Part shown: piece by piece, positions 1 to 58,446 of the stretch | How positions within the stretch are numbered: position 1 is the first letter of the stretch | How the letters are laid out: each line of letters opens with the position of its first letter | Source of the DNA: Elusimicrobiota bacterium | GTDB taxonomy: Bacteria > Elusimicrobiota > Elusimicrobia > O2-12-FULL-59-9 | DNA: 58,446 nt | Reading direction: 5' to 3' | NCBI GenBank assembly: GCA_016206405.1 | Contig: JACQRQ010000261.1 | Coordinates: 1 to 58,446, forward strand | Program-made: the position numbers and the translations under genes | Notes under the pieces: model-generated | Database searches by the model: none | Seen by the model: only the letters and a program-made list of their open reading frames with translations | What the model was told of the DNA's origin: nothing

Positions 1-142
1 AGAACACGAAGGCGATTGGTTATCTTGACTTTCTTGCCGGTCATATAGTGTACGATACATATTGTAATGTATACATTACAATATGTATCGTACACTATAT
101 GACCGGCAAGAAAGTCAAGATAACCAATCGCCTTCGTGTTCT
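1..142. repeat. Perfect 142-bp palindrome abutting the window start; a fold-back copy of the HTH gene 5' end and its upstream region
   Basis: Bases 1-71 are the exact reverse complement of 72-142 (axis between 71 and 72; outer ends agaacacgaaggcg... and ...cgccttcgtgttct). The right arm holds the first 44 nt of the CDS starting at 99, so the left arm is an inverted copy of coding sequence. Confidence 0.95.
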
Positions 143-344
143 GCGCGCCGAGCGCGAGATCTCCCAGGAAGCGCTGGCGCAAGAGGTCGGGGTCACCCGC
201 GTCACCATCAACTGCATCGAACGCGGAGTTTACCTTCCCAGCCTCGAGCTCGGCATGGCGATCGCCAGATATTTCAGAAAAGCCGTCGAAGACGTATTCA
301 TAACGGAGGAATCCCATGAAAAACGCTCTGCTAAAAGCGCATAA
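99..344 (+). CDS. XRE/Cro-type helix-turn-helix transcriptional regulator (small, YozG-like)
   Basis: ORF 48..344. The internal ATG at 99 gives MTGKKVKITNRLRVLRAEREISQEALAQEVGVTRVTINCIERG..., a typical HTH_XRE pattern of about 81 aa. The upstream part of the ORF lies in the AT-rich palindrome. Confidence 0.85.
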   Translation: MTGKKVKITNRLRVLRAEREISQEALAQEVGVTRVTINCIERGVYLPSLELGMAIARYFRKAVEDVFITEESHEKRSAKSA

Positions 345-918
345 AATCATCGTTCGCTACGCCCTTTTCTACGCCCCGGTCTATGCCGCGCTCTCCGCCA
401 CCCTGTTCACCCGCTACGGAGACGCCGTCCCCGAGGGCGGGATGTTCGACGCCGCCAACAATCTGGGCTTCGCCTGGATTTTGAGCCTGGCTTATGTTTT
501 CCTGGCGCTGCTTTTTTATCGGCGCTTCCGCGAAACCCTCCTTGCCCGGCTGGCGGGCTTCAAGGAAGGCGATGAGCGCGAGCGCCTCGTCACGGCGGAC
601 GCCGCCAGAGCCACGTTTCTGCTGATGCTGGCGCTTCAAATCGTGCTGCTGGTCATGAGCTTGACCGCTATCCGCCTGGTCCGCAACCCGGACGGGCACG
701 GGATGCTCAGCGTGGGGATGCGCCTGAGTTCCGAGCAATTTGACATTTACTCCTTGCCCGAGGGCCAGCCGCCTGCGCCGGGCCCCCTAGGCAGCGTGGA
801 GATCGGAGGGCCTCTCCTGCCCCCGAACATGAGCATTCTCCTGTTGCTGCTTCTGCTCGTTCAGATCGGCGCCTTCAAACTGGTTTCAAGCCGCCGTTAT
901 GAAGGACTTGAGAATTAG
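316..918 (+). CDS. Hypothetical integral membrane protein, partner of the small HTH regulator
   Basis: 200-aa ORF overlapping the HTH gene end by 29 nt. It has several hydrophobic segments (YALFYAPVYAALSATLF, LGFAWILSLAYVFLALLFY, ATFLLMLALQIVLLVMSL, ILLLLLLLVQIGAF). Small XRE regulators are often paired with a membrane protein. No family could be assigned. Confidence 0.6.
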   Translation: MKNALLKAHKIIVRYALFYAPVYAALSATLFTRYGDAVPEGGMFDAANNLGFAWILSLAYVFLALLFYRRFRETLLARLAGFKEGDERERLVTADAARATFLLMLALQIVLLVMSLTAIRLVRNPDGHGMLSVGMRLSSEQFDIYSLPEGQPPAPGPLGSVEIGGPLLPPNMSILLLLLLLVQIGAFKLVSSRRYEGLEN

Positions 919-1237
919 TTTTCTGATTCTGGCCTGCCTCTGCGGCCCCGCATTCGCGGAGCCTGAAATCGGCCAAAATTTTTCAAACGCCGAGCGCCGG
1001 CTCTCGCTCTTTCATCGTTCCGGACCGTGCCCCGGCTCCAGACTATCTTTGGGCTGCGGTCCGACGCCTCATTCTTGGATCGATTTCAAGCCTCCGGGCC
1101 CGCGCTATCCTCAGAACGCCCTGACCATCCGCTTCAGCGACGACAAACGTCGCTCCTCTAAGATCGAAGTCCAGATCGGCAATTTCCTAAGCCAGGCCCT
1201 TTCCGTCGCGGCCGTCGTCGTGACATTCCTGCTCTGA
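899..1237 (+). CDS. Hypothetical small exported protein
   Basis: 112-aa ORF with a Sec-like signal MKDLRISFLILACLCGPAFA/EP. It overlaps the preceding gene by 20 nt. No recognisable domain. Confidence 0.45.
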   Translation: MKDLRISFLILACLCGPAFAEPEIGQNFSNAERRLSLFHRSGPCPGSRLSLGCGPTPHSWIDFKPPGPRYPQNALTIRFSDDKRRSSKIEVQIGNFLSQALSVAAVVVTFLL

Positions 1238-1247
1238 TTGATCCCAA

Positions 1248-1516
1248 GGGCCTGTCAAACAATAACTGAGTCAATGTGGCCGAGGGGATTTTGGCCCAGG
1301 GCAAGGCGCGAAGAGCGAGCATGCTTGAAAAGTATGTAAGTGATGAGCAACGCCGCCATGGGGCGAAAGCCCCCGGCCCCTTCGGGGAGGGCCTATTTTG
1401 GGCGACTTCTTCGTTGCTCGAACGGTCACATAGCCACAGCTATGCTCCCTCCTCGCGCCTCGAACTCACCTCAAACTCGGCCCTCCAAATTGATTCAGTT
1501 ATTGTTTGCCAGGCCC
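1248..1516. repeat. 269-bp imperfect hairpin element with 28-bp terminal inverted repeats (MITE-like element or structured ncRNA)
   Basis: Left end gggcctgtcaaacaataactgagtcaat (1248-1275) matches the reverse complement of the right end attgattcagttattgtttgccaggccc (1489-1516) at 26 of 28 positions. Arm complementarity continues inward for about 80 nt. The core holds GGGGC-GAAA-GCCCC (1360-1373) and a UUCG-containing hairpin (1375-1393). It sits between convergent genes, and no credible CDS lies inside. Confidence 0.7.
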
Positions 1517-1857
1517 TAAGCTTTCGGCTTCGACTTTTTTTCCTTCGTTTCCTTCTCGGCTCTTTTGCGGGGAGCCGTGGTCATCATTTTTTTGGCGGGG
1601 GCGATCGCGACCAGATTCTTTTTGCCGACTTTATTCTTGCGCGCCACCATGCGGCCTTCGGTTTTCGCGAATCGCTTTTGGAAGCGCTCCAACCGGCCGG
1701 CCGTATCTAAAAGCTTCTGGCGCCCCGTGAAGAAGGGATGGCAGGCGGAACAAATTTCCAGCTTGATGACCGGGAGGGTCGAGCGGGTGGTAAAAGCGTT
1801 GCCGCAAGCGCAGGTCACTTGGCTGATTTCATAACGCGGGTGTATGTCCGGCTTCAT
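1516..1857 (-). CDS. rpmE: 50S ribosomal protein L31 (zinc-ribbon type) with a basic C-terminal extension
   Basis: The ATG at 1857 gives [22 protein letters not shown]...[13 protein letters not shown], the L31 signature with Cys ligands. It is followed by a Lys/Ala-rich tail of about 45 aa. Confidence 0.92.
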
Positions 1858-1896
1858 AAAGGCTCCCACCTTCCGTGTCTTTATTTAACCATTTTT

Positions 1897-2619
1897 TCAA
1901 CGGCCGGACAAGACGCTTTTTCGCGCCGTCGCCCCGCCGCGGGTCAAGAGGAAACTTCGCGGATTGAGCGGATTATTGTGGCGGTCTAAAACCTCAAAAT
2001 GCAGATGCGGACCCGTTGAAAGACCCGTGGAACCCACCCGGCCGATCCGGGTCAGTCCCCGGGACACTAGCTCCCCCCGCTTGACCATAATGTGGCTCAA
2101 ATGGCCGTAAAGGGTCATGACGCCGTCTTCATGGCGGACCACGACGGTCAAGCCGTAACCTTTTCGCCAGCCGGCGGAGGCGATGGCGCCGCTCCGGGAG
2201 GGATAAACCGAAGTTCCCCTTGTCCCCGGGATATCCCACCCTTTGTGGAAATGTCGATAGCCGAAAATAGGATGGATGCGGTTGCCGTAAGAGGAGCTGA
2301 TTTGATGAAGACCGCCTTTAAGCGGAAAAAGGAAACTTTTGGAATTTAAAAAATCGCGGGGAACCCAGAAATCACGCGCCGGCGATAACGATAAGTCTCT
2401 TTTGACCACGCTGGGCGGCAATTGATTGGCTTGGACCAAGGACGTGCGCAGCCGCCGCCCCAAGAGGCCATTCGGCTCTTGAGCAAGCCGATTCGCTCCG
2501 CGGGTTTCCAAACTGCGGAGCGAAAAGTCAAAAGAACTTTCCGGCTGAGCCGGCATCGGCAGCGCCGTCCACGCCAGAAACAGGCTGCCCGAAAATAAGC
2601 TTATGATAAACTTCAACAT
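1897..2619 (-). CDS. M23 family (LytM-type) metallopeptidase, exported
   Basis: Signal-like N-terminus MLKFIISLFSGSLFLAWTALP. M23 motifs HKGWDI and GSTGLSTGPHLHFEV are present. Confidence 0.9.
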   Translation of the reverse strand: MLKFIISLFSGSLFLAWTALPMPAQPESSFDFSLRSLETRGANRLAQEPNGLLGRRLRTSLVQANQLPPSVVKRDLSLSPARDFWVPRDFLNSKSFLFPLKGGLHQISSSYGNRIHPIFGYRHFHKGWDIPGTRGTSVYPSRSGAIASAGWRKGYGLTVVVRHEDGVMTLYGHLSHIMVKRGELVSRGLTRIGRVGSTGLSTGPHLHFEVLDRHNNPLNPRSFLLTRGGATARKSVLSGR

Positions 2620-2766
2620 GCGTCGCGCCGGCGCATGGCGGAAAGCCGTCCAGCGCCGGCACTATTTATTCTAACTCATCCACGACGGACGACGCATGGG
2701 CCTTCCGGGCGCGATACGACGAGTAAAAGACCTACGTCGACGTAGGACCTATGGGTCCGAAGTCGC

Positions 2767-4092
2767 TCAACGGCTGCTCGCCAAGCTCGACATTTCCATG
2801 GACTTGAGAAAATCCTTATTGGACTTTGTGGCCGACAGCTTTTCCAACAGAAGTTCCATGGCGTCGGTCGTCGATGAGGATGCAAGCAATTTCCGCAGAA
2901 TCCACACCTTGTTGAGCTCATCCTCGGACAGAAGCAATTCCTCTTTGCGCGTGCCGGAACGGTTGATATCAATGGACGGAAAGATTCGACGGTCGGCCAG
3001 CTTGCGGTCCAAGTAAATCTCCATATTGCCGGTGCCCTTAAATTCCTCGAATATCACGTCATCCATGCGGCTTCCCGTTTCGACAAGAGCCGTGGCGATG
3101 ATGCTCAGGCTGCCGCCTTCCTCGACGTTGCGGGCGGCGCCGAAGAAGCGCTTGGGTCTTTGCAGAGAGGTGGACTCCAAGCCGCCGGAGAGAACCCGGC
3201 CGCTGGAGGGGGTGATGGTATTGTAAGCGCGGGCCAGACGGGTGATCGAATCCAAGAGTATGACCACGTCCTTTTTGTGCTCGACCAATCGCCTCGCTTT
3301 CTCCAGGACCATCTCCGCGACTTGGACGTGGCGGTCGGAGGGTTCGTCAAAGGTGGAAGCGATCACTTCCCCCTTGACGGAGCGCCGCATGTCCGTCACC
3401 TCCTCAGGTCTTTCATCGATCAGAAGCACCATAAGAACGACCTCGGGGTGATTTTCCATCAAGGCGTTGGCGATCTTCTGCAGCATGATCGTCTTTCCTG
3501 TTTTGGGAGCCGCCACGATCAATCCCCGCTGCCCCTGTCCGATAGGGGAAATTAGGTTGATGGTCCTGCCGATTAATTCCCCCTTGGCAGTCTCCGCATT
3601 GAACCGCTTGGTCGGGTGCAGCGGCGTAAGATTTTCAAAAAGGGTGCGCTCCCTCAGGGCTTCCGGCGTCACTCCGTTGACGCTTTTGACCTGCAGAAGG
3701 GCGAAAAACCTCTCCCCGTCTTTGGGCGGCCGCACATATCCCGCGACCGTGTCCCCCTTGCGCAACCCGAATTTTTTGATTTGCGAAGGAGAAATATAAA
3801 TATCGTCCGGACAGGGCAGATAATTATAGGCCGTCGAACGCAAAAAACCGAAGCCGTCTGGAAGAACTTCCAATACCCCCTCGTCGTAGATGTTGCCGTT
3901 TTCCTTGGCTTTGCTGCCGAGTATCGCGGCGATCAACTCCGGCTTCCGAAGGCCGGCAAACCCTTCAATCTTCTTTTCTTTCGCAAGTTCCAATAATTCC
4001 GGCATGGTCATTTTAGACCACACCACTTCTTCATCAGGCTTTTTATCCACCATGGGATCGTCCCCTCCAGGCTGCTCCGGTTTGCGTGTCAT
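2767..4092 (-). CDS. rho: Transcription termination factor Rho
   Basis: 441 aa. N-terminal Rho_N helix ([31 protein letters not shown]), cold-shock-like RNA-binding domain ([20 protein letters not shown]), Walker A AAPKTGKT and the RecA-type ATPase core. The start overlaps the coaE stop (ATGA). Confidence 0.97.
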
Positions 4093-4697
4093 AGCATTTG
4101 CTCCAGGTTTCCATAAAGATTGCGTGCGCGGCGTCTTAGATCCGGCACGGACCGAGAATTATCCACAACGACATCCGCCAGCTTGACTTTTTCTTCCAAC
4201 GGCATCTGCAAATTCATTCGCTTCAGGATTTCGGAACGGCTCAGGCCGCTGCGCTTCTCAATCCAGCGGATCCTCGCCCGCCGCGGGGCCCATACGACTA
4301 CCGTCATCTCAAAAAAATCGGCTTTCCAAAGACGCGGGCCAGCCTCAAAAAGAAGCGGCACATCTACGAAAACAAGCGGCTTTCTCGCGCGGCGGGCCCG
4401 GTCTTGGGCCTGCCGGACCACCCGCTTGTGCAAAATATTCTCAAGCCTCCGCAGCAAACGGCGGCGTCCAAAGGCGATATTTCCCAATGCGGAGCGGTCG
4501 ACTTGGCCGCGGGAATCGAATATTCCAGCGCCGAAGATTTCGCGAAGCTTGGCCCTTACGATGGGAGACCGCAGCTCGCCGTGGACGATCTCATCACAAC
4601 TGATGCCTTCGGCGCCCAAGGATTTGACCGCATCCAAAAAGGTGGTCTTCCCGCTGCCGATTCCCCCCGTCAAAGCCACCACCATCTTTCTCTTCAC
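4089..4697 (-). CDS. coaE: Dephospho-CoA kinase
   Basis: About 200 aa with the N-terminal P-loop [14 protein letters not shown] and typical CoaE length and layout. Confidence 0.88.
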
Positions 4698-4701
4698 TCA
4701 A

Positions 4702-5496
4702 TCACCCCTTGTGCCGGGACGAATATTGGCGCATGATTTCGCGCTCTCTGTCCGTCAACGAATCGATGCCTTTAACCAGGATTTTGTCTAAAATATGATC
4801 GACTTCCTCCATCGTCACGTCGTCCTTCTTTTCGGCGCGCGACGGCCTCCGGAAGCGGGGTTTGCCCCGCTTCAACGCGGAGGAGGCGCTCGCGTTTTTC
4901 ATGGAGCTCCACATTTCGCCCAGCCAATGCCTCCCATAAATTTTGGCTTTCCACCACCAGCGGAGGTAGACAAAACCGGTAATCATTCCCCCGAGGTGCG
5001 CAAAGCGCGCGATTCCGGGGCTCGATGGAATTGACACAAACTCGATGACCCCGAAAAGAATGGCCAATTGCCTGGCCGACATCGGAATTAGAAAGTAAAG
5101 GTAGATCGTCGCATCCGGATACAACATGGCGAAAGCGACCAGGAGGCCGTAAACCGCGCCGGAAGCCCCGATCACCGGCACCGGCGAATTGGGCGAAGTC
5201 GCCACGCTCAAAAGGGCGGCGCCAAGACCGGTGATAAAATAGTATTTCAGAAATTCCCGGGCACCCCAATTGGCCTCCACCACCCGGCCGAACATCCACA
5301 GGGCGAATAAATTGAAAAAGAGGTGCATCGCGCTGCCATGCAGGAAAAGATAGGACCCCATTTGCCAGAGCCATAAATTCTTGCTTATGCGCAGTGGAAC
5401 CAGGCCGAAAATCCCGGTCATGTCGGGTCCCACCAGCATTTGGAGGAAATAAACGCCGACATTGGCCGCCATCAACGCTTGAACGGCCGGCGTCAT
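4702..5496 (-). CDS. Rhomboid family intramembrane serine protease with a cytoplasmic C-terminal tail
   Basis: Multi-TM core with the catalytic-Ser motif GASGAVYGLL and the catalytic-His motif AHLGGMITG. The C-terminal tail is ...VDHILDKILVKGIDSLTDREREIMRQYS. Confidence 0.9.
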   Translation of the reverse strand: MTPAVQALMAANVGVYFLQMLVGPDMTGIFGLVPLRISKNLWLWQMGSYLFLHGSAMHLFFNLFALWMFGRVVEANWGAREFLKYYFITGLGAALLSVATSPNSPVPVIGASGAVYGLLVAFAMLYPDATIYLYFLIPMSARQLAILFGVIEFVSIPSSPGIARFAHLGGMITGFVYLRWWWKAKIYGRHWLGEMWSSMKNASASSALKRGKPRFRRPSRAEKKDDVTMEEVDHILDKILVKGIDSLTDREREIMRQYSSRHKG

Positions 5497-5524
5497 GATT
5501 CTCCTCGACCCGCGAAACCAGCCA

Positions 5525-8128
5525 TCAAATATTCTCCAACGGGCGCATGTCCTGCCAGTTGGGCCCCGCTTTGGCGGTGACCGCGACCGGCACTTTCAAT
5601 CGAACCGCCTGCTCCATCTGCAGGCGCGCCCAATCGGCCAGCGCGGCGACATTCTCTTCGGGAACCTCAAAGAGCAAATCGTCATGAATCTGCAGGAGCA
5701 TCGCGACGCCCGCAAACCGCTTTTCGGTTTTGAGCCCGCCGCCGATGCGGATCATGGCCTGCTTGATGATGTCCGCCGAGCTTCCCTGTATCGGCGTGTT
5801 GAGCGCGGCGCGCTCGGCGAAGCCGCGCACCGCGGCATTCTTGGAATTCAGCTCAGGCAAATACCTCAAGCGTCCGGAAATCGTTCGGACGAGCCCCTTT
5901 TGACGGGCCTCTTCCAGGCTTTTCGCGGTCCAAGCGGCCACCCCCGCATATTTTTCAAAATACTGCTTGATATACGCCTCCGCCTCCTTGACGGGAATGC
6001 CCAACTCTTGAGATAGACCGTAGGGCGTTTGGCCGTAAACCACCCCGAAATTGACGGCCTTGGCTTTCCGGCGCATCTCCGGCGTCACCTCCTTGGGGGA
6101 AACCTGGAATAAATCGCACGCCGTTTGCGCATGCACATCTCCGCCCCGAGAAAAAACCTCGCACAACGCCTTATCTTCGGAGACATGCGCCAGGGAACGA
6201 AGATCGACTTGAGAGTAATCCAGGGCCAAAAACATCTTGCCTTGGCCGGGGACAAAAGCGCGGCGCACTTTTAGGCCCAATTCCGTCCGGATGGGGATAT
6301 TTTGCAAATTGGGATGCGCGCTGGAGAGGCGTCCGGTGGCGGTCCCGGTTTGGTTGAAATGGGTGTGGACGCGTCCCGTTTCCGGTGAAATTTCCTTGAG
6401 GAGGCCCTCAACGTAAGTCGAACGCAGCTTCATGAGCTCGCGGTACTGCAGCAGCTTGCCGGGAAAGGGATGGCCGGCGCTCAACGCGCTCAGCGTATCT
6501 TCATCGGTGGAATAGCCGGTTTTGGTCTTGCGCAGAGCGGGGAGCCCGAATTTCTCAAAAAGCAGTTGCCCGATCTGCTTGGGAGAGTTCAAATTCACCG
6601 CACCGCCCGCCATCGCCTCGAGCTCCCGGCGCAGACCCTCGATCCGGTCGCTAAATTCAACCGAAAGACGCTCCAAATAGGCCCGATCCACCTGGATGCC
6701 GGCGCGCTGCATTTCGGTCAAAATCCGCATCACGGGCATCTCCATTTGCCAAAACAAAGCCTCGACGCCCTTTTGGGCCATCTGGCCTTGCAAAGCGGCG
6801 GCCAATTCAAAAAGCCAAAGCGACTCGAAAAGAGCCATAGCCTGCGCTTCCACCCGGGGAACAGGGCGCCCCAGATATTCCAGAGCCAGCTCCCCGAAAT
6901 CATACTTGGACCGCGATGGATTCACGCAATAGGCGGCCAGCATGGTATCGAACAAAGTCCCCTTGATTTCCAAACCAAGGTCCAGCAAACGCAAAAGGAT
7001 GGTTTTAAAATCTTGTCCCGTTTTGAAGATCGTTTCGTCCGCCAACAAGAGAAGGAGCCCCTGGCGCTCGGTCGTGGATTCCTCTGATATTTTTACCTGC
7101 GAGACGGAACCCGATGGAAGTCCCAGGACGCACAAAAGTCCGGCATCTTCCCGCAGCAGGCTTTCCGCGACGGATGGGGGCACGACCGCCACGGAAACTC
7201 TCTTCTCCACCTTGGCTTTTTCAAGAAATTTATTGAACGGAATCGGATCGGGCGCTTCGGCATGGGAATTTGCGCTGTTGAAATATTCCTTGGCAAGGCT
7301 GGTAAATTCCAAGCGCTGCAGAAAAGGGACGGCCGTTTCGACTTCCACCGACTTTCTTTTGAAATCGCCGAGGCGGAATTCAAACGGAACATTTCGTTCC
7401 AGCGTAACGAGGGCCCTGCTTAAGAGCGCCTGCTGCTGCCCCTGCGCCAGATTTTCGGCGACGGCCTTTGGGAAATCGGAGGGTTTCTCTGAAACGGCTT
7501 TCAGCAAGGAATCCAGGCTGCCATAACTGCGGATGAGCTTGGCCGCCCCGACTTTTCCTATTCCCCGGACCCCGGGCACATTGTCAACGGAATCCCCCAT
7601 CAGGGCGAAAAAATCCACCAATTGGCCGGGAGAGAGCCCGTATTTTTCCTTGACGTCCTCCAGCTCGATAAAATCGCCTTTGCTGTTTAAAGCGTGGGTC
7701 TGGGGCCCCAAAAGCTGTAGGATGTCCTTATCTTCCGTCACCAGGACGACTTCCATATTCTCGGCGGCGGCTTTCTCCGCCAAAGTCGCCATCAGGTCGT
7801 CAGCCTCATATCCCGGCTTTCGAAGAGAAGGAAGCCCGAGGACGCCCACAAGTTCTTCGGCAAGCGGCAGTTGAGAGACAAGCTCCGCATCCGCCTTCTT
7901 GCGGGTGGCTTTATATTCGGGGAATTGTTTGTGGCGATGCGTCGGTTCGGGAGTGTCGAAGCACACCGCAAGATAGTCCGGCTGGTGCTCTTTGAGCACT
8001 TTAAGCAACATTCTGGCGAACCCATAAAGAGCTCCCACAGGCTGGCCCTGGGAAGTCGTCAGCGGCGGCAGGGCATGGTAAGCGCGATGCATATACCCAT
8101 GCGCGTCAAATATAAAGAATTTTTGCAT
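5525..8128 (-). CDS. polA: DNA polymerase I
   Basis: 867 aa. 5'-3' exonuclease N-terminus (IFDAHGYMHRAYHA), a central 3'-5' exo-like region, and polymerase motifs A (LALDYSQVDLRSLA), B (RRKAKAVNFGVVYG) and C (LLQIHDDLLFE). Confidence 0.98.
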   Translation of the reverse strand: MQKFFIFDAHGYMHRAYHALPPLTTSQGQPVGALYGFARMLLKVLKEHQPDYLAVCFDTPEPTHRHKQFPEYKATRKKADAELVSQLPLAEELVGVLGLPSLRKPGYEADDLMATLAEKAAAENMEVVLVTEDKDILQLLGPQTHALNSKGDFIELEDVKEKYGLSPGQLVDFFALMGDSVDNVPGVRGIGKVGAAKLIRSYGSLDSLLKAVSEKPSDFPKAVAENLAQGQQQALLSRALVTLERNVPFEFRLGDFKRKSVEVETAVPFLQRLEFTSLAKEYFNSANSHAEAPDPIPFNKFLEKAKVEKRVSVAVVPPSVAESLLREDAGLLCVLGLPSGSVSQVKISEESTTERQGLLLLLADETIFKTGQDFKTILLRLLDLGLEIKGTLFDTMLAAYCVNPSRSKYDFGELALEYLGRPVPRVEAQAMALFESLWLFELAAALQGQMAQKGVEALFWQMEMPVMRILTEMQRAGIQVDRAYLERLSVEFSDRIEGLRRELEAMAGGAVNLNSPKQIGQLLFEKFGLPALRKTKTGYSTDEDTLSALSAGHPFPGKLLQYRELMKLRSTYVEGLLKEISPETGRVHTHFNQTGTATGRLSSAHPNLQNIPIRTELGLKVRRAFVPGQGKMFLALDYSQVDLRSLAHVSEDKALCEVFSRGGDVHAQTACDLFQVSPKEVTPEMRRKAKAVNFGVVYGQTPYGLSQELGIPVKEAEAYIKQYFEKYAGVAAWTAKSLEEARQKGLVRTISGRLRYLPELNSKNAAVRGFAERAALNTPIQGSSADIIKQAMIRIGGGLKTEKRFAGVAMLLQIHDDLLFEVPEENVAALADWARLQMEQAVRLKVPVAVTAKAGPNWQDMRPLENI

Positions 8129-8325
8129 TTAAAGCGTCTATATAAGGATATTTAAGAAAAAGGGGCGGGTTCGGGACGGCATAAACAATCCATAGTTTCA
8201 AACCACCCAAATTTTCGGGGGGTCAAAAGCGGAGCGGCACAGCGCGGTTAAATGCCTTTACGGTCAAGGAAGTATAAATTTTGGAAGATAGCTGAAACTC
8301 AATCGCAGGGGGTGAATTAGCGTAA

Positions 8326-8646
8326 TTATACCAGGAGAGTATCCAAACGCTTCTTGATGTCCGCTTTGGAATGGACCCCCACCAATTGCTCTACCAACTG
8401 GCCTTTGTTAAAAAACAGCAGCGTGGGAATGGCCGAGATTTTAAAGCGGGTCGCCGCGTTTGAATGATCATCCGTATTGAGTTTGCCGATTTTTACTTTG
8501 CCGTCGTATTCCTTAGCCAATTCCTCTAGAACCGGAGCCAACATACGGCACGGGCCGCACCAGGGCGCCCAGAAATCGACTACAACCGGTTGCGGGCTTC
8601 CCAGGACCTCTTCGTCGAATGTGGCGTCAGTCAGTTGAACTTCCAT
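8326..8646 (-). CDS. trxA: Thioredoxin
   Basis: 106 aa with the WCGPC active site (FWAPWCGPCRMLAP). Confidence 0.96.
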   Translation of the reverse strand: MEVQLTDATFDEEVLGSPQPVVVDFWAPWCGPCRMLAPVLEELAKEYDGKVKIGKLNTDDHSNAATRFKISAIPTLLFFNKGQLVEQLVGVHSKADIKKRLDTLLV

Positions 8647-8774
8647 AATTCCCCTAAGGCAATGATCCGTTTCGGAATGTTTTCGCTAGATTCGTCCGCC
8701 GGTCGGCGGACAGCCAGAGGCGGTCCTGAGCGCAACTGATTGGAAACCACTGACGGTATTTAGGTTAGCACACT

Positions 8775-9191
8775 TCACTTCGGCTTGTCAAGAAGATATC
8801 TAACTTCTTCCCACAAGGTGTCCATGTTGACGGGCTTGGAAAGGTAGGCGTCGGCCCCCGCCAAAAGGCCTTCGGCGCGGTCCGCCGGCTCCGTGTAGCG
8901 GGCCGACAAGAAAACCACAGGAACATTTTTCAGCTTTAGGTGGCGCTTGAGCGCCCGGCACAGCTCAAACCCATGCACATCCGGGAGCTGCACATCCAGC
9001 AGGATCAGCGAAGGGGTCATGTCCTTAAGACAGCGCATCGCGTCCTGGCCGCAGGCGACGGAAAAAACCTGAATTTGTTTCAATGACAGAGCATCGGTGA
9101 TGGTCTCTCGAAAGTGAGCGTCGTCATCGACGACCATAATATCAGGCTGCATCTCCTGAACCCGAAGTTCCTCTTGCATTTCCATGTTCAT
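8775..9191 (-). CDS. Stand-alone response regulator receiver protein (CheY-like, no output domain)
   Basis: 138 aa with an acidic pocket (VVDDD), phospho-acceptor context LILLDVQLPD, VFLSA and YLSKP. No DNA-binding domain. Confidence 0.9.
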   Translation of the reverse strand: MNMEMQEELRVQEMQPDIMVVDDDAHFRETITDALSLKQIQVFSVACGQDAMRCLKDMTPSLILLDVQLPDVHGFELCRALKRHLKLKNVPVVFLSARYTEPADRAEGLLAGADAYLSKPVNMDTLWEEVRYLLDKPK

Positions 9192-9332
9192 AATCTTCCT
9201 TTTAATAAACGCCCGCTAAAACCTTTGGTCCCCTGCTGCTTTTATATTGTAAACCAATATCCCGCCGCTCCATAGGGTCCAAAGACCTAATTTCCCCATA
9301 ACATTGGACCCAGCGCCCCGTAGGCCTTACGG

Positions 9333-12300
9333 TTACCCGTTTCTAGGCCCTTTGGGCCGGAACAAAGATGTCCAGCCGCCGGCGATTTCTTTCAAGCCGG
9401 CGAGGGTTTCTCCATCCCTGCCGTTGAATATTTTTCGCAGCCAATTCGGGAATTTTTCGCTGACGCTCTTGGCGGCCGCGGATTTCAGCGGATATACTTT
9501 GGGCGCGCCCCAATATAAAACCGCCATCGCCACAAGACCCGCTCCGATGACAGGCATCGCCACTGATTGAAAAGCGGCCGGGGTTCCCGACACCCCGGCC
9601 AGATAGCGCAAAAACCCATAACCGAACGAGAGGGCGATGGCGAAGAAAGCGCTTTGAACGGCGTCGATCCTGGCCCGGAATTCGTAATATTTCTTCGAGT
9701 AGGACTCTTCCCTGAAATAGGAAGTTAAAATGTGGCCTGCCGGGTTATTGAAAAGGCCGATAACCGCCAGGGCCACAAACAGCAGCGGAACGTATTGGAA
9801 CTTGAGGTAAAGGGCTCCCAGGGCGACTACGCTCAGCAGGCTGGCCGTGTTGCCCTGAACCCAGACCTTTTCAGAAACATACGGAGCGGCCGCAAAAATG
9901 CCCGCGGTCAGCCCGCTGCCCAGGGTCGCCGCCAAAGCCTTCCACAACGGCGCCACGGCCGCCCCCTGGGGAAAGAGGAAAAAATAAATCCAAGCCCAGA
10001 CTCCGGCCAGCATGGCCGACCTCAATATGCTGGTTCCAGGCAGCATGGGCGCCGTCAAATAAATCACGGCCGGTATCGCCCCCAAAGACCACCAGCCCAA
10101 CTGCGGCATCGTCAGCGCCAATAAACCGGTCACCAAGGCCGACAGTACGGCCTGCCTGGCAAAATGGTGAAACGGTTTCGCGTTCTCCGCGAGGGTTTGA
10201 GACTTATAAATTCCCGAAAAAGGCTTCCAAGAATCAGGAAGGTTCACCATCGCTATATTGCCCAACAATTGGCCCATAAACAGGGCGCCGATCAAAAGCC
10301 CCAGCACCAAGCCTTGACCCGTGCCGTGCGAAGCCGCCGCCATTCCCGGAAAAGATTCCGCCGCCTTGGCCAGGATAGGAAGAACAACGTTGCGCAACGG
10401 AAATATGACGACGGCGCCCATGGTCGTATAGACCATGGCCGTGCGCATGAAGGCGTTATTCCAGAGAAATTTAAACCCGGGGGAAAGCGGCACGATTACC
10501 AGAAACGCGAGGCTCGCCACCAAAGGCGATTGGAGCCAAATCGCCACCGCCGCCGCCGTGAGGGTGACTCCCGCGATGAGGATATAGCGCCAAACCGAAG
10601 AAGGCTTGCCCGAAGCCGAGGAGGCATCCGCCGGCGTCCCTTTATTGAACGCGCGAGAGAAAATCTCCTTGATTGTCCGCGCCGATCTCTGTATCCAACG
10701 CTTGGGCGTCGTAAAGAGCATCGAAACGGCCATCGAAACCAAAAGCTTCAGCAACTCGCGGCTCTTGGCGCCCGTCTTCTTAAGGCGCTCCGTGAAGGTG
10801 GCGGCCCGGCCGGTGAGGGCCGCCTGGTCCAGTTCGGCGCGGTCCGGCAGCGTCGCCAGGTAAATCAAAACAATAGGAATCTGGGCCACCGCGCCGAGCT
10901 TATAGATGGCGGAGGCCCCGTACGCATCCACCCACCCACCCCCCTTTAAGAAAATTCCGAAGAGAACCTGGATGCCGACAAAAAACAAAGCGAAGATCGC
11001 GTTGGTCGTCTTCTGCCGCTCATGAATGATTTTTCTGTGCGCCTTTTGCACCGCCGGGTCTTGGATTTTGGCCGAGGAGCTGCCTATCATGTCCCGCAGC
11101 ACGATGCGTTCGCCGTTCATGATGCTGTTTAAAATCCAACCATTGACCAAGGAAAGGCCCAGAAGCACCATAAAAGGCCACTCAAGGAAATTCCTATCGT
11201 AGAAAAACGCGAAAGCCGCGTTGGCGGCCAAGCGAACCAGCGTGGAAAGCGACATGCCGTACACGGGCGCATTCTCATCAAAAAGCTTGCCCGTCCAATT
11301 CGTCAAGGAAATTGAAAGAAGCGATCCTAAAGACATCAGCAGCGCCAAGCCCGGCCCCCCCGCTTTGTCCATCGCGACGACATAAAAAGCGATGCCGGTC
11401 ACCGTGAATACCCCCACGGAAAGTATCTTGGCGACCGCATTGCCGACGAGCCCGACCATATCCAGCGGGGGCCCGGGCGGCTCCGGCGCCCGGCTAAGCG
11501 CGCTTTCGACAGGGACCGGAGAGACCCGCCAAAGGCTTTTAAAATGATTTTGGAACGCTGCCGTCCAAGACTCTCTTTTCTCACCGGAGGAAGCGGCAAG
11601 GCTTGGCGTTGACGCCTCCGGCCGGACCTCCGGCTTTTTCATGGCCGCGCTTTCGCTTTGGGCCTCCCGGTTTTTTTGCTCCCGTTCGAAATCCCCCTGC
11701 AATCGCTTCAGCCCGGAGCGCGAGCCTTTCAGCGCCGCTAAAGAGCCGATGAGCGAAAAAAGAGGAAAATGAGCCCCGAAAATAACCGGGTTCCAGGCGG
11801 ACGGGACGGAGAAGGGCAAATCAAACAACCGAACGCCCATCGTCTGGTGGATGAGACCGCTGAACGAAGGCCAGGCCTCCGCGAAGCCGGGAACCGAACC
11901 GATGCCCAAACCGAAAAAAAGCAGCGCCAATCCGCCGACGACCAGCGGCGTCGTGTCATACCCGACGACAGGATCAGGTTTGCCTTGCGCGATGGTGCGG
12001 GCGGCGCGCTGAATTATTTTGTAGGACAAATAGCCGTAAAGCGCCCCCGCGGGAAGGGTGACGGCTAAACTGGGCAAAGCCAACGAAAGGCCGGACACCA
12101 CCTCGGAAAGCGCGGACGCGATGGGCGCCGACAAGGATAGTCCGCCGGCGGCGCCTGCCGAGACCGCCGCCGGAGCGGCGACCGAAAGCATTCCCGCCAA
12201 AGACAAAGAACCCGCCCATTTTCCAAAATGACTCTTGGACTCCGGCGCAGCCGGAGGGGCGCGCGCCCCCAAAGGCCCCGCAACTACGCCGGACTCAACG

Positions 12301-12824
12301 GAGGCCGGCGGGTCTGAGATTAGGCGCTTTTCCCCAAGCATGACCTCTTCAATGCCCTGCCCGGCCGAATAGGCCCCGTCCGTTGATAGATTCGGCTCAG
12401 CGACCGCCTTCAAGTAGGGGGTCAATTCTCGGGTCCGAATTTGGGCCGCCTTAAGAGCGGTCGGCGGCGCGCCCTTTTGAACCGCCGCGGCGGGAAACCA
12501 GCGCGGGTTTGACGCGACCGAACGCGGTCCCCGCAAATGGATCGTGCCGCCGGTCTTCGTCCGGACGGCAAAAGCGCGATAGGGCCCGGCGGAAAGCGAA
12601 TCGTGTCGGCGGCCGGCCCCGGTCCGGCTCCTGCCCGCCACGGCTCCCAGCGCCTGATAGCAGGGGAGTCCCGGCGCGGTGACGATTAATGCCGCGCAGA
12701 GAACCGTCCCAATCAATTGCAGAGGCAACTTCTTATGCATGATACCTTTGAACAAAAAAAACCGCCCCGAACAAAAACCGGCCGAAAGGGCGGCTGCCGA
12801 AGCTTTCCTTAATGGAAGAGTCAT
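9333..12824 (-). CDS. Giant polytopic membrane protein (1163 aa as ORF), last gene of the giant-protein cluster
   Basis: The ATG at 12824 overlaps the upstream stop (ATGA). An alternative start at 12740 gives MHKKLPLQLIGTVLCAALIVTAPGLPCYQALGAVAGRSRTG, the shared leader. The rest is dominated by 20 or more hydrophobic segments. No enzyme motif recognised. Confidence 0.8.
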   Translation of the reverse strand: MTLPLRKASAAALSAGFCSGRFFLFKGIMHKKLPLQLIGTVLCAALIVTAPGLPCYQALGAVAGRSRTGAGRRHDSLSAGPYRAFAVRTKTGGTIHLRGPRSVASNPRWFPAAAVQKGAPPTALKAAQIRTRELTPYLKAVAEPNLSTDGAYSAGQGIEEVMLGEKRLISDPPASVESGVVAGPLGARAPPAAPESKSHFGKWAGSLSLAGMLSVAAPAAVSAGAAGGLSLSAPIASALSEVVSGLSLALPSLAVTLPAGALYGYLSYKIIQRAARTIAQGKPDPVVGYDTTPLVVGGLALLFFGLGIGSVPGFAEAWPSFSGLIHQTMGVRLFDLPFSVPSAWNPVIFGAHFPLFSLIGSLAALKGSRSGLKRLQGDFEREQKNREAQSESAAMKKPEVRPEASTPSLAASSGEKRESWTAAFQNHFKSLWRVSPVPVESALSRAPEPPGPPLDMVGLVGNAVAKILSVGVFTVTGIAFYVVAMDKAGGPGLALLMSLGSLLSISLTNWTGKLFDENAPVYGMSLSTLVRLAANAAFAFFYDRNFLEWPFMVLLGLSLVNGWILNSIMNGERIVLRDMIGSSSAKIQDPAVQKAHRKIIHERQKTTNAIFALFFVGIQVLFGIFLKGGGWVDAYGASAIYKLGAVAQIPIVLIYLATLPDRAELDQAALTGRAATFTERLKKTGAKSRELLKLLVSMAVSMLFTTPKRWIQRSARTIKEIFSRAFNKGTPADASSASGKPSSVWRYILIAGVTLTAAAVAIWLQSPLVASLAFLVIVPLSPGFKFLWNNAFMRTAMVYTTMGAVVIFPLRNVVLPILAKAAESFPGMAAASHGTGQGLVLGLLIGALFMGQLLGNIAMVNLPDSWKPFSGIYKSQTLAENAKPFHHFARQAVLSALVTGLLALTMPQLGWWSLGAIPAVIYLTAPMLPGTSILRSAMLAGVWAWIYFFLFPQGAAVAPLWKALAATLGSGLTAGIFAAAPYVSEKVWVQGNTASLLSVVALGALYLKFQYVPLLFVALAVIGLFNNPAGHILTSYFREESYSKKYYEFRARIDAVQSAFFAIALSFGYGFLRYLAGVSGTPAAFQSVAMPVIGAGLVAMAVLYWGAPKVYPLKSAAAKSVSEKFPNWLRKIFNGRDGETLAGLKEIAGGWTSLFRPKGPRNG

Positions 12825-15523
12825 TTGGACCTGCCGTGCCTTTCCTCCATCCTGGCCTGCCGCTTTTTCCGCGCCTCCATTTTCGCGCGCTCATCCTCCG
12901 TAGTCTTGATCATCACCGCGACTTCCCGCATGATTTTGCCCCGCGCCTTGTCCAGGGCGATGGCGCTGAACTCGGGCTCCACCCATTCGGAAGGGTAAAA
13001 AAACACGACGCGAACACCTCTAAGCTTCCGCTTCTCTCCGCCCGCCGACTTATAAGGCACAGGAAGCTCCGCCCATTTAGAGGCGTCCATAAACTTGCCG
13101 CTCTCCGTCACCGCGAACAAGCGGTAGATCAAAACCTGCTCGTCTTTTTCCAACTGCCAGGCGGGCCGGACGGAATTGGTCTTGAAGTCGGCGATGACTA
13201 AATCGGCCACCTCGCCCTTGGGGTCCCGCTTGACCAGCACCAGGTCAAAAGCGCCCCGGAACATATAGCGGGCCAGCACATCGCCGACTTTGCGGGAATT
13301 TTTCCCATACTTGCGCATGATGTAGCTGATGGGAATCTCCCGGCCGTATACCTCGTAGCCTTCTTGCGCCATAAACGCCGCGACCTGATCCACGATGCCG
13401 ATGGCTTCCTGGGCGCCGCCGAATTTATAATCTCCCAGGTTGTCGCCCCGCTCGGGCATGAGGATGGGGCCTTCTTCTTCCGCGAGTTCCTGCTCCCAGA
13501 CGGCGTAAAATTTGGCCGTGATTTCATCCGGGGTCGGACGGCGCCCCTGATGCTGGATTTGATCCAGGGCCCAATCCAAAGTATAGTGCGCCACATGGCC
13601 CTTGAACGTCTGCGCGGGGGTGCCTCCCCTCCGCCGGTAATAGAGTTTTTCTTCGATCCAGCGGTGTCTGTCATATTTATAGGACTTGATGGACGAAGCC
13701 GAAGTTCTGTAATCGTTGGGACGCTGTTCGGTCCACTCGCCTAAAATCGCCTGCATTTCCACGTCGAGCAGAGCATTGCCTTCGATGCCGGAGTCTTTTT
13801 CAAAATACTCCGCCGGCTTGACCGCGTCCGGCACCGCTTTTAAGAGTTCCGGATTTGGAGTCAGCCACACCGATTCCCTTTGGCTGGCGCGCGTTCCGAG
13901 TTGGTCGCCCATCGCCGCATAGATGCGGCCCACCGAATCAAGCGCCGTGGTCTTGCGGATTCTAAATTTGATTTTCCCTTGATCGTCCAACCGCACTTCA
14001 GGCGTAAAAGCGAGCTGCTCCGCCGCCAATTTTTCCTGAAAGCGACCTTTCCACACTTCGGCAGAGACGCCCTCCGGCAAATCGATTTCGAAGGCGCCGG
14101 CGCTCGAGTTCTCCCGCAGCCCCTCCTGTTGTTCGGGCGTCCAGCCTTGCTCCACCGCCAAGTCCAAGGTTATCCGCCGGAAGGCGCGAAAATCATCCGC
14201 GCTGAAGCCGTTGACGCTGACAGGCGAGGGACGGCCGTTTTTATAGATGGAAATAACGGAGCCTCCTTCGCTGATTGAGACGAAGTTGTAGGATAGAAAG
14301 GAGTTCCGCATGGACGGCTGCAAATTCTTCAGCAACACTTTATGAAGAAAATCGTCGTTTTCTCTAGAGCCGAACTCCCGTCCGTCCTGCAGCACCGCCA
14401 AGGTGATGCCGTTTTTCTTCAAATTGGTCATATAGTCGACGATCCTCGCGGAAGGCGGCTCCCGGATCAGCGCCGCGTCGAGAAAAACCACCTTGGGATG
14501 GTAGCGACTCTGTTCCCTCAACGGGTGCCCATCGGAAAGCACCGCGGGGACATCCGGCCGGGCGGCGGGTTCCCAATCCTTGTCTTTGGACCGGTCCTTT
14601 TCCTCTTTCTCCCGGCGGATAAGGTCCGTCGATTTCAGGCTGATCACCCGCACAAGACTCTTGAGATTGACCGGGTCCACGGACAAAAGCTTTCGCAATT
14701 CGGCCTTATTTTTCCATTCCCCATAGCGCTTTGCGTTGCGGATATCGATATGTCTTAAAATTCCCACCAGCTTTTCGCGCAGCCACCCCAGGCCTTTGCT
14801 CTGGATTTGACGTTCGCTAAAAAATTCCATTCCCCGAAGATCCGATTTGCTCAGCTTCTCGATGGGCACAGTTTTGGCGGCCGACACCTGGCTCACAAAG
14901 GCTCCGCCTTGCCCTTTGTCCCGGGTTTTACCCGTCGTCACCTCGACGCGGTTTCCCGCTTGATAGTCCCGCCAATAGGCGCGGCTGCTCTCAAACCACT
15001 TGCTCCCGGGTTCTCCTCGGATTCTTCGCACGACGACGAACTCCTTGGCGGGGTCCCCGTTAAATCGAAGCGGACGAAGCTGCTTTCCGTTTCCATATAC
15101 CGGAGGCCTCGCCGAAACGCCGCCCGCCTCCTGGCGGTCTAATCCCAAGGGCTGGTCGTAAACTTGCCGCAGCATCGCGTAGGCGAACTTGATATCGTCT
15201 TCCTTCCCCTCCCCGGCGTTCTGATTTTCCATGTCGGCGGCGAATTTCTTCAAAGCCGGCGTCGCCGACGGAGCATGGGGGGAAAGATCGGCCGCCGGAG
15301 CGCGGCTGCCCGTTTTGCCGGCCGTCATGGTCGAAAGCGGGTTGCCGGCCTCCTCCCGAATCACGGGCTTATTGAATCCGCGGGTCTTTTTAACCGGCCG
15401 GGCGGGCCGTTGGATGCGCCCCGAGGCAGGCCGGGAGGACCGTCCGCGGAAAGCCGCCGCCGCCTCCTGCAGGGGGGAGAGGGCCAAACCCAGAACCAGC
15501 AACAAACTCAGCGATTTTTTCAT
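12821..15523 (-). CDS. Giant exported protein (900 aa) with a degenerate HAD-like module and a C-terminal PD-(D/E)XK (RecB-type) nuclease-like motif set
   Basis: Leader MKKSLSLLLVLGLALSPLQEAAAAFRGRSSRP. HAD-like VVFLDAALI lacks the second Asp. The C-terminus has GAFDLVLV, LVIADFKTN and EQVLIYRLF, then a basic tail KMEARKKRQARMEERHGRSK. ATGA overlaps at both ends. Confidence 0.8.
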   Translation of the reverse strand: MKKSLSLLLVLGLALSPLQEAAAAFRGRSSRPASGRIQRPARPVKKTRGFNKPVIREEAGNPLSTMTAGKTGSRAPAADLSPHAPSATPALKKFAADMENQNAGEGKEDDIKFAYAMLRQVYDQPLGLDRQEAGGVSARPPVYGNGKQLRPLRFNGDPAKEFVVVRRIRGEPGSKWFESSRAYWRDYQAGNRVEVTTGKTRDKGQGGAFVSQVSAAKTVPIEKLSKSDLRGMEFFSERQIQSKGLGWLREKLVGILRHIDIRNAKRYGEWKNKAELRKLLSVDPVNLKSLVRVISLKSTDLIRREKEEKDRSKDKDWEPAARPDVPAVLSDGHPLREQSRYHPKVVFLDAALIREPPSARIVDYMTNLKKNGITLAVLQDGREFGSRENDDFLHKVLLKNLQPSMRNSFLSYNFVSISEGGSVISIYKNGRPSPVSVNGFSADDFRAFRRITLDLAVEQGWTPEQQEGLRENSSAGAFEIDLPEGVSAEVWKGRFQEKLAAEQLAFTPEVRLDDQGKIKFRIRKTTALDSVGRIYAAMGDQLGTRASQRESVWLTPNPELLKAVPDAVKPAEYFEKDSGIEGNALLDVEMQAILGEWTEQRPNDYRTSASSIKSYKYDRHRWIEEKLYYRRRGGTPAQTFKGHVAHYTLDWALDQIQHQGRRPTPDEITAKFYAVWEQELAEEEGPILMPERGDNLGDYKFGGAQEAIGIVDQVAAFMAQEGYEVYGREIPISYIMRKYGKNSRKVGDVLARYMFRGAFDLVLVKRDPKGEVADLVIADFKTNSVRPAWQLEKDEQVLIYRLFAVTESGKFMDASKWAELPVPYKSAGGEKRKLRGVRVVFFYPSEWVEPEFSAIALDKARGKIMREVAVMIKTTEDERAKMEARKKRQARMEERHGRSK

Positions 15524-18264
15524 GAGGCTGAATTCTTCTTAAATTTCTTGAGCTCCTGCTCCTTGGCCTCAAGATCCCGCTTATTTTCCTTCGCCGTCTT
15601 CTTCTTCTGCGCGGCCTCCTTTTTGAGACCGCTCAATTCAGAATCATAAAGCTTTCGAATCTTGCTCTCGGCCGCCGACAGTAGATTCCGGGCCTTTTCG
15701 ACCACGAATTTCAGGCCCTTTTCCCAGGCCTCTTTCACCAACTTTTCCCGCCTTTTCTTCAGCTCAGCCAGCCGCTTTTTCTTCTCCATCCCGATAACTT
15801 TCGCCTTCTTCAGCGACTCTACTTTCTCTCGCCTCTTGACCGTCTCCAAGTTTTTCTTCATTTCTCGGATTTGCTTGGCCATTTCCTTTTGCTTCTGCAG
15901 TTTGGCCAGATACTGCTGGAGCTTGGGGTCGCCGGGCTCTTCCCGGTTTTCCCAGAAGTCGTTGAAGTCCTCATCGCTCTCCATGGCCTCAATGAGGCTG
16001 GTCAGCTTTGAAACGGACGCGTCGGAATCCTTCTGCGTGTAGAGCTCGTTGAAGCCGTATGTCTGCGTGGCGTAAACGAATTCGGCGCCCGTTTTCACCG
16101 AGGGACGGAGGCTGTAGTTCTGCTTCTGCCGGAGCGTCAGGCTCAGGAGTTTGGCCAGAATTCTGCCCCGCCAATCAAAGGGAGCGTTGCCATACCTGAA
16201 GAGCAAGGCCAGCACTTTATCGGTTTGCCCGTTTTCCTTAAACGACAGCACGGCGTCCGGTTCGATATTCACTTGATACTTGCGCTTGATGCGAGGGTCG
16301 GCGATGTTGCCGACCAGTTTGAACTTAGAGTCCCCCGCGATATTGGTGAAGCCGCGGATGGCGTTTTGGGCGAGTTCCTCGGGCGTTTTGGGGAACCAGT
16401 GCTGCTGATATAAGTTATAAACGACCGCCTTGGCCCTTTCCAACATTTCCTGGCTCGTCTTGCGCCACTGCGGATTCTTGCGCAGATAAACAAAAACGGG
16501 GCTCAAATTGACCTGCCGGCCGGGCTGCAGAGGGTTGTTCCATATTTCCTCCAGCAGGCGGATGCCGGCATGCACGTTCAAAAACCGGATTTTCCCAACC
16601 CGGAGATTCCTTAAAATATCGATGATCACAGCCCGGGTGATGATGCCCAGATACAAATAATGCTTCCCCTCTCGAACCTCCGAATTGCCCTGAATGATGA
16701 AGCGGCTCCTTCCGGCCTCCTGCATCGGCAGCCAATAATCAACATAGGAGCGAAGCTTGCTGAAATTGATCTTGATGGGTTTAAGCCATTGGTCCCCCAG
16801 AAAGCCGCGCAACGCCTCCAGCAGCGACTGGCCGTCGCCGACGATTTCCTGGTAAGGCCCCTCCCCGTTTTCCTTATAGTCGGGCAATTTCCCGATCATT
16901 TCCGCGACCAATTGAGGGAACCTTTTGGGATACTGGATCACCATCATGTTCTTCGGCTGGTTCTTGACGTCTTCTTTGCCCGCAAATCGCTCCACAAATT
17001 GCTTGTCGACCGCTCCCAAAAGCCGGGTGACATTTCTTTGGAGGCTGTATTTATTGACGCTGTAGGAAAGCTTTTCATCGGAAGCCGGGTCATCGGGCGT
17101 CAGCCGGTAAAATCGCAGCATGCGCAGAGGGTCTCTTTTGCCGGCGCGGTCGATGGAGCGGTTGAACTGCCCCACCCAGGCCGTTTTTTGAGTTTTTTTG
17201 AGTCCAGGCTTGAATTGAACCCTGAAAATGTACTCGCCGTCAAAGCTCCATTGAACGTCTCCCTGAGCCAGTTTGCCGCTTTCCACCAGAGAGCCGGTGA
17301 CGCTTTCGGCCAGGCCCTGGAGCATCTGCTTGTGATTATCCGAGAAACCGTCTTGGTCCGGAATGATGGATTTGGTTTTATCGGATTCAGCCGTTTGAGG
17401 AGCGCTGCTCTCGCTTTGGCCTTTGCCCTGCGCATAGATCATGGCGCCGTTGTAGGCCACGATGAGCATCCGGTTGTTTTGCCGGTATTTCAAATGGTTT
17501 AAGAGAACGCTGTTTATGTAATCCGGGCCCTCAGCGGTGTAAAAAACAACGCCGTAGCCTAGTTCCAAAGACCGGTCGATGGCCTGAGCGATTTCGGGAG
17601 CGGCGGGCTGGCCGTTGAAAACATCGGGGATGAAAATGATCCTGGCATTTTTGGCCGGTTCTTCGCTGGGACCGGAATTTTCCGCCACAGGCGGTTTGGG
17701 CGGAGGAGGCGTCTGCGGAGGCTGAGCCGTGGGGGGCTTATCCTCAGCGGCGCCCTCAGCTTGCCGACCGGAAGCCTTCGAGTCCGAGTCCGCCGGGTGG
17801 GCCTTTTCGTCGCCGGCGTTTTGCTCGACTGAACCGGCCGCCACAATACCCTCGCCGGCGTCCTGAGGGGACGCGTTTTGATACATCTCCTCCAAACGAT
17901 CGTTCAACCCCTTCTGCGGCGATGCATGTGAATCGGATTCCAAAGACAACTTGCCGGCGACGCTTAAAGCCTCGACGGGAGAGCCCGCCAATGCTTTCGT
18001 GATTTCCTCCGTTGAAAGGACGCGTCCGGCGATAGAAGGCTCCGTCCGGCCATCGACTCTGGGAACTTTGAAATCCTTGGGAAGCTGAGGCTTCATCCCC
18101 GCGGAGCGACCCGGCTGAACGGTCGCCATCCGGAAAGCTTTCGCCTTTCGCGCCGCCCGCGAGCGGACCAGCGGTCCCGCCGCCCAAACTTCGGCGGCCG
18201 GAAAAGGCAGCGCCCCCCACAGCAGGCTCATAGTTAAAACGATGGAAATTATTTTTTTCGTCAT
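15520..18264 (-). CDS. Giant exported protein (about 914 aa from the ATG at 18264) with a Pro-rich linker, a degenerate HAD-like module and a Lys-rich coiled-coil tail
   Basis: ORF 15520..18366. The ATG at 18264 (AGGAAAG 7 nt upstream) gives MTKKIISIVLTMSLLWGALPFPAAEVWAAGPLVRSRAARK. Linker PPTAQPPQTPPPPKPP, then ARIIFIPDVFNG, which is HAD-like with no nucleophile Asp. The last ~130 aa are K/E-rich heptad-like. Upstream of 18264 lies a hairpin terminator, which argues against the longer ORF. Confidence 0.8.
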   Translation of the reverse strand: MTKKIISIVLTMSLLWGALPFPAAEVWAAGPLVRSRAARKAKAFRMATVQPGRSAGMKPQLPKDFKVPRVDGRTEPSIAGRVLSTEEITKALAGSPVEALSVAGKLSLESDSHASPQKGLNDRLEEMYQNASPQDAGEGIVAAGSVEQNAGDEKAHPADSDSKASGRQAEGAAEDKPPTAQPPQTPPPPKPPVAENSGPSEEPAKNARIIFIPDVFNGQPAAPEIAQAIDRSLELGYGVVFYTAEGPDYINSVLLNHLKYRQNNRMLIVAYNGAMIYAQGKGQSESSAPQTAESDKTKSIIPDQDGFSDNHKQMLQGLAESVTGSLVESGKLAQGDVQWSFDGEYIFRVQFKPGLKKTQKTAWVGQFNRSIDRAGKRDPLRMLRFYRLTPDDPASDEKLSYSVNKYSLQRNVTRLLGAVDKQFVERFAGKEDVKNQPKNMMVIQYPKRFPQLVAEMIGKLPDYKENGEGPYQEIVGDGQSLLEALRGFLGDQWLKPIKINFSKLRSYVDYWLPMQEAGRSRFIIQGNSEVREGKHYLYLGIITRAVIIDILRNLRVGKIRFLNVHAGIRLLEEIWNNPLQPGRQVNLSPVFVYLRKNPQWRKTSQEMLERAKAVVYNLYQQHWFPKTPEELAQNAIRGFTNIAGDSKFKLVGNIADPRIKRKYQVNIEPDAVLSFKENGQTDKVLALLFRYGNAPFDWRGRILAKLLSLTLRQKQNYSLRPSVKTGAEFVYATQTYGFNELYTQKDSDASVSKLTSLIEAMESDEDFNDFWENREEPGDPKLQQYLAKLQKQKEMAKQIREMKKNLETVKRREKVESLKKAKVIGMEKKKRLAELKKRREKLVKEAWEKGLKFVVEKARNLLSAAESKIRKLYDSELSGLKKEAAQKKKTAKENKRDLEAKEQELKKFKKNSAS

Positions 18265-18363
18265 AGTGGCTTTCCTAAATTGAAGTTTGCCGGCCCTCTC
18301 TCCATTCAATCTCATTCTAACCCGATTATCCGGCCCCCGCATGGGCCATTGGTCCCAGCAGGG

Positions 18364-18396
18364 CAAAGAAAAAGGGCCTATCGAATCATAGGCCCT
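18364..18396 (-). terminator. Rho-independent terminator-like hairpin between the 1088-aa and 948-aa genes
   Basis: The minus strand reads AGGGCCTAT-GATTCG-ATAGGCCCT followed by TTTTTCTTTG. That is a 9-bp GC-rich stem, a 6-nt loop and a U-tract, starting 40 nt after the stop at 18436. Confidence 0.7.
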
Positions 18397-18435
18397 AAGA
18401 CCTGCAAAAACTTGCCGGATTTTTCCGCTAGCAAT

Positions 18436-21400
18436 TCAATTTCTTTTCCACAGTTTCCAGCTTTTTAGCCAACCGTTGCTTTTTCCGCTAAACACCAGCC
18501 GGTGCGCGGCAAAAATCTGAAATCCCCCAAAAGCCGTGAGCACCACCGCCATCAAGGTCATGTTCGCCAAGGGCTCGCGCCCGGCCAGAAAAGTGAAGAA
18601 TAGCGCCGTTCCGGCGGCGTACAAAATCTTCTCATAAAGCGTAATGACCCCCTCCATGGAGGCCATATGAGGTTTCATATTATTGTCCGGCTCATACATC
18701 GCCTTTCGCTTCAATGAAAGCCCGATGAAATGAAGCGGCCCGCGCAGCAGGGCAAAAGCCATCAGGCTTCCCAAGGCCCAATTGAGGGCGCCCAACGGAG
18801 TGCCTCCGTAGATGGGCAACGCGCCCCAGAAAAAGAGAAAGCCCAAACCAGACGCCACATACGCCGCCGTACCCACATTTTTCCACCAGTGATGGGTGTT
18901 TTGATTCTTGCTGGGATTAAAAACGATCATCATCGCCCCGGCCAACACTTTGCCCAAAAAGGTGGTCGCGATGATCTTAGGCCATTGGCCCGGCAGATAC
19001 GCGGTCGCGTACTGCAGCAAAGTCAGCAGAACCGCGGGCTCAAGAACCAGGTAGAAATTGAGCGTATTGAAAAGGGTCAGGAAAGGATTATTACGAATCA
19101 ATTTAAATCCCTGCAGGATGGCGGGAGTGGTTTGCCTTAACTGATCATATTGCCGGCGCGTCCATGCCGGCAGTTGCTGAACCCACGAAATCGCCTTGGC
19201 CACAGGATTGCCTATGGCATGGCGGTATCTTTTTGAAAAGGCGAAGGAATACAAGGACATGGTCAGCATCAGCGCCAATACGTAAGGCAGCGGCGAGAAA
19301 GCCCAACCGGCCCCGGCTCCCCGCCACGCATCCATGAGGCCGATGAAATAATCCGCAACATAGAAGCCGGTCACAAATCCCACCGTGTTGGTCAAGACGG
19401 AGTCGATGCCTTCGGTCTTATTGTAAACGGTCTCCGTGGTCCCGACCACGCGTTTGTCGGCAAGGTCCTCAATGCTGTAGTACACGCCCTCAAAAAAACC
19501 GGAAAGACCGGCCACGACGAAAAGCAGCGTCACGTTCAAGGGCATGCCGAGAAGCCACATTCCCGGGATCAAAGCGATCACTACGGCCAATTTTCCCAAA
19601 GACCCCTTCATCATCTGCACGGCCCTGGCCTTGTCCGACCGGGGACCGGCGAAAAACTCGCCCAAGCCGTTGCTGAGCTCAAAAACCATCTCGTATATCC
19701 CGAAGGCGGCCAGAGGGCTTAGGAAACCGGCCGTTAAATGGCCCGTGTATTCGGGCAGCCCGGCTAGGTAGACGCTTAAGCCCGCCGCCATCATCATCCG
19801 GCCGACCTGCAGCACCCACCATTTGATGTTTCTGCTTCGTTCCGGGATAACCCGGGTGAAATACCGGATCACTCCCTCAAAACGCTGCAATCCCCCCTGT
19901 ATCCACTGGGACGCTCGCCCCACATGCTTTTCAAACTTTGGATCAAGATTTAAATGTCTCTCCGCATGGGAAAGGGGAGGCCGGGTCCTGGCGTTCGGGG
20001 CTTTGATCCATCCATGCACGAACCAGGCCGTCGCCGCGACCGAGAGCAGCCACGGCGCATAAGATCCCAAGAAGCTGAGGTCAAAACCGCTCAAGGCGCG
20101 CGGGGCGAGTCCGCCGCTCAACGAGGTCGGGAGAAGCAACCCTCCGGCCATAATGCCGCTCCAGGCGAATTTCTTGATGGCGGGAGCCGGATTCGCCTTC
20201 GCGCTCATCGAAGCCGGCCTTCGGGCCGCGGAAGCTACGCGGCGCAAGAAATTTACCGTGTAAGCGACTTTGGCCTCCGGAAACGGAAAGGCATTGTCCA
20301 AGCCGGCGTCCAAATCCTCGCCCGCGCTGAAAGCGATGCTGCCCGGAAAGGAGCGCGCCATATAGGTATCCGCTCCGAAAGACCCCATCGCGTCGGCAAA
20401 CGTCAGAATTTTTTGCGGATGCACGGTCCGTCCCTGCTGGGCCAGCACGGCGACGACCTGCCGGACGGAATCCGCCTTCGAATACCGGCTGATGGTTAAT
20501 TCGTCGTCCTTAAAGGTGGCGATGTCGGGGAGGCGGCCGGACTTCAGGGCAAGCGCCACGCTGCCGGTCAATGCCTCGATTCCGTTGCGCCCCGGTTTAA
20601 ACCTCAACAGCAGGTCCGCGCGGTTGTCGACTTCAACGTCAAAATCCACGCCCTGCGAAAGCCCCAAAGACCGGGCCGAACGCATGAGGACGCGCCTAAT
20701 TTCTCGCTGCTCCGCCTCCGAGCGCAGCGGGCTTTCAAGCGTGTGAATTTTTTCCTCGGAATCGAACCAATCCAGGCGCGAGCCGCTGCGAGTGGCGAGG
20801 ATGAGGCCGGCCTTGCGCTCCAGGCGATCGATAAAAAGCCGTTTCATTCCCCTCTCGGAATCGAAGGGCCTGGCGGTGATGACGGCCACGGGAATATTTT
20901 GGGCCAAGAGCGCCTCCACCGCTGCGAGCAGGCGCCGCGGGGAACGCTCAACGTCATCGACCACCGTCTTGTCAAAGTCAAATTGAATAAGATCCGGCGT
21001 CCGGCGCTCGTAATACCGGATGAAAGCCTCGTAATCGGAAGGCGATAGGCGCGGTATGCTCAGCGGAGCGGAGGGAAATCTCTTAAGGATAAGCGATGCC
21101 GCCGCCCGTTTCAAGCGGTAGGCCCAACCCGGCGTCGGAAGATCATCAATAAGGGCGGCGGAAAGGTTCGGCGGCTTGCGGCGTGCGTCCGCCTCCGGCT
21201 TGCCGCCGGCGACGGTCAGAGCGGCAGCTTTGTTCTGCGCGTGCCGCGGCGAAGCGCCCCACGCGGACGTTGCGCCGTCCGCTTCCAACGCGGCGCCATT
21301 TTCGTAAATTTCATCAAGGGCCCTCTTCGGCGCTTTCTTGAGCTTCTTATAAAATGCCGGTAAATTTTCAAAGATGCGGCCCAAGGCGGCCGGCCCACGC

Positions 21401-21702
21401 TTTTTCTCGGCGCCTCCGCCGCCGAGCGCCGCAACCTGTGAAACTGAGGCGTAGGCGCCGGGACCGGCGGCAATCGTCGCCGGCAGCGCAGTATTCAGAA
21501 ATCGCGTCTGGATCGCGCCCTTCGGGCGGGTCCCCCGCCGGTGCAGGGAATAAGAAAAAGATTTTGAGGTCCCGGATGAATTTTTGCCGGCGCGGCGCAG
21601 CGAGGCCGCATGCGCTAAGGCCTGATAAGGGGCCAAGCCTGGGGAAATCAATATTAGGGCGGCGACTATTATCGAGGCGGCGATTTTTCGCGTTTTTTCC
21701 AT
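18436..21702 (-). CDS. Giant membrane protein (1088 aa): shared leader, canonical HAD-phosphatase-like module, large polytopic C-terminal domain
   Basis: Leader MEKTRKIAASIIVAALILISPGLAPYQALAHAASLRRAG. HAD motif I LIQFDFDKTVV (20956-20994), motif II-like VAVITARP, motif IV-like FADAMGSFGAD. From about residue 500 onward there are 12 or more hydrophobic segments. The start is 1 nt after the upstream stop. Confidence 0.85.
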   Translation of the reverse strand: MEKTRKIAASIIVAALILISPGLAPYQALAHAASLRRAGKNSSGTSKSFSYSLHRRGTRPKGAIQTRFLNTALPATIAAGPGAYASVSQVAALGGGGAEKKRGPAALGRIFENLPAFYKKLKKAPKRALDEIYENGAALEADGATSAWGASPRHAQNKAAALTVAGGKPEADARRKPPNLSAALIDDLPTPGWAYRLKRAAASLILKRFPSAPLSIPRLSPSDYEAFIRYYERRTPDLIQFDFDKTVVDDVERSPRRLLAAVEALLAQNIPVAVITARPFDSERGMKRLFIDRLERKAGLILATRSGSRLDWFDSEEKIHTLESPLRSEAEQREIRRVLMRSARSLGLSQGVDFDVEVDNRADLLLRFKPGRNGIEALTGSVALALKSGRLPDIATFKDDELTISRYSKADSVRQVVAVLAQQGRTVHPQKILTFADAMGSFGADTYMARSFPGSIAFSAGEDLDAGLDNAFPFPEAKVAYTVNFLRRVASAARRPASMSAKANPAPAIKKFAWSGIMAGGLLLPTSLSGGLAPRALSGFDLSFLGSYAPWLLSVAATAWFVHGWIKAPNARTRPPLSHAERHLNLDPKFEKHVGRASQWIQGGLQRFEGVIRYFTRVIPERSRNIKWWVLQVGRMMMAAGLSVYLAGLPEYTGHLTAGFLSPLAAFGIYEMVFELSNGLGEFFAGPRSDKARAVQMMKGSLGKLAVVIALIPGMWLLGMPLNVTLLFVVAGLSGFFEGVYYSIEDLADKRVVGTTETVYNKTEGIDSVLTNTVGFVTGFYVADYFIGLMDAWRGAGAGWAFSPLPYVLALMLTMSLYSFAFSKRYRHAIGNPVAKAISWVQQLPAWTRRQYDQLRQTTPAILQGFKLIRNNPFLTLFNTLNFYLVLEPAVLLTLLQYATAYLPGQWPKIIATTFLGKVLAGAMMIVFNPSKNQNTHHWWKNVGTAAYVASGLGFLFFWGALPIYGGTPLGALNWALGSLMAFALLRGPLHFIGLSLKRKAMYEPDNNMKPHMASMEGVITLYEKILYAAGTALFFTFLAGREPLANMTLMAVVLTAFGGFQIFAAHRLVFSGKSNGWLKSWKLWKRN

Positions 21703-21703
21703 T

Positions 21704-24700
21704 TCAAGTGAGAAAATGCGTGATATAAAACAACACCGTCGACCATCCCACGAAACCCAACACGCCGGCCATCAGGGACTTTTTCAAAGCGCCCGCTTTA
21801 TACATCTGCCAGAAAATCGCCGCCTGCAAGGTGATCCCGCCGATGGTGCAGGCCAAGGTGTTGATCCAGAACCACGGATTGGTCTTCGCCACCAAAAGCA
21901 AAGTGGGCAATAAAAAGGCGTTGGCCAGCAAGGGCAGCGCGACATAAAACCAATCCATGCCGGCCAGCAAGTGCGCGTTGCCGCTCTTTATATTTTGGTG
22001 ATTGGTCCAAAGCTGCTTGGCGGGAAAAGATAAAAATATCACATTGGCGGCAAAATTGAGAGGGCCGGTGACGGGCTGATAATGCGCGGCGACGATGGGC
22101 GGAAGGAAAATCCATGAACTCAGCATGGTCACCGCGGCCAACGCCCATTTGATCTTGGTGTAATTGTCCATGTCCTTGAGTTGATTAATCTTGGACTGAA
22201 GCCATTTCACCTTGTGGGACAGAGGCGAGAGCGTGCGCTTAAGCGCGTGGACTCGGGTTTCGCCTGGAGCCAATTCCATCTCGAAATCCGTTTTTTCTCC
22301 GGGAAGCCGAAAGCGCACAGGGGCCGGTTGGTCGGAGGGATTGGTCAGTACGGCGAGAGCCACATCTTGCATGATGGCTTCATTTTTTGGCCAGAGAAGA
22401 TACCCCGCCCAGGCTTCATCCCCCTGGCCTTGAATTCGCTCCGGCTGCGAAAAATTATTCAATAAGCGCCTCTTAAGTCTCTTTCCAACGGCATCGCCTT
22501 TTCTGCCATCGACGGGCTTGAATATTTCCTCAACCCTTTCAACGAGCGCGGCGTCGCCGGCCGGAGTCAACCAATGCGCGGCCGGAAACAACCGCGCCAT
22601 CCAATGGATCCCCGCGACCGGCGCCGGAAGGGCCAAAATTTCCCCGATGCCTCCTTTTTGCCAATGCTGAAAGACCTGCCAATCGATGGCCCGGCCCGCC
22701 TCGCCGGCTTTGCCGCTTTCCAAACGGGTTTGCCATCCGATTTGAGAATAATATGGAAGCCCGCCGGAGTCCTCCAGCGCGATGTCGCCCTGATTGATGA
22801 CGGCGTCGAAACCGGCGGCCGCCAGCGACCCGCGGTGAACATTGCCCTGGGCTAGAAAGGCGATCCCGGGATATTCCATTTTAAGCTCGGATATCAATTC
22901 CTCCCAAAACTCCCGGGCCGGCATTTGAACTCCGTGGTTTCTGGCAAATTCGCCGTTGAGCAGAAGCTCCGGATTTTCTATGCGGAACCCATCGATGCCG
23001 AATTTGGAAATCCAATGCCGCACGGTTTCCAGAGCCCACCGCCGAGTCTGAAGGCTGGAATAATCCAGTTGCGCCGCGTTGGGATGATGGCGAAGCCGCT
23101 CCCCTTCTCTCATGGCGCTCAGCCGGACCAACAGCGGCCCCTGTTCGGGATGCAGGATGGGGGCCCACCCTTCCGGAGGCCGGCGCAATTCCTCCGCGGT
23201 AGCCTTCCGGTGGATGATCATGCCGATGCTTTCAGTCAGGAAAGCGGAATCCAAAGAGACGTGATGCAAAGGCAAATCCATGATCACGCGCAGAGGTTTT
23301 TCCACCCTGGCGGAAGCTTGGCGGACCCTGCGGGTGAATGCCGCCAAATCCTGCGAAGCGCCCAGCGCCGGATTGACCAAGCCAAAATCAATGGGCGCAA
23401 AAGGAGCGCTGACATCCCTGAGCATTGCCGAACCGATGGAAAACGTATTGACGTCCTGTTGGTCCGCCAATGCCGCTATTTCCTCCGGCGACCAAGCGCC
23501 CAGCGGCTTCGCGGTCTTGGGCAGTTCATAGACCTGCATTTCTCGCGCCCACGCGGATAGATTGTTCTTCATGTGGCTTTGCTGCAGCTCAGGAACCTTC
23601 TTTTCCAGAAAAGCCGTAAGCTGCCGCCGGAGATCGTGAGGATTCTTTTTAATGTCCAGAAGGGATTTGAGTTCGGACCGGACAAGACCCGCCCATGATG
23701 AAAAAGAGCTCAAAGGCTGGAGCAATTCCTCGATCATGTAGGCGAAGAGCTGCGGCATTTGGCCGGACAGGGCGCGGTCGATATCCTCCGACTCTGCTCT
23801 CTTTCGCGCGGCCTCAAGGCCTTCGTGCCGACTCTCCAATTCATCGGCCTCTTGATTGAGGCGCCGGATATCGCGGTCCAACTGCGTCAAGGCGTAGAGA
23901 ATGCCCTCCAGACCGGCGGAGGGCGCAAACCGGCTGCCGCGGCCCAAATTAAACGCGAACGGCGCGAGCCTGGAATGGTCCGGCAACAGAGGCCCAACGC
24001 TGAGAATCTGTCGCTCCTCCAAAGACAGCCGCCATGTGTCCAGATTTTTTTGCCGGATTTGAATCTGCTGTTGACCGGCGTCGCGGCCGGCGGCGCTCTC
24101 CGATGAGCTTAACAAGGCCGCGGCGAAGGAAGGAATTAGCCCGCGGCGGTTGGCCCGCTGCACCCAGCCGGAAATCCAGCTCAACTGCCGCTTCGCCTTG
24201 AAATTCGCCCATTTTTGATCGGAGCGCTGATTCTCCAGCGATAGAAGGCGCAGATAAAGCCTCAAGCTTTCCTGAATGACCGCCGGCTTATTCTGCAGCA
24301 TCGCCTTCAGGTTTTCGAGCAGGGATTCGGGATCTTTCGCGTCGTCGGCGGCGAAAATGTTCTCAAGCCATATCAGAAGCCCCGGATATTTTTTGATCTC
24401 CTCCACGTTGAAACGGCTGAAAAACGCCTCCAAATAGGGAGCCGGCAGAGCCAGAATCATCCGGCTGGACATGCGCTGGCGCTGCAAAAACTCCAGCAAC
24501 GGGCTCTCGGAGCTGAACGGCGCGGCGGAACCGAAATCCAAACTCACGGTCGCCGCCAATTCGGGTAAATTATTTTTTTGCCTGTCGGCGTTGACTCCAT
24601 CCAGTTTTTTAAGCGCCCAAGCCAGCCTTTCCAAGGCGACCGCCTCCGTCCCCCCTTTTTTTCCCAAAACTTCCTCGTTCCAAACCGAAGAATCACTGGA

Positions 24701-27700
24701 CCCGGTCGGGTCCTTTTTGGACCCCAAGCGGATGAGTACCGCGCCGGCAGGAGGCTCCACAACCTCGGTTTCATCTTGAATCGGAAACACCAGCCCGGGG
24801 ACTCGCGCCAAAAAGCCGCTTTTTTCCAAGACCTCATTTAAGGCCGTCATTTTATTTTCGGGAATCGAAAGCGTAATATAACCGGGTAGAACGGCGCGCA
24901 CCGCGCCGCCCAGTTTGCGCACCTCTTTGAGTGGAAAATCAACCCTCTCCATGGCCCATGCGGCCTGTCCCTCGGATGCGGCGGTCTTGTCGGGACCGTA
25001 CAACAATATGGCATCGGAGAGAATGGATTTCTTGCCCGGAGGCGCCTCCACGATGAGATGCAAGCCGCTGATCTCGGAGTCGGCGCCGGCGATGCCGGCT
25101 GGATCGGGCGAAAGCCGGAGAGGCACTTTTTGGATATTGGCGAAAATCTGCGCCAAAAGACCAAGTTCATCATTGGGATATTTTCCCAATTCCTTGTATT
25201 TTTCCACGAAATCCAGCATCGCCTTGCGAATGGCGGCGGAACTCCTCAACCGCGGGATCACCGCCTGGGGACGCAGCCGGACCAACTGCACGTAAAACCG
25301 GATAACCTGCGCCGCGATCCGCCGGCCGACCGGATCGTCGCTGGCGGCCTGAACGGCGTGCACGAACGCTTCGTCGGGCAAAGAATCGGCATCCGCCAAG
25401 CCCTTCTCGCGCAGGGCATCGAGAGCCAGTTCGCGGATATTGACCCTTTCCATCGGATCGGAAACGATGGAAGCCAGAAAAAGGGTGATTGGATCTCCCC
25501 AAGAAATTTTCTCATCCACGGTCTCGCGCAGAGCCCACAGCACGCTCCACCGGGTGAATTTGGATTTCGAGGGGTTGTATTCCTTTAGAAATTCCAGCAG
25601 GACCGGCAGGGACTCCTCCGTGTGGCCGCGCCGCGCCAATCCCGCCGCGGCGTAAAGCCGCGCCTGCCCGGAAGATTCCTTAAAAATCTTCTGCAGCGCG
25701 TCGGTGGATTCCGGGGATTCAATTTTCCACAAAGCCTGAAGCGCGTGCTGCCGCAAACGCTCGTCTTGGGCGGCGCCGGCCTGCGTCAAAGCGGGGACGG
25801 CCGCCGCGGTCCGGAACTCGCCCAAAGCGAAGACCGCGGCGGCGCGGTTAAGCCAGGGCTCGTTCTGGTCGAGAACCGTTTCAATAAATGCGGGCAGAAC
25901 CTTCTTGACCTCCGCCTCAAAAGCCGCCCTCCAAACCTTTTCCAGCTCCCTGGCTCTTTCCGGCGTCAACTCCAGAACGCCGGTCTTGGCCAAAAGCCAG
26001 CCATACTCCTCGTTATCGAGAACGGGCCTGCCGAATGCTCCTTTTGAAAAGCTCATGATTTTCGGCGCGGCATCGAGAATAATGGCTTTGAGCGGCGGCG
26101 GCGTCTTCTCCCAGGAAGGGTGAGAGCGGACTTGCTCCAAAACCTTTTCCACGGCTTTTGCCCGCGCGCCGTCGAAAGGCGCATTGGAAAGCGCCTCCAT
26201 ATCACGGTAGCGGCGTATCGCCTGATAGCCTTTAGGCTCGCTGAAGATTTTCGTGGCCAATTGCGCCGCATGATAGGCGTGCGCCTGGCCGGCGCCCATC
26301 CCCTGATGCGGAAGCCCCATACTTATGGCCGTCGCCATCAAAATGTATTTTATCGACTGGTGAGCGTTTTCAGAGAAGAACTTCCTGGCCTCACCATAAT
26401 CTTTGCCGCGAGCCCAAAGCAGCGTATAAATGACGGTCTGATAAATGGCGCCGCCTATCCCGGCGATCATCGGAGAAGCCATAGATGTTCCGGACATCCA
26501 AACGTAGCGCGCCCCCTTGACCACGACGTCGCACAAGTCTTTCACGCGGCTTGATCCGCCGGCGGCCAAAACCCCCTCAAATTCTCCTTTCAAGTAGAAG
26601 AAGCACTCCTTGAGCCACGATCGCACGCCTCGAATAGTGCCGCCGACCGCGGTGATGTCCGGTTTGGAGACGTATTTACCCCGGACCGGGTCCCATACGT
26701 CTCCCTGGCTGCTGAAACCCGACAACTCTCCGAGATGGTCTTTTTCTCCCTTGGTCAGGCTCGCGACCGCCATGACGGCCGGGTTGGCGGCCGGAGAACC
26801 GACGGTCTGTCTTTGGGGACCGCTGTTTCCGGCGGCGACGGATACGAAAACGCCGGCTTTTTCAATCACCCTGCCCAAAAATTTGGCGAGTTCCGAACCA
26901 GGATGTCCCTCGCTGCCCAGGCTCAAATTGACGACCTGCAGCCCCTTCTGGAGCAGGGCCACCACGCCGCTTTGAATGACGCTCATTCTCGCGCCGCTTT
27001 CGTCATCGGCGAAGACCTTGGCCATGGTGGCTTTTGCGCGGGGCAAAAATCCCTGAATCCATCGCTTTCGGAACAGGCTCACCGCCTTGCCGCCGATGAT
27101 GGATATCACATGCGACCCATGCAGCTGCGGATCATCGGACTTCTGGTTGACCAGGTTTACCTCTTCGACGTGCGAAATCATGGGGTGCGACGGATTGCGG
27201 CCGGTATCCACCGCGCCGGCGCTAATTTGCGTCCGGGAAAGGCGCGGCAGGACGTAGACTAAGGACGCGAAGAACTGCCGCAGGCGCCGGAGCAAGGACA
27301 AAGGCTTGCCGTCCGGGCCGCGCATTTGCGAAACGATTTTCCAGCCCGCTTTGAGAGCCGCCGCGTATGAAATCTCCCCCCCGTCGATCCCTGTTTCCCG
27401 GAGCGGGTTGAAATGGTGCAGTTGCGGACTGATGTGCATGAGCGAGCTTACGCGGTACTGGAACAAGGTGGAAGGAATTCCTCTCTCCCGGAACCGGTCC
27501 TGCATTTGAGCCGCGACAACCTCCGGAACGCTCAAAAAAGCGTGGTTGCCGTATTTTTCCTCAATCACCGTGATGATCTCAGCCCCTTTGTCGAGGAGCT
27601 CTTCCAAAAAGGGCGAGCGGCCGGAAGCCGTGTCCGGAACCACGGTTCCACCCTCGATGCCGGCCCGGATCAACTCGCTTTTTGCCTCGACCGCCTCCTC

Positions 27701-29722
27701 CTCGTTGAAACGCGGCCAAAGAATCGATTTCTGGATCGGCGCCGGCAGCTTTATTTTTATTTCCACGTGAGGTTCCTGTTTTTGAAGGAGCAAAAAGGGA
27801 GCCTCCACGCCCGCCCGGACGGCCTGAATTTTGAATAGACCCGCTTGCGGGCTGCGCCAGGACTCAAAAAGCCGAGTTAAAAACTGCACGTCCGTTCCTT
27901 CCGGCAAATCGATGGCCGCGATTCCCCCCAGCTTCAAGCTGCCGTAGAGGGCATCCAGCCATTCAAACGCCATCTCCCCTGTGAGCCGGTATCTCGCCTC
28001 CGCCGCCTGCCATATTTGGGTGATTTGCGCGCGCTCCAGACGCTCCATGTCAAGCGGGTTTTTGGAGTCCACCGTCTCTGCTGGAATGTCGGGAACGCCT
28101 CTCAACTGCGCCAGGCGCCGGGCGGCCTTGCCTTGGAAATAGCGCTCCACCTCCACAATGGCGGAGGCGGCCTGGGATTTAATCTCCGGGGACATCAGGT
28201 TTTCGAGAATCCGGACGGAGTTTTTTATCCGCAGCATCCTGAAACGGCGGCGGTTTTCCTTCGATTTCAGGGCGGATAGGATGTCCCCCGCAGGCAAAAC
28301 GGAAGATTCAAACCGCGCCTGGTGGCCCGAAAGGAAGTCGATGCCCGTTTGCTCTTCGCTCATCTTGGCCGCCGGGCTGAGGTTGTCCGGCGCCGCATCT
28401 TGCCCCTGCGCGTCTTCCATATAATATAGGCCCACGCGGTACGGAAAATTGGAGGCCAGAGTCGCCGACCATCGATCCAGAGCCGTTTCCAACGCATTGG
28501 AGAAAGCCTGAGGCGCCACCGGCGTGGGCTTGCGCCACAGATTCGAGGCCCACCGGTATAGATACGCCTCCACCGGCCAGAAGGCTTCCCACAAGGCGTC
28601 CATCGCATCCCGGAGACTTCCGCGCGGCTCGGGCATTCCCCGGTTGAGATGGTTCAAGTAGACCGTGCCGAATTCGAGCGCGCGCCTTAACTCGCCCGGA
28701 GACAAAGTGACGATCGGATCAATGAAAAATTTCCTCTGCTCCCGGTCGTAATAAAAAGGCTTCCAAAACCGGCGGTATTCATCCGGAATAAGCTGCAGCG
28801 GCCCGGAAAGCTCTTGCCCGGCGACGACGCCGTCATTTTCCGTTCCCAGCCATGTAGGGTCGATGACGCCCTCAGCGGCCAAACGACGGATGTTCTCCCG
28901 CGCTTGATACGGCAGAAGCTCGCCCCTTTTTTTCCAGCGGTAAATTTTCAGGCCCAATTTCCAGGCCAAAACGGTCCCGAAGCCCAACAGGCCGGCCTCA
29001 ACGGCGATTTGAGGCATCGCGAAAGCCCCCGTCGCCCCGAATGCGGCCGAAGGCGAAGCCATAGCTCGCGCGGCGCTCACGGCTACCAGGCCGGCGGCCA
29101 GCATCGCCGATTTAAGAGGCGAAGGAATGCGGCTTGGAGCGCTTTCCGGCTTGGCCGGCGGGGCGGGAGAAGGAGCGATCTCAAAATCCAGATTGGAAGG
29201 CGCGGAGGGCCTGAAATGCGGCCGGATTCCGGCGGAGGTCGCATCCGGAGCCATGACGGCGGCGCCTTTCAAATCGGTCGATGGCGAAATTCCATCAAAA
29301 GCGGCGGCTTCTATCCAGTAATCTTCGGAGGAAAGGTCGCCCTCAATTCGACCGCCTTTCCCGGCGGAGAAATTTTCCGGGACGGATACGGCGCCGCCCG
29401 CGGACGGTTTCGCCAAAAATCCGTGGACTCCGGGCAAAACGGAGAAAATTTCCTTCACCCGGCGCCAAACGGCCGGGCGCTCCGCCGGCTTCATGCGCGT
29501 CTGAAAATTCTTGACGTCCGCAAGTCCAGACACCCGCGCCGGCGAGTTTCTGCGAAGACCGGCCCTGGGCGCGGCGGGCGATGTCCGCATCCGGACGCCG
29601 CGCTGAGACCGGGCGCGGACCGCGGCCATAGCCTCATAGCAGCCCGGGCCCGGCGCCGCCACGATCAGAGCCGAAGCCAGCAGCGCGGCGGTTATTTTCT
29701 TTAAAAATCTCATGTCGGCCAT
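21704..29722 (-). CDS. Giant multidomain protein (ORF 2684 aa): shared leader, S8 subtilase, HEAT repeats, GH13-like module, C-terminal multi-TM anchor
   Basis: ORF 21704..29758. The likely start is at 29722 (MADMRFLKK, GAGAGGG upstream) or 29713. Leader ...ALIVAAPGPGCYEAMAAVRARSQRG. Domain evidence is given in the three sub-features below. The C-terminal ~150 aa hold about 5 hydrophobic helices. Confidence 0.85.
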   Translation of the reverse strand: MADMRFLKKITAALLASALIVAAPGPGCYEAMAAVRARSQRGVRMRTSPAAPRAGLRRNSPARVSGLADVKNFQTRMKPAERPAVWRRVKEIFSVLPGVHGFLAKPSAGGAVSVPENFSAGKGGRIEGDLSSEDYWIEAAAFDGISPSTDLKGAAVMAPDATSAGIRPHFRPSAPSNLDFEIAPSPAPPAKPESAPSRIPSPLKSAMLAAGLVAVSAARAMASPSAAFGATGAFAMPQIAVEAGLLGFGTVLAWKLGLKIYRWKKRGELLPYQARENIRRLAAEGVIDPTWLGTENDGVVAGQELSGPLQLIPDEYRRFWKPFYYDREQRKFFIDPIVTLSPGELRRALEFGTVYLNHLNRGMPEPRGSLRDAMDALWEAFWPVEAYLYRWASNLWRKPTPVAPQAFSNALETALDRWSATLASNFPYRVGLYYMEDAQGQDAAPDNLSPAAKMSEEQTGIDFLSGHQARFESSVLPAGDILSALKSKENRRRFRMLRIKNSVRILENLMSPEIKSQAASAIVEVERYFQGKAARRLAQLRGVPDIPAETVDSKNPLDMERLERAQITQIWQAAEARYRLTGEMAFEWLDALYGSLKLGGIAAIDLPEGTDVQFLTRLFESWRSPQAGLFKIQAVRAGVEAPFLLLQKQEPHVEIKIKLPAPIQKSILWPRFNEEEAVEAKSELIRAGIEGGTVVPDTASGRSPFLEELLDKGAEIITVIEEKYGNHAFLSVPEVVAAQMQDRFRERGIPSTLFQYRVSSLMHISPQLHHFNPLRETGIDGGEISYAAALKAGWKIVSQMRGPDGKPLSLLRRLRQFFASLVYVLPRLSRTQISAGAVDTGRNPSHPMISHVEEVNLVNQKSDDPQLHGSHVISIIGGKAVSLFRKRWIQGFLPRAKATMAKVFADDESGARMSVIQSGVVALLQKGLQVVNLSLGSEGHPGSELAKFLGRVIEKAGVFVSVAAGNSGPQRQTVGSPAANPAVMAVASLTKGEKDHLGELSGFSSQGDVWDPVRGKYVSKPDITAVGGTIRGVRSWLKECFFYLKGEFEGVLAAGGSSRVKDLCDVVVKGARYVWMSGTSMASPMIAGIGGAIYQTVIYTLLWARGKDYGEARKFFSENAHQSIKYILMATAISMGLPHQGMGAGQAHAYHAAQLATKIFSEPKGYQAIRRYRDMEALSNAPFDGARAKAVEKVLEQVRSHPSWEKTPPPLKAIILDAAPKIMSFSKGAFGRPVLDNEEYGWLLAKTGVLELTPERARELEKVWRAAFEAEVKKVLPAFIETVLDQNEPWLNRAAAVFALGEFRTAAAVPALTQAGAAQDERLRQHALQALWKIESPESTDALQKIFKESSGQARLYAAAGLARRGHTEESLPVLLEFLKEYNPSKSKFTRWSVLWALRETVDEKISWGDPITLFLASIVSDPMERVNIRELALDALREKGLADADSLPDEAFVHAVQAASDDPVGRRIAAQVIRFYVQLVRLRPQAVIPRLRSSAAIRKAMLDFVEKYKELGKYPNDELGLLAQIFANIQKVPLRLSPDPAGIAGADSEISGLHLIVEAPPGKKSILSDAILLYGPDKTAASEGQAAWAMERVDFPLKEVRKLGGAVRAVLPGYITLSIPENKMTALNEVLEKSGFLARVPGLVFPIQDETEVVEPPAGAVLIRLGSKKDPTGSSDSSVWNEEVLGKKGGTEAVALERLAWALKKLDGVNADRQKNNLPELAATVSLDFGSAAPFSSESPLLEFLQRQRMSSRMILALPAPYLEAFFSRFNVEEIKKYPGLLIWLENIFAADDAKDPESLLENLKAMLQNKPAVIQESLRLYLRLLSLENQRSDQKWANFKAKRQLSWISGWVQRANRRGLIPSFAAALLSSSESAAGRDAGQQQIQIRQKNLDTWRLSLEERQILSVGPLLPDHSRLAPFAFNLGRGSRFAPSAGLEGILYALTQLDRDIRRLNQEADELESRHEGLEAARKRAESEDIDRALSGQMPQLFAYMIEELLQPLSSFSSWAGLVRSELKSLLDIKKNPHDLRRQLTAFLEKKVPELQQSHMKNNLSAWAREMQVYELPKTAKPLGAWSPEEIAALADQQDVNTFSIGSAMLRDVSAPFAPIDFGLVNPALGASQDLAAFTRRVRQASARVEKPLRVIMDLPLHHVSLDSAFLTESIGMIIHRKATAEELRRPPEGWAPILHPEQGPLLVRLSAMREGERLRHHPNAAQLDYSSLQTRRWALETVRHWISKFGIDGFRIENPELLLNGEFARNHGVQMPAREFWEELISELKMEYPGIAFLAQGNVHRGSLAAAGFDAVINQGDIALEDSGGLPYYSQIGWQTRLESGKAGEAGRAIDWQVFQHWQKGGIGEILALPAPVAGIHWMARLFPAAHWLTPAGDAALVERVEEIFKPVDGRKGDAVGKRLKRRLLNNFSQPERIQGQGDEAWAGYLLWPKNEAIMQDVALAVLTNPSDQPAPVRFRLPGEKTDFEMELAPGETRVHALKRTLSPLSHKVKWLQSKINQLKDMDNYTKIKWALAAVTMLSSWIFLPPIVAAHYQPVTGPLNFAANVIFLSFPAKQLWTNHQNIKSGNAHLLAGMDWFYVALPLLANAFLLPTLLLVAKTNPWFWINTLACTIGGITLQAAIFWQMYKAGALKKSLMAGVLGFVGWSTVLFYITHFLT
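22240..23400 (-). other. GH13 (alpha-amylase family)-like module with substituted catalytic positions, inside the 2684-aa protein
   Basis: Region I-like PIDFGLVNPALGASQDLAAFTRRV...LRVIMDLPLHHVS. Region II-like WISKFGIDGFRIENPE has Glu where the nucleophile Asp is expected. Region III-like GIAFLAQGNV has no Glu. The C-terminal beta-sandwich-like stretch is VALAVLTNPSDQPAPVRFRLPG...ELAPGETRVHAL. Confidence 0.55.
25290..25900 (-). other. HEAT/PBS-lyase-type helical repeat region, inside the 2684-aa protein
   Basis: Repeated pattern of roughly 30 aa: NRAAAVFALGEFRTAAAVPALTQA..DERLRQHALQALWKIESPESTDALQKIF..ARLYAAAGLARRGHTEESLPVLLEFL... Confidence 0.6.
26350..27260 (-). other. Subtilisin-like (peptidase S8) domain with a complete catalytic triad, inside the 2684-aa protein
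   Basis: ISAGAVDTG (Asp codon 27206-27208), LHGSHVISIIGG (His codon 27119-27121), oxyanion VAAGNSG, and WMSGTSMASPMIAG (Ser codon 26483-26485), in the canonical D-H-N-S order. Confidence 0.8.
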
Positions 29723-29773
29723 ACTGGCTGCCCTCTCAACGCCGACTGCTTCTCTCATCGACCGTCCGGACGG

Positions 29774-30886
29774 CTACTGAATGACGAACAAGCCGGAAGG
29801 CTCGGCTTCCGGCGCCTGTTGCGCTATTTTCAATTTCTTGGCGCCGCCCTGGCGGCCCAGATTCAGGGGCATCGCGAGACCAAAATGAAAGGCCGAGTTT
29901 TTGCCCGCCCAACGGCCCGAAGCTACGGTCTCGCCGGTCACATACAAATTCCAAGCCCCCCACTGGTAACCCGCGCCGAGCACGGCGCGCACTTGGCCGG
30001 CGTTGACGGCGGCGGTGTGCTCTCCGATGGTCGGAAAAAGCAGCTCGCTTTGAAATTCGTTGGTGATGCGCGCCCGCACCGTCGCTTGACTATAGCTGTA
30101 CCCCACGCCGCCGAAAGGCATCCAAGCCCCGAAGGAATCGCTTAACAAGGCGTTGACGCCGAGGCTTTTGATCTTCCACGCCAGCTCTCCGCTGTTGACG
30201 CTGTCGAGGTCGAAGCCTTCTTGGATTTCGTCGCTGGATTTGCTGTTGAATACAAGCGCTCCAGCCATGTAATTGGCTGATCCCGTGACGCTGCAAAGCG
30301 GAAATCTGCCGCCAAAAAAATGCCTGCGCGCTTCAAAACCGAGCGCGGCCGTATGCAGCTTGGCCTCCGTGTCGGGACTGGGTTTTTGCTTGGGGGTGGA
30401 AAGAAAACTGAGCTTGACGGCGGCGTCGAAACGCGATGGAAGGCCCACTCGCATTTGAGCGTTTAAATCCGGGAAAGGCAGGCTGGATTGAAAGCCGCCC
30501 TTGATGTCTTTTTCCCTCAAGGTTTGCAGCCGGAATTCGGGAAACTGGCCGGTATCCAGAGGCACGTTGCCGAGCCCCAGATTAAAAGCCGCCATCAACT
30601 GCAGCGGACGCAATTCGACGGGAGGCGCCAAAACGGAGGCTGAATTGAACGCCAACCCGGAAACCGCCTCCTCGCTGAACCACTTGGAAATGCGGGCGAA
30701 TTCGCTTTCAAGGGTGACTCCCTGGGCGCAGGAAAGAGACGTCCGCAAAAGCGAAAAAGCGAGGAGCGCCAAAAACGATGTCCACCGTTTCTTTGCCGGT
30801 CCCGCCGTTAAAGTACCTATCTGCATAAATTCGCCGATATACGGAGAGGCTTCAATCCTGCGACGCAAAACATCCACAAAATCCAA
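29774..30886 (-). CDS. Putative outer-membrane beta-barrel protein, first gene of the giant-protein cluster
   Basis: 370-aa ORF starting at TTG 30886 (GAGGAA 6 nt upstream), or at ATG 30826. Signal-like KKRWTSFLALLAFSLLRTSLSCAQG. After that come many short amphipathic strands (AAVKLSFLS, TAALGFEARRHFF, WMPFGGVGYSYSQATVRARI, RAVLGAGYQWGAWNLYVTGE, AFHFGLAMPL). The stop is 15 nt before the 2684-aa ORF. Confidence 0.55.
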   Translation of the reverse strand: MDFVDVLRRRIEASPYIGEFMQIGTLTAGPAKKRWTSFLALLAFSLLRTSLSCAQGVTLESEFARISKWFSEEAVSGLAFNSASVLAPPVELRPLQLMAAFNLGLGNVPLDTGQFPEFRLQTLREKDIKGGFQSSLPFPDLNAQMRVGLPSRFDAAVKLSFLSTPKQKPSPDTEAKLHTAALGFEARRHFFGGRFPLCSVTGSANYMAGALVFNSKSSDEIQEGFDLDSVNSGELAWKIKSLGVNALLSDSFGAWMPFGGVGYSYSQATVRARITNEFQSELLFPTIGEHTAAVNAGQVRAVLGAGYQWGAWNLYVTGETVASGRWAGKNSAFHFGLAMPLNLGRQGGAKKLKIAQQAPEAEPSGLFVIQ

Positions 30887-31228
30887 CGCAATTTCCTCGT
30901 AAAATTCCCTTCAAATCAAGGTTTTTTCCGCGAACCGAACCGTGCGAATGCCGCAGCCGGCTTTCCGAACGCCTGGACCGCATTGGCTGTCCCGAACCGC
31001 CCATAAATAGATTTTTCTCGCCGGCTGAAAGGTCACGCAAACCTGCTTTCTTTTCTGAACCACTTTGACTTTTCCTAGCATCACCGTTCCTCCAATTCTC
31101 TTGCAGTAATAATCTTATCTTATGGGTATTGTAGCCCCCGGAGCACATGGGGGCATGAGGCCAAAGGCCCACGATGCGCTCAATAAAAGACCTATAACGC
31201 CCTGGGCCCTAAGGCCTAGGAACGTTAG

Positions 31229-31283
31229 AGGTAAAGAAGTGGTAAAGTGGTAGAGTGGTACGGTGAAGGGTAAGGGTAAGCGG
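31229..31283 (+). repeat. Array of 8-bp direct repeats (GTGGTARA and degenerate units), copy 1
   Basis: GTGGTAAA GTGGTAGA GTGGTACG GTGAAGG GTAAGG GTAAGCGG. The 23-mer AGTGGTAAAGTGGTAGAGTGGTA (31238-31260) is identical to 56856-56878. Confidence 0.85.
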
Positions 31284-31287
31284 CAGC

Positions 31288-31317
31288 TTGAAAGGTAGCG
31301 GAAAGGATTTGTATACT
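31288..31317 (+). promoter_or_regulatory. Sigma-70-like promoter candidate directly downstream of repeat array 1
   Basis: TTGAAA (31288-31293), an 18-nt spacer, then TATACT (31312-31317). The -10 ends 6 nt before the ATG at 31324, implying a leaderless or near-leaderless mRNA. Confidence 0.45.
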
Positions 31318-31323
31318 GGCATT

Positions 31324-31617
31324 ATGGCGGTTTATCTGGCGGTCTGCGCGGGCCTGAGCACTCTGTGCCTGCTGATCGCGACGGTTTTTTTGGTCGTCAC
31401 GCTCGTTGAGCTGCGGAAAGCGTCGGCGGCGCTGCAGGAATTTGTGGAGCGGCTGGAAGACAAGCTTGACGTTCTGCATGCGGCCGTGGACGCTCTCAAG
31501 GGCCTCCCGAACGAATTGCGGGAGGCGGCGTCCAGAGGCGGCCAGATGGCCGCGGGCATCCTGCATGGGATACGAGACGCTTTCTTCAAGCCGGCCTCCG
31601 GCAGAGACGACGCTTGA
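31324..31617 (+). CDS. Small membrane-anchored coiled-coil protein (DUF948-like architecture)
   Basis: ORF 31288..31617 opens with TTG. The ATG at 31324 gives MAVYLAVCAGLSTLCLLIATVFLVVTLVELRKASAALQEFVERLEDKLDVL..., a single N-terminal TM plus a helical region. The family assignment rests on architecture only. Confidence 0.55.
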   Translation: MAVYLAVCAGLSTLCLLIATVFLVVTLVELRKASAALQEFVERLEDKLDVLHAAVDALKGLPNELREAASRGGQMAAGILHGIRDAFFKPASGRDDA

Positions 31618-31641
31618 ACCGGCCGGATTTAATCCCCGACC

Positions 31642-31670
31642 TTGACAAATACCGTCTCAGGTGTTATAAG
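31642..31670 (+). promoter_or_regulatory. Near-consensus sigma-70 promoter upstream of the M23 peptidase/bactofilin gene string
   Basis: TTGACA (31642-31647), a 17-nt spacer, then TATAAG (31665-31670). Confidence 0.6.
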
Positions 31671-31685
31671 ATTTAAAGCGCGCCC

Positions 31686-32699
31686 GTGCATGCCATAAAT
31701 ATGTCCTCCCGTGGAAAATCAAAATTCCTTAAGTTTCTGAGGCGCCGCCTCACGATTCTGCTTGTCCCCCACGCGGACATCCCTCTCTGGCGCTTTCATT
31801 TCTCCTTTTCCTTCTTAATCTCGATGTTCCTCCTATGGACAAGCCTGACGCTGTGGGCGGGTTTCGTCGTCAGCCGCAACGTCGACTACTGGATCACCAA
31901 GGCGGATAATCTGGTGATGCGGGTCAAGGTGGCCTATTTCGCCGACCGCGTGCAAAAGGCGGAGGAAGTGTTGAAAATGGCGCAAAGCACCGACATAAGA
32001 ATGCGGCAATTGCTGGCGATGCGGACTCAGCGCGCCATCATCGAGAGCTCCGCGGAGGCCATCGGAGGCCCCAACTCCAAGGACCACTTCCACCTCACGA
32101 ACCTGCTCAGCGCGCGCGCCAAGGACCTTCGGCAAACCGTCATGGACCGCCAAACGTCCAGCATTCTCAAGCAATCCCGCGAACGGCTGGCGAGCTTTCA
32201 AGAGGTCGCCTGGCACATCGCCAACCAAAGAAACCTCTTCAGGGCCACGCCGAACATGTGGCCTACGGAAGGCAGCCTCACTTCGCTTTTCGGCTACCGC
32301 CTTTCCCCGTTCCAGAATCACGAGCGCCTCGATATCTTCCACCAGGGCATCGACATCGCCAACAACGCGGACACGGTCGTCTACGCGACGGCCGACGGGG
32401 TGGTGCGTCACTGCGGCTGGGAAGGCGGCTACGGGCGCATGATTTTGCTCGACCACGGGTTCGGCTACTCCACCTTATACGCGCATACGTCCCAAATTCT
32501 GGTCAAAGAGGGCGATTTCGCAAAGCGAGGCCAAGTCATCGCTTATATGGGCACGACCGGGCGCTCCACCGGCGACCACCTTCACTACGAGGTTTGGCGG
32601 GACGGCAAACCGGTCAACCCCTTGAAATATCTTAAGGTGCATCCGGATAAGGAGCCCGAGGGCTCCAGCCTCATCGCTTTTTCCAACCGAGAGAAATGA
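31686..32699 (+). CDS. Membrane-anchored M23 family metallopeptidase with a coiled-coil region (EnvC/NlpD-like)
   Basis: The ORF opens with GTG at 31686; the first ATG is at 31701 (MSSRGKSKF...). TM segment FSFLISMFLLWTSLTLWAGFVV. M23 motifs HQGIDI and GTTGRSTGDHLHYEV. Confidence 0.9.
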   Translation: MHAINMSSRGKSKFLKFLRRRLTILLVPHADIPLWRFHFSFSFLISMFLLWTSLTLWAGFVVSRNVDYWITKADNLVMRVKVAYFADRVQKAEEVLKMAQSTDIRMRQLLAMRTQRAIIESSAEAIGGPNSKDHFHLTNLLSARAKDLRQTVMDRQTSSILKQSRERLASFQEVAWHIANQRNLFRATPNMWPTEGSLTSLFGYRLSPFQNHERLDIFHQGIDIANNADTVVYATADGVVRHCGWEGGYGRMILLDHGFGYSTLYAHTSQILVKEGDFAKRGQVIAYMGTTGRSTGDHLHYEVWRDGKPVNPLKYLKVHPDKEPEGSSLIAFSNREK

Positions 32700-32723
32700 T
32701 CCGCACCGACCGGCTTGGCCGCC

Positions 32724-33140
32724 ATGTTCAATAGAAAAGATTCTTCGGCGCTGTCCGACAAGATCGCGACCTTGATCGGATCGGAAACCTATTTTCAGGG
32801 CACCTTATCCGCGAAGGGCTCGCTTCGCGTCGACGGCCGGGTTGAGGGCAATCTGCAGGACTGCCAGGTGGTCGTGGTCGGGAAAAGCGGCACGGTCACC
32901 GGCGACATCGCCGCCCAGGAAGTCATCATCGGCGGCCAGGTGCTGGGAAACATCACGGCGACCAAACAACTGGAAATCCTATGCGGAGGCAAAGTGCAGG
33001 GAGACATCCGCACGGCCCGGCTCACCATCGAGGAAGGCTCCCTATTCAACGGCTCCTGCGCCATGAACGCGCACGACAACTCCAAGACTCCCGACGCTCC
33101 GGTCAAGCCGGAGCCGGAAGAAGAAAGCAACGGCGAATGA
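32724..33140 (+). CDS. Bactofilin (polymer-forming cytoskeletal protein)
   Basis: The ATG at 32724 gives MFNRKDSS...; the ORF opens earlier at TTG 32715. Beta-helical repeats GTLSAKGSLRVDGRVEGNL, VVVGKSGTVTGDIAAQEVIIGGQVLGNI and LEILCGGKVQGDIRTARLTIEEGSLFNG. Confidence 0.9.
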   Translation: MFNRKDSSALSDKIATLIGSETYFQGTLSAKGSLRVDGRVEGNLQDCQVVVVGKSGTVTGDIAAQEVIIGGQVLGNITATKQLEILCGGKVQGDIRTARLTIEEGSLFNGSCAMNAHDNSKTPDAPVKPEPEEESNGE

Positions 33141-33177
33141 TGCGGCCGCGAAGAATCCCCCCTCCCGGAGGCGCAGC

Positions 33178-33909
33178 ATGATCTCTTTTCTTGGCCGCCA
33201 CCGAAAGACCATATTTCTTGTCACCATTTTCGGTTTTCTCATCGGGACTTTCGTCGGGCTGGGAGCCTATTTGTTTACGGACATGGACGCCACCAGGGCG
33301 GTGGCGGAGGTCGGCAAGACCAAAATCCCCTATACGCGATTCCTGTCGCAATCCAACCAAGTTCTGGACCGGATGCGCAACCAAGGGACCGACGTCACCG
33401 ACGACTTGAGGCGCCAAATCAAGGACGACGTCCTCAAGGAAATGATCGTCGAGGAGCTCCTGTACGCCGAGGCGGTCAAGCTCGGCATCCAGACGACGGA
33501 CCTGGAACTGGCCTACGACGTTCACAACACTCCGGCGTTTCAAACCAACAACAATTTCGACCAAGCGGCCTACGTCAACGCGCTTTATTATCTTTTCCGC
33601 ATGGGCCCCAAGGAGTACGAGGAGTTGAGGCGGCGCTCGCTGACCGCCCTCAAATACCGGCGCTTCATTTACGAAAGCGCCAAAATCCATCCGTCGGAAC
33701 TCGACGGACGCCTCAAGACCGCCATGGAAGACCACCAAAAGAAGAATAAGGGCTCTTCCAAGGGTTTCGAGGCGGAAAAAGAAAAAGAAAAAATCGCCGG
33801 CATGCTGAAGCAGGAGCGCTCCATCCATCTTCTTAACTATCGTCTCCGGCAAATGAGCTCCCAAATTCCCATAAAAAGCTTCCTGGAGGAAAGGGAGAAG
33901 GGTCTATGA
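33178..33909 (+). CDS. SurA N-terminal-domain/PpiD-like periplasmic chaperone (no obvious PPIase domain)
   Basis: N-terminal TM (TIFLVTIFGFLIGTFVGLGAYLF), then VAEVGKTKIPYTRF...IKDDVLKEMIVEELLYAEAVKLGIQTTDLEL..., the typical SurA_N/PpiD chaperone pattern. Confidence 0.65.
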   Translation: MISFLGRHRKTIFLVTIFGFLIGTFVGLGAYLFTDMDATRAVAEVGKTKIPYTRFLSQSNQVLDRMRNQGTDVTDDLRRQIKDDVLKEMIVEELLYAEAVKLGIQTTDLELAYDVHNTPAFQTNNNFDQAAYVNALYYLFRMGPKEYEELRRRSLTALKYRRFIYESAKIHPSELDGRLKTAMEDHQKKNKGSSKGFEAEKEKEKIAGMLKQERSIHLLNYRLRQMSSQIPIKSFLEEREKGL

Positions 33910-34853
33910 CGCCGGCATCCAAGAGACCGGTGGTCGTCACGGGCTCCGTCGCTCTGGACACGGTGAAAACGGCCAAAGGCCGCTGCAAGGACGTCTTGGG
34001 CGGATCCGCGGTCTATTTTTCCATGGCGTGCCGTTTTTTTCACCCCGTGCAGCTCATCGGAGCGGTCGGCGGGGACTTTCCGGCCGCGATGAAAAAGCTC
34101 CTGACCGGTTGCGATATCGACTTGACCGGGCTGGAAGAGCTGCCGGGCAAAACTTTCCGCTGGTCGGGCGAGTTCGGCCCCGACCTGCAAAACCCGCAGA
34201 CTCTGTCGACGGCTCTCAATGTCATCGAGCATTTCCGCCCCAAACTTAAGCCGGCGCACAAAAATCCCTCGGTGGCTTTTCTGGCCAACATCGACCCCGA
34301 ACTCCAGTGGGAGGTTCTCAGCCAGCTTGAAAAAGCCGATTTGGTCGCCTGCGACACCATGAACTTTTGGATCGATCAGAAAAAGCCCGCCATCAAAGAA
34401 CTCCTGGCGCACATCGATATTTTTTTCTTGAACGATTCCGAGGCAAAACAGCTCACTGGAAAAGCCAATTTGCTTGAGGCCGCGCGAACCGTCAAGGCAT
34501 GGGGCCCGCGCATCGTGGCGATAAAAAAGGGAGAGCACGGATCGCTCATACTGGCCCAGGACAATTTTTACGCCTACCCGGCCTATCCTACGGAAAGCGT
34601 CGTCGATCCCACGGGCGCCGGAGACTCCTTCGCGGGCGGATTCCTAGGTTACTTGGCCTCCCATGGCTGCGATATCGAGGATCCGGTCCTGCTCAAGAGG
34701 GCGCTGCTCCATGGCTCGGTGATGGCCTCCTTCACCGTCGAGTCCTTCAGCACGGAAAGGCTGGAGTCTCTCAAGCCCGCCGAAATCCACAAGCGCTACC
34801 ACCAATATCTGGAGATGCTGGCCGTCGAGTTGATTCCGGCGTTCGCCAGGTGA
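33906..34853 (+). CDS. PfkB/ribokinase-family carbohydrate kinase
   Basis: 315 aa. C-terminal signature DPTGAGDSFAGGFLGYL. ATGA overlap with the upstream gene. Confidence 0.88.
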   Translation: MTPASKRPVVVTGSVALDTVKTAKGRCKDVLGGSAVYFSMACRFFHPVQLIGAVGGDFPAAMKKLLTGCDIDLTGLEELPGKTFRWSGEFGPDLQNPQTLSTALNVIEHFRPKLKPAHKNPSVAFLANIDPELQWEVLSQLEKADLVACDTMNFWIDQKKPAIKELLAHIDIFFLNDSEAKQLTGKANLLEAARTVKAWGPRIVAIKKGEHGSLILAQDNFYAYPAYPTESVVDPTGAGDSFAGGFLGYLASHGCDIEDPVLLKRALLHGSVMASFTVESFSTERLESLKPAEIHKRYHQYLEMLAVELIPAFAR

Positions 34854-34859
34854 GTCCGC

Positions 34860-35627
34860 ATGGCTGAGCCCGCCATCAAGACATCCGGCCTGCGCAAGAG
34901 TTTCGGCGGGCTCCACGCAGTCAAGGATCTGAACCTCGAGATTCCTTCCGGCGAAATTTTCGGCTTCCTCGGCCCCAACGGAGCCGGAAAGACGACCACC
35001 GTCAAGCTTCTCACCGGCCTGATGGCGCCCACGCGCGGCAAGGCCTGGATTCACGGCCGCGACATCTCGGAAAATCCGATTGCCGTCAAAAAAACCATCG
35101 CCCTTGTTCCCGACGAGCCGTTTGTTTATCCGAAGCTGACCGGAATCGAGTTCATGCGACTGGTCGGCGGCCTTTATGAAGTCCCTTTGGAAACGCAAAA
35201 ATCGAAGATCCCCGAGCTGCTGGAGATGTTCGACCTGAAGGACCGCGCCATGGAAATTCTAGAGTCCTACTCTCACGGGATGCGGCAGAAACTGGTGTTC
35301 GCCAGCGTCCTGCTGCATGAGCCCCGCGTCCTTTTCCTGGATGAGCCCATGGTCGGCCTGGATCCCAAGAGCGCGAAAATGGTCAAGGAAATTTTCAGAA
35401 GGCTCGCGGAAAACGGCGTGACCTTGTTCATGTGCACGCACATCATGGAAATCGCGGAGCAGCTATGCCACCGCGTCGGCATCATGATCGACGGCGAGCT
35501 TATCGCGGTGGGAACGCTCGACGAGATAAAGAAACAGTCTCGCCGGGAGGGCTTCAACCTTGAAGAGGCGTTTTTAACGTTGACGGGAAACTTGGAAGTT
35601 ACAGACCGCTCAAAGCGCTTGGATTAG
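34860..35627 (+). CDS. ABC transporter ATP-binding protein (ABC-2 type), no adjacent permease
   Basis: Walker A GPNGAGKTT, signature-like YSHGMRQKL, Walker B VLFLDEPMVGLD. Confidence 0.9.
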   Translation: MAEPAIKTSGLRKSFGGLHAVKDLNLEIPSGEIFGFLGPNGAGKTTTVKLLTGLMAPTRGKAWIHGRDISENPIAVKKTIALVPDEPFVYPKLTGIEFMRLVGGLYEVPLETQKSKIPELLEMFDLKDRAMEILESYSHGMRQKLVFASVLLHEPRVLFLDEPMVGLDPKSAKMVKEIFRRLAENGVTLFMCTHIMEIAEQLCHRVGIMIDGELIAVGTLDEIKKQSRREGFNLEEAFLTLTGNLEVTDRSKRLD

Positions 35628-36582
35628 TGATTAATAATTTCTCGCCGTCTGCCGAAAGGCTCAGTCCCACCCGCTGATTTTCATAGAAAGTAAAATAGGC
35701 GATATTCGGCGAAAGCTGCTCGAAGGGAACGTGGTAGAATTCGGCGTCACTTTCCCCGGTTTGGATGACGAAGGCCAGCGATTTGGTTTTATGGCCCAAT
35801 CGCGGGGGCGAGAGCGAATCGTCCATATCGACGTAAAAGAAAAACCGGTAGGAGCGGCTCGCCAGGGCGAATTCCTGTCCGGTGCCGTAAATGGCCTTGA
35901 GCAGGTCGCGGGCGGAAATCTTGTAGCTGTCCTCTCCTCCGGCCCCGCTTTTTCGCTCGAACACCACCTTGCTGGCAAGCTTGTCGAAAATATTCGGCTT
36001 CAACGAAATCTTGTAGTCGGCGCCGCCGACGCGAACCTGCTTGGGCTCGTCGTAAATGCCTCTCAAATCGAAGAAGTCCGGCTCCTGGCCGAGCCGGCTT
36101 TCGGGCAAAACGGCGAGATAGGCTTTCTTTTCCCGCGAAGGATGGACGCTTAAAAAGGTCGGCACGCCTCCCAGGTTCGGTTTGACCGCCGTCACCCATT
36201 GGGCGTTGAGCTTCTCGCTCAAGCCGAAAGCGTAGTCGGGCTCGGCGCCTTGGGACCTCACATCTTCCTCGACCGAAAACGGCGCGTAGAAGGCGTCGAA
36301 CATGTTCTTTAACTGCTGGGCGACATAGGCCCGGATTTCCTGCGCCGAGTAATATTTCGCGGCTTGCGCAAAAAAACGCCGGTTTGGATCTTCGGCCGAA
36401 AGGGCCTGAAGCTTGATCTGTCCAAGCGAGGGCCGCTCCACCTGAGGAATGACCACCTCAACCGCGGCTCCGGCCAAGTCGAAACGGAGCACTTTTGCGG
36501 TTTCTTTCTGACCGGCAAAGCCCCTGGAGGCCGTCAAAAGAGCCGATGCGGCGAGCAACGCGGCAAGTAATTTTTTAGTCAT
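35599..36582 (-). CDS. Hypothetical exported protein
   Basis: 327 aa with signal MTKKLLAALLAASALLTASRGFAG. No recognisable domain. Convergent 29-nt overlap with the ABC ATPase gene end. Confidence 0.6.
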   Translation of the reverse strand: MTKKLLAALLAASALLTASRGFAGQKETAKVLRFDLAGAAVEVVIPQVERPSLGQIKLQALSAEDPNRRFFAQAAKYYSAQEIRAYVAQQLKNMFDAFYAPFSVEEDVRSQGAEPDYAFGLSEKLNAQWVTAVKPNLGGVPTFLSVHPSREKKAYLAVLPESRLGQEPDFFDLRGIYDEPKQVRVGGADYKISLKPNIFDKLASKVVFERKSGAGGEDSYKISARDLLKAIYGTGQEFALASRSYRFFFYVDMDDSLSPPRLGHKTKSLAFVIQTGESDAEFYHVPFEQLSPNIAYFTFYENQRVGLSLSADGEKLLITNPSALSGL

Positions 36583-36619
36583 TTGAACCTCTCAGTAGAT
36601 GCCCCGAACCGCCGGGCGA

Positions 36620-39600
36620 TTATCCGTTTTCCAAAACCAAGTCGGAGACGGAAGCCTGAGCCGGCGCAGCCGCCTCCGCTGCCTGCCCGGATGGGGCCGG
36701 AACGCGGGTTTCTTTTTCGCGGCCCTTGATCTCGATGGAAATGAGCTGGGAAACGCCCTGCTCCTCCATCGTCACCCCGTAAATGGCGTCGGCTCCTTCC
36801 AGCGTGCGCTTATTGTGGCTGACGATCAAAAATTGCGAGGCCTGCGCCGTCTCGGTCAACAACCGCAGAAAGCGCCGGATATTCGGCTCATCGAGAGGAG
36901 CATCAACCTCGTCCATCATGCAAAAAGGCGCCGGCTTCACCTCGAAAAACGCGAACAGGAGCGCGACCGCCGTCATCGCCTTTTCGCCTCCCGAAAGCAA
37001 GGAGATGCTTTGCAGCTTTTTTCCCGGAGGCTGCGCCACGATCTCAATGCCGCTTTCAAGGATATTGTCCGGATCGGTCAACAGCAGGTCGGCCTCCCCG
37101 CCTTGAAACAGCGTGCCGTAAATGCTCCTGAAGTGCTCCCGAACCTGGCTGAAGGTCTCGCGGAAATTTTCCCGCGTCGTGGTATTGATCTTGCTGATGG
37201 CCTCTTTGAGCTCGGTTTTGGCCGTGTTGAGGTCCCGAAGCTGCGTCTCGGTGAAATCAAATCGCCCTTTTAGGGCATCGTATTCCTCGGGAGCGGCCAT
37301 GTTGATGGCCCCCATGTTTTCAATGCGCCGGCGCAGGCTCACGATCGAATCTGTCGACACTTTTCTTTCCGACCGCTTGTAGAAATCATCGGCGTGGGCG
37401 AGGGCGTCCTCCAGGGTCATCTGCCAGTTGTCCCACAACTGGTTGAGAGCCGCGTCCCGTTTGGATTTTAGCTGGCCCAACTGGAGCTTGTGGCGGTGAA
37501 TTTCCTCCTGAATTTCCTGAAGCTGCGCCTGCTTCGCGCGCAGCGCCTCTTCCTTGAGCCTCGACTGCTCCTGGGAGTCCTCGAGCATCCGGGTGAGCGC
37601 CTTCCCTTCTTCCTGCTTGGCCTCAAACAAGCGATGGAGCTCGTCGAGCGCCTGCCTCAACCCGCCCTGAAGCGCCGCCAGTTCCTCCAACCGGGCGTCA
37701 TTGGCCCGCGCTTCCTCAAATCGGCTCTTTTGAACGGCCTCCAAATCCGCGCTTTCCTTCTCCGAGCGCTCCAACTGTCCCTGCAGCAAACGGACATTGG
37801 AGGCCAAATGCTCGCGCGCGGCCTTAAATTGCGCCGAACGGATCTGCTGCTGTCCCAGGCTCGCGCGGACCCCATCCAACGCCTCCCGCAGCGTGGCGGT
37901 GTCCTTGAGGGCTTGCGCTTCGGCGGCGGCGAGCTTCCCCAACTCCCGTCCAAGCTCTTTGATTTCCGCCAAGACTCGCCCGCACTGGGCCAAAATGTCG
38001 ACGGCGTCCCGCTCCAATAGGTCCCGGTCCTGCCTGGAAATTTCCAGGGCGTTGAGGTCCCGCGCAAGCTGCTCGGCAAAGGCCTCGCGCCGCGCCTTCT
38101 TTTCCTGGAGCTGATTTTGGACGGATTGAAACTGTTCCTGCGCTTGAGTTAAGCCGCGGCGCATGTCGGAAGTCTGCCCTTGAAGCGCCGCCACCTGGTT
38201 TTGCAGCTCCTGCTCGCGCTCCCGCAGGCCTTTGGTCAAAGCGAATCCCCACGCATTGGCGGTCGACGGATTCTCGCCGCCGCATAGCCAATAGGAACCA
38301 TGGGTCACCGCGCCGGAGGCGTAGGTTTCTTTGAGCAGGAAGTCGATGAGCGCGCGCAGGGCCGGCGGCGCCTGGATTTTCTCCGCGAGCCGCTGGAGAC
38401 TTTGCGCCTTGGCAAACCCCATCAATTGCCATCCCGCATCCGGCAGCGCCGACAACAGCAGGAATCTCGCCCGGCCGCGGGAAGTTCCTTTCAAAAATTC
38501 GATGGCCGACTCAGCGGCAGGCTGCCCCTCGCAAACGAGGGCCTCAAGGCGCTCGCCCAGAGCTTCCTGGATCGCGGTCCGGTACGAGGGCTCGACCTCG
38601 ATTAAATCCCGCAGCCGTCCCAGAACGCCCGGCATCTGGGCATCCAGAACCGCCTGGGCGCCGCGGACGTACGGGTCCTGCTCCGAGTGCTTTTGGGCGG
38701 CCTCAATCCTGGCTGAAACGGAGATGGCCTCCGTTTGCAGCGCCTTCAACTCCCCTTCCTTGCTCTCCAACGCCTGCGCCTGCTCGCGGCAGAGCTGTTC
38801 GATCGCCGCCAGACGGCCGAGCGTTTGTTTTTCCTCCGCCTTCAAATCGTCGAGGAGGCCCGCATGCCGTTCTGCCTCCTGCGCTTGGGAATCGAATATT
38901 CCCTGCTTCCTGTCGTACTCTTTGACGCCCATTTTAAAGTGGTAATCCAGCCGCCCGAAATCCGATTGTTTTTGCGAAAGCCGGCGGGAAGCTTCCAAGC
39001 GCCGCTGCGAAACTTCGGTCTCGCGAAGCTCCTGGGCCTGATGCCGCGCGCTCAGGTCATTGAGCGCGGCGTCCAGGTTGGCCTGTTCCCTTTCGCAGCC
39101 GTCGAGCGAAGCGTCAAGCTCCGCCAGAGCGGTTTGGGACTTGCCGAGATCCTCGGCTGATTTCTTGATCTCCGGCAGAATCTGGCTCTTTCGCCGGCTG
39201 CCCTCTTCCAGTTCATTTTTCAATATGTTTTGACGGCCGGCCAAATACCGGCTTTCATCCATCCCGGACTTCATGCGCTCTTCGGAACGGGCGATATCGG
39301 ACCGGATCCGGCCCAACTCCTCGTTGGAACGGATGACCGCATTCTCCTGCTCCACCCGGCGCAGGCTCAATGCCGCCAAATCGGCGTCCATAATGGAATT
39401 CTCGTTATGAGCGGCCTCCAAACGCTCTTGGACCGGGGCCAGCGACCGCTCTTCCTCTTTAAGCTTCGCATTGAGCTCGCCCGTCTCCTTGACGATGAGG
39501 GCGACTTCCATCACTTTCAAATCTTCTTGGAACCTTTTATAAAGCTTGGCCTTCCGGGCGTCCGAGTCGAGCTTCTTGATCTGCTCGGATATCAGGCTCA

Positions 39601-40183
39601 ACGAATCCTGGACGCGGTTGGCGTCGATCTCCACCTTTTCCAGCTTGGAAAGAGCCTCTTGGCGCTTGGCGATGTACTTGGCCACGCCGGCGGCCTCCTC
39701 GAAAATGGCGCGGCGATCTTGGGGCTTAGAGGACAGCACGAATTCCACCTTGCCCTGATCCATCACGGAATAGCCCTGCTCGCCGATGCCGGTGTCCAGA
39801 AACAACTCCCGGACGTCCTTGAGCCGGCACTGCGTCTTGTTGATAAAGTACTCGTTTTCCCCCGAGCGGTAAATGCGCCGGCTGACGCTGATTTCCGCTT
39901 CGCGCAGGGGCAAGGAACCGCCGGCGTTGTCCAGGGTGAGCGTCACCTCCGCCATGCTCAGGGGTTTGCGCCGCGAGGTGCCGGCAAAAATGACGTCCGT
40001 CATGGCGGCGGACCGCAGGGATTTCCAGGAGCTTTCCCCCACGCACCAACGGATGCACTCAATGATGTTGCTTTTTCCGCAGCCGTTTGGGCCGGCCACG
40101 CCCGTGATGCCGGGCCTGAGCTCCACCTTGGTCTTGTCAGCGAAGGATTTAAAGCCGACGATCTCAATTGATTTCAAATACAT
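36620..40183 (-). CDS. smc: Chromosome segregation protein SMC
   Basis: 1187 aa. N-terminal MYLKSIEIVGFKSF...GPNGCGKSNI, long coiled coils around a hinge, C-terminal LSGGEKAMTAVALLFA and Walker B FCMMDEVDAPLD. Confidence 0.97.
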   Translation of the reverse strand: MYLKSIEIVGFKSFADKTKVELRPGITGVAGPNGCGKSNIIECIRWCVGESSWKSLRSAAMTDVIFAGTSRRKPLSMAEVTLTLDNAGGSLPLREAEISVSRRIYRSGENEYFINKTQCRLKDVRELFLDTGIGEQGYSVMDQGKVEFVLSSKPQDRRAIFEEAAGVAKYIAKRQEALSKLEKVEIDANRVQDSLSLISEQIKKLDSDARKAKLYKRFQEDLKVMEVALIVKETGELNAKLKEEERSLAPVQERLEAAHNENSIMDADLAALSLRRVEQENAVIRSNEELGRIRSDIARSEERMKSGMDESRYLAGRQNILKNELEEGSRRKSQILPEIKKSAEDLGKSQTALAELDASLDGCEREQANLDAALNDLSARHQAQELRETEVSQRRLEASRRLSQKQSDFGRLDYHFKMGVKEYDRKQGIFDSQAQEAERHAGLLDDLKAEEKQTLGRLAAIEQLCREQAQALESKEGELKALQTEAISVSARIEAAQKHSEQDPYVRGAQAVLDAQMPGVLGRLRDLIEVEPSYRTAIQEALGERLEALVCEGQPAAESAIEFLKGTSRGRARFLLLSALPDAGWQLMGFAKAQSLQRLAEKIQAPPALRALIDFLLKETYASGAVTHGSYWLCGGENPSTANAWGFALTKGLREREQELQNQVAALQGQTSDMRRGLTQAQEQFQSVQNQLQEKKARREAFAEQLARDLNALEISRQDRDLLERDAVDILAQCGRVLAEIKELGRELGKLAAAEAQALKDTATLREALDGVRASLGQQQIRSAQFKAAREHLASNVRLLQGQLERSEKESADLEAVQKSRFEEARANDARLEELAALQGGLRQALDELHRLFEAKQEEGKALTRMLEDSQEQSRLKEEALRAKQAQLQEIQEEIHRHKLQLGQLKSKRDAALNQLWDNWQMTLEDALAHADDFYKRSERKVSTDSIVSLRRRIENMGAINMAAPEEYDALKGRFDFTETQLRDLNTAKTELKEAISKINTTTRENFRETFSQVREHFRSIYGTLFQGGEADLLLTDPDNILESGIEIVAQPPGKKLQSISLLSGGEKAMTAVALLFAFFEVKPAPFCMMDEVDAPLDEPNIRRFLRLLTETAQASQFLIVSHNKRTLEGADAIYGVTMEEQGVSQLISIEIKGREKETRVPAPSGQAAEAAAPAQASVSDLVLENG

Positions 40184-40490
40184 GATTTTCCTCTATTGAC
40201 TCCTGGATCCTTCGATCGGGGTTTTCCTTGGCAAAGCAGGACGGGATGCGCATGAAAATCGATAAATCGTGCCGGCCGGCGACTGTTGGCTCCATTGCGC
40301 GCTTCGGGTTTGCGAATAATCCGTTCATTTTATCAGATTCCGGCGTCACGGTCAAATTTTCCAGCCTAAAAGAGCCTAAAAGGCCCAGCCGTGGCATGGG
40401 CCTTTGGTGACGCCGCCTGAAGACTCCGGGCTATTTTGCATACGCAAAAATTTTGCTAGAGTTTTACATCTCCGTGGAGGGACCCTCAAG

Positions 40491-41327
40491 ATGCTCAAAC
40501 GTCTATTCCTTTTGTTGCTCTGCGCCGCCGCCGGAACGGCTCTGATCGCTCCGCGGCTCTTAAAATCCAAGCGGCTTCCCGATGGATTTTCTAAAAAAAT
40601 AGAATCGGCTTTGCCGGCGAACGTCCGGGAGGCGCTGCCGGTCATCCAGGAAACCCTCTCAGCCGTCACTCCCGAAGGCCGGGAAGAGCTGCAAAAGAAA
40701 ATCTACCGCCGGCAAAACGAAATGAAGGGAGAATTCGAGCAGGTCGGAATTGAACTTGCCGAAGAAAAGCCGCTTTCCGAATTTCAAGACTCCGCTGAGG
40801 AAAAGGAGCTCTACAAAGAAATCCGCGGCGATATGAAAACGAAAAAAAATCCATTTCTTGAAAAATTGCTCGAGCCCAAAAAGGGCTCCATGGAGGCGCC
40901 GGGACCCAAGGCCATCATGGCCAACCTCAAGACGCAGATTCTGCCCCAATATGGAAAGTGGCAGCCCAAGGTCAAATTATGGATGTGGCTGATCGCTGGC
41001 GTGTTTATGGTCATGGTATTTTTCACGCTTCTGCTGCCGGCGCGGGATTGGATGTCGCTGCCGGCGGGCGTCGGCTACGGCCTGGCCAAGCTCTGGCTTT
41101 GGATGATTTCCATGACCTCCGTCAGCTATTTCCTGGCATTGCGGGACAATCCATGGACGGCCATTCCTGCGGAGTTGATTTTTGCGCCGGCCCTGATCCT
41201 GCTGCTGAGCGCGCTGCTGCTTCGATCAGCCGACAAGAACGTCTCCTTCGCTAAGAAAGCCCTCAGCGGCTTGATGCCCCTCTTCGCCGCCTTTGTTTTG
41301 ACCGCGGCGCTTCGGAAGTATCTTTAG
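40491..41327 (+). CDS. Hypothetical membrane protein
   Basis: ORF 40404..41327. The ATG at 40491 (GGAGG 10 nt upstream) gives MLKRLFLLLLCAAAGTALIAP.... The middle part is charged and the C-terminal part has about 4 TM segments. Confidence 0.6.
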   Translation: MLKRLFLLLLCAAAGTALIAPRLLKSKRLPDGFSKKIESALPANVREALPVIQETLSAVTPEGREELQKKIYRRQNEMKGEFEQVGIELAEEKPLSEFQDSAEEKELYKEIRGDMKTKKNPFLEKLLEPKKGSMEAPGPKAIMANLKTQILPQYGKWQPKVKLWMWLIAGVFMVMVFFTLLLPARDWMSLPAGVGYGLAKLWLWMISMTSVSYFLALRDNPWTAIPAELIFAPALILLLSALLLRSADKNVSFAKKALSGLMPLFAAFVLTAALRKYL

Positions 41328-41337
41328 ACACACCCCT

Positions 41338-42432
41338 ATGCCGCCAAAGAGAGTCGGGATATTGACCGGCGGAGGCGACGCTCCGGGCCTAAACGCCGTC
41401 ATCCGCGCCGGCGTCAAGAGCGCCCTCAAGCTGGGCTGGCAGGTGACCGGCATCCGCCAGGGATTCGCCGGTCTTTTAAAGCCCGGCTTGACTCAAAACC
41501 TCGGATCGGAAGACGTCATGAACATTCTGCATTTGGGGGGCACGATTTTAGGCACCTCCAACCGGGACAACCCATTCGCTTATCCGGTCAAGGAAAAAAA
41601 CCGCTGGACCGTCAAGGACTACTCCGGCGAGGCGCTGCGCAATTTCCGCGCTTTGCGGCTGGACGCGCTGATCGCCATCGGCGGCGACGGCACCATGGCG
41701 ATCGCGTTCGAGTTGTTCAAACGGGGGCTCCCCGTCGTTGGAGTGCCCAAAACCATCGACAACGACGTGGTCGGCACGGTCATCACTTTCGGATTCGACA
41801 CCGCCGTTTCCACCGCCACCGAGGCCATCGACCGCCTGCATTCGACGGCCCAAAGCCATCGGCGCGTGATGGTGGTCGAAGTCATGGGCAGAAATTCTGG
41901 CTGGATCGCCCTGCACTCGGGAATTTCCGGAGGTGCCGATGCCATTTTGATCCCGGAAATTCCTTTCAAGTTGGACGTCCTCTGCGACGAAGTAGAAAAA
42001 AGATATGCCCGGCGCGGACCGCAATACGGGATGATCGTGGCGGCCGAAGGAGCCTTTCCCTTGCGGGGGCATGTTCGCACAATAAAGACAAGGGAGCGGG
42101 GGCGTCAGCTTCCCACTTTGGGAGGCATCGCGGATTATCTCGCCAGGCAAATTCACAAAAAAACCAAGCGCGAATGCCGAAGCATCGTCCTGGGTCATCT
42201 GCAAAGAGGCGGAATGCCCACCACTTTCGACCGGCTGCTCTCAACGCGCTTTGGAAGCGCGGCCGTGCGCTTGATTCAGGACGGCAAATTCGGGCATATG
42301 GTGGCCAACCGCCCGCCGAAAATCACTTCGATTGCGATGTCCCGGGTGATAGGCAGAGTCAAGAGAGTGCCTCTCAATTCCGACATCATCCGCTCGGCCC
42401 GGAACCTGGATATATCGTTCGGAGACCGATGA
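41338..42432 (+). CDS. pfk: 6-phosphofructokinase (ATP- or PPi-dependent; donor not callable)
   Basis: GILTGGGDAPGLNAVIRA, IAIGGDGTMA, GVPKTIDNDV and MGRNSGWIAL are all present. Confidence 0.93.
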   Translation: MPPKRVGILTGGGDAPGLNAVIRAGVKSALKLGWQVTGIRQGFAGLLKPGLTQNLGSEDVMNILHLGGTILGTSNRDNPFAYPVKEKNRWTVKDYSGEALRNFRALRLDALIAIGGDGTMAIAFELFKRGLPVVGVPKTIDNDVVGTVITFGFDTAVSTATEAIDRLHSTAQSHRRVMVVEVMGRNSGWIALHSGISGGADAILIPEIPFKLDVLCDEVEKRYARRGPQYGMIVAAEGAFPLRGHVRTIKTRERGRQLPTLGGIADYLARQIHKKTKRECRSIVLGHLQRGGMPTTFDRLLSTRFGSAAVRLIQDGKFGHMVANRPPKITSIAMSRVIGRVKRVPLNSDIIRSARNLDISFGDR

Positions 42433-43703
42433 GACGACCCTGCCGACCTTTTTTTGCGCGGTTTTTCGCCTCGGCCGTGGCCGCGCTTTGGCTGGCCGGC
42501 TGCGTCCACTTGCCTCCCGCCCCGCCGCCGGAGGCGGTCACCCCCCCGGCCAAACCGGCGGAAGCGCCCTCGGGGCCTTACTTTACCAAGCTGCTTCCGG
42601 AGCAATTCCCGGCCTTCAACGATGACTTGCCCAAGGAAACGTTGTCGCGCGCCATCGACCGCAGCCTCGCGTATCTGAAAAGCGCCTCCTTCAGACTGCA
42701 TCAAATCGGCGGCGCCAGCTACTCCCGGGACTTTTTGATCGAATCCCTGGAGGATTTCAAGCGCCTTTGGAAATCCGCGCCGGATGAAAAATCCTTTTTG
42801 GAAAGTCTCCGGCGGAACTTCGACGTCTACCAGTCTACCGGCTCCGACAACGCGGGAAAGGTGGTGTTCAGCTCCTATTATGAGCCGACCCTGCCCGCGC
42901 GGGATAAGCCGGACGCAAAATTCAAATTTCCGCTGTATGCCCGGCCTCCCGACATGGTGGATATCCAGCTCAAGGATTTCAATCCCAAATGGGAGGACGA
43001 AAAAATCATCGGGCGCGTTTCCGGAAACAAGGTGTCGCCCTATTTCACCCGGGAGGAGATTGATCTGGACAAGGCTCTGGCCGGGAGAAATCTGGAGTTG
43101 GCCTGGCTCAGCAGCAATTTCGACCGGCTGAGCCTGCATATCCAGGGCTCGGGACGGCTGGTGTTTGCGGGAGGCGTCGAAAAGAGGGCGCAGTTCGCCG
43201 CGACCAATAATTATCCCTACCGCAGCGTCGGCCTGATTCTCATTGAGACCGGGGCCATGAATCGCGACGAGGTCACCCACGAAAGAGTCCGCCAATACTT
43301 CGAGGACCATCCGGAGGCCGGAGAGTGGGTCATCGCCAAAAACAAGCGCTACACCTTCTTTGAAATCAAAGACATCGAGCCCGATTCGGAACCCCTGGGC
43401 ACCATACGGCAGCAGCTCACCCCGGGACGCTCCATCGCCTTCGACCCCCAGGTCGCGCCGTTGGGCATCCTGGCGTTCATGGAAACTCTGATTCCGTCGG
43501 CGGCCGAAAACGGAAAGCTTCTGGGCGTCATTCCTGCGGCGCGCTTCGTCGTTTTGCAGGACACGGGAGGCGCGATCAAGGGCCCCGGCCGCGTCGACCT
43601 TTTCGCGGGACACGGCCCCCAGGCCCATACGCTGGCGACCAACCTTTGGTATCCGGGCCGGCTGTTCTTGGTGATCAAAAAGCTGCCCGCTCCGGCGCGT
43701 TAA
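42429..43703 (+). CDS. mltA: Membrane-bound lytic murein transglycosylase A (lipoprotein)
   Basis: ORF 42174..43703. The ATG at 42429 overlaps the pfk stop (ATGA) and gives MRRPCRPFFARFFASAVAALWLAGC, a lipobox. It has an MltA core and a 3D domain (FVVLQDTGGAIKGPGRVDLFAGHG). Confidence 0.88.
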   Translation: MRRPCRPFFARFFASAVAALWLAGCVHLPPAPPPEAVTPPAKPAEAPSGPYFTKLLPEQFPAFNDDLPKETLSRAIDRSLAYLKSASFRLHQIGGASYSRDFLIESLEDFKRLWKSAPDEKSFLESLRRNFDVYQSTGSDNAGKVVFSSYYEPTLPARDKPDAKFKFPLYARPPDMVDIQLKDFNPKWEDEKIIGRVSGNKVSPYFTREEIDLDKALAGRNLELAWLSSNFDRLSLHIQGSGRLVFAGGVEKRAQFAATNNYPYRSVGLILIETGAMNRDEVTHERVRQYFEDHPEAGEWVIAKNKRYTFFEIKDIEPDSEPLGTIRQQLTPGRSIAFDPQVAPLGILAFMETLIPSAAENGKLLGVIPAARFVVLQDTGGAIKGPGRVDLFAGHGPQAHTLATNLWYPGRLFLVIKKLPAPAR

Positions 43704-43706
43704 ACC

Positions 43707-44993
43707 ATGAAAAACAAGCATAGCCGTTATTTCCTGCCCGCCGCCTTGATCCTCTTCGCGGGCTGCCTGCGCGGCCCGGCCGGGGCAAAGCCCGCCGCGC
43801 TTCAAGCGGCGGCGCCCGCTCCCATCCCCGCCGGCGAGGTCCTCTCGGGAATCGATGTGCTTGAGGAGGAAAACTTCGCCTCCTTGGCCGGAAGGCGGGT
43901 GGGACTCATCACCAACCACACCGGAAAGGACCGGCATGGAATCGGCACGGTCGAGGTATTGGCCAAAGCGCCTGGGGTCACCCTGGCCGCTCTCTTCAGC
44001 CCCGAACACGGATTTTTAGGCGATCTGGACCGGGAGGGCATTGATTCCTCGACCATCACCGTGCGGACGAGTTCACAAAGCGCCCTCAGCCTGCCGGTTT
44101 ACAGCCTTTATGGCCGGACTAAAAGGCCGACCCCAAAAATGCTTCAAGATATCGATATTCTGGTGTTCGATATTCAAGACATCGGCGCCCGGTTCTACAC
44201 CTATCTGACCACCATGGGCTACGCCATGGAGGAGGCCGCAAAAAACGACGTCGATTTCATGGTCTTGGACCGCCCCAACCCCATCAACGGAATCACCGTC
44301 GAAGGCGGCATATTGGAAAACTATATCCGCCACTTTACCGCCTACTACACGGTCCCCACGCGGCACGCGATGACGGCCGGGGAAATCGCCCTCTTTCACA
44401 ACGAGACCCAAAATATGGGCGCCGAACTGCGAGTGATTCCCATGAAGGGCTGGAAAAGAAGCATGTGGTACGACCAAACCGGGCTGCCCTGGATCGCCAC
44501 CTCTCCCAATATGCCCGATTTGACCAGCGCGGCTCTTTATCCGGGAATCGGCTGCTTTGAGGCCACCAATCTATCCGTCGGGCGCGGCACCCCCACGCCC
44601 TTCGGAATCATCGGCGCGCCATGGCTACGGGGTTATAAAAAAATCGCCGACCGCCTGAACAAGCTCAATTTGCCCGGCGTCCGATTCCGGACAAAAACGT
44701 TCACTCCGGTCAAGGAACCGTTCAAAGGCAGGCTTTGCCGCGGCATCGAGATCGAGGTCACCGACCGCGATAAAATCCGGCCATTTTCCGTTTTCACTTA
44801 CCTCATCTGCGCCATACGGGACACCAACTTCGGAGATTTTGAGGTCCGCTGGGAGGAGATGGCGCGCATGGTGGGCAACGACGTTTTCAAGCTGCTTTAT
44901 TTGGCCGGCGCCCAACCGGAGGAAATCACGGCTTCCATGAGCCAGTACCATCAAGAATTTCTCGAGACCCGCAAGCCGTATCTTCTATATTGA
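43707..44993 (+). CDS. DUF1343 family protein (NamZ-like exo-beta-N-acetylmuramidase candidate)
   Basis: 428 aa, exported. GLITNHTG, LFSPEHGF, VFDIQDIGARFYTY and LDRPNPING match what I recall of the YbbC/NamZ family. Confidence 0.8.
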   Translation: MKNKHSRYFLPAALILFAGCLRGPAGAKPAALQAAAPAPIPAGEVLSGIDVLEEENFASLAGRRVGLITNHTGKDRHGIGTVEVLAKAPGVTLAALFSPEHGFLGDLDREGIDSSTITVRTSSQSALSLPVYSLYGRTKRPTPKMLQDIDILVFDIQDIGARFYTYLTTMGYAMEEAAKNDVDFMVLDRPNPINGITVEGGILENYIRHFTAYYTVPTRHAMTAGEIALFHNETQNMGAELRVIPMKGWKRSMWYDQTGLPWIATSPNMPDLTSAALYPGIGCFEATNLSVGRGTPTPFGIIGAPWLRGYKKIADRLNKLNLPGVRFRTKTFTPVKEPFKGRLCRGIEIEVTDRDKIRPFSVFTYLICAIRDTNFGDFEVRWEEMARMVGNDVFKLLYLAGAQPEEITASMSQYHQEFLETRKPYLLY

Positions 44994-45079
44994 GGAATGC
45001 CGGTCCTTTCGCCTCTCCTGCTCCGCCTCGATAAATCCAACACTGCGGTGAGGCCGCTGCGCCACCCGGCGGATTTAAT

Positions 45080-45397
45080 ATGACCGCAATTTATATTCTG
45101 ACGACAAGCTGGATACTGTGGGTTGTCTTGGCGATCTTCAAAGTTTTCGGCGGGAAGGACTTCTGGAGCCGGCCGCTGTTATCCTGGCGCATTTCGCTTT
45201 TTGCCGCTTGCATCCTCATACAGTGCCTCGGATTTCTGCTGATAATGTACGGCCAACTTGCCCCGAATTTTCCAGTCGCGGTTATGGGAGGGATAATGTT
45301 TCTATGCGGGGCGGGAATATGGATGACCTGCGACAGGCGGCTGAAAACGCTGGGAGGGAAACCCTCGGCTCGCCCCCATCAGCACATCACAAATTAA
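45080..45397 (+). CDS. Hypothetical small membrane protein
   Basis: 105 aa with three hydrophobic helices (IYILTTSWILWVVLAIF, ISLFAACILIQCLGFLLIMY, VMGGIMFLCGAGIWM). Confidence 0.5.
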   Translation: MTAIYILTTSWILWVVLAIFKVFGGKDFWSRPLLSWRISLFAACILIQCLGFLLIMYGQLAPNFPVAVMGGIMFLCGAGIWMTCDRRLKTLGGKPSARPHQHITN

Positions 45398-46533
45398 TCT
45401 AGGGCGCGCCCACAATCAATGATTTTGCCAAGAATGCGCCGGCCGCGGGCGCCGGTGGCTTCGGGACAGTGATTCGTTTTGCCTTGCAGGGCTCGATCGG
45501 CCATGAGAGCGAAGCAGGCGGCCTCTTTGGCCGTTGAGGAAATACCGAACTCGTCCATGAAGCGGACTCTAAATTTTTTTATGGGCCCCGAATAAAATGC
45601 GTCTCTCAGATGCCGGACAAGAGCCGGATTCCGGGCCCCGCCTCCGCTGATCACTATTTCCCTGACGGGGTGGAGCGGAAAGACGAACCTTTCATAAGCC
45701 ACAAAAATCGAAAGCGCGGTAAAATAGGTCAGCGTGGCGACCCTGTCCTCCAAACGCCTGCGCTTCAGCGGCCCGGAAAACTTCTCAAAAAAAGGCTCAA
45801 GGAAAGCGCTGCGGTCTAGGGATTTGGGAGGCCGCCTGGAGAAAAAAGGCTCCCGCAGCATTCGATTCGCCAACGAAAAATCAACTTTTCCGCGTTCGGC
45901 CAAAAGGCCGTTTTTATCGAAGCGCTTGCGCCCTCCGCTCGCCCTTTGAACCTCGGCGTCGATGAGGCAATTGCCGGGACCGGTGTCGAAGCCCAGCGGG
46001 GCGGCGCCCCCGCCGACGACCGAAACATTGGCGATTCCCCCGATATTTTGAAGCGCGCGGACGGGACCGCGGGAAAACAAGAATTCATCCAGATACGGAA
46101 CCAAAGGCGCCCCGCAGCCTCCGGCGGCGATGTCTCCCGGACGAAAATCCGCCACGACGGGAATCCCGGTCGCCTCGGCGATGAGGGCGGCCTCGCCAAT
46201 TTGTAGCGTGTTGCGGGCCCGATCGCCGGGGCCGTGATAGACGGTCTGTCCATGCGAGCCGATGGCGCGAACGCTTCTCAACGGCACGCGGTTTTGCCGC
46301 AGAAAACGGACGGCGGCCCGTCCGAAAAGAGCTCCCAACTCAAAATTTAGACGGGAGAGTTCCGGGACGCACAGCCGTCCGGCGTTGAGAATCGTGGTTT
46401 GAAGCCTGCGCGAATAAGGGAAAGTTCGCTCGGCCAGCACGCGAACTTTCCGGCCGGAAATCGAAATGAGCGCGAGGCTGACGCCATCGCCGGAAGTTCC
46501 CGACATCAAGCCCACCGCCAGACGGCCGCTCAT
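45394..46533 (-). CDS. anmK: Anhydro-N-acetylmuramic acid kinase
   Basis: 379 aa. N-terminal GLMSGTSGDGVSLALI, then DTGPGNCLID. Typical AnmK layout. Confidence 0.9.
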   Translation of the reverse strand: MSGRLAVGLMSGTSGDGVSLALISISGRKVRVLAERTFPYSRRLQTTILNAGRLCVPELSRLNFELGALFGRAAVRFLRQNRVPLRSVRAIGSHGQTVYHGPGDRARNTLQIGEAALIAEATGIPVVADFRPGDIAAGGCGAPLVPYLDEFLFSRGPVRALQNIGGIANVSVVGGGAAPLGFDTGPGNCLIDAEVQRASGGRKRFDKNGLLAERGKVDFSLANRMLREPFFSRRPPKSLDRSAFLEPFFEKFSGPLKRRRLEDRVATLTYFTALSIFVAYERFVFPLHPVREIVISGGGARNPALVRHLRDAFYSGPIKKFRVRFMDEFGISSTAKEAACFALMADRALQGKTNHCPEATGARGRRILGKIIDCGRALD

Positions 46534-47426
46534 GCTTCCAGCGCCCGACGCAAACTGCCGTCGGCGGCATCGAGCAGCTTGCGCGCCCGCGCCAGGGAGA
46601 TATTGCGGCGGGCCATCAGGATGGCCGCCTTCGCGTTCTTGGCCTCTTGAAGCAGCCGCCGCGCTTCCTTCTCCGGCACTCCGCCCAACTGCCGGATCAG
46701 CCTCACGGCTCTAAAAACCAGCTTGCGGGAGACCGGTTTTAAATCCACCATGAGATTCCCGTAAACCTTTCCCCGCCGGATCAAGGCCGTCAACGTGAGC
46801 ATGTTCAAAACCATTTTGGCCGCCGTCGCCGATTTCAGGCGCGTCGCGCCGGACAAAATTTCAGGTCCCACTTTGGGCGCGATCGTCAAATCGCAATCCC
46901 TGATCCCGGAATAGGGATGGGAGCTCACCAGCAGGGTCGAGCAGCCGCGCCGTTTGGCGGAGGAAAGCGCCGCGCGAACGTAAGGAGTGGCTCCGCTGGC
47001 CGCCACGCCCACGACGACGTCGCCGCGCCTGACTTTGCTTCGGACGGCCTTGGAGGCCGCCGCGGCGTCGTCTTCCGCCCCTTCCCTCGACTTGAAAACC
47101 GCGCCGCGCCCTCCCGCCATAATCGCTTGAATCAATAACGCGGATGTGCCGAAAGTCGGGGGCATTTCCGCCGCTTCCAGCACGCCCAGCCGCCCGCTTG
47201 TTCCCGCTCCCACGAAAAAAAGGCGTCCGCCGCTTTCCAGAGCGCGGGTGATTATTTCAGAGCCCCGGACGATGCGCGCCTTTTCGCGCCGCACGGCGCG
47301 GACCACCCTCAAATCTTCCCGGTTCATCAGGCTGACGATGGCGGCCGGGGAGAGGGCGTCCAAGCGCCCGGACTTGGTATGGGCTTTTTCCGTTGGCAAA
47401 CGGGCGTAGAACGCGGAGGCTCGCAT
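46530..47426 (-). CDS. murQ: N-acetylmuramic acid 6-phosphate etherase
   Basis: 298 aa. SIS domain with FFVGAGTSGRLGVLEAAEMPPTFG and ATRLKSATAAKMVLNMLT. ATGA overlap with anmK. Confidence 0.92.
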   Translation of the reverse strand: MRASAFYARLPTEKAHTKSGRLDALSPAAIVSLMNREDLRVVRAVRREKARIVRGSEIITRALESGGRLFFVGAGTSGRLGVLEAAEMPPTFGTSALLIQAIMAGGRGAVFKSREGAEDDAAAASKAVRSKVRRGDVVVGVAASGATPYVRAALSSAKRRGCSTLLVSSHPYSGIRDCDLTIAPKVGPEILSGATRLKSATAAKMVLNMLTLTALIRRGKVYGNLMVDLKPVSRKLVFRAVRLIRQLGGVPEKEARRLLQEAKNAKAAILMARRNISLARARKLLDAADGSLRRALEA

Positions 47427-47434
47427 GGGTGGAG

Positions 47435-48313
47435 CTAACGGCTTCCCGCCGGAGGCGGGGAGCGCTGCGGCTCAGGGGCGGCGCTGATGGTGGAAACGAC
47501 AACCATGAAAGATTTTGACGGATTTTGAACCCACCGCATCACTTTCTCAAGATTTTCCCCTTCCAGAAGAGGCGCCCCATGTCCGTCGAGCGCAGCTAAG
47601 AAGGAGACCTGGCTTCCCGTGGAGAAAACGCCCAAATTATAAAGCAGCTTGGCGCCGGAGTATGAATATTCGTCGTTTTGGGACGTCAACAAAAGCAGCG
47701 GCCTTCTGCCGTATTGCCGGATGTCGTTGACCGTGCGCACCTCGCGGTAATTCAGCGACGGGGACAATAAAATCGCCATGGGAATTTCGGGGCGGCGCGA
47801 GGCGGCCTTGAGCATGATATTGGCCCCGATGCTGCCGCCGACCAAGACCGTTGAGCTGGAATTGACGCCTTGGGATGATAAGAAGACCAGCGCGGCCTCC
47901 ACGTCCGCAGTCATTTGATTCCATTCGTTGTCTTCGCCGCGGCGCTGAAAGCTGCGAAAATCCGCTCTTCCGTGAGGCCCCATCTGGCTTTCGCCGTGCC
48001 CGCGAGCGTCGTACGCCAAAATTCCGTAGCCTAAGGCCGCCGCGGTCGAGGCGAAATGCTCCCACTCCCCCTTGCCGGCTCCAACGCCGTGCAGGCAAAT
48101 GAAAGTCCACAGGCCGGCGTCGCGCCTGGGCGCATACCACGCGCCCAACTTCCACCCATCGGCCGTCCTGAATTCCACTTTTTCCCCAAAAGCGACTTTG
48201 GGAATTTGCGGCGGCAAACTGCGCTTGGAAGCCGCCTGCCCCGGCGGGGCGAAAGCTCCCGCGAGCCCGAAGAATGCCGCCGTCAAAGGGACAAAAAATA
48301 TTCTATAGCGCAC
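47435..48313 (-). CDS. Exported alpha/beta-fold hydrolase
   Basis: Signal MRYRIFFVPLTAAFFGLAGAFAP, then ICLHGVGAGKGEW and the nucleophile elbow GGSIGAN. Confidence 0.75.
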   Translation of the reverse strand: MRYRIFFVPLTAAFFGLAGAFAPPGQAASKRSLPPQIPKVAFGEKVEFRTADGWKLGAWYAPRRDAGLWTFICLHGVGAGKGEWEHFASTAAALGYGILAYDARGHGESQMGPHGRADFRSFQRRGEDNEWNQMTADVEAALVFLSSQGVNSSSTVLVGGSIGANIMLKAASRRPEIPMAILLSPSLNYREVRTVNDIRQYGRRPLLLLTSQNDEYSYSGAKLLYNLGVFSTGSQVSFLAALDGHGAPLLEGENLEKVMRWVQNPSKSFMVVVSTISAAPEPQRSPPPAGSR

Positions 48314-49928
48314 GCGATGCTTCGGGTCTCAGGCGGGTGAATTGAGACAAATACGCCTGCCGCTCCTGTTTGAGGTCTTGGACCAAGCGCCGGTAAGTCG
48401 GCGCCCGGTAGTAGGACCGGGGCGAATATTTCCGCGCGAAATCGTCGAGCCCGGGCACGCGCGCGGGCGTTTGGTATCCCCATTCGTCATCGGCGTTCCA
48501 GGCTCCGGGCTCGGGTTTTCCCTGCCGGGCGATAAAGGCCAGAATCGCCGAGGAAACCGCCTTGGTGATCTTCACGCCCGCCGCCCCCGCGCCGCCGACA
48601 TCGGCGCCCTTCCCGATGGAACCGGTGTTGAGCAGGTAAACCTCAATGCCTGGATTATCTCGCAGAATCTCCCAGAACCGGTTTCCCTCTTCCTCCTCCA
48701 AACCGACGATGAAAGGATTAAAACCCACCTGGCGGATGGACTGTCCGGCTTTGGAAGGATCCCCGGCCGATGTTTCGATGGACTCGCCGAGCATAAAATA
48801 GGCCGCCGCCTGATCCCGGCTGAGGCGGGCGACCGGCGGCACCACGGTGTCGCGCCGGGTGATGAAAACCACCTTATCGACCCGCCCCAAATCGATTTGC
48901 TCCGAAGTGTTGGGGAGCAGGTTTCTGCGGCAAAGCGCCCGGCCGTTGGTGCCGTTGGCATAATTGAGAAAATCGACCGCGCCGGAGGCTTCATCCACGT
49001 ACACGTTCTCAAAGACGGAGTTTTCGTCGGTCAGAGCCGCATAGAGGTCCGGCTGCTCCTCCCGGGCCAAGCCCTCCGTTTTCACGTAAAAATTGTCTTC
49101 GCTCCCATAGGCGGCGCCGTCTTGGGTCAAAAATACGATGTCGTCTTGCAGCGTCAACACCCCTTCCGGTTTTTTCAGGCCGTGATCGTCCAACGTGAGC
49201 GTCGTCTTGCCCGTGCCCGAAAGGCCGAACAAGAGCATGCCCACGTCCCGCAGTTCGGCCCCGGACGCCGCCCGGATCAGCTTGCTCCCGGCATGCAGGC
49301 CGAGGCCGCCGCGCCGCTTCATCCCGAACATCGCCAAGCGCAAGAATGACATCTTGGCCTCGCCCACGTAGTCTATGCCCAAGACATAATTGACGCCCCG
49401 GTCCGGGCAAAGGAGCACGAGGCGCTCGGGAAGCCCGGACCTCGCCGCCTCCGGGATCAACTCCTTCCACTGCGGCAGGTAAACCGTGAGCACGTCCGGC
49501 TCCCGGGAGGCATTCTTCTGCGCCTGCGAAGGCGCGAACAGAGTCTGCGACCAAAGCAGCGCCACGCGGGCATATTCTTGAGGCAACCACAGACGCGCAT
49601 GGAAGGACGCGGACGGATGCCTCCCGATCACCCGGTCGATCCTGTACCATTCGACTTTCGGCATGGCCTGCGCCACCCAATCGGCGACGCGGCGGGCGAA
49701 TTCGGGCGCCATCGCGGCCTGATGGCGGCCGGCTTTCGTTTCTCCTTCCAATAAAAATGTGTTTTGGGCGCTGCGGCTGGAGGCCCGGCGGGTGTAGTAG
49801 GCAGGCGCTCTGAAAGAAGTGATTCGCTCTTCGAAAGCGGCCCGGCGCCGCAACTCGGCCGGGGAGGGGTTGGAAACGCTCTTGAGGCCCGGAAACGCCT
49901 TGGGAAATAAGGTTTTCGCAACCGTCAT
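48303..49928 (-). CDS. pckA: Phosphoenolpyruvate carboxykinase (ATP)
   Basis: 541 aa. Kinase-1a loop FGLSGTGKTTLT and a typical ATP-PEPCK C-terminal half. The N-terminal third is divergent. Confidence 0.85.
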   Translation of the reverse strand: MTVAKTLFPKAFPGLKSVSNPSPAELRRRAAFEERITSFRAPAYYTRRASSRSAQNTFLLEGETKAGRHQAAMAPEFARRVADWVAQAMPKVEWYRIDRVIGRHPSASFHARLWLPQEYARVALLWSQTLFAPSQAQKNASREPDVLTVYLPQWKELIPEAARSGLPERLVLLCPDRGVNYVLGIDYVGEAKMSFLRLAMFGMKRRGGLGLHAGSKLIRAASGAELRDVGMLLFGLSGTGKTTLTLDDHGLKKPEGVLTLQDDIVFLTQDGAAYGSEDNFYVKTEGLAREEQPDLYAALTDENSVFENVYVDEASGAVDFLNYANGTNGRALCRRNLLPNTSEQIDLGRVDKVVFITRRDTVVPPVARLSRDQAAAYFMLGESIETSAGDPSKAGQSIRQVGFNPFIVGLEEEEGNRFWEILRDNPGIEVYLLNTGSIGKGADVGGAGAAGVKITKAVSSAILAFIARQGKPEPGAWNADDEWGYQTPARVPGLDDFARKYSPRSYYRAPTYRRLVQDLKQERQAYLSQFTRLRPEASRAL

Positions 49929-50440
49929 AGCCCGCCTTTGGCTTTGCGGGGAACGCTCCTTGAGGCGTTGCCGGCCACGGCCGGTTCCAAGTCGACGATC
50001 TCCTCCGGAGCGAACCAGAGACCGATCTCTCTTTGCGCCTCGGCGGGATCGCTCGAGGCATGAATCACGTTTTCCATCACGCCCTTGGTGGTGATGCGCC
50101 CGTAGGCTCCCCGGAGGCTCTTGGGATCGGCCTGCTCGGGATGGGTCGCCCCGGCGACATCGCGAACTTTCTGAACGGCGTTCTCGCCTCTGTAAACGAA
50201 GGCCAAAACGCCGCTGCTCAGCTTGCCGTGAAGCTCGCCCTTGATGTAGCGGATGAGCTCCGGGAAAAAGGGTTTATCCCGAAGATGTTTGTAGTGCTCG
50301 TGAGCCAGCGCATCGGACACTTGAACCACCTTGGCCCCGACGATATAAAGCCCCGCCTGAGCCAGGCGGAACACGACGTGGCCCGTCAGATTTCTCTGCA
50401 AGGCGTCCGGTTTGATCAAGACTAGGGTATTTTCAATCAT
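49925..50440 (-). CDS. ndk: Nucleoside diphosphate kinase (with a C-terminal extension of about 25 aa)
   Basis: NTLVLIKPDA, and NVIHASSD with the active-site His. ATGA overlap with pckA. Confidence 0.93.
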   Translation of the reverse strand: MIENTLVLIKPDALQRNLTGHVVFRLAQAGLYIVGAKVVQVSDALAHEHYKHLRDKPFFPELIRYIKGELHGKLSSGVLAFVYRGENAVQKVRDVAGATHPEQADPKSLRGAYGRITTKGVMENVIHASSDPAEAQREIGLWFAPEEIVDLEPAVAGNASRSVPRKAKGGL

Positions 50441-50510
50441 GGCCGCGCATCCTTTTGACGAGGTTTGAAACCGCTATTTTATGAAAATAGCCGGCGCGAA
50501 ACAACGATCC

Positions 50511-51563
50511 TCACGCTCCTATTTGGCCCCGAATTTTTTCCGCCCGAAACTGGTCGCGCTCTCTGGCGGCGAGCTCCTTCTGGGCGGCCATCTGGATATG
50601 GGCCGGCTGGGCGGTCAAAAAAATATCGTTGAGCTGCGGCAGTCCCATCGGCATCGCCCAGCCCAGCGCGATCCCCAGCCGGATGTAGGACAGGTGGTGC
50701 ATCGCTTCCTCGAAGGTGATGATCCGGCAATGGCTTAAAATTCCAACGGAGCGGTACACCGAATCTTCAAGCTTCACCCGTTCCGGGCCGGAACAGAGCC
50801 TCTGCCTTTCCTCCTTTTCCCGCTCCACGAGCCTTTCGACGACGTCCTTGAGGCGGTCGATAAAGGCCTCCTCGGTCCGTCCCAGGCATGTGGCGTTGGA
50901 AAGCTGGAAAATATCTCCCAGAACACGGGTTCCCTCTCCGTAGAGCCCCCGCACGATCACCCCCATCCTGGAAAGACTCTCCAATACGCGGTTGACGCTG
51001 CTCGACCACCCCAACGCCGGCAGATGCAGAAGGCAGGAGGCGCGAAGCCCGGTTCCCAAATTGGTGGGGCAAGCCGTCAAAAACCCCCAATCCGGGTCGT
51101 ATGCGAAATTAAGCCGTTGGCCCAATTCATCGTCCAGCCGCCGGAGCGCCTCCCAGGCCGCGCTCAATGACAGGCCGGCCTCCAGGCTTTGCATCCGCAG
51201 GTGGTCCTCCTCGTTGATCATGAGGCTAATTTTTTCCTTCTCGCCCACGACCACGCCGCGGTTGGCCGGCTCCGCCGTCAAGTCTTTGGAAATCAAGTGC
51301 CTTTCCACCAGCAGGCCGCGGTCCAAATCGTCCAAATCTTCCAGCCGCAAAAATGCGGCTTTCCCAAAAATCCTGTTTTTTCTCGTTCCCTCAAATATCT
51401 CGCCGATGACCTGGCTTAAATCCTTCGCGCGGGCCTTGCCCGGAAAGGCGTGGCGCTCCAGATTGCGGGCCAGGCGGACGCGCGAGGAGAGCACTATCGC
51501 CGATTCCGGAGCGTCGGCCGAAAGCCAGGCGGCCTTCAATTTCAGCATGTTGTTAAGCTGCAT
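50511..51563 (-). CDS. mcsB: Protein arginine kinase
   Basis: 350 aa. Guanido-phosphotransferase catalytic-domain pattern SSRVRLARNL and LTACPTNLGTGLRAS. Confidence 0.9.
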   Translation of the reverse strand: MQLNNMLKLKAAWLSADAPESAIVLSSRVRLARNLERHAFPGKARAKDLSQVIGEIFEGTRKNRIFGKAAFLRLEDLDDLDRGLLVERHLISKDLTAEPANRGVVVGEKEKISLMINEEDHLRMQSLEAGLSLSAAWEALRRLDDELGQRLNFAYDPDWGFLTACPTNLGTGLRASCLLHLPALGWSSSVNRVLESLSRMGVIVRGLYGEGTRVLGDIFQLSNATCLGRTEEAFIDRLKDVVERLVEREKEERQRLCSGPERVKLEDSVYRSVGILSHCRIITFEEAMHHLSYIRLGIALGWAMPMGLPQLNDIFLTAQPAHIQMAAQKELAARERDQFRAEKIRGQIGA

Positions 51564-51574
51564 CGCCCTTGCCT

Positions 51575-52063
51575 CTATTCGGACTGCCCCGCTTGGCGGA
51601 TTTGATCCCGGAGCGCGACGGCCGTCTCAAAATCCTCTGTGGCGACCGCCAGCTTGAGCTTTTTTTTCAACTCTTCCAGGTTCCGGGCGGAGTTCAACCG
51701 GTAGGTCCGTCCCTGATGCCGGGGAAAACCGTGGATGCGCGAGACCAGAGGCGCCAGCAACGGTCTGAAGGAAGCATAGCAATGGTTGCAGCCCAAACGG
51801 CCCGTTTCGCGAAATTGGGAGTAGCGCAGGCCGCAGGCCTGGCATGCGGCGCTCTGCTCCTTGAGGCCGCCCGGCTTGACCCCCAAACCGCTCAAGCCGG
51901 CCAGGATCTCCGGGATCGAAAGCGAGGAAGGCTCGGAGACCAGAGAGATGCCGCGCTTTTCGGCGCAATCACCGCACAAATGCAGCTCGATGACTTGATT
52001 TTGATCGATCGCCTTAAAAAATACGCTGGCCTCCTTTTTCCGGCAATGGGAGCACAGCATCAT
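51575..52063 (-). CDS. mcsA: McsA-like UvrB/UvrC-motif protein (activator of McsB)
   Basis: 162 aa. Cys pairs CSHC...CGDC and CQAC...CNHC, plus a C-terminal UVR motif LEELKKKLKLAVATEDFETAVALRDQI. It lies directly upstream of mcsB. Confidence 0.85.
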   Translation of the reverse strand: MMLCSHCRKKEASVFFKAIDQNQVIELHLCGDCAEKRGISLVSEPSSLSIPEILAGLSGLGVKPGGLKEQSAACQACGLRYSQFRETGRLGCNHCYASFRPLLAPLVSRIHGFPRHQGRTYRLNSARNLEELKKKLKLAVATEDFETAVALRDQIRQAGQSE

Positions 52064-52953
52064 TTCGCGCAGCCTTCGGTTTCATAAACGGGCACCCCCG
52101 TTTTGCGCGTGAGAGCGCGGAAATGGCCGACGAGCTCCTGCGTCCGCGGGCCGGGCTTGCCGGTCCCGATGACGCGCCCGTCGATTTTAACCGCCGGAAG
52201 AATCTCCGCCGCCGTGCCGGTCAAAAAAATCTCTTCGGCTTGGTACAAATGAAACAGGGTAAAAAGCTCCTCTTTGACCGGCATCTTCAGATCCTTTTCG
52301 ATGAGCTCGATGGCGACCCGGCGGGTCACGCCGTCGAGCAAGCCGGCCCAGGCGGGCGGCGTAACCCAAACGCCCCCCTTTAAGTAGAAAATATTGTCTC
52401 CGGTGCATTCGGTCACGTAGCCTTCCATATTGAGCATCACGGCCTCGCCCGCCCCCGCGCGAACCGCCCCGTCTTTGGCCAGGATATTGTTGAGGTAATT
52501 GAGCGATTTAATGTTGGGGGTCAGGGATTGATGGCTGACGCGGCGCAGATGGGAGGCGATCAAGGTCACGCCCGTTTGGTACGTGGACTCCGGATACAGC
52601 GATATATGGTCCGCGATGATGATCAACGTCGGGACCTTGCACTTTCTCAAATCCAGGCCCAAGTCGCCGTAGCCGCGCGTCACCACCAGCCGGATATAAG
52701 CGTCCTTAAGCCCGTTGAGCCTCACCGTCTCCACCACCAGGGACCTCAGCTTCTCCAGGCTCCAGCGCGGCTCGAGGAAAATTCCGCGCATCGACTCAAA
52801 AAGCCTCTCCAAGTGCTCGTCCAGCTTGAAAACGCGGCCGTTATAGGCCCGGATTCCCTCGAACACGCCGTCTCCGTAGAGAAGCCCGTGGTCGAAAACG
52901 GAAACTTTGGCCTCCTCCTTGGAATAGTACTTGCCGTCGATATAAATTTTCAT
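52060..52953 (-). CDS. ilvE: Branched-chain amino acid aminotransferase (fold type IV)
   Basis: 297 aa with VSVFDHGLLYGDGVFEGIRAYNGRVF and the class IV aminotransferase layout. Confidence 0.88.
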   Translation of the reverse strand: MKIYIDGKYYSKEEAKVSVFDHGLLYGDGVFEGIRAYNGRVFKLDEHLERLFESMRGIFLEPRWSLEKLRSLVVETVRLNGLKDAYIRLVVTRGYGDLGLDLRKCKVPTLIIIADHISLYPESTYQTGVTLIASHLRRVSHQSLTPNIKSLNYLNNILAKDGAVRAGAGEAVMLNMEGYVTECTGDNIFYLKGGVWVTPPAWAGLLDGVTRRVAIELIEKDLKMPVKEELFTLFHLYQAEEIFLTGTAAEILPAVKIDGRVIGTGKPGPRTQELVGHFRALTRKTGVPVYETEGCAK

Positions 52954-53657
52954 CGCTCCACCCCCGCCCGTTCTGAGATTTTGCCGTCCACCAAATGGAC
53001 GACCCGCGACGCGTACCGGACCGCCTGCTGGTTGTGGGTCACCATCACCACCGACACGTTTTTATCCCTGGAAAGCCCGCGCAAATCCTCCAACACGCGC
53101 TCGCCGTTGGCATGGTCCAGGTTGCCCGTGGGCTCATCGGCGAGGATGAGGGCCGGCTGGTTGGTCAGGGCGCGGATGAGGGCCACCCGCTGCCTCTCGC
53201 CGCCGGAAATCTCCCTGGGAAACCGTTCCACGATATGGGTCAAGCCGAAAGACTCCAGGTTCTCCAAAGCCTTTTTCCGAAACGGCTCCAAGCGCCCGGA
53301 TTGAGAAGTCGCAATGAGCGCCGGCATCAAAATATTTTCCATGACGGTAAACTCGGGCAGCAGGGAATCAAACTGAAACACGAAGCCGATTTCCCGGCTG
53401 CGCAGCGACGCCCTTTCGTTTTCCGACAACCGGTCGCTGTCCTTGCCGAATAAATAGATTTTTCCCCTCGTGCCGCGATCCATGAGGCCCAACAAATGCA
53501 GCAAGGTCGACTTTCCGGAACCGCTGGGACCGAAAATCATCAAGAACTCCCCGGCCAAGGCGGTAAAATGGACGTCCGCGAGCACCGCGGTCTCCTGCGG
53601 CCCCTCAAAATAGCTCTTGCAGAGGCCCTCCGTTTGGACCACCGCGGAATCAGCCAT
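52950..53657 (-). CDS. lolD: Lipoprotein-releasing system ATP-binding protein (LolD/MacB-type ABC ATPase)
   Basis: ORF 52950..53771. The ATG at 53657, 2 nt after the permease stop, gives MADSAVVQTEGLCKSYF. Walker A GPSGSGKST, signature ISGGERQRVALIRAL, Walker B LILADEPTGNLD. Confidence 0.85.
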   Translation of the reverse strand: MADSAVVQTEGLCKSYFEGPQETAVLADVHFTALAGEFLMIFGPSGSGKSTLLHLLGLMDRGTRGKIYLFGKDSDRLSENERASLRSREIGFVFQFDSLLPEFTVMENILMPALIATSQSGRLEPFRKKALENLESFGLTHIVERFPREISGGERQRVALIRALTNQPALILADEPTGNLDHANGERVLEDLRGLSRDKNVSVVMVTHNQQAVRYASRVVHLVDGKISERAGVER

Positions 53658-54882
53658 AATGTATCGCCTCCACCGGGTCGACCCGGGAAGCTTTGTAGGC
53701 CGGGTATAGCGTGGCCAGCACGCACAGCACGAAGCTCCAAAGAGCGACGGCCGCCACGTCCCCGAAATCAACCGCCACGGGCACTTTGGAGATGTAGTAA
53801 ACGTCCGCCGGAAGGCGGACGATGGGATAGCGCCCGATGAACCACGAAAGCCCCAAGCCCAGAGCGACCCCGGCGGCGACGCCGAGGCCGCCGATCAGAA
53901 CCCCTTCCCAGCAGAAAATTTTCCAGATGCCCCGCGGAGTGGCTCCCATCGCCTTCAAAATACCGATATCCCGCGTCTTCTCCATGCTGAAAAGTATGAG
54001 GTTGGAGGCGATGTTGAAGGCCGCGACCAGCACGATGAGGGTCAAAATGATGAACATCATGGTCTTTTCCAGCTTGAGAGCGGCGAAAAGAGTCTTGTTC
54101 ATCTGGCTGAAGGAGCGCACCGAATAGCGGCCGCCCAATGCCTCCTGCAGCCGGCGCGCGACGGCATCCGCTTTTTCCAACTCGCTCAGGCGAATTTCTA
54201 TGCCCGAAGCTTGAAATTCCGGCCCGAAAAAGCGCTCCGCGGAGCTTAAATTCAGATACGCCATGGAGTTGTCGAATTCGTAGTAGCCCGTCTGGACCAG
54301 CCCCGCCACCCTGAATTTCTCCATCTTGGGAAGCATGCCCAGCGGAGTCTCCATGCCCTTGGGCGAGACCAGGAGGACTTCATCTCCGAGCCAGGCGCCC
54401 AGGTTCTTGGCCAGCTCATTTCCTAGAACGATGCCTCTTTCCGGCGCGCCCGGCAATGCCTTCATCCGGAGCTTTTCCCAATCGCCCTCGATAAGCGATT
54501 TCTTAAGGTCATTGACGGCGAAAGTCCTCTCTAGGTCGATGCCTTTGACCACCACCCCCAGCGACCGTCCCGAAACGGTCAAAATGACTTGGCCCATAGA
54601 AAAAGGCGACCAAGCCAGGATGTCCTTCTCTTTTTGCAACGTTTTTTCCATTTCGGCCTGGGCGGCGGGGCTCGCGTCGCCGTAAACGGCCACGTGCGCC
54701 TGCGCGCCGACGATTTTTTTGCGGATGTCCGAATGAAAGCCGTTCATCACCGCCAAAGTGGTCACCAGCGCCGCCACCCCGATCATGATGCCGGCCACCC
54801 CGATGGACGTCGTCACCATGGCGAAGAGCCCCTTGCGTTTGGCTTTTAAATACCGCTCGGCGATAAAAAACTCAAAGGACAT
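53650..54882 (-). CDS. LolC/LolE-family lipoprotein-releasing system permease (FtsX-like)
   Basis: 410 aa. N-terminal MSFEFFIAERYLKAKRKG, a MacB-like periplasmic domain, and a C-terminal FtsX-type 3-TM bundle. Confidence 0.88.
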   Translation of the reverse strand: MSFEFFIAERYLKAKRKGLFAMVTTSIGVAGIMIGVAALVTTLAVMNGFHSDIRKKIVGAQAHVAVYGDASPAAQAEMEKTLQKEKDILAWSPFSMGQVILTVSGRSLGVVVKGIDLERTFAVNDLKKSLIEGDWEKLRMKALPGAPERGIVLGNELAKNLGAWLGDEVLLVSPKGMETPLGMLPKMEKFRVAGLVQTGYYEFDNSMAYLNLSSAERFFGPEFQASGIEIRLSELEKADAVARRLQEALGGRYSVRSFSQMNKTLFAALKLEKTMMFIILTLIVLVAAFNIASNLILFSMEKTRDIGILKAMGATPRGIWKIFCWEGVLIGGLGVAAGVALGLGLSWFIGRYPIVRLPADVYYISKVPVAVDFGDVAAVALWSFVLCVLATLYPAYKASRVDPVEAIHYG

Positions 54883-56380
54883 TTTTCAAGGTTGGGAACA
54901 AGATCACGTCCCGGATGGAGGCCTGTCCCATCAGGATCATCACCAAGCGGTCGATGCCGATGCCGACGCCGCCCGTCGGGGGCATGCCGCATTCCAGCGC
55001 CTGCACGAAATCCTCGTCGAGAATATCGGCCTCCTCGTCTTTTTCCTGGGTTCTCTGGCGGAGCTGCTCCTCAAGCCGGGCTCTTTGGACTTCGGGATCG
55101 TTGAGCTCGCTGTAGGCGTTGGCGATCTCCTCGCGGGCCGCGAAAAACTCAAAGCGCTCGACCAGGGCTTCGTCGCCGGGTTTGGATTTGGCCAGCGGCG
55201 TGATCGCCGCGGGATAGTCGAACAAAAAGGTCGGAGCGTCCAATTCCGGCAGGATTTTGGCGTCAAAAATTTGTTCAAAAACCTTGGCGCTGGGCAGCTC
55301 TTCGGCTTTGGCGTTGCCCGCGCGCGCCGCCAGAGCCAGCAAGGCCGGGCGGTTAAAGCCCTGGCCCGCCAGAATCTGGTGGATATCCTCTCCGCATTTC
55401 TCCTGCCAGATTTCCGGCAGCCTCAGGGCCCTGAAGGGCGGCTTCAGGCCGAGTGTCCGGCCCCGGTACTCGACTTGCTCCACGCCCAAAGCCAGGGAGC
55501 ACCGGTCGAAAATTTTCTCCACGAGCTCGCGCATCGTGTGGTAGTCAGCGTAAGCCTGATAAGCTTCCATCATGGAAAATTCCGGATTGTGCCGGGTGTC
55601 CACGCCCTCGTTGCGGAAAATCCGCCCGATTTCATAAACCCTCTCGTAGCCGCCCACGATGAGCCTTTTTAAGTAGAGTTCGGTGGCGATGCGAAGGACA
55701 AGGTCCTGGTCCAGAGCGTTGTGGTGGGTCACAAACGGCTTGGCCGCCGCGCCCCCGGCCTTGGGAAGCATGACCGGCGTTTCCACCTCCAGAAATCCGG
55801 CCTCCTCCATGACGGCGCGGACCGCCCGGATAATCAGCGTCCGCTTGCGGAAAGTGTCGAAGGTCTCCGGATTGGCGAGGAGGTCGAGGTGGCGGCTGCG
55901 GTAGCGCGTCTCGACGTCTTTTAGCCCGTGCCATTTTTCCGGCAGGGGTCGCAGGGCTTTGCACAAAATCGTCACGGATTCGGCCTGAATGGTGATTTCC
56001 CCCGTCTTGGTCTTGAATATCTTCCCCTCTACTCCCACAAAATCGCCGGCCTGAACCGCCTTGACCAGTTGGTAGGGCTCGGCGCCCAAAATATCCTGCT
56101 TGAAGTAGACCTGGATTTTGCCGGTCGAATCTTGAAGATGGGCGAAGGCCGCCTTCCCCATCGGCCGCATAAGAACCACGCGCCCCGCCGTCTTGACGCG
56201 GCTCTCCAAGGCGCTTTCCGCCGATTGCCGCGCCGAATGAATCTTGGCGTAGCGGTGCGGATAGAGCTCCACGCCCCGGGCTTTGAGTTCCTTGATCTTT
56301 TCCTGCTTGTGGCGCAGGATTTCCTCGAAGGACTTATTTCCGGAGGGGTTCGGGGACGGTTCGGCTTGGGAAACGCTCAT
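54872..56380 (-). CDS. lysS: Lysine--tRNA ligase (class II)
   Basis: 502 aa. OB-fold anticodon-binding domain, motif 2 FRNEGVDTRHNPEFSMMEAY, motif 3 GVGIGIDRLVMIL. Confidence 0.97.
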   Translation of the reverse strand: MSVSQAEPSPNPSGNKSFEEILRHKQEKIKELKARGVELYPHRYAKIHSARQSAESALESRVKTAGRVVLMRPMGKAAFAHLQDSTGKIQVYFKQDILGAEPYQLVKAVQAGDFVGVEGKIFKTKTGEITIQAESVTILCKALRPLPEKWHGLKDVETRYRSRHLDLLANPETFDTFRKRTLIIRAVRAVMEEAGFLEVETPVMLPKAGGAAAKPFVTHHNALDQDLVLRIATELYLKRLIVGGYERVYEIGRIFRNEGVDTRHNPEFSMMEAYQAYADYHTMRELVEKIFDRCSLALGVEQVEYRGRTLGLKPPFRALRLPEIWQEKCGEDIHQILAGQGFNRPALLALAARAGNAKAEELPSAKVFEQIFDAKILPELDAPTFLFDYPAAITPLAKSKPGDEALVERFEFFAAREEIANAYSELNDPEVQRARLEEQLRQRTQEKDEEADILDEDFVQALECGMPPTGGVGIGIDRLVMILMGQASIRDVILFPTLKNVL

Positions 56381-56766
56381 GTGCCGCCGGTTTGTTTTCC
56401 GGAACCCAGAATGGTGCGGACTTTCTCTCGGAGAACTTTCGGATCAAAAGGCTTCTCCATGTAAGCCGCCACGTTGGGAGCGTGCTGGAAGAGGTCTTTC
56501 ATCTGGCCTTTGGCGGTCAAAACCATCACCGGGATGGAGGCGGTGGTCCGGTCGTCCTGCAGCCTGGTGTTGACCGTGTAGCCGTCCATGACCGGCATCA
56601 TGATGTCTAAAATGATGAGGTCGGGTTTCTCGGGCATGCCTTTCAGGGCTTCCAAAGCGTCGGCTCCGTTGTAGGATTCAAAGACCTGGTGGGCGTCCTT
56701 TTCCAGCAAAAAACGTATCAAGGCCACCACGTCCCTTTCATCATCCACGATCAATATTTTAGCCAT
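56377..56766 (-). CDS. Stand-alone response regulator receiver protein
   Basis: 129 aa with ILIVDDE, LIILDIMMPVMDG, VLTAKG and YMEKPF. ATGA overlap with lysS. Confidence 0.9.
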   Translation of the reverse strand: MAKILIVDDERDVVALIRFLLEKDAHQVFESYNGADALEALKGMPEKPDLIILDIMMPVMDGYTVNTRLQDDRTTASIPVMVLTAKGQMKDLFQHAPNVAAYMEKPFDPKVLREKVRTILGSGKQTGGT

Positions 56767-56856
56767 GGCATAGCATCCCTGTCGTCCGCGGCGCGGAGTT
56801 TTGTTTTCGACTTCAGTGTACTAGATTTGAGGGCGGGCAAACAAACATCAAGAACA

Positions 56857-56896
56857 GTGGTAAAGTGGTAGAGTGGTAGAGTGATAAAGTGCACCG
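56857..56896 (+). repeat. Array of 8-bp direct repeats (GTGGTARA), copy 2
   Basis: GTGGTAAA GTGGTAGA GTGGTAGA GTGATAAA GTGCACCG. It contains the same 23-mer as 31238-31260. Confidence 0.85.
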
Positions 56897-56937
56897 GCAC
56901 CCAAGAAGGATGCTTTATAGTACAATGCCTCAAAATC

Positions 56938-58104
56938 ATGGCGAACTCAGCCCTGCATTCCGTTCGGATTTTGGATTTCTCCAAGCTGCTTCCCGGACCT
57001 TACTGCACCAAGATTTTATCCGACTTGGGCTGCGAGGTGATCAAGGTCGAACTCCCCTACTGGCCCGACATCATGCGCGCGATGCCGCCGCTGCTGGGAC
57101 GCGAAGGAGCGGTTTTTTCCGCCCTCCATTCCCGCAAAAAATCGCTTTGCGTGGATTTCAAAAAGCCTGAAGGCCGCCGGATTCTGTTTGAGCTTCTGGG
57201 CACGACCGACGTCTTGGTGGAGGGCTTCAGGCCCGGCCTCATGCGCCGCCTCGGCCTAGGGCCCAAGGACCTCTTGAAGCGTTTTCCAAAGCTCGTCTAT
57301 TGCTCCCTGACGGGATTCGGACAGGCCGGCCCGCGGTTCCAAATGGCCGGCCACGACCTGAATTTCCTGGCGCTCAGCGGGCTCTTGAGCTTGGGCGGCC
57401 CCGCCTCAGGTCCCGCTCTGCCTCCCATTCAAGTCGCCGACATAGCTGGAGGCAGCCTATATGCGGTCATAGGAATTTTGGCCGCGCTGCTGGATAGGCA
57501 AAAGACCGGCCGCGGCCGGTTCGTGGATATATCTATGCTCGAAGGCATCTTATCGTGCGGCATCGTTCCCCTGGCCTACCAGCATGCCGCCGGAGACAAT
57601 TTGAGAGCGGGAAAAATGTGGTGGAACGGCGCCCACCCCTTTTACAATTTATACAAGACCCAAGATGGGCGATACCTGGCGGTGGGAGCGCTCGAAAAGG
57701 GCTTCGCTCAGAGCCTTCTAAGCCTCATCGGACGGAACGATTTGAGCGGCCGCGCCCTGTCGCCTCTGGAAAACTCCAAATTTCTCAGCCGGGAACTGGA
57801 GAAAACTTTCGCTCAAAAAAAACTGCGGCGATGGATGGAAGTTTTCGACGGCAAGGACGCCTGCGTCACGCCGGTTTATCACCTGGAAGAAGCCATCCAA
57901 GCCCAGAAGCTGCCCCTGCGCTCGCTCATCGCCGCAAGCCCCTTGAAAATGTCCGGCGCGCTCCCCCTCCGCTCCGCGATGCGGCTGGGGCGCGACAACG
58001 TCCCGCTGCTCAAATCCCTGGGATATTCCGCTCAAAAGATACGCCGGCTCAAAACCTCAGGCGTCATCGCCGACAAGCCTCTGCGATCGGGCAAGGTGTT
58101 TTGA
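56938..58104 (+). CDS. Family III CoA-transferase (CaiB/BaiF), alpha-methylacyl-CoA racemase-like
   Basis: ORF 56881..58104. The ATG at 56938 gives MANSALHSVRILDFSKLLPGPYCTKILSDLGCEVIKVE. GHDLNFLALSG resembles the AMACR-type active-site region. Confidence 0.88.
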   Translation: MANSALHSVRILDFSKLLPGPYCTKILSDLGCEVIKVELPYWPDIMRAMPPLLGREGAVFSALHSRKKSLCVDFKKPEGRRILFELLGTTDVLVEGFRPGLMRRLGLGPKDLLKRFPKLVYCSLTGFGQAGPRFQMAGHDLNFLALSGLLSLGGPASGPALPPIQVADIAGGSLYAVIGILAALLDRQKTGRGRFVDISMLEGILSCGIVPLAYQHAAGDNLRAGKMWWNGAHPFYNLYKTQDGRYLAVGALEKGFAQSLLSLIGRNDLSGRALSPLENSKFLSRELEKTFAQKKLRRWMEVFDGKDACVTPVYHLEEAIQAQKLPLRSLIAASPLKMSGALPLRSAMRLGRDNVPLLKSLGYSAQKIRRLKTSGVIADKPLRSGKVF

Positions 58105-58122
58105 CGCGCCCACCTTCTAATT

Positions 58123-58446
58123 TTATTCCTTCGGAAGCCTGAAAAGGTCTCTGGCCGCGCGCGTCGTCGCCTCGGCGACCGCCTCCGCTGGAACCCCGAA
58201 AAGCCCCGCCAAAAAATCGGCGATAAGAGCGACGTCGGCCGGCTCGTTTCTTTTTCCCCTCAGACTTTGCGGCGGCAGGTAGGGACTGTCCGTTTCAAGG
58301 ACAAGATTCTCAAGCCCGGCAGCGAGGACCGCCCGGCGAAGCTCTTCGTTCTTGGGATAGGTCACCGGCCCGTCCACCCCCAGCACGAAATCCAACTCGA
58401 CCGCCTTGCGGGCGTCCTCGATGCCTCCCGAAAAGCAATGGATGAC
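58123..58446 (-). CDS. TatD-family metal-dependent hydrolase, C-terminal part only (runs off the window)
   Basis: The reading frame is open to the window end. ...LVLETDSPYLPPQSLRGKRNEPADV... is the typical TatD C-terminal motif region. The listed Met at 58395 is internal. Confidence 0.8.
   Translation of the reverse strand, partial: VIHCFSGGIEDARKAVELDFVLGVDGPVTYPKNEELRRAVLAAGLENLVLETDSPYLPPQSLRGKRNEPADVALIADFLAGLFGVPAEAVAEATTRAARDLFRLPKE

Follow-up and report, generated by a model that had tools for sequence, protein, structure and literature searches.

An undescribed gene module of Elusimicrobiota with a predicted nuclease pair and very large leader-bearing proteins

Six consecutive minus-strand genes of an Elusimicrobiota bacterium, g1 to g6, appear to represent a gene module that has not been described before and is confined to Elusimicrobiota, an uncultivated phylum. 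A description of such a system was sought in Pfam, NCBIfam, PADLOC, PDB sequences and the literature searched and none was found, in line with the preliminary description of this DNA, in which the cluster was said to match no described system. We consider it very probable that the six genes are real, that the conserved module is vertically inherited and restricted to the phylum, and that its core pair, leader and domain set are as observed here. The explanation that we favour, tentatively and at somewhat short of an even chance, is a leader-assembled inner-membrane complex that would cut a phosphodiester polymer beside export pumps.

Gene content and coding status

The cluster spans positions 9333-30886, or 36.9% of the window (the whole 58,446-nt stretch of DNA that was analysed). 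The share of about 37% claimed earlier, as well as the coordinates and lengths of all six open reading frames, was confirmed, and all six frames are intact.

29774..30886, minus strand: g1, DUF6588-family protein with an ordinary signal peptide, likely start ATG 30826 (Pfam DUF6588, E 1e-6)
21704..29758, minus strand: g2, 2,684 aa, likely start 29713 (open reading frame, leader match to g6 and g3)
18436..21702, minus strand: g3, leader, basic linker, HAD phosphatase and divergent MFS-like membrane domain (homologue matches in L023, L016 and L025)
18373..18396, minus strand: terminator-like hairpin followed by a T-run, g3/g4 junction (consensus match only)
15520..18366, minus strand: g4, apparent catalytically degenerate paralogue of g5, likely start 18264 (iterated profiles, motif loss)
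12821..15523, minus strand: g5, nuclease-motif-bearing member of the pair (HMMER homologues, PF12705, AF2 with Foldseek)
9333..12824, minus strand: g6, leader, basic linker, about 4 extra TM segments and divergent MFS core, likely start 12740

When the leaders are aligned, the internal ATGs listed above appear to be the true starts of g1, g2, g4 and g6. The junctions described earlier stand for g1-g2 (15 nt), g2-g3 (1 nt), g4-g5 (an ATGA overlap) and the g3/g4 hairpin, but with a g6 start at 12740 the supposed ATGA overlap of g5 and g6 is probably a gap of about 80 nt instead. Terminator-like consensus matches in the hairpin region are not commoner than in shuffled sequence. The hairpin has lineage-variable genes g1-g3 on one side and the conserved core g4-g6 on the other.

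Coding status was checked against an independent assembly of the same species (L001, MGUX01000060.1; 97.4% nucleotide identity over window positions 16078-26863). In this assembly g3 and the covered parts of g2 and g4 stay open, which bears on the earlier concern that the giant frames might be chimeric or broken. Synonymous codon differences exceed non-synonymous ones in these regions (66/46, 47/35 and 33/18), and this excess, together with the intact frames, argues that the six genes are real. Judging from its covered part, g2 appears to be under purifying selection. The flanks consist of ordinary housekeeping genes, as had been noted: Rho, CoaE-like, rhomboid, PolA, thioredoxin and receiver-domain genes on one side, and those for an M23 peptidase, a SurA-like protein, PfkB and SMC on the other.

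The g4-g5 pair and its distribution

The g4 and g5 families are linked by iterated profiles at E 1e-41 to 1e-56, and the two genes appear to be adjacent paralogues of common layout: both products begin with a hydrophobic N-terminus and a long disordered linker, continue with a small N-domain, a HAD fold and a PD-(D/E)XK domain of the RecB/Cas4 type, and end in a charged helix. In g5 the hydrophobic N-terminus covers residues 1-24, the disordered, Arg-rich linker residues 25-146 and the N-domain residues 150-330, followed by two recognisable domains.

13814-14506, minus strand: HAD-fold domain of g5, residues 340-570 (Foldseek against HAD IIB phosphatases, E 6e-8)
12974-13726, minus strand: RecB/Cas4-type PD-(D/E)XK domain of g5, residues 600-850, then a charged C-terminal helix (Foldseek against RecB-family nucleases, E 7e-10)

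Both folds are supported by the AF2 model (pLDDT 79.6), and the top HAD-fold Foldseek matches include nucleotidases. PF12705 is matched by 27 of the 37 g5 family members, and residues E729, D760, D779, K781, Q796 and Y800 of g5 are conserved in at least 90% of the family. With its nuclease catalytic residues kept, g5 is the predicted active member of the pair. The g4 protein has a hydrophobic N-terminus, an Arg-rich linker, a HAD-like domain, an inactivated PD-(D/E)XK domain and, at its C-terminus, a long coiled coil rich in Lys and Glu. It has lost the SAS, GHxxH, GTE, D and DxK motifs altogether; across the two families, g5-like proteins conserve the nuclease motifs and g4-like proteins have lost them.

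The closest known relatives of the nuclease domain are RecB/AddB/Cas4-type enzymes (PDDEXK_1, PF12705), with which the g5 family shares the fold and the full set of motifs SAS, GHxxH, GTE, D, DxK(T/S)G and QxxxY. The pairing of an active with a degenerate subunit resembles heterodimeric end-processing nucleases and follows the logic of AddAB, in which one nuclease subunit is active and the other altered. In contrast to all of these, g4 and g5 contain neither helicase/ATPase domains nor Fe-S cysteines, the g5 nuclease is fused to a HAD fold and a novel N-domain behind a hydrophobic leader and a linker of about 120 aa that is disordered, and the family occurs in Elusimicrobiota only. Residues 340-570 of g5 share their fold with HAD phosphatases that have type IIB caps (Cof/Hydrolase_3, trehalose-6-phosphate phosphatase, the IMP nucleotidase ISN1). 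Unlike in those enzymes, HAD motif I is degenerate in g5 (LDAAL), in g4 and in one subfamily (LDMRLF), being canonical (DxD) in part of the family, and the HAD domains of the cluster reside within membrane-associated proteins of 800-1,500 aa or are fused to MFS cores.

An exhaustive HMMER search of 1.84 billion representatives with g5 yielded no more than 36 homologue clusters. All homologues that carry an organism label belong to Elusimicrobia or Elusimicrobiota, and no family member was found in the plasmids and phages searched. In each of the 21 related loci whose upstream sequence reaches far enough (19 of them non-redundant), a g4-like gene lies directly upstream of the g5-like gene, with a gap or overlap of 0-10 nt. 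The module sits in an equivalent chromosomal slot in many genomes, beside receiver-thioredoxin-PolA-rhomboid-CoaE-Rho: the first four genes (with or without CoaE-Rho) lie downstream in the window, L025, L031, L032 and L033, and PolA-rhomboid in L011 and L019. In L023 and L026 g4/g5 are found at other chromosomal sites, with leader-bearing genes still adjacent.

Widely conserved members of the module are only g4, g5 and an MFS partner. Other neighbours of the core vary by lineage and are very large leader-bearing proteins, each with a long linker, including MFS proteins, ABC exporters (ABC_membrane+ABC_tran), M48-MFS fusions, S8 and M28 peptidases and ATP-grasp ligases. Genes for ATP-grasp proteins of the L-amino-acid-ligase type adjoin the pair in at least six loci (L003, L009, L014/L020, L026 and L029). 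Recurrent neighbours also include typically exported kinds (M28, M13, PLD, PrcB_C, SLT and DUF6588). The earlier expectation of a conserved gene order elsewhere therefore holds for the invariant g4-g5 pair and the widespread MFS partner but not for g1, found in one sub-lineage, or g2, which lacks a full-length relative. That the genes belong together is borne out by the pair itself and by the leader-bearing transporters and hydrolases that recur beside it in about 20 independent Elusimicrobiota loci.

The accessory proteins and their shared leader

The leader motif consists of a hydrophobic stretch followed by [AS]PG[LF]xxY[QE]A.

29621..29713, minus strand: shared leader of g2, MRFLKKITAALLASALIVAAPGPGCYEAMAA (BLAST, regex)
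21610-21702, minus strand: shared leader of g3 (BLAST, regex)
12642-12740, minus strand: shared leader of g6 (BLAST, regex)

Pairwise BLAST of the three leaders gave E-values of 5e-5 to 5e-4. In a six-frame translation of the window the regular expression matches only g2, g3 and g6; in related loci it matches only transporter and enzyme genes of the cluster, on the cluster strand, with carriers also in L026, L031, L032 and L033. Of the five leader-sharing proteins proposed previously, g2, g3 and g6 thus carry the strong motif, and g4 and g5 share with them only a generic hydrophobic N-terminus and an Arg-rich tract.

The remaining domains of g2, g3 and g6 are as follows.

26327..27217, minus strand: subtilase (S8) domain of g2, residues 848-1144 (PF00082, E 6e-29)
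25499..25900, minus strand: HEAT repeats of g2, residues ~1287-1420 (HEAT_2, E 2e-14; AlphaRep matches in PDB)
22829..23416, minus strand: GH13-like (alpha-amylase family) region of g2, residues ~2115-2310 (weak profile and PDB matches)
20287-21120, minus strand: HAD phosphatase domain of g3 with canonical DxDxT, residues ~195-472 (match to an L023 protein)
9447-11465, minus strand: MFS core of g6, residues ~454-1126 (family profile matches)

Profile searches and structure prediction with Foldseek bore out the motif islands recognised earlier (S8, HEAT, the weakly matched GH13-like region, the HAD fold and PD-(D/E)XK). By crude, hydropathy-based TM counts, the leader and Arg-rich tract of g2 are followed by about 2 TM segments, and 3-4 further ones lie at the C-terminus, beyond a long soluble region. 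It was supposed to be hugely polytopic, and is not: about 3 N-terminal and 3-4 C-terminal hydrophobic segments flank some 2,270 soluble residues, so that the protein appears to be anchored at both ends. Its S8 triad is intact (DTG-851, HGSH-886, GTSMA-1092), with matches to PDB subtilisins down to E 7e-16. The GH13-like region is detected by TIGR02456 (E 2e-4) and the PADLOC GlgB model (E 7e-4), and its weak PDB matches are all GH13 members (24/24) and cover conserved regions I-III. With Glu for the catalytic Asp (GFRIE) and Gln for the acid/base Glu (LAQGN), this domain is probably catalytically degenerate. No full-length homologue of g2 was detected in the searches, so its assignment to the cluster comes from adjacency and the shared leader alone. 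The S8 domain weakly matches NCBIfam PrtP (E 0.004, 15.8 bits against a cut-off of 300) of Treponema denticola dentilisin (PrtP-PrcA-PrcB), and PrcB_C genes lie at the cluster edge in L025 and L026. However, the window contains neither PrcB nor PrcA, the lipoprotein signals are absent, and g4/g5 have no counterpart in dentilisin.

The HAD region of g3 matches the tandem HAD (Hydrolase_3) domains of a 1,470-aa L023 protein, and its MFS-like domain (residues ~589-1088) matches MFS_1-positive proteins in L016 and L025; a word-index search with g3 returned g3 itself as the sole match. Homologues of g6 are found downstream of g5-like genes in L009, L010, L014, L016, L017, L020, L021, L023 and L030. 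Four of the seven g6 family members match MFS_1 (E 1e-8) and the DHA3 H+ antiporter model TIGR00900 (E 2e-8), g6 and g3 themselves being below Pfam thresholds. Together with the ABC_membrane+ABC_tran proteins at equivalent positions in relatives, the cluster transporters appear to resemble exporter families (DHA3/EntS-type H+ antiporters and type IV, ABC_membrane-type ABC exporters), not importers. In contrast to these families, they add a leader of about 30 aa and an extension of 150-900 aa, sometimes with HAD, before the core, and the cluster lacks a periplasmic adaptor or TolC partner.

The g1 protein is a putative outer-membrane protein. The beta-barrel proposed for it is consistent with a DUF6588 match barely above the Pfam cut-off (28.5 bits against 27), which is the sole basis for it, the single-sequence AlphaFold (AF2) model having a pLDDT of 30. 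Its homologues (E 1e-47) occupy an equivalent position in L011, L012, L019 and L031, all of one sub-lineage.

The side of the membrane on which the large domains reside can be approached from the leader context. In all five of g2-g6, the 60 residues after the hydrophobic stretch contain 9-16 Lys/Arg and 0-5 Asp/Glu, unlike the window's other secreted proteins, which speaks for domains that are tethered to the membrane on its cytoplasmic side. For several relatives with the leader, a cytoplasmic location of domains is unavoidable. In the full-length ABC exporters of L011 and L031 the leader precedes a linker of about 190-270 aa without a credible TM segment, a basic pre-TM1 segment and canonical 6+6 TM segments; in L009 leader and linker precede two ATP-grasp domains with no other TM segment, and GC3 indicates coding through the leader region. 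These cases make the former descriptions of soluble exported proteins, and of an envelope-spanning or polymer-capturing apparatus with what are exporter-like transporters, doubtful.

Other observations run counter to placement on the cytoplasmic face. Leader anatomy is like that of a classical Sec signal peptide (basic n-region, 13-16-residue h-region, Pro-Gly breaker, AxA-Q site), and an h-region of this length would make a short TM anchor. In most relatives the segment that follows the h-region is neutral or acidic, which predicts an N-in/C-out orientation; in half-size ABC relatives about 3 additional TM segments seem to precede the canonical domain, in which case the linker would be periplasmic; and exported-type neighbours recur.

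Possible function and alternatives

We propose that g4 and g5 pair as a heterodimer in which only one nuclease site is active, and that the leader, instead of being a plain secretion signal, tethers proteins to the membrane or tags them for assembly; for this part the chances appear evenly balanced. The leader would gather nuclease, phosphatase, protease and pumps into one inner-membrane complex, with catalytic domains most likely on the cytoplasmic face. More speculatively, and in our estimate unlikely in its particulars, the substrate of the complex would be a phosphodiester-linked polymer, most probably nucleic acid or nucleoprotein, which it would cleave and dephosphorylate at the membrane; the products would be expelled by the attached pumps (H+ antiport or ABC), and g1 would be the outer-membrane partner in the sub-lineage that has it.

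A doubtful alternative is an extracytoplasmic, envelope-spanning digestive or capture apparatus with true Sec signal peptides, in which g4/g5 would act as a nuclease in the periplasm or at the surface, g2 would be an exported protease that also binds glycans, g1 would form the outer-membrane pore, HAD domains would remove phosphate from products outside the cytoplasm and the MFS fusions would import them. Besides the leader anatomy, the exported-type neighbours and the apparently odd number of extra TM segments in half-ABC relatives, it would account for Ala/Pro-rich linkers in relatives, which are typical of envelope proteins, and for the nucleotidases among HAD-fold matches. However, a canonical ABC exporter must have its pre-TM1 segment in the cytoplasm, ATP for the leader-bearing ATP-grasp protein is absent outside the cell, Sec export should be blocked by Arg-rich tracts immediately behind the h-region, and the transporters are not of importer type; the cytoplasm is also the typical location of RecB-type nuclease domains, HEAT repeats and ATP-grasp domains. 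Bacteroidota PULs, tripartite efflux and type I secretion likewise co-localise an outer-membrane protein, hydrolases and inner-membrane transporters, but the cluster has no SusC/SusD, TonB-dependent receptor, membrane-fusion protein or TolC-family protein, its transporters are exporter-like, and a central nuclease pair is unprecedented in those systems. It is improbable that there is no single machine, g4-g5 being a self-contained nuclease and the large neighbours independent genes accumulating at a permissive chromosomal site, with the leader as the phylum's generic membrane targeting for very large proteins (e.g. an SRP signal). The greatly varying neighbour set (MFS, ABC, M48, S8, M28, PLD, ATP-grasp), the hairpin between g3 and g4 and the lack of g2 homologues fit this, yet the leader occurs only in cluster genes, and in no other membrane or secreted proteins, over the 58-kb window and related loci of about 20 kb, leader-bearing genes follow g4/g5 to other sites, and the 15-nt and 1-nt junctions are tight.

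The ATP-grasp genes beside the pair, exporter-type pumps and recurring peptidases could also belong to a biosynthesis-and-export or envelope-polymer locus, where ligases, phosphatases and peptidases would make or mature a peptide-, nucleotide- or phosphodiester-containing product exported by DHA3-type MFS and ABC pumps. This is distinctly improbable: the window has no ATP-grasp or other recognisable biosynthetic enzyme, the only invariant genes are the nuclease-type pair, and such clusters would rarely be fixed at one housekeeping site across a phylum. Confinement to one phylum and a conserved housekeeping position indicates that the family is inherited vertically and lacks the patchy spread that is usual for defence genes. 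Together with the absence of the family from plasmids and phages and of any PADLOC model matching g1 or g3-g6, this makes a defence role, in which a nuclease and a protease tethered to the membrane would destroy phage or plasmid material where it enters, highly improbable, although the modelled nuclease may be membrane-anchored, variable accessory genes surround a constant core as in defence islands, the S8 domain is weakly similar to the subtilases IetS/IteS, which are associated with defence, and the HEAT region is similar to HEAT-ARM models of PADLOC.

Organization and integrity of the cluster

Six minus-strand ORFs, designated g1 to g6 in the order of transcription, were confirmed at the coordinates of the preliminary description:

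29774-30886, minus strand: g1, 370 aa, DUF6588 protein
21704-29758, minus strand: g2, 2,684 aa, S8 peptidase with HEAT and GH13-like regions
18436-21702, minus strand: g3, 1,088 aa, HAD domain and MFS-like membrane half
15520-18366, minus strand: g4, 948 aa, paralogue of g5 with replaced nuclease motifs
12821-15523, minus strand: g5, 900 aa, putative RecB/Cas4-type nuclease
9333-12824, minus strand: g6, 1,163 aa, member of an MFS-type family

The flanks, as had been described, are ordinary housekeeping genes. They were identified as Rho, a CoaE-like protein, rhomboid-DUF6576, PolA, thioredoxin and a stand-alone receiver on one side, and an M23 peptidase, a SurA-like protein, PfkB and SMC on the other. 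No tRNA or Rfam element was found in the window.

A genome scan with g3 revealed one relative, contig MGUX01000060.1 of 'Elusimicrobia bacterium RIFCSPLOWO2_12_FULL_59_9', a second assembly of the same species, which is 97.4% identical to the window over positions 16078-26863. That independent assembly has an unbroken reading frame for g3, and for g2 and g4 as far as it covers them. Over these three genes, codon differences between the two assemblies were synonymous more often than non-synonymous (66/46, 47/35 and 33/18). The intact frames and the synonymous excess indicate that these are real genes under purifying selection. The concern that the giant ORFs might be chimeric or broken was thus removed, at least across the stretch covered by the second assembly (16078-26863); the first 965 codons of the 8-kb g2 ORF lie outside it.

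The gene junctions agreed with the preliminary description except for the ATGA overlap reported between g5 and g6. Alignment of N-terminal leaders points to likely internal ATG starts at 30826 (g1), 29713 (g2), 18264 (g4) and 12740 (g6), and translation of these four genes probably begins there rather than at the ORF starts. Because g6 would start at 12740, the overlap is probably a gap of ~80 nt, comparable to gaps of 70-160 nt in relatives. A terminator-like hairpin at the g3/g4 junction (18396-18373) was identified by consensus match only. Upstream of g1 the region 30887-31686 begins with a ~340-nt non-coding stretch and is likely the promoter region of the cluster. It also holds a 113-aa minus-strand ORF (31225-31566) with no family match, which is followed by the divergent M23 peptidase gene. 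In a promoter scan of 8600-21800, sigma-70-like sites were no commoner than in shuffled sequence.

The g4/g5 nuclease-type pair and its genomic setting

An exhaustive HMMER search with g5 yielded 36 homologue clusters among 1.84 billion representatives, with 24-35% identity and full-length members mostly of 750-1,070 aa. All organism-labelled members are from Elusimicrobia or Elusimicrobiota, and the family proteins are annotated solely as 'hypothetical' or 'PD-(D/E)XK nuclease family protein'. PF12705 was matched by 27 of 37 family members; g5 itself fell below the Pfam reporting threshold. The family alignment contains the complete RecB/Cas4 motif set (SAS, GHxxH, GTExPN, FDFV, DFKTG and QVxxY), with E729, D760, D779, K781, Q796 and Y800 at least 90% conserved. 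Both the catalytic motifs and the fold of this family are those of a PD-(D/E)XK RecB/Cas4-type nuclease (PF12705).

The fold was obtained from an AlphaFold model of g5 built on the family alignment (pLDDT 79.6, pTM 0.72). The model comprises a hydrophobic N-terminus, a disordered segment (21-146), an alpha/beta N-domain (150-330), a HAD-fold domain (340-570), a PD-(D/E)XK domain (600-850) and a charged C-terminal helix. Residues 600-850, modelled with pLDDT > 90 over most of their length, adopt a restriction-endonuclease-like fold. In a Foldseek search of BFVD this domain matched RecB-family/PD-(D/E)XK proteins at E-values of 7e-10 to 1e-5 and target-normalised TM-scores of 0.42-0.57, RecB-family exonucleases being found at 7e-10. 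The HAD-fold domain matched IIB-cap HAD phosphatases (such as ISN1, a PMM-like enzyme and T6PP) at E-values down to 6e-8. HAD motif I is degenerate in g5 (LDAAL) and in g4, and canonical in one g5 subfamily (LDLD/LDVD). A weak BFVD match of the g5 model to ASCH (E 0.14) is a lead only. PDB sequence and profile searches with g5, its family and its N-domain gave no meaningful match.

The g4 protein is a paralogue of g5, since iterated profiles join the two families at E-values of 1e-41 to 1e-56. Every nuclease motif is replaced throughout the g4 family. Judged from these motifs, g5 would be the active member of an active/inactive nuclease pair. No helicase or P-loop family match was found for g4 or g5 in Pfam and NCBIfam scans, and the g5 model shows the N-, HAD and nuclease domains only. 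We consider the g4/g5 family a new architecture for RecB-type nucleases, HAD-fused and membrane-associated, with a putatively active and a dead subunit. In two related loci one gene of the pair is split: a g4-like gene into two abutting ORFs (L002, 744-2984) and a g5-like gene into two overlapping ORFs (L018, 332-2883). Sequencing errors, pseudogenes or frameshifts in metagenome contigs of low coverage could account for the splits.

Related loci with g4/g5-like genes (L002-L033, n=31, the second assembly of the window's species left out) were collected by a metagenome scan with a 16-sequence family subset and by homologue look-ups. In all 21 loci with enough upstream sequence (19 non-redundant) the g5-like gene is directly preceded by a g4-like gene, with a 4-nt overlap or a gap of at most 10 nt. 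A g6-type MFS gene follows the pair in at least 10 loci. Conserved gene order, for which the preliminary description had suggested a search, was therefore found for the g4-g5 pair, which is invariant; the partners differ by lineage, and g2 is without a detectable relative.

In four loci the cluster occupies the same chromosomal slot as in the window and is followed in each by receiver-thioredoxin-PolA-rhomboid; in L033 the downstream block runs on to CoaE-Rho.

Housekeeping block (receiver, thioredoxin, PolA, rhomboid-DUF6576, CoaE, Rho) directly downstream of the cluster
Window: 2767-9191
L025: 18907-22565
L031: 20625-22472
L032: 18575-22490
L033: 15660-22745

PolA-rhomboid also lies downstream of the cluster in L011 and L019, and SMC-metallophosphoesterase-DUF6588 lies upstream of it in L031. 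The shared chromosomal slot indicates vertical inheritance. A mobile-element origin was rejected: the cluster has the GC content of its flanks and a conserved chromosomal position, and the family has no match in plasmid and phage collections. In L023, L026, L027, L029 and L030 the pair is found at other sites, yet large partner genes accompany it. These partners are of several kinds.

Partner genes of the g4/g5 pair in related loci
Full and half ABC exporters plus a DUF6588 gene: L011, L012, L019, L031
Half-size ABC exporter: L033
M48 peptidases, fused to an MFS core wherever checkable: L016, L017, L031, L032
S8 peptidases of ~820 aa: L025, L032
M28 peptidases: L026, L030, L032
Double-PLD protein: L027
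L-amino-acid-ligase-type ATP-grasp proteins: L003, L009, L014/L020, L026, L029
PrcB_C proteins: L025, L026

We conclude with considerable confidence that the locus is a phylum-restricted, vertically inherited module, in which an invariant pair of closely adjacent HAD-RecB-nuclease paralogues, one predicted to be active and one inactive, is joined by lineage-variable, leader-tagged exporter-type transporters and hydrolases.

The PrcB_C-domain genes are at the upstream edge of the cluster (L025, 4178-7196; L026, 364-921). In L025 this edge also has two near-duplicate ~370-aa genes, one of which matches an SLT lytic transglycosylase; a dedicated lytic transglycosylase would fit envelope-crossing assembly. 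Conservation of the stand-alone receiver is high (…IFI(V/I)EDD.HFRETF.DVMALRG…), and a functional tie of this protein to the module is conceivable; in L033 another receiver closely precedes g4.

Partner proteins, leader and topology

Scans of Pfam, NCBIfam and PADLOC, relaxed E-values and g2 tiles included, and of PDB sequences gave no match for g3-g6. For g1, library scans gave DUF6588 just over the cut-off (28.5 bits against 27), and its tentative assignment as an outer-membrane beta-barrel comes from this membership; a PDB profile search with the g1 family gave no match. Scans of g2 revealed S8, HEAT and a faint GH13 signal only, leaving ~1,900 residues without a match. The Asp-His-Ser triad of its S8 domain is intact (DTG, HGSH and GTSMA contexts), as in subtilases. 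All 24 weak PDB matches of the GH13-like region align conserved regions I-III of alpha-amylase-family enzymes, with the nucleophile Asp replaced by Glu (GFRIE) and the acid/base Glu by Gln (LAQGN). The set of regions I-IV with catalytic residues is incomplete and scores are far under family cut-offs; by its residues, this region is probably non-catalytic. In homologue searches g2 as such had no detectable relative. In L033, a few kb upstream of the pair, positions 1-1507 encode the last 501 residues of a protein of 2,535 aa, which matched nothing in Pfam and contain a motif like GH13 region I (FDEIPNH). The protein may be a remote equivalent of g2, although BLAST at E 1e-3 gave no link between the two.

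The soluble half of g3, a HAD domain whose DFDKT motif is canonical, matches the tandem Hydrolase_3 domains of an L023 HAD-HAD-MFS protein of 1,470 aa, and the membrane half of g3 matches MFS_1-positive relatives. In the g6 family, 4 of 7 members match MFS_1 (E 1e-8) and the DHA3 H+-antiporter model TIGR00900 (E 2e-8). Neither g6 nor g3 itself matched an MFS model, and PDB sequence and profile searches with the g6 family gave nothing meaningful. An exact-sequence look-up of g3 returned no record. Searched by word index for homologues, g3, g2 and the g5 family profile gave self-matches or nothing, which is a limit of the method, since exhaustive HMMER recovered the g5 homologue clusters; for low-complexity, TM-rich proteins such a result is not readable as orphan status.

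A common N-terminus is shared by g2, g3 and g6. This leader consists of K/R, 13-16 hydrophobic residues and the motif [AS]PG[LP]x[CP]Y[QE]A[LM][AG]A, with BLAST E-values of 5e-5 to 5e-4 among the three proteins. A leader regular expression retrieved g2, g3 and g6 and nothing else from the six-frame translation of the window; in related loci all of its matches were to genes of the cluster, on the strand of the cluster, that encode ABC, MFS, M48, S8 and ATP-grasp-membrane proteins. The hydrophobic N-terminus of g4 and g5 is more generic. In relatives, both classes of N-terminus continue with an AxA-Q site and a linker of 100-250 Ala/Pro/Ser-rich, low-complexity residues. The linker is nearly uncharged in most relatives and Arg-rich in the window, L032 and L033; its composition is switched in these three, its position and length being kept. 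In g2-g6 the 60 residues past the hydrophobic stretch hold 9-16 K/R and 0-5 D/E, a tract that the other secreted proteins of the window do not have. A lipobox was rejected as an explanation of the leader (Cys is not universal, and residues -1 and -3 are unsuited), as were a prepilin signal (no GFxxxE) and a Tat signal (no twin-arginine motif).

The preliminary description had taken g4 and g5 to be exported, and the leader is indeed like a Sec signal peptide. In g4 and g5 an h-region and AxA-like sites are present, and the next 60 residues carry 13 K/R, from position +2. Several features argue for export: an h-region that is rather short to be a TM anchor, a charge balance around it that in most relatives favours N-in/C-out, three apparent extra TM segments in half-size ABC relatives, and several neighbours of typically exported kinds. 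Three lines of evidence speak against it. Full-length ABC exporters of L011 and L031 have a leader, a linker of ~190-270 aa without a credible hydrophobic segment, and a canonical 6+6 TM arrangement, with a strongly basic pre-TM1 segment. In type IV ABC exporters the segment ahead of TM1 is cytoplasmic, so the linker of these proteins must be cytoplasmic. In L009, a 1,063-aa ORF (2189-5380) joins a leader and an Ala/Pro linker to two ATP-grasp domains and has no hydrophobic segment besides the leader; GC3 is 0.8-0.9 across the leader region, and the fusion is therefore coding. ATP-grasp enzymes require cytoplasmic ATP, and a secretion-type N-terminus on such an enzyme is a paradox. Finally, under the positive-inside rule, the Arg-rich tracts that directly follow the hydrophobic stretch suit a cytoplasmic location, and they would hinder Sec export. 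We lean slightly towards domains that are cytoplasmic and membrane-tethered rather than exported. This conflict of leader and topology is among the most interesting features of the locus.

Known systems and possible function

Each recognisable domain of the cluster is of a known kind: RecB/Cas4 nuclease, HAD IIB, MFS and ABC exporters, S8, HEAT and GH13-like. As a system, the cluster differs from the candidates considered. AddAB/RecBCD contain SF1 helicase/ATPase domains, for which g4 and g5 gave no match in the Pfam and NCBIfam scans. The cluster has no SusC/D or TonB-dependent receptor and is not a PUL; without an adaptor or TolC it is neither a tripartite efflux nor a type I secretion system. 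Dentilisin (PrtP/PrcA/PrcB) was set aside as well: no PrcA or PrcB_C domain is present in the six proteins, PrcB_C being confined to relatives L025 and L026, and the PrtP model scores 15.8 bits on the S8 domain against a cut-off of 300. PADLOC-DB v2 systems gave generic subtilase, HEAT and GlgB-type matches to g2 only and nothing for g1 or g3-g6. The earlier statement that the cluster matches no described system accordingly stands at the system level in Pfam, NCBIfam and PADLOC scans. In literature searches no description of the module was found, nor anything relevant for DUF6588 or for Elusimicrobia with cluster components. We conclude that as a system the module is new; what speaks for its unity outside g4-g5-MFS is adjacency and the common leader.

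The conserved spacing of 0-10 nt, the dead/live pattern and the charged C-terminal helices suggest that g4 and g5 form a heterodimer with a single active site. The leader may serve as a tether or assembly tag gathering the components at the inner membrane; to this heterodimer and this role of the leader taken together we give an even chance. The complex would cut, and perhaps dephosphorylate, a phosphodiester polymer, most plausibly nucleic acid because the active site is of RecB type, and would do so next to H+-antiport or ABC pumps through which the products leave. Such a 'cut and expel' function is a tentative proposal and rather doubtful. In this scheme g2 would contribute protease activity and scaffold domains (HEAT, pseudo-GH13), and g1, in the sub-lineage possessing it, would act as an outer-membrane partner. 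It is conceivable, if short of likely, that the leader, in the general form of a hydrophobic stretch and [AS]PG[LF]xxY[QE]A, and the disordered linker constitute a new sorting/assembly signal, which recruits unrelated enzymes (protease, HAD phosphatase, ATP-grasp ligase) and MFS/ABC pumps around a heterodimeric RecB-type nuclease as a phylum-specific inner-membrane supercomplex without a described counterpart.

Other readings have to be weighed against cutting and expulsion at the inner membrane. An extracytoplasmic digest-and-import apparatus, close to the envelope-spanning one of the preliminary description, would draw on the Sec-like leader and the neighbours of exported kinds; the ABC and ATP-grasp relatives would place leader-bearing domains in the cytoplasm, and we regard this reading as unlikely. 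Independently accumulated genes, with the leader a generic targeting signal, would accord with partners that change from lineage to lineage; given a leader found, in the window and the related loci, in cluster genes only, this is improbable. A biosynthesis-and-export locus, for which ATP-grasp ligases, exporters and peptidases could be cited, appears still less probable, and a defence system, with no PADLOC-DB match for g1 or g3-g6, is very improbable.

Elusimicrobiota are widespread and almost wholly uncultivated. The module spans 21.5 kb in the window and has a fixed position in many genomes, so it is probably important to the biology of the phylum, although all of its components carry the annotation hypothetical. 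If the leader were truly an assembly or sorting tag of pumps and soluble enzymes, it would represent a new principle of membrane-complex organisation and offer a sequence by which every client of the system could be traced. The substrate of g4/g5 could reveal an undescribed nucleic-acid or phosphodiester-polymer process at the bacterial membrane. A signal-peptide-like leader before obligately cytoplasmic domains is a concrete test case for topology predictors, and a conserved dark-matter module with such a paradox would surprise a specialist. The rhomboid encoded next to the cluster, an intramembrane protease, could be a candidate for acting on the Pro-Gly-containing leaders.

Follow-up and report, generated by a model that had tools for sequence, protein, structure and literature searches.

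A conserved N-terminal leader on unrelated Elusimicrobiota proteins as a candidate membrane anchor or sorting tag

Few sequence codes in biology are understood as well as N-terminal signals. Five large tandem genes on the minus strand of the window (the whole 58,446-nt stretch of DNA analyzed here, from a groundwater Elusimicrobia bacterium) encode giant proteins whose N-termini are the subject of this analysis. The earlier note proposed that all five proteins share an unusual leader, followed by an Arg-rich stretch that served as its main argument, and that this leader acts as a signal anchor or a system-specific sorting tag rather than as a plain signal peptide. The five ORFs and their N-termini were confirmed at the positions that it gave.

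The five-gene operon and its N-termini

The largest protein, p2684 (21704–29722, on the minus strand, as are all five genes and the features within them), consists of a leader, a basic linker, two hydrophobic segments (residues 200–255), a Peptidase_S8 domain, HEAT repeats, a weak alpha-amylase-like region and C-terminal transmembrane helices; its start at 29722 is supported by a Shine-Dalgarno sequence (GAGAGGG) 8 nt upstream of the ATG. In p1088 (18436–21702), the leader and basic linker are followed by an HAD-like region with a DxDxT motif (FDFDKTVVDD), which gave an S6PP match below threshold, and by a C-terminal polytopic domain, and in p1163 (9333–12740) they are followed by a large polytopic membrane domain. 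The remaining two, p948 (15520–18264) and p900 (12821–15523), are orphans with no transmembrane helix beyond the N-terminus.

Homology searches with these proteins returned little. A full-length search for p1088 homologs found no match except p1088 itself, there was no significant match of p1088, p900 or p948 to PDB sequences, and the C-terminus of p900, modeled by AlphaFold2 without an alignment, reached a pLDDT of only 45 and gave meaningless Foldseek matches. PADLOC gave only generic S8 and HEAT matches on p2684, leaving a reading of the operon as a defense system unsupported, and neither an Rfam scan nor a tRNA scan of the window gave a match.

Against a profile of 85 leaders, p2684 (leader at 29591–29722; MADMRFLKK-ITAALLASALIVAA-PGPGCYEAMAA), p1088 (21580–21702; MEKTRK-IAASIIVAALILIS-PGLAPYQALAHA) and p1163 (12612–12740; MHKKLPLQ-LIGTVLCAALIVTA-PGLPCYQALGA) match the motif and scored 56.8, 52.6 and 49.6 bits, respectively, whereas every other ORF in the window scored at most 6.5 bits, the value obtained for an ordinary signal peptide (35599–36582). 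The N-termini of p948 (18145–18264; MTKKIISIVLTMSLLWGALPFPAAEVWAAGPLVRSRAARK; 4.7 bits) and p900 (15419–15523; MKKSLSLLLVLGLALSPLQEAAAAFRGRSSRP; −3.2 bits) are signal-like and have an Arg-rich flank, but they are not the specific leader, and what they share is only the general pattern of a hydrophobic N-terminus, one Pro and consecutive small residues. The leader proposed for all five giant proteins is therefore a property of three. For these three, the core of the shared string (A/S)PG-x-x-(C/P)-Y-(Q/E)-A-(L/M) noticed earlier is confirmed: a six-frame translation of the whole window has PG..[CP]Y[QE]A[LM] at the start of p2684, p1088 and p1163 and nowhere else.

An all-against-all BLASTP of the five proteins likewise returned the leader as the sole significant similarity (E = 4e-5 for p1163/p2684, 4e-4 for p1088/p1163 and 0.04 for p1088/p2684). 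The DNA encoding the leaders of the window proteins differs at synonymous positions, and therefore the conservation is at the peptide level and does not reflect recent duplication. In a 97%-identical strain (L001), the p1088 leader has four substitutions with PGLAPYQ.LA kept, and in a distant p2684 ortholog (P0005) the leader is 43% identical and the body 26%, while the linker is unalignable.

The Arg-rich stretch, by comparison, is indeed found on all five proteins, with 4–7 K+R against 0–1 D+E in residues 31–50. By residue composition, the linker start is Arg-rich in p2684 (29534–29623; AVRARSQRGVRMRTSPAAPRAGLRRNSPAR; six K+R and no D+E in residues 31–50), p1163 (12555–12644) and p900 (15374–15451), Arg/Lys-rich in p948 (18091–18180) and basic in p1088 (21520–21612). 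However, the argument built on it is not supported, since it is a trait of this lineage, in which the post-leader flank has a charge of +3 to +6 versus +2 to +3 for the N-tail, and not of the family, in which the net charge of the 15 residues past the A-x-A averages +1.07 and ranges from −3 to +5.

A second shared patch had also been described, in p1088 (21274–21327; KRALDEIYENGAALEADG, residues 126–143), p948 (17851–17904; NDRLEEMYQNASPQDAGE, residues 121–138) and p900 (15128–15181; YAMLRQVYDQPLGLDRQE, residues 115–132), with the cores LDEIYEN at residue 129, LEEMYQN at 124 and LRQVYDQ at 118, respectively. Its pattern, fitted after the fact, matches the six-frame translation of the window only at these three sites and gave any match in only 1 of 20,000 shuffles, but pairwise BLAST of the region among the three proteins was not significant. 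A separate "block 2" profile (..M.P...AK......MDRILG) is genuine in some 11 leader carriers; it does not reach the window proteins, the second patch of the window detects no other carriers, and a link between the two is a visual impression only.

Distribution of the leader and its cargo

A profile built from five leaders was searched against 1.84 billion representative proteins and matched 84 families or clusters at E ≤ 0.001, in 83 of which the match begins within the first 32 residues. The leader is about 30 residues long and has a fixed spacing of K/R, 14 hydrophobic residues, [A/S]PGL, x, [C/P], Y, [Q/E], A, x, A, with exactly 14 residues separating the last K/R and the Pro-Gly in the alignment. 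The Gly is invariant, and the Pro, the Tyr and the Ala at −3 and −1 (A28 and A30 of the alignment) are conserved in at least 90% of the leaders; the Cys follows P, G, S or D, and about a quarter of the leaders have Pro in its place. Most n-regions read xRK or xKK, RR occurs only sporadically, and the N-tail carries a mean net charge of +2.5 and at least +1 in every case. Acidic residues come after the A-x-A in part of the family.

All carriers belong to the phylum Elusimicrobiota. Their genes are grouped in operons (in the window and at loci L005, L012 and L015), and a second operon with the leader in this lineage encodes three transporters. A scan beyond the window, of the kind that the earlier note had suggested, thus delimits a defined set of proteins with an N-terminal tag, but not one restricted to this cluster. 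The idea of a system-specific tag is not supported, since 84 or more functionally unrelated protein clusters of Elusimicrobiota, among them proteins of the three-transporter operon in this lineage, carry the leader. The leader is therefore neither a generic signal peptide nor specific to the five-gene cluster.

A word-indexed search with the leader profile retrieved only very short proteins (P0002, P0003 and P0030) and is unusable as a census, and a metagenome scan with the leader pattern returned only five loci. Five leaders matched no NCBIfam model at E ≤ 10, full-length carriers had no Pfam or NCBIfam match at the N-terminus, the motif strings were found in no paper, and the genome paper on groundwater Elusimicrobia contains no discussion of signal peptides. 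The leader is a previously undescribed N-terminal tag, covered by no Pfam or NCBIfam model or paper.

The proteins behind the leader are mostly inner-membrane proteases, transporters and ATP-using enzymes (rhomboid, MFS, ABC exporter, CDF, FtsH, M48, M50, CPBP, ATP-grasp and GHKL ATPase domains), separated from it by a low-complexity linker of 150–250 residues rich in A/P/S/T/V. No transmembrane helix lies between the leader and the ATP-grasp domain of P0012 (residues 171–580) and P0014 or the GHKL ATPase domain of P0060. ABC exporters, MFS and CDF transporters and rhomboids canonically have a cytoplasmic N-terminus (N-in). The linkers of an ABC exporter (P0049), two MFS proteins (P0019 and P0071) and a rhomboid (P0024) contain no hydrophobic segment (maximum KD19 ≤ 0.97), and the linker of the leader-bearing CDF transporter in L015 likewise has no transmembrane helix. 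A typical periplasmic or outer-membrane domain was present in none of the 38 carriers scanned. Some bodies, namely S8 subtilase, heme peroxidase (An_peroxidase) and vWA, are of kinds that are commonly extracytoplasmic. Exported enzymes of the same genomes carry ordinary signal peptides, for example an M23 peptidase (1897–2619 of the window) and an M13 peptidase (L012), so that both kinds of N-terminus coexist.

Anchor, sorting tag or export signal

We hypothesize, with a probability of roughly 45%, that the leader is not an export signal but a lineage-specific module that anchors proteins in the membrane through a helix-break-helix, or sorts them, and keeps the linker cytoplasmic. This reading fits better because, in many carriers, obligately cytoplasmic domains or N-in cores directly follow the leader and linker, which would place the C-side of the leader in the cytoplasm, while the charge of the N-tail suggests the same for the N-side. 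The sharply conserved, fixed geometry, the persistence of the leader in P0005 despite a diverged body and the coexistence of ordinary signal peptides favor the part of the original proposal that survives the loss of system specificity, namely an anchor or tag in place of a plain signal peptide.

Such a leader would comprise two or three basic residues, a 14-residue hydrophobic helix, an [A/S]-P-G-L break and a short second helix (x-C/P-Y-Q/E-A-x-A). Having probably served as an uncleaved SRP/Sec-type targeting sequence, it would form a re-entrant anchor dipping into the inner membrane's cytoplasmic leaflet, with both the basic N-tail and the 150–250-residue linker remaining in the cytoplasm. 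In this organism, the Arg-rich linker start would block translocation of the linker, and because the post-leader flank is at least as basic as the N-tail in this lineage, it should stay cytoplasmic according to the positive-inside rule. The conserved motif might then be a common handle by which the body behind the linker, most often an ATP-using enzyme or a domain with several membrane spans, is tethered or recognized by a shared partner.

The proposed fold agrees with an AlphaFold2 model of the p1163 leader computed with a 60-leader alignment (pLDDT 72.6), which predicts a helix at residues 7–21, a break at APGL and a helix at 26–36; Foldseek found no match for the 44-residue leader model. 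A re-entrant helix of comparable build is known from PglC, where the Lys7-Arg8 and Ser23-Pro24 motifs enforce an N-in/C-in topology (PMC6133551). Like it, the leader combines a Lys/Arg dyad, about 15 hydrophobic residues, a Ser/Ala-Pro break and, by prediction, a second helix, in the form of a K/R, 14 residues and [A/S/T]-P-G. However, the second arm of the leader is shorter and more polar, and a long disordered linker takes the place of the packed globular domain. A phosphoglycosyl transferase domain was present in none of the carriers scanned, and the parallel is one of analogy, not of sequence homology.

Several features count against an anchor. The near-invariant A-x-A, with a bulky residue at −2 and Pro/Gly before it, combines with the basic n-region and the 14-residue h-region to give exactly the pattern recognized by signal peptidase I; a re-entrant anchor leaves its conservation unexplained. 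The acidic residues behind it in part of the family are what exported mature N-termini typically show. Family-wide, the charge is higher on the N-tail (+2.5) than on the C-flank (+1.07), which is the orientation of a normal signal peptide. Further, for a helix embedded in the membrane, the second arm LxCYQALA is short and only weakly hydrophobic, and S8 subtilase and heme peroxidase bodies are at home outside the cell. A crude positive-inside parity test over 35 carriers, at 20 versus 14, was too noisy to be used for either side, and K/R ahead of the first transmembrane helix numbered 2.5 versus 2.1 per 20 residues, a marginal difference.

These features could instead be those of a true Sec signal peptide that is cut by signal peptidase I and has a lineage-specific c-region, PGLxCYQALA, with the linker as a periplasmic tail and the body inserting afterwards, an alternative that we regard as somewhat unlikely. 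The leader does have the canonical n-h-c build, that is, a basic n-region, a 14-residue h-region and, behind a Pro-Gly helix breaker, a c-region with Ala at −3 and −1. By a rough estimate, 19-residue windows through it are about 3 kcal/mol less favorable for spanning the membrane than the best of these proteins' own transmembrane helices, on the membrane-insertion scale of Hessa et al. 2005. This also counts in favor of the re-entrant anchor, but so low a hydrophobicity, which would not support a stable transmembrane anchor, is what signal peptides typically show. In addition, the A/P/S/T/V-rich linkers are like exported spacers, the S8, An_peroxidase and vWA bodies would suit an extracytoplasmic location, and p900 and p948 resemble ordinary signal-peptide proteins. 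However, unlike in an ordinary signal peptide, the c-region PGLxCYQ and its spacing are conserved across unrelated proteins. Export would also put the ATP-grasp and GHKL ATPase domains on the periplasmic side and, with no transmembrane helix in the linkers, would invert the N-in topology of the ABC exporter, MFS, CDF and rhomboid carriers. Clustered Arg behind a cleavage site hinders Sec export, and this organism has such a cluster behind the putative site. No classical periplasmic cargo was found among the carriers scanned, and the biology of their domains suggests that the mature part is not extracytoplasmic, as a Sec substrate would require.

The leader does not correspond to the other N-terminal signal classes considered. 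Its n-regions lack the S/T-R-R-x-F-L-K consensus of Tat signals, there is no lipobox (L-[AS]-[GA]-C), given the residues that precede the Cys and its frequent replacement by Pro, and the G-then-F/M-T-L-I-E motif of type IV prepilin (class III) signals is absent. The YSIRK-G/S, KxYKxGKxW and autotransporter ESPR motifs are n-region motifs of exported proteins of Firmicutes and Proteobacteria and are thought to direct a special route or location. Similar to these, the leader is a conserved motif within an N-terminal signal that marks a protein subset of one lineage; by contrast, its motif lies behind the h-region, and its cargo looks cytoplasmic or inner-membrane.

Compatible with either topology, though unlikely, is that the leader is the substrate tag of a dedicated processing or sorting enzyme, an N-terminal mirror of PEP-CTERM/exosortase, LPXTG/sortase and GlyGly-CTERM/rhombosortase. 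Those systems also place a short motif, a hydrophobic helix and a basic cluster on unrelated proteins of a lineage, in the reverse order to that of the leader. The motif is conserved far more sharply than membrane insertion by itself needs while the bodies are unrelated, and the restriction to a single phylum and the operon clustering of tagged genes also speak for such an enzyme. On the other hand, no candidate or cognate enzyme was found beside tagged genes in the contexts examined, and the replacement of Cys by Pro argues against chemistry at the Cys. Single-domain response regulators adjoin tagged genes in three contexts and were discarded as partners, being only generically related (24–31% identity).

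That the leader is an uncleaved bitopic anchor, its N-terminus outside and the linker in the cytoplasm, is quite unlikely. The model would be ZipA, whose N-terminal transmembrane helix leads, via a basic cluster and a long flexible linker, to a cytoplasmic domain, much as the window proteins have a hydrophobic N-terminus, an Arg/Lys cluster and a long Pro/Ala-rich linker before the body. The flank, which in this lineage equals or mostly exceeds the N-tail in basic charge, the apparently cytoplasmic linker and downstream domains, and a fixed 20-residue distance from K/R to Tyr that would suit one membrane span are all in line with this arrangement. However, ZipA has an uncharged, translocated N-tail and an unbroken helix and shares no motif with the leader, whose always positive N-tail disfavors translocation, whose C-flank is less basic than the N-tail family-wide, and whose helix is broken by Pro-Gly(-x-x-Pro) and has poor insertion energetics. 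Finally, although p900 and p948 come no nearer to the profile than an ordinary signal peptide does, it is highly improbable, and for the three strict leaders refuted, that the similarity is a generic signal-peptide consensus of the organism or chance, given 50–57 bits for the three strict leaders against at most 6.5 for every other ORF in the window, only 84 matches (83 of them N-terminal) among 1.84 billion proteins, and ordinary signal peptides in the same genomes.

Consequences for localization and function

Taken together, we tentatively propose, as possible rather than probable, that the leader represents an unrecognized class of N-terminal sorting signal, which looks like a signal peptide while its cargo stays on the cytoplasmic side. 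Through a re-entrant anchor, a dedicated enzyme for recognition or processing, or both, it would bring a defined set of Elusimicrobiota proteases, transporters and ligases of the inner membrane to one shared partner or membrane domain, and the A-x-A could be an unconventional cleavage site.

The features of a cleavable signal peptide ahead of ATP-grasp ligases, GHKL ATPases and N-in transporters are a challenge to automated localization prediction, and SignalP would probably call the carriers secreted. For a poorly known phylum, the leader suggests a step of targeting, tethering or processing that has gone unstudied. Its profile defines a set of proteins treated alike by the cell, including FtsH, HtpX-like M48, site-2 protease, rhomboid, CPBP, ABC, MFS, CDF, ATP-grasp and HAD proteins together with the giant orphans of the window, and this set provides a handle on the function of an otherwise unannotatable 20-kb operon.

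The leader in the five-gene operon

Five consecutive ORFs on the minus strand, encoding the giant proteins p2684, p1088, p948, p900 and p1163 (named by residue count), fill positions 9333-29722. Spacing is mostly tight: the stop codon of p948 overlaps the start of p900 and 1 nt separates p2684 from p1088, while gaps of ~170 and ~80 nt precede p948 and p1163, respectively, with the start codons as used here. On re-reading, the five N-terminal sequences were the same as in an earlier note, which assigned a shared leader to all five proteins. The specific leader, a module of ~30 residues (K/R, 14 hydrophobic residues, PGLxCYQALA), is present on p2684, p1088 and p1163, whereas p948 and p900 have a generic signal-like N-terminus. 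In a six-frame translation of the window, the pattern PG..[CP]Y[QE]A[LM] matches only the starts of the former three, and all-against-all BLASTP of the five proteins gave significant similarity restricted to these leaders (E 4e-5 to 0.04). A profile of 85 leaders scores p2684, p1088 and p1163 at 56.8, 52.6 and 49.6 bits, and p948 and p900 at 4.7 and -3.2 bits; for comparison, an ordinary signal peptide in the window reaches 6.5 bits. Since p948 and p900 lie in the ordinary signal-peptide range, "all five" was too strong.

The Arg-rich stretch described right behind the N-terminal leader or signal does occur in all five proteins (K+R 4-7, D+E 0-1 at residues 31-50). A second shared patch, LDEIYEN (p1088, residue 129), LEEMYQN (p948, residue 124) and LRQVYDQ (p900, residue 118), is unique in the six-frame window and its pattern is practically absent from shuffled sequences, although that pattern was fitted post hoc. 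The leader DNAs differ at synonymous sites, so it is the peptide that is under selection. Between the window (21598-21702) and a 97%-identical strain (L001 5164-5268), four of the first 35 residues of the p1088 leader are substituted, among them -3 Ala to Val; the leader evolves no more slowly than the body, with its PGLAPYQ core retained.

Of the five proteins, p2684 alone has domains that can be recognised: Peptidase_S8 (833-1129), HEAT repeats and a weak region resembling alpha-amylase. The remaining four are orphans with respect to Pfam, NCBIfam, PADLOC and PDB. p1163 is polytopic nearly throughout, transmembrane domains lie at the C-terminus of p1088 and p2684, and in p900 and p948 the N-terminus is the sole hydrophobic segment. 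HAD-phosphatase-like motifs (FDFDKTVVDD, of DxDxT type, VAVITARP and FADAMGSFGAD) lie in p1088 at 20866-20982 and 20368-20400; the single Pfam match of this protein is a sub-threshold S6PP (E 0.26). p1088, p948 and p900 may be distant paralogues, because degenerate HAD-like motifs lie at the equivalent place in p948 (17611-17640) and p900 (14465-14491). The p900 C-terminus (residues 757-802, window 13118-13255) contains PD-(D/E)XK nuclease-like motifs of RecB/Cas4 type (GAFDLVLVK, DLVIADFKT and QVLIYRL); a low-confidence AlphaFold2 model puts GAFDLVLVK and DLVIADFKT on successive beta strands. Pfam detected no such domain; if real, it would argue for cytoplasmic action of p900.

Immediately upstream of the operon is the gene for a weak DUF6588 protein (29774-30886). 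Neighbouring genes at 4702-5496 (minus), 31686-33140 (plus) and 50511-51563 (minus) include those for a rhomboid protease with a DUF6576 tail, beside polA, for an M23 peptidase, with a bactofilin gene after it, and for a protein arginine kinase of McsB type. Over 10.8 kb, the window shares 97.4% identity with a contig from "Elusimicrobia bacterium RIFCSPLOWO2_12_FULL_59_9".

Carriers of the leader across databases

A search with a profile of the three leaders brought up two short proteins that share the motif, one of them encoded in a complete Elusimicrobiota genome (CP096137.1). A HMMER search of 1.84 billion representatives with a five-leader profile returned 84 proteins at E<=1e-3; the match starts at or before residue 32 in 83 of them, and in the 84th an internal Met shortly precedes it. 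The consensus consists of [K/R][K/R], a stretch of 14 hydrophobic residues with the ending ..AALI.x[A/S], and P-G-L-[P/G/A/S]-[C/P]-Y-[Q/E]-A-[L/A/F/M]-A-[Q/A], with invariant spacing, an invariant G, and P, Y and both Ala at least 90% conserved. No Pfam or NCBIfam model covers it, and the literature search found the motif in no paper. Thirteen of the 14 carriers (or cluster members) with a named organism belong to Elusimicrobia/Elusimicrobiota, and one is labelled Patescibacteria. The leader-bearing ABC exporter P0049 (MDE2019173.1), deposited as "Patescibacteria group bacterium", is either a mis-binned contig or a lone occurrence outside Elusimicrobiota.

In carriers, the leader is followed by a low-complexity linker of 150-250 residues (A 18%, G 10%, S 10%, P 8.5%) and then the body. 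Linkers contain no Cys in ~45 carriers (residues +12 to +160 after PG). Weak motifs recur, namely h-x-h-[R/K]-G-x-h-G directly behind the leader and "LSLSLP"-like stretches, and a block ..M(S/P)xxxAK......MDRILG occurs in ~11 carriers; the linkers are more than mere spacers. Bodies identified by Pfam are membrane proteases (rhomboid, FtsH (AAA+M41), M50, CPBP/Rce1-like, and M48 in four scanned carriers and one neighbouring gene in locus L012), other proteases and enzymes (S8+HEAT, ATP-grasp/L-amino-acid ligase, GHKL ATPase, animal-type haem peroxidase), transporters and channels (MFS, ABC exporters, CDF, MscS), and a giant BatA/vWA/DUF58 protein. Periplasmic binding proteins, outer-membrane proteins and other classical secreted families are absent from this set. 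The S8+HEAT carrier is a p2684 orthologue (26% identical; leader 43%).

Tagged genes tend to be grouped: three in the window operon, two in L005 (5 kb apart), two in L012, and three in tandem on a metagenome scaffold (Anantharaman 2016), whose products are an ABC exporter, a CDF transporter and an MFS-like protein. The Arg-rich flank is present in each of these tandem proteins, and two of them cluster with proteins of RIFCSPLOWO2_12_FULL_59_9. Exported enzymes of the same genomes, such as an M23 peptidase (window 1897-2619) and an M13 peptidase (L012), bear ordinary signal peptides. Therefore, the tag is neither a generic signal peptide nor private to the window operon.

In CP096137.1 (L002 10001-10450), a 50-residue "gene" is the leader alone, followed after an apparent frameshift by an animal-type haem peroxidase protein of 1171 residues, whose membrane helices lie close to the C-terminus; an ALEKFWTGG patch lies in the linker frame, and the split reflects either a sequencing error or a pseudogene. 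Locus L013 encodes long FtsH paralogues of 1016 and 1070 residues, 3 kb apart (3639-6689, minus; 10001-13213, plus), one with the strict leader and the other with a degenerate one (LLSPGASAYAALARA) missed by the profile, so there is a gradation from the strict leader to weaker variants, as in p900 and p948. In L015 (3985-5445), a CDF (Cation_efflux) ORF extends upstream of its public start at 4633, so that it takes in an Arg-rich linker and the whole leader. Systematic truncation of such N-terminal modules by gene callers may be the rule.

Topology and relation to known signals

Leader and linker topology was derived from domain biology and simple hydrophobicity. In ABC exporter P0049, MFS P0019/P0071, rhomboid P0024 and the L015 CDF, the canonical first helix has to begin on the cytoplasmic side. 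The linkers of these carriers have no potential membrane-spanning segment (maximal 19-residue Kyte-Doolittle mean <=0.97 in four computed carriers), and ATP-dependent domains lie directly behind the linker in P0012, P0014 and P0060. Since no spanning segment precedes these bodies, the linker seems cytoplasmic, which a cleaved export signal cannot explain.

As a membrane-spanning helix, the leader is ~3 kcal/mol worse than real transmembrane helices of the same proteins (rough Hessa-scale sum), and AlphaFold2 with the leader alignment gives a helix at 7-21, a break at A-P-G-L and a helix at 26-36. In the re-entrant helix of PglC, Lys7-Arg8 and Ser23-Pro24 motifs hold both ends cytoplasmic (PMC6133551), and the K/R, 14 residues and [S/A]-P of the leader closely resemble these motifs; unlike the PglC family, the leader has no PGT domain and no homology, so this is analogy rather than membership. 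On these grounds our preferred reading, at a probability of about 0.45, is an anchor or sorting tag of helix-break-helix form, by which the linker and the body would be tethered to the membrane on its inner face. The Arg cluster behind the leader, which the earlier note had taken as disfavoring export, would reinforce the cytoplasm-side orientation in the window organism; that argument is sound as reinforcement, but the cluster is a trait of this lineage only.

The re-entrant anchor leaves the A-x-A conservation unexplained, and this keeps two processing-based readings alive. The leader has the form of a textbook signal peptidase I substrate (basic n-region, 14-residue h-region, Pro-Gly breaker, A-x-A), and the average charge of the N-tail (+2.5) exceeds that of the C-flank (+1.07). 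It thus resembles a Sec signal peptide in sequence but not in cargo, and with a linker that appears cytoplasmic, judging from N-in carriers and ATP-dependent bodies, a cleaved signal peptide is unlikely. Dedicated processing is distinctly less probable. A ZipA-like N-out anchor agrees with local charges but disagrees with the charged N-tail, and is slightly less probable still.

Tat, lipoprotein and prepilin signals are ruled out, as their defining motifs are missing. YSIRK, KxYKxGKxW and ESPR resemble the leader solely in being lineage-specific motifs inside an N-terminal signal, and C-terminal sorting tags are its mirror image; no candidate for a cognate enzyme turned up beside tagged genes in the contexts examined. 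Among N-terminal targeting or anchor signals, the leader is currently undescribed.

Follow-up and report, generated by a model that had tools for sequence, protein, structure and literature searches.

The locus analyzed here raises the question of whether a single, very long bacterial reading frame truly joins a protease to an amylase-like module between hydrophobic ends, and what such a protein might do. The stretch of DNA studied, referred to as the window, comprises 58,446 nucleotides from an Elusimicrobiota bacterium, and the coordinates of its features are presented in Table 1. Our preferred reading, which we hold at a probability of roughly 0.4, is that the frame is one intact gene encoding a decayed member of a family of giant proteins, and that its product is a membrane-tethered processing protease and scaffold belonging to an envelope gene cluster.

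Table 1. Features of the giant gene and its flanking genes; positions refer to the window and residues to the translated frame.
Feature	Position	Strand	Details
Whole giant ORF	21704..29758	(-)	2684 codons plus stop; internal stops absent
Leader, residues 13-47	29618..29722	(-)	MRFLKK, hydrophobic core, then PGPGCYEAMA/AV
Linker rich in Arg, Pro, Ser and Ala, residues 48-214	29117..29617	(-)	
Two moderately hydrophobic Ala/Gly-rich segments, about residues 215-272	28943..29116	(-)	followed by basic KIYRWKKRG
Family-specific X domain, residues 273-840	27239..28942	(-)	homologous to same region of P0003, P0008 and P0040
Peptidase_S8 domain, residues 841-1150	26309..27238	(-)	D851, H880, N978, S1092
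HEAT/ARM-type helical repeats	25259..26308	(-)	HEAT_2 and HEAT_PBS at 1295-1363; homology to relatives over 1270-1650
Residues 1501-1780	24419..25258	(-)	conserved segment preceding second subtilase in relatives, then second-S8 scar
Residues 1781-2110	23429..24418	(-)	from about 1913, N-terminal helical extension shared by the GH13 module family
GH13-derived module and C-terminal beta-rich part, residues 2111-2530	22169..23428	(-)	
Five-helix membrane domain, residues 2531-2684	21707..22168	(-)	homologous to P0003 C-terminal domain
Upstream DUF6588 protein, secreted, beta-rich	29774..30886	(-)	
Downstream 1088-aa gene	18436..21702	(-)	same leader, basic stretch, multi-helix membrane domain
Three further genes (948, 900 and 1163 aa)	9333..18366	(-)	related leader then Arg-rich stretch in each

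A preliminary description, made from the letters alone, had listed a leader, a Pro/Ser/Ala segment, a hydrophobic pair, a part without motifs, a subtilase, HEAT repeats, a GH13-related region and C-terminal helices, and all of these were found in that order. It had also allowed that a frameshift or an assembly error might be fusing several genes; an artefact of this kind, including a chimeric assembly, is extremely improbable. While the source contig is metagenome-assembled and the homologue at a related locus (L065) has two frame changes inside it, the window frame runs for 8 kb without stops and with even GC along the gene, and the same frame recurs in a contig of an independent Elusimicrobia MAG (ungapped alignment of 1719 codons, 97% identity, dN/dS 0.21) as well as in an ENA contig. 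The giant was collinear with P0003, P0008, P0040 and P0006, and because three or four of its remote relatives, at about 25-33% identity, keep the same arrangement over nearly the whole length, in P0003 and P0008 including the order of the domains, it is not a product of frameshift or chimerism. Judged from these alignments, the giant is one real gene of an uncultivated Elusimicrobiota bacterium, is under purifying selection and is intact in the second assembly. Two start codons come into consideration: ATG 29722 (Met13), with a Shine-Dalgarno-like GAGAGG box 9 nt upstream, and ATG 29713 (Met16), which is used in the public annotation of the same 58,446-bp contig (P0069, 2669 aa). The gene encodes 2,670-2,684 residues. 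Position 29722, at one end of the interval originally described, is indeed the ATG of Met13, but the gene lies on the minus strand.

Of 1.84 billion representative proteins searched exhaustively, only 57 were hits. S8 motifs were present in P0001 (a fragment, 98% identical), P0003, P0008 and P0040; P0006, also a fragment, carries HEAT repeats and GH13. Homologues contain two S8 domains, HEAT repeats and Alpha-amylase, and P0003 and P0008 retain the catalytic residues of both S8 domains as well as the complete GH13 Asp/Glu/Asp. The architecture was not found described elsewhere, as had been supposed, and it is built from known parts. The family of giants is rare; it was seen in metagenomic assemblies only, and all source-named relatives came from Elusimicrobia or Elusimicrobiota MAGs. 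A metagenome scan for loci of the GH13 module gave 59 loci, none with S8, HEAT or the X domain nearby, and no new giants. The fuller members of the family run from a leader through a Pro/Ala-rich linker, a hydrophobic hairpin, a family-specific domain of ~500 residues, a first subtilase and a HEAT solenoid to a second subtilase, a helical extension with a GH13 module predicted to be active on alpha-glucans, and a membrane bundle resembling MEX1_N/PQ-loop proteins. The window copy is a decayed version, with subtilase 1 kept, subtilase 2 deleted, the GH13 carboxylates lost and the membrane domain reduced to a half-size bundle of five helices.

The subtilase looks intact, and is the only module of the window protein with its catalytic residues kept. 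PF00082 matched residues 848-1144 with 101.7 bits against a cut-off of 21.8 (E 6e-29), and the motifs follow in Asp-His-Ser order as AVDTG (849), HGSHV (880), AAGNSG (975, with the oxyanion Asn) and GTSMASP (1090), with a spacing of ~115 residues between N978 and S1092; the four D/H/N/S motifs noted at the outset were all recovered. The closest PDB matches of the domain were subtilisin-like proteases, and site-1 protease chains were also matched. The mycosin equivalog TIGR03921 remained far under its cut-off (42.7 versus 278.75 bits), as did the IteS/IetS anti-phage S8 peptidase (22.8 versus 900 bits). An anti-phage defence system was rejected, PADLOC matches being at domain level only for the giant and lacking for its neighbours. 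Ahead of each S8 domain of the family lies a conserved segment of ~100 residues, with a pattern such as GYITLSIPENKMTALNEVLEKSGFL, which in our reading resembles subtilase pro-domains; Inhibitor_I9 was not detected in the window protein by Pfam search. With respect to the HEAT repeats, HEAT_2 (53.9 bits against a cut-off of 27.7, 2e-14) and HEAT_PBS (26 against 20.9) both exceeded their curated thresholds, in agreement with the repeats first proposed, and alphaRep structures were among the PDB matches of the region.

N-terminal to the subtilase, the leader has the appearance of a signal peptide ending in an Ala-x-Ala site, and its motif is common to the downstream cluster genes and to the relatives P0003, P0008 and P0002. 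A lipoprotein, considered on account of the leader Cys, was rejected, as the preceding residues misfit a lipobox and the Cys is missing in p1088 and P0008. The linker region (residues 45-215) is composed of 15% Ala, 12% Pro, 11% Ser and 10% Arg, with ~15 Arg/Lys in the first ~60 residues of the linker, and the two hydrophobic segments which follow have Kyte-Doolittle values of about 1.35, their equivalents in P0003 and P0008 being clearly hydrophobic. The X domain (~570 residues) gave no match in Pfam, NCBIfam or the PDB, nor did a profile of it against the PDB, consistent with the ~550 residues without motif of the preliminary description; the X domains of relatives were likewise without Pfam match. 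A HExxH motif is present in the X domains of P0008 and P0040 and lost in the window protein. The X domain as a metalloprotease was rejected, the motif being absent from the window protein and P0003 and profile support lacking.

The ~600 residues beyond the HEAT repeats (1500-2100) had been taken for helical or coiled-coil sequence, a view which we abandon, since they are homologous instead to defined parts of the relatives. Residues 1667-1990 of P0003 (about 320) are without counterpart in window residues 1650-1776, and by this alignment the second subtilase module is deleted in the window protein, with a remnant kept. The motif PF.F...SAGLEG(F/I)LY at 1947 was present in all members of the GH13 module family.

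The GH13-related stretch of the window protein, at about 2116-2374, gave no PF00128 match, not even when the segment was searched separately with the limit relaxed to E<=10, and the precomputed Pfam list of its 98% twin was also without PF00128. Weak GH13 matches came from NCBIfam (treS_nterm, 2.4e-6 on the segment) and from PADLOC (GlgB). The window module is homologous to PF00128-matching proteins at E 1e-30 to 1e-37, and the modules in P0002-P0012 match 4GKL at 6e-25; the GH13 assignment is made because these homologues match Pfam Alpha-amylase at about 1e-25. When 18 module sequences were aligned with MAFFT, the window protein showed DLPLHH (2161), FRIEN (2258) and LAQGN (2302) at conserved regions I-III and a deletion of region IV (near 2376), where relatives have FRVDM, IAEAY and GNHDE at regions II-IV. 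The replacement of the Asp nucleophile by Glu and of the Glu acid/base by Gln, together with the deletion of NHD, was confined to the window protein and its 98% twin, and the motifs FPRAYN and GGSPYSI were also lost from the window module. Because all three catalytic carboxylates are gone, this module is almost certainly a pseudo-enzyme. Of the barrel and beta-sandwich first proposed, GH13 descent is upheld but catalytic residues are not, and the coexistence of a protease and an amylase as enzymes on one chain is a description that fits P0003 and P0008, not the window protein. Single-sequence AlphaFold of residues 2000-2684 gave a mean pLDDT of 39, and the barrel fold is taken from homology only. 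The dN/dS of the GH13-derived part was 0.49, based on only 18 substitutions and higher than 0.21, and could reflect decay rather than a retained binding role. A database search with the GH13 alignment matched only P0058, P0001 and generic pullulanases.

The C-terminus carries five hydrophobic helices between residues 2537 and 2684. These had been described as an anchor of about five transmembrane helices; the helices are confirmed, but the domain is more than an anchor, and by homology to P0003 (BLASTP 8e-7) it is a conserved transporter-like domain. It corresponds to half of a domain of about nine helices in P0012 and P0074, in which each of two repeats has a P(x)Q...N...G-V-S pattern. P0003 has an unmarked precomputed match to PF28566 MEX1_N, and P0012 and P0074 each have a faint one; the window copy had no match in a Pfam copy which apparently lacked PF28566. 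PF04193 PQ-loop appeared in 2/5 aligned domains below threshold (E 0.014-0.5) and in the window copy not at all, hhalign against three SemiSWEETs gave 0.4% probability, the profile of the membrane domain found nothing relevant in the PDB, and an AF2 model from 5 sequences (pLDDT 63) had no Foldseek match in the PDB at E<=0.001. Since these fold and profile tests gave no support, the domain is not filed under PQ-loop/SemiSWEET. With the N-terminal pair at ~215-270, hydrophobic segments are present at both ends, as first described, and anchoring at both ends is plausible from the sequence. Signals of topology conflict. Of the 31 residues that follow the N-terminal hairpin 8 are Lys/Arg, as are 8 of the 37 that lead up to the C-terminal bundle, against 0 in the opposite-side loops, which favours a cytoplasmic body; a periplasmic body is favoured by the signal-peptide-like leader and by the secreted partner.

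That partner, the DUF6588 protein, for which the PDB search was empty, lies next to the giant in three lineages (window, L002 and L065). On the other side, the 1088-aa gene begins 1 nt past the giant stop codon, and its product has a weak HAD-IIB match (DFDKT motif). The 948-, 900- and 1163-aa proteins had no family or PDB match, the last containing many hydrophobic helices. In the window the leader motif is restricted to genes of this cluster. Neighbouring genes are core genes (Rho, PolA, SMC, PFK, MltA, NamZ, PEPCK), and neither tRNA genes nor, nearby, secretion-system genes were present; a mobile element or prophage setting was rejected in view of these neighbours and the lack of tRNA genes.

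In our preferred reading, the window protein would most likely act as a membrane-tethered serine protease, with the HEAT and former glucanase modules offering surfaces for binding or scaffolding and no longer for catalysis. Its partners would be the DUF6588 protein, co-transcribed with it, and the cluster's four large proteins with the same leader, and it would probably process itself and/or these partners within a lineage-specific envelope assembly. We infer the substrates, complex formation, self-processing and the membrane side of the giant, and we place it in envelope assembly by guilt by association with neighbours which are themselves dark.

Among other readings, a polyprotein precursor is compatible with this explanation. 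A membrane-inserted chain would be cut by the subtilase into an N-terminal membrane piece, a protease-HEAT piece, and an ex-GH13 piece with its membrane domain. Subtilases commonly self-process, and the segments before the S8 domains (e.g., GYITLSIPENKMTALNEVLEKSGFL) have a pro-domain-like appearance. The same idea has been proposed for giant Omnitrophota proteins bearing S8 or C39 domains (bioRxiv 10.1101/2023.11.21.568195). Set against these points, Inhibitor_I9 was not matched in the Pfam search, and the breaks in the L065 homologue are frameshifts rather than gene boundaries on domain borders. We regard this reading as doubtful.

The placement of basic residues at both ends of the body speaks for a different proposal, in which the body would be cytoplasmic and the family would take part in glycogen or maltodextrin metabolism on the inner side of the membrane, much as starch breakdown feeds chloroplast MEX1, with the window protein left as a remnant of regulatory or structural use. 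P0033, in which the same GH13 module is fused to Glyco_transf_5 glycogen/starch synthase (6e-57), P0012, which is without signal peptide, and the GH77 neighbours all point in this direction. The window leader, however, resembles a cleavable signal peptide, several stand-alone module proteins have clear ones, and an extracytoplasmic location is usual for bacterial subtilases that have pro-domain-like segments. In P0002 and P0074, moreover, the leader is the only N-terminal helix, which places the GH13 module outside despite a basic flank, and we consider this proposal unlikely. Another reading is an active bifunctional nutrient scavenger, a surface or periplasmic protease and alpha-glucanase on one chain that would degrade polymers and whose C-terminal domain would import the sugar product. 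P0003 and P0008, with both S8 sets and the GH13 triad, would be equipped for this, the MEX1_N match of the P0003 C-terminal domain agrees with it, and the stand-alone GH13-transporter fusions P0012 and P0074 lie beside MFS and GH77 (MalQ-type) genes. The window protein, which has neither the three carboxylates nor FPRAYN and GGSPYSI, and no Pfam Alpha-amylase or PQ-loop match, makes scavenging quite improbable here; it may fit the relatives only.

A broader proposal, itself doubtful, is that the C-terminal family is a bacterial counterpart of MEX1, fused in Elusimicrobiota to an alpha-glucan-cleaving GH13 and, in the giants, to subtilase(s) and HEAT repeats, as a single-chain membrane 'degradosome' in which polymer breakdown is coupled to product translocation; the window protein would then be derived from such a form, having lost the sugar chemistry and kept only the protease and scaffold. 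If these readings were true, an Elusimicrobiota-specific envelope gene cluster would be organized around a rare single-chain giant uniting proteases and an alpha-glucan enzyme with a HEAT scaffold and a transporter-like domain, and intact relatives and decayed window copy would form a natural experiment in the loss of activity with retention of a scaffold. Lying beside MFS and GH77 genes in two genomes, the GH13 fusion with a MEX1_N-like domain would also offer a lead on the origin and mechanism of MEX1, long regarded as confined to plants. The value of the window protein alone is more modest, its subtilase being the sole module with intact catalytic residues and its GH13 part almost certainly a pseudo-enzyme.

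Compared with known membrane-anchored subtilases, the T7SS mycosins and site-1 protease, the window protein has the Asp-His-Ser order, the oxyanion Asn and a membrane tether in common, but carries ~2,400 extra residues (HEAT, GH13-derived module, polytopic C-terminus); with respect to mycosins, the TIGR03921 cut-off was far missed and the giant has no secretion-system genes near it. Among solved structures, the GH13 alpha-amylases 4GKL and 3DHU come nearest to the module family. Conserved GH13 regions I-III are recognisable in the window protein, whereas the catalytic Asp/Glu/Asp is absent, and the module family has its own helical N-terminal extension of ~200 residues with the SAGLEGFLY motif. 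The SLC3 heavy chains rBAT and 4F2hc have inactive GH13-like ectodomains attached to heteromeric amino-acid transporters, and by analogy the window protein may likewise couple an amylase fold without catalytic residues to a transporter-type membrane domain. This likeness suggests a scaffold, chaperone or binding role for the window GH13 module, although there is no sequence relationship and the window protein is bacterial and one chain with protease and HEAT repeats. The MEX1 maltose exporter was reported to be Plantae-specific, with no identifiable homologues elsewhere (PMC2246286). The association of the P0003-type domain, which has the PF28566 match and is homologous to that of the window, with maltose and alpha-glucan enzymes matches MEX1 biology (PMC2246286), but the window copy has only one repeat as compared with MEX1/PQ-loop proteins. 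The giants of Omnitrophota have S8 or C39 peptidase domains, HEAT repeats and many transmembrane helices, and self-cleavage was proposed for them in a paper in which no amylase domain is mentioned (bioRxiv 10.1101/2023.11.21.568195). Compared by description and not by homology, they are 10-30 times longer and have other enzyme sets, while they share with the window protein an uncultivated groundwater-type lineage, a very long ORF, and the combination of S8, HEAT and transmembrane segments.

The giant protein is encoded on the minus strand by an uninterrupted ORF of 2684 codons (21704..29758). Position 29722, given as the gene's end in the preliminary description, corresponds to the ATG of Met13, with a GAGAGG box 9 nt upstream, and the public record of the same 58,446-bp contig (P0069) starts at Met16, its 2669-residue product being identical to residues 16-2684. 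GC content was even over the gene and the genes beside it. Contig MGUX01000060.1 (locus L001) of Elusimicrobia bacterium RIFCSPLOWO2_12_FULL_59_9, a GTDB representative, carries the ORF as well, from residue 966 through to its stop codon; this contig terminates at giant residue 966 and carries the same two downstream genes as the window. The two copies aligned over 1719 codons with zero gaps, 68 synonymous and 48 non-synonymous differences and a dN/dS of 0.21. By BLASTP the window protein was also collinear from leader to last helix with the distant giant P0003 at 24-33% identity, and likewise with a second, P0008. Given the gapless second copy, the dN/dS and these collinear relatives, a frameshift or chimera is very unlikely, as is an assembly artefact; the giant is one intact gene under selection, a single protein as had been proposed and not several genes.

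All features of the preliminary description were present in the order it gave, and are listed below with the neighbouring genes. Its subtilase with four active-site residues and its HEAT-like repeats were both borne out by profile, and the top PDB matches of the S8 (subtilase) domain were subtilisin-like proteases.

Features of the giant protein (residue numbers) and of its surroundings (nucleotide positions)
Feature	Position	Strand	Basis or remark
Leader	start of giant, nt 29618-29722	minus	MRFLKK-ITAALLASALIVAA-PGPGCYEAMAAV
Ala/Pro/Ser/Arg-rich stretch	170 residues, after leader		composition
Two moderately hydrophobic Ala/Gly-rich segments	residues about 215-270		Kyte-Doolittle about 1.35
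Dark stretch	about 570 residues, before S8		no Pfam, NCBIfam or PDB match
Peptidase_S8	residues 848-1144		E 6e-29; D851, H880, N978, S1092
HEAT_2 and HEAT_PBS	residues 1295-1363		Pfam
GH13-related region	after HEAT, before C-terminal helices		weak profile matches and homology
Five hydrophobic helices	residues 2537-2684		hydropathy
DUF6588 protein	29774-30886	minus	Pfam 28.5 bits against a cut-off of 27; secreted-looking, beta-rich
1088-residue protein	18436-21702	minus	begins 1 nt past giant's stop codon
948-, 900- and 1163-residue proteins	within 9333-18366	minus	downstream of 1088-residue gene
Window flanks	1-8128 and 31686-56380		ordinary core genes

With the C-terminal 1200 residues as query, an exhaustive HMMER search over 1.84 billion representative proteins returned only 57, among them a 98% identical fragment (P0001), three distant giants or fragments (P0003, 2898 aa; P0008, 2477 aa; P0040, a fragment of 1671 aa) and a fragment with HEAT and GH13 (P0006). 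In the relatives, a single chain carries Pfam matches to S8, HEAT, S8 again and Alpha-amylase (E 1e-13 to 1e-21). All relatives carrying a source name came from Elusimicrobia/Elusimicrobiota MAGs. A metagenome scan with the GH13-module alignment gave 59 loci, none with S8, HEAT or X domain (the family-specific N-terminal domain) within 10 kb and one with a membrane domain of the type of homologue P0012; the giant fusion is therefore rare and the stand-alone module common. The giant homologue at locus L065 (4209-10461), of which P0040 is part, runs on in two other frames (changes near 9120 and 9850), a sign of sequencing errors or of a pseudogene; a DUF6588-like gene lies upstream (1758-2792). 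P0008 (JGI 3300047160) lacks a membrane domain at its C-terminus. A 335-aa gene that matches nothing in Pfam overlaps its stop codon by 4 nt and may be the detached membrane part; a 345-aa gene, also with no Pfam match, sits immediately upstream, where the window has its DUF6588 gene.

The X domain (residues 273-840) aligned at 18-23% identity with the corresponding regions in P0003, P0008 and P0040. Its profile found no match in PDB, and the X domains of the relatives none in Pfam. An HExxH motif stands just after the N-terminal hairpin in P0008 (SHELEHF) and P0040 (RHELYHF) and has been lost in P0003 and in the window protein (LEFGTVYLNH, residues ~365-375, about 28634-28666); no metalloprotease profile matched this region. 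With respect to residues 1500-2100, BLASTP paired window 1270-1650 with P0003 1283-1667 and window 1776-2670 with P0003 1990-2887. Nothing in window 1650-1776 corresponds to the second S8 of P0003 (about 1667-1990); a second subtilase has thus been deleted from the giant. From about residue 1913 follows an N-terminal extension common to all GH13-module family members, with the motif PF.F...SAGLEG(F/I)LY at residue 1947 and, directly after it, the peptide RRLNQEADELESRHEG... cited earlier as helical or coiled-coil. The region corresponds to parts of the relatives, including this extension, rather than to generic coiled coil.

The GH13 part did not reach Pfam Alpha-amylase, even when searched as an isolated segment; NCBIfam gave weak matches to several GH13 models (residues ~2223-2310) and PADLOC a weak match to its GlgB model. 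Its homology (E 1e-30 to 1e-37) was clear to a family of proteins some 660 residues long, whose matches were about 1e-25 to Alpha-amylase and 6e-25 to the 4GKL alpha-amylase. In an 18-sequence alignment the four GH13 regions of this family read DFVPNH, DGFRVDMAY, IAEAY and GNHDE, while the window protein and its 98% twin have DLPLHH, DGFRIEN and LAQGN, with NHD deleted and the FPRAYN and GGSPYSI motifs missing. These changes remove nucleophile, acid/base residue and third catalytic Asp, and the module is almost certainly a pseudo-enzyme; all three residues are retained in P0003 and P0008. The GH13-like module described earlier thus stands by homology, but neither by a Pfam match of its own nor as a catalytic site.

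The C-terminal helices, described earlier as a multi-TM anchor, form a conserved domain that is more than an anchor: it matched its P0003 counterpart at E 8e-7 and could be aligned with the C-terminal domains of homologues P0002 and P0012. The gene table of P0003 holds an unmarked (E<=1e-5) PF28566 MEX1_N match after that to Alpha-amylase, and MEX1_N matches were faint in P0012 and P0074. These two have about nine helices and a P(x)Q...N...G-V-S...GN repeat that occurs twice; in the window protein and in P0003 it occurs once. With a Pfam copy apparently lacking PF28566, two of five domains gave sub-threshold PQ-loop matches (E 0.014-0.5) and the window copy none. A SemiSWEET-type relationship was unsupported: the domain profile found nothing in PDB, an AlphaFold model (5 sequences, pLDDT 63) had no Foldseek match, and hhalign put the probability of a match to three SemiSWEET sequences taken from PDB at 0.4%. 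The case for a transporter therefore comes from the precomputed MEX1_N matches and from genomic context. In two Elusimicrobia genomes (L004 293-6950; L064 10001-16307) P0012/P0074, which join GH13 to the nine-helix domain, are each followed by genes for an MFS transporter and an amylomaltase-type GH77 enzyme, an arrangement suggestive of a conserved maltodextrin unit of three genes. P0033 (1251 aa, Logan assembly) joins the GH13 module to a Glyco_transf_5 starch/glycogen synthase domain (6e-57); its N-terminus, ahead of the fused domains, is hydrophobic and has no basic n-region. MEX1 has been reported to have no identifiable homologues beyond Plantae (PMC2246286).

The giant gene stands second in a closely spaced run of genes on the same strand. 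Its synteny with the DUF6588 gene recurs at L002 (36% identity, 9e-71) and L065. The neighbours had no family or PDB match except for weak HAD-IIB phosphatase similarity in the 1088-residue protein (E 0.04; DFDKT near residue 238), which also has a large C-terminal multi-helix membrane domain. The 948- and 900-residue proteins (12821-18366) have long Lys/Glu-rich C-terminal tails, and in the latter a DLVIADFKT stretch reads as a putative PD-(D/E)xK nuclease motif. All five large proteins share a related signal-peptide-like leader (LI..APG..CYQAL.AV in three), directly preceding an Arg/Lys-rich stretch with 4-6 basic residues per 20. The exact leader motif is unique to the cluster genes within the window, and the leader also heads P0003, P0008, P0002 and the gene downstream of P0003; P0003 and P0008 have it without the basic stretch. 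Leader and basic stretch together may serve as a signal for sorting or docking that is specific to the lineage. The flanks encode Rho, DNA polymerase I (PolA), M23 peptidase, PfkB kinase, ABC ATPase, SMC, phosphofructokinase (PFK), MltA, NamZ and PEP carboxykinase (PEPCK); no tRNA genes were found across the 58 kb, and PADLOC matched no defence system in the giant or its neighbours.

The only catalytically plausible module in the giant is its one subtilase, within a conserved cluster sharing the leader. We favour, at a probability of about 0.4, a processing protease tethered to the membrane, with HEAT and ex-GH13 modules that would be binding or scaffold surfaces; it probably cuts the giant itself and/or its cluster partners. 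A self-cleaving polyprotein, compatible with that reading, would by itself be a rather unlikely account. P0003 and P0008 could plausibly be active scavenging enzymes that join protease, amylase and transporter; for the window protein this reading is contradicted by the lost GH13 residues and is quite improbable.

Topology bears on a further alternative, an unlikely one, in which the giant is a cytoplasmic assembly linked to glycogen or maltose. Lys/Arg make up 8 of 31 residues after the N-terminal hairpin and 8 of 37 before the C-terminal bundle, with 1 and 3 in loops on the same side and 0 on the opposite side, which, under the positive-inside rule, would place the body of 2,260 residues in the cytoplasm; such an assembly is also favoured by the associations with P0033 and GH77. 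Against a cytoplasmic body, however, the leader resembles a signal peptide that could be cleaved at an Ala-x-Ala site, the DUF6588 partner looks secreted, signal peptides are present on several of the stand-alone module proteins, and most subtilases of bacteria lie outside the cytoplasm.

The giant is real, rare and architecturally odd, and the window copy is a decayed member whose function we infer. Its parts are known families. The literature searched held no description of the module combination, the conserved cluster or a possible bacterial MEX1-type domain, in agreement with the earlier statement that no described architecture is known to place a protease and an amylase-fold module on one chain anchored at both ends. 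The nearest conceptual relatives of the Elusimicrobiota giant are the S8/HEAT/TM giants of Omnitrophota.
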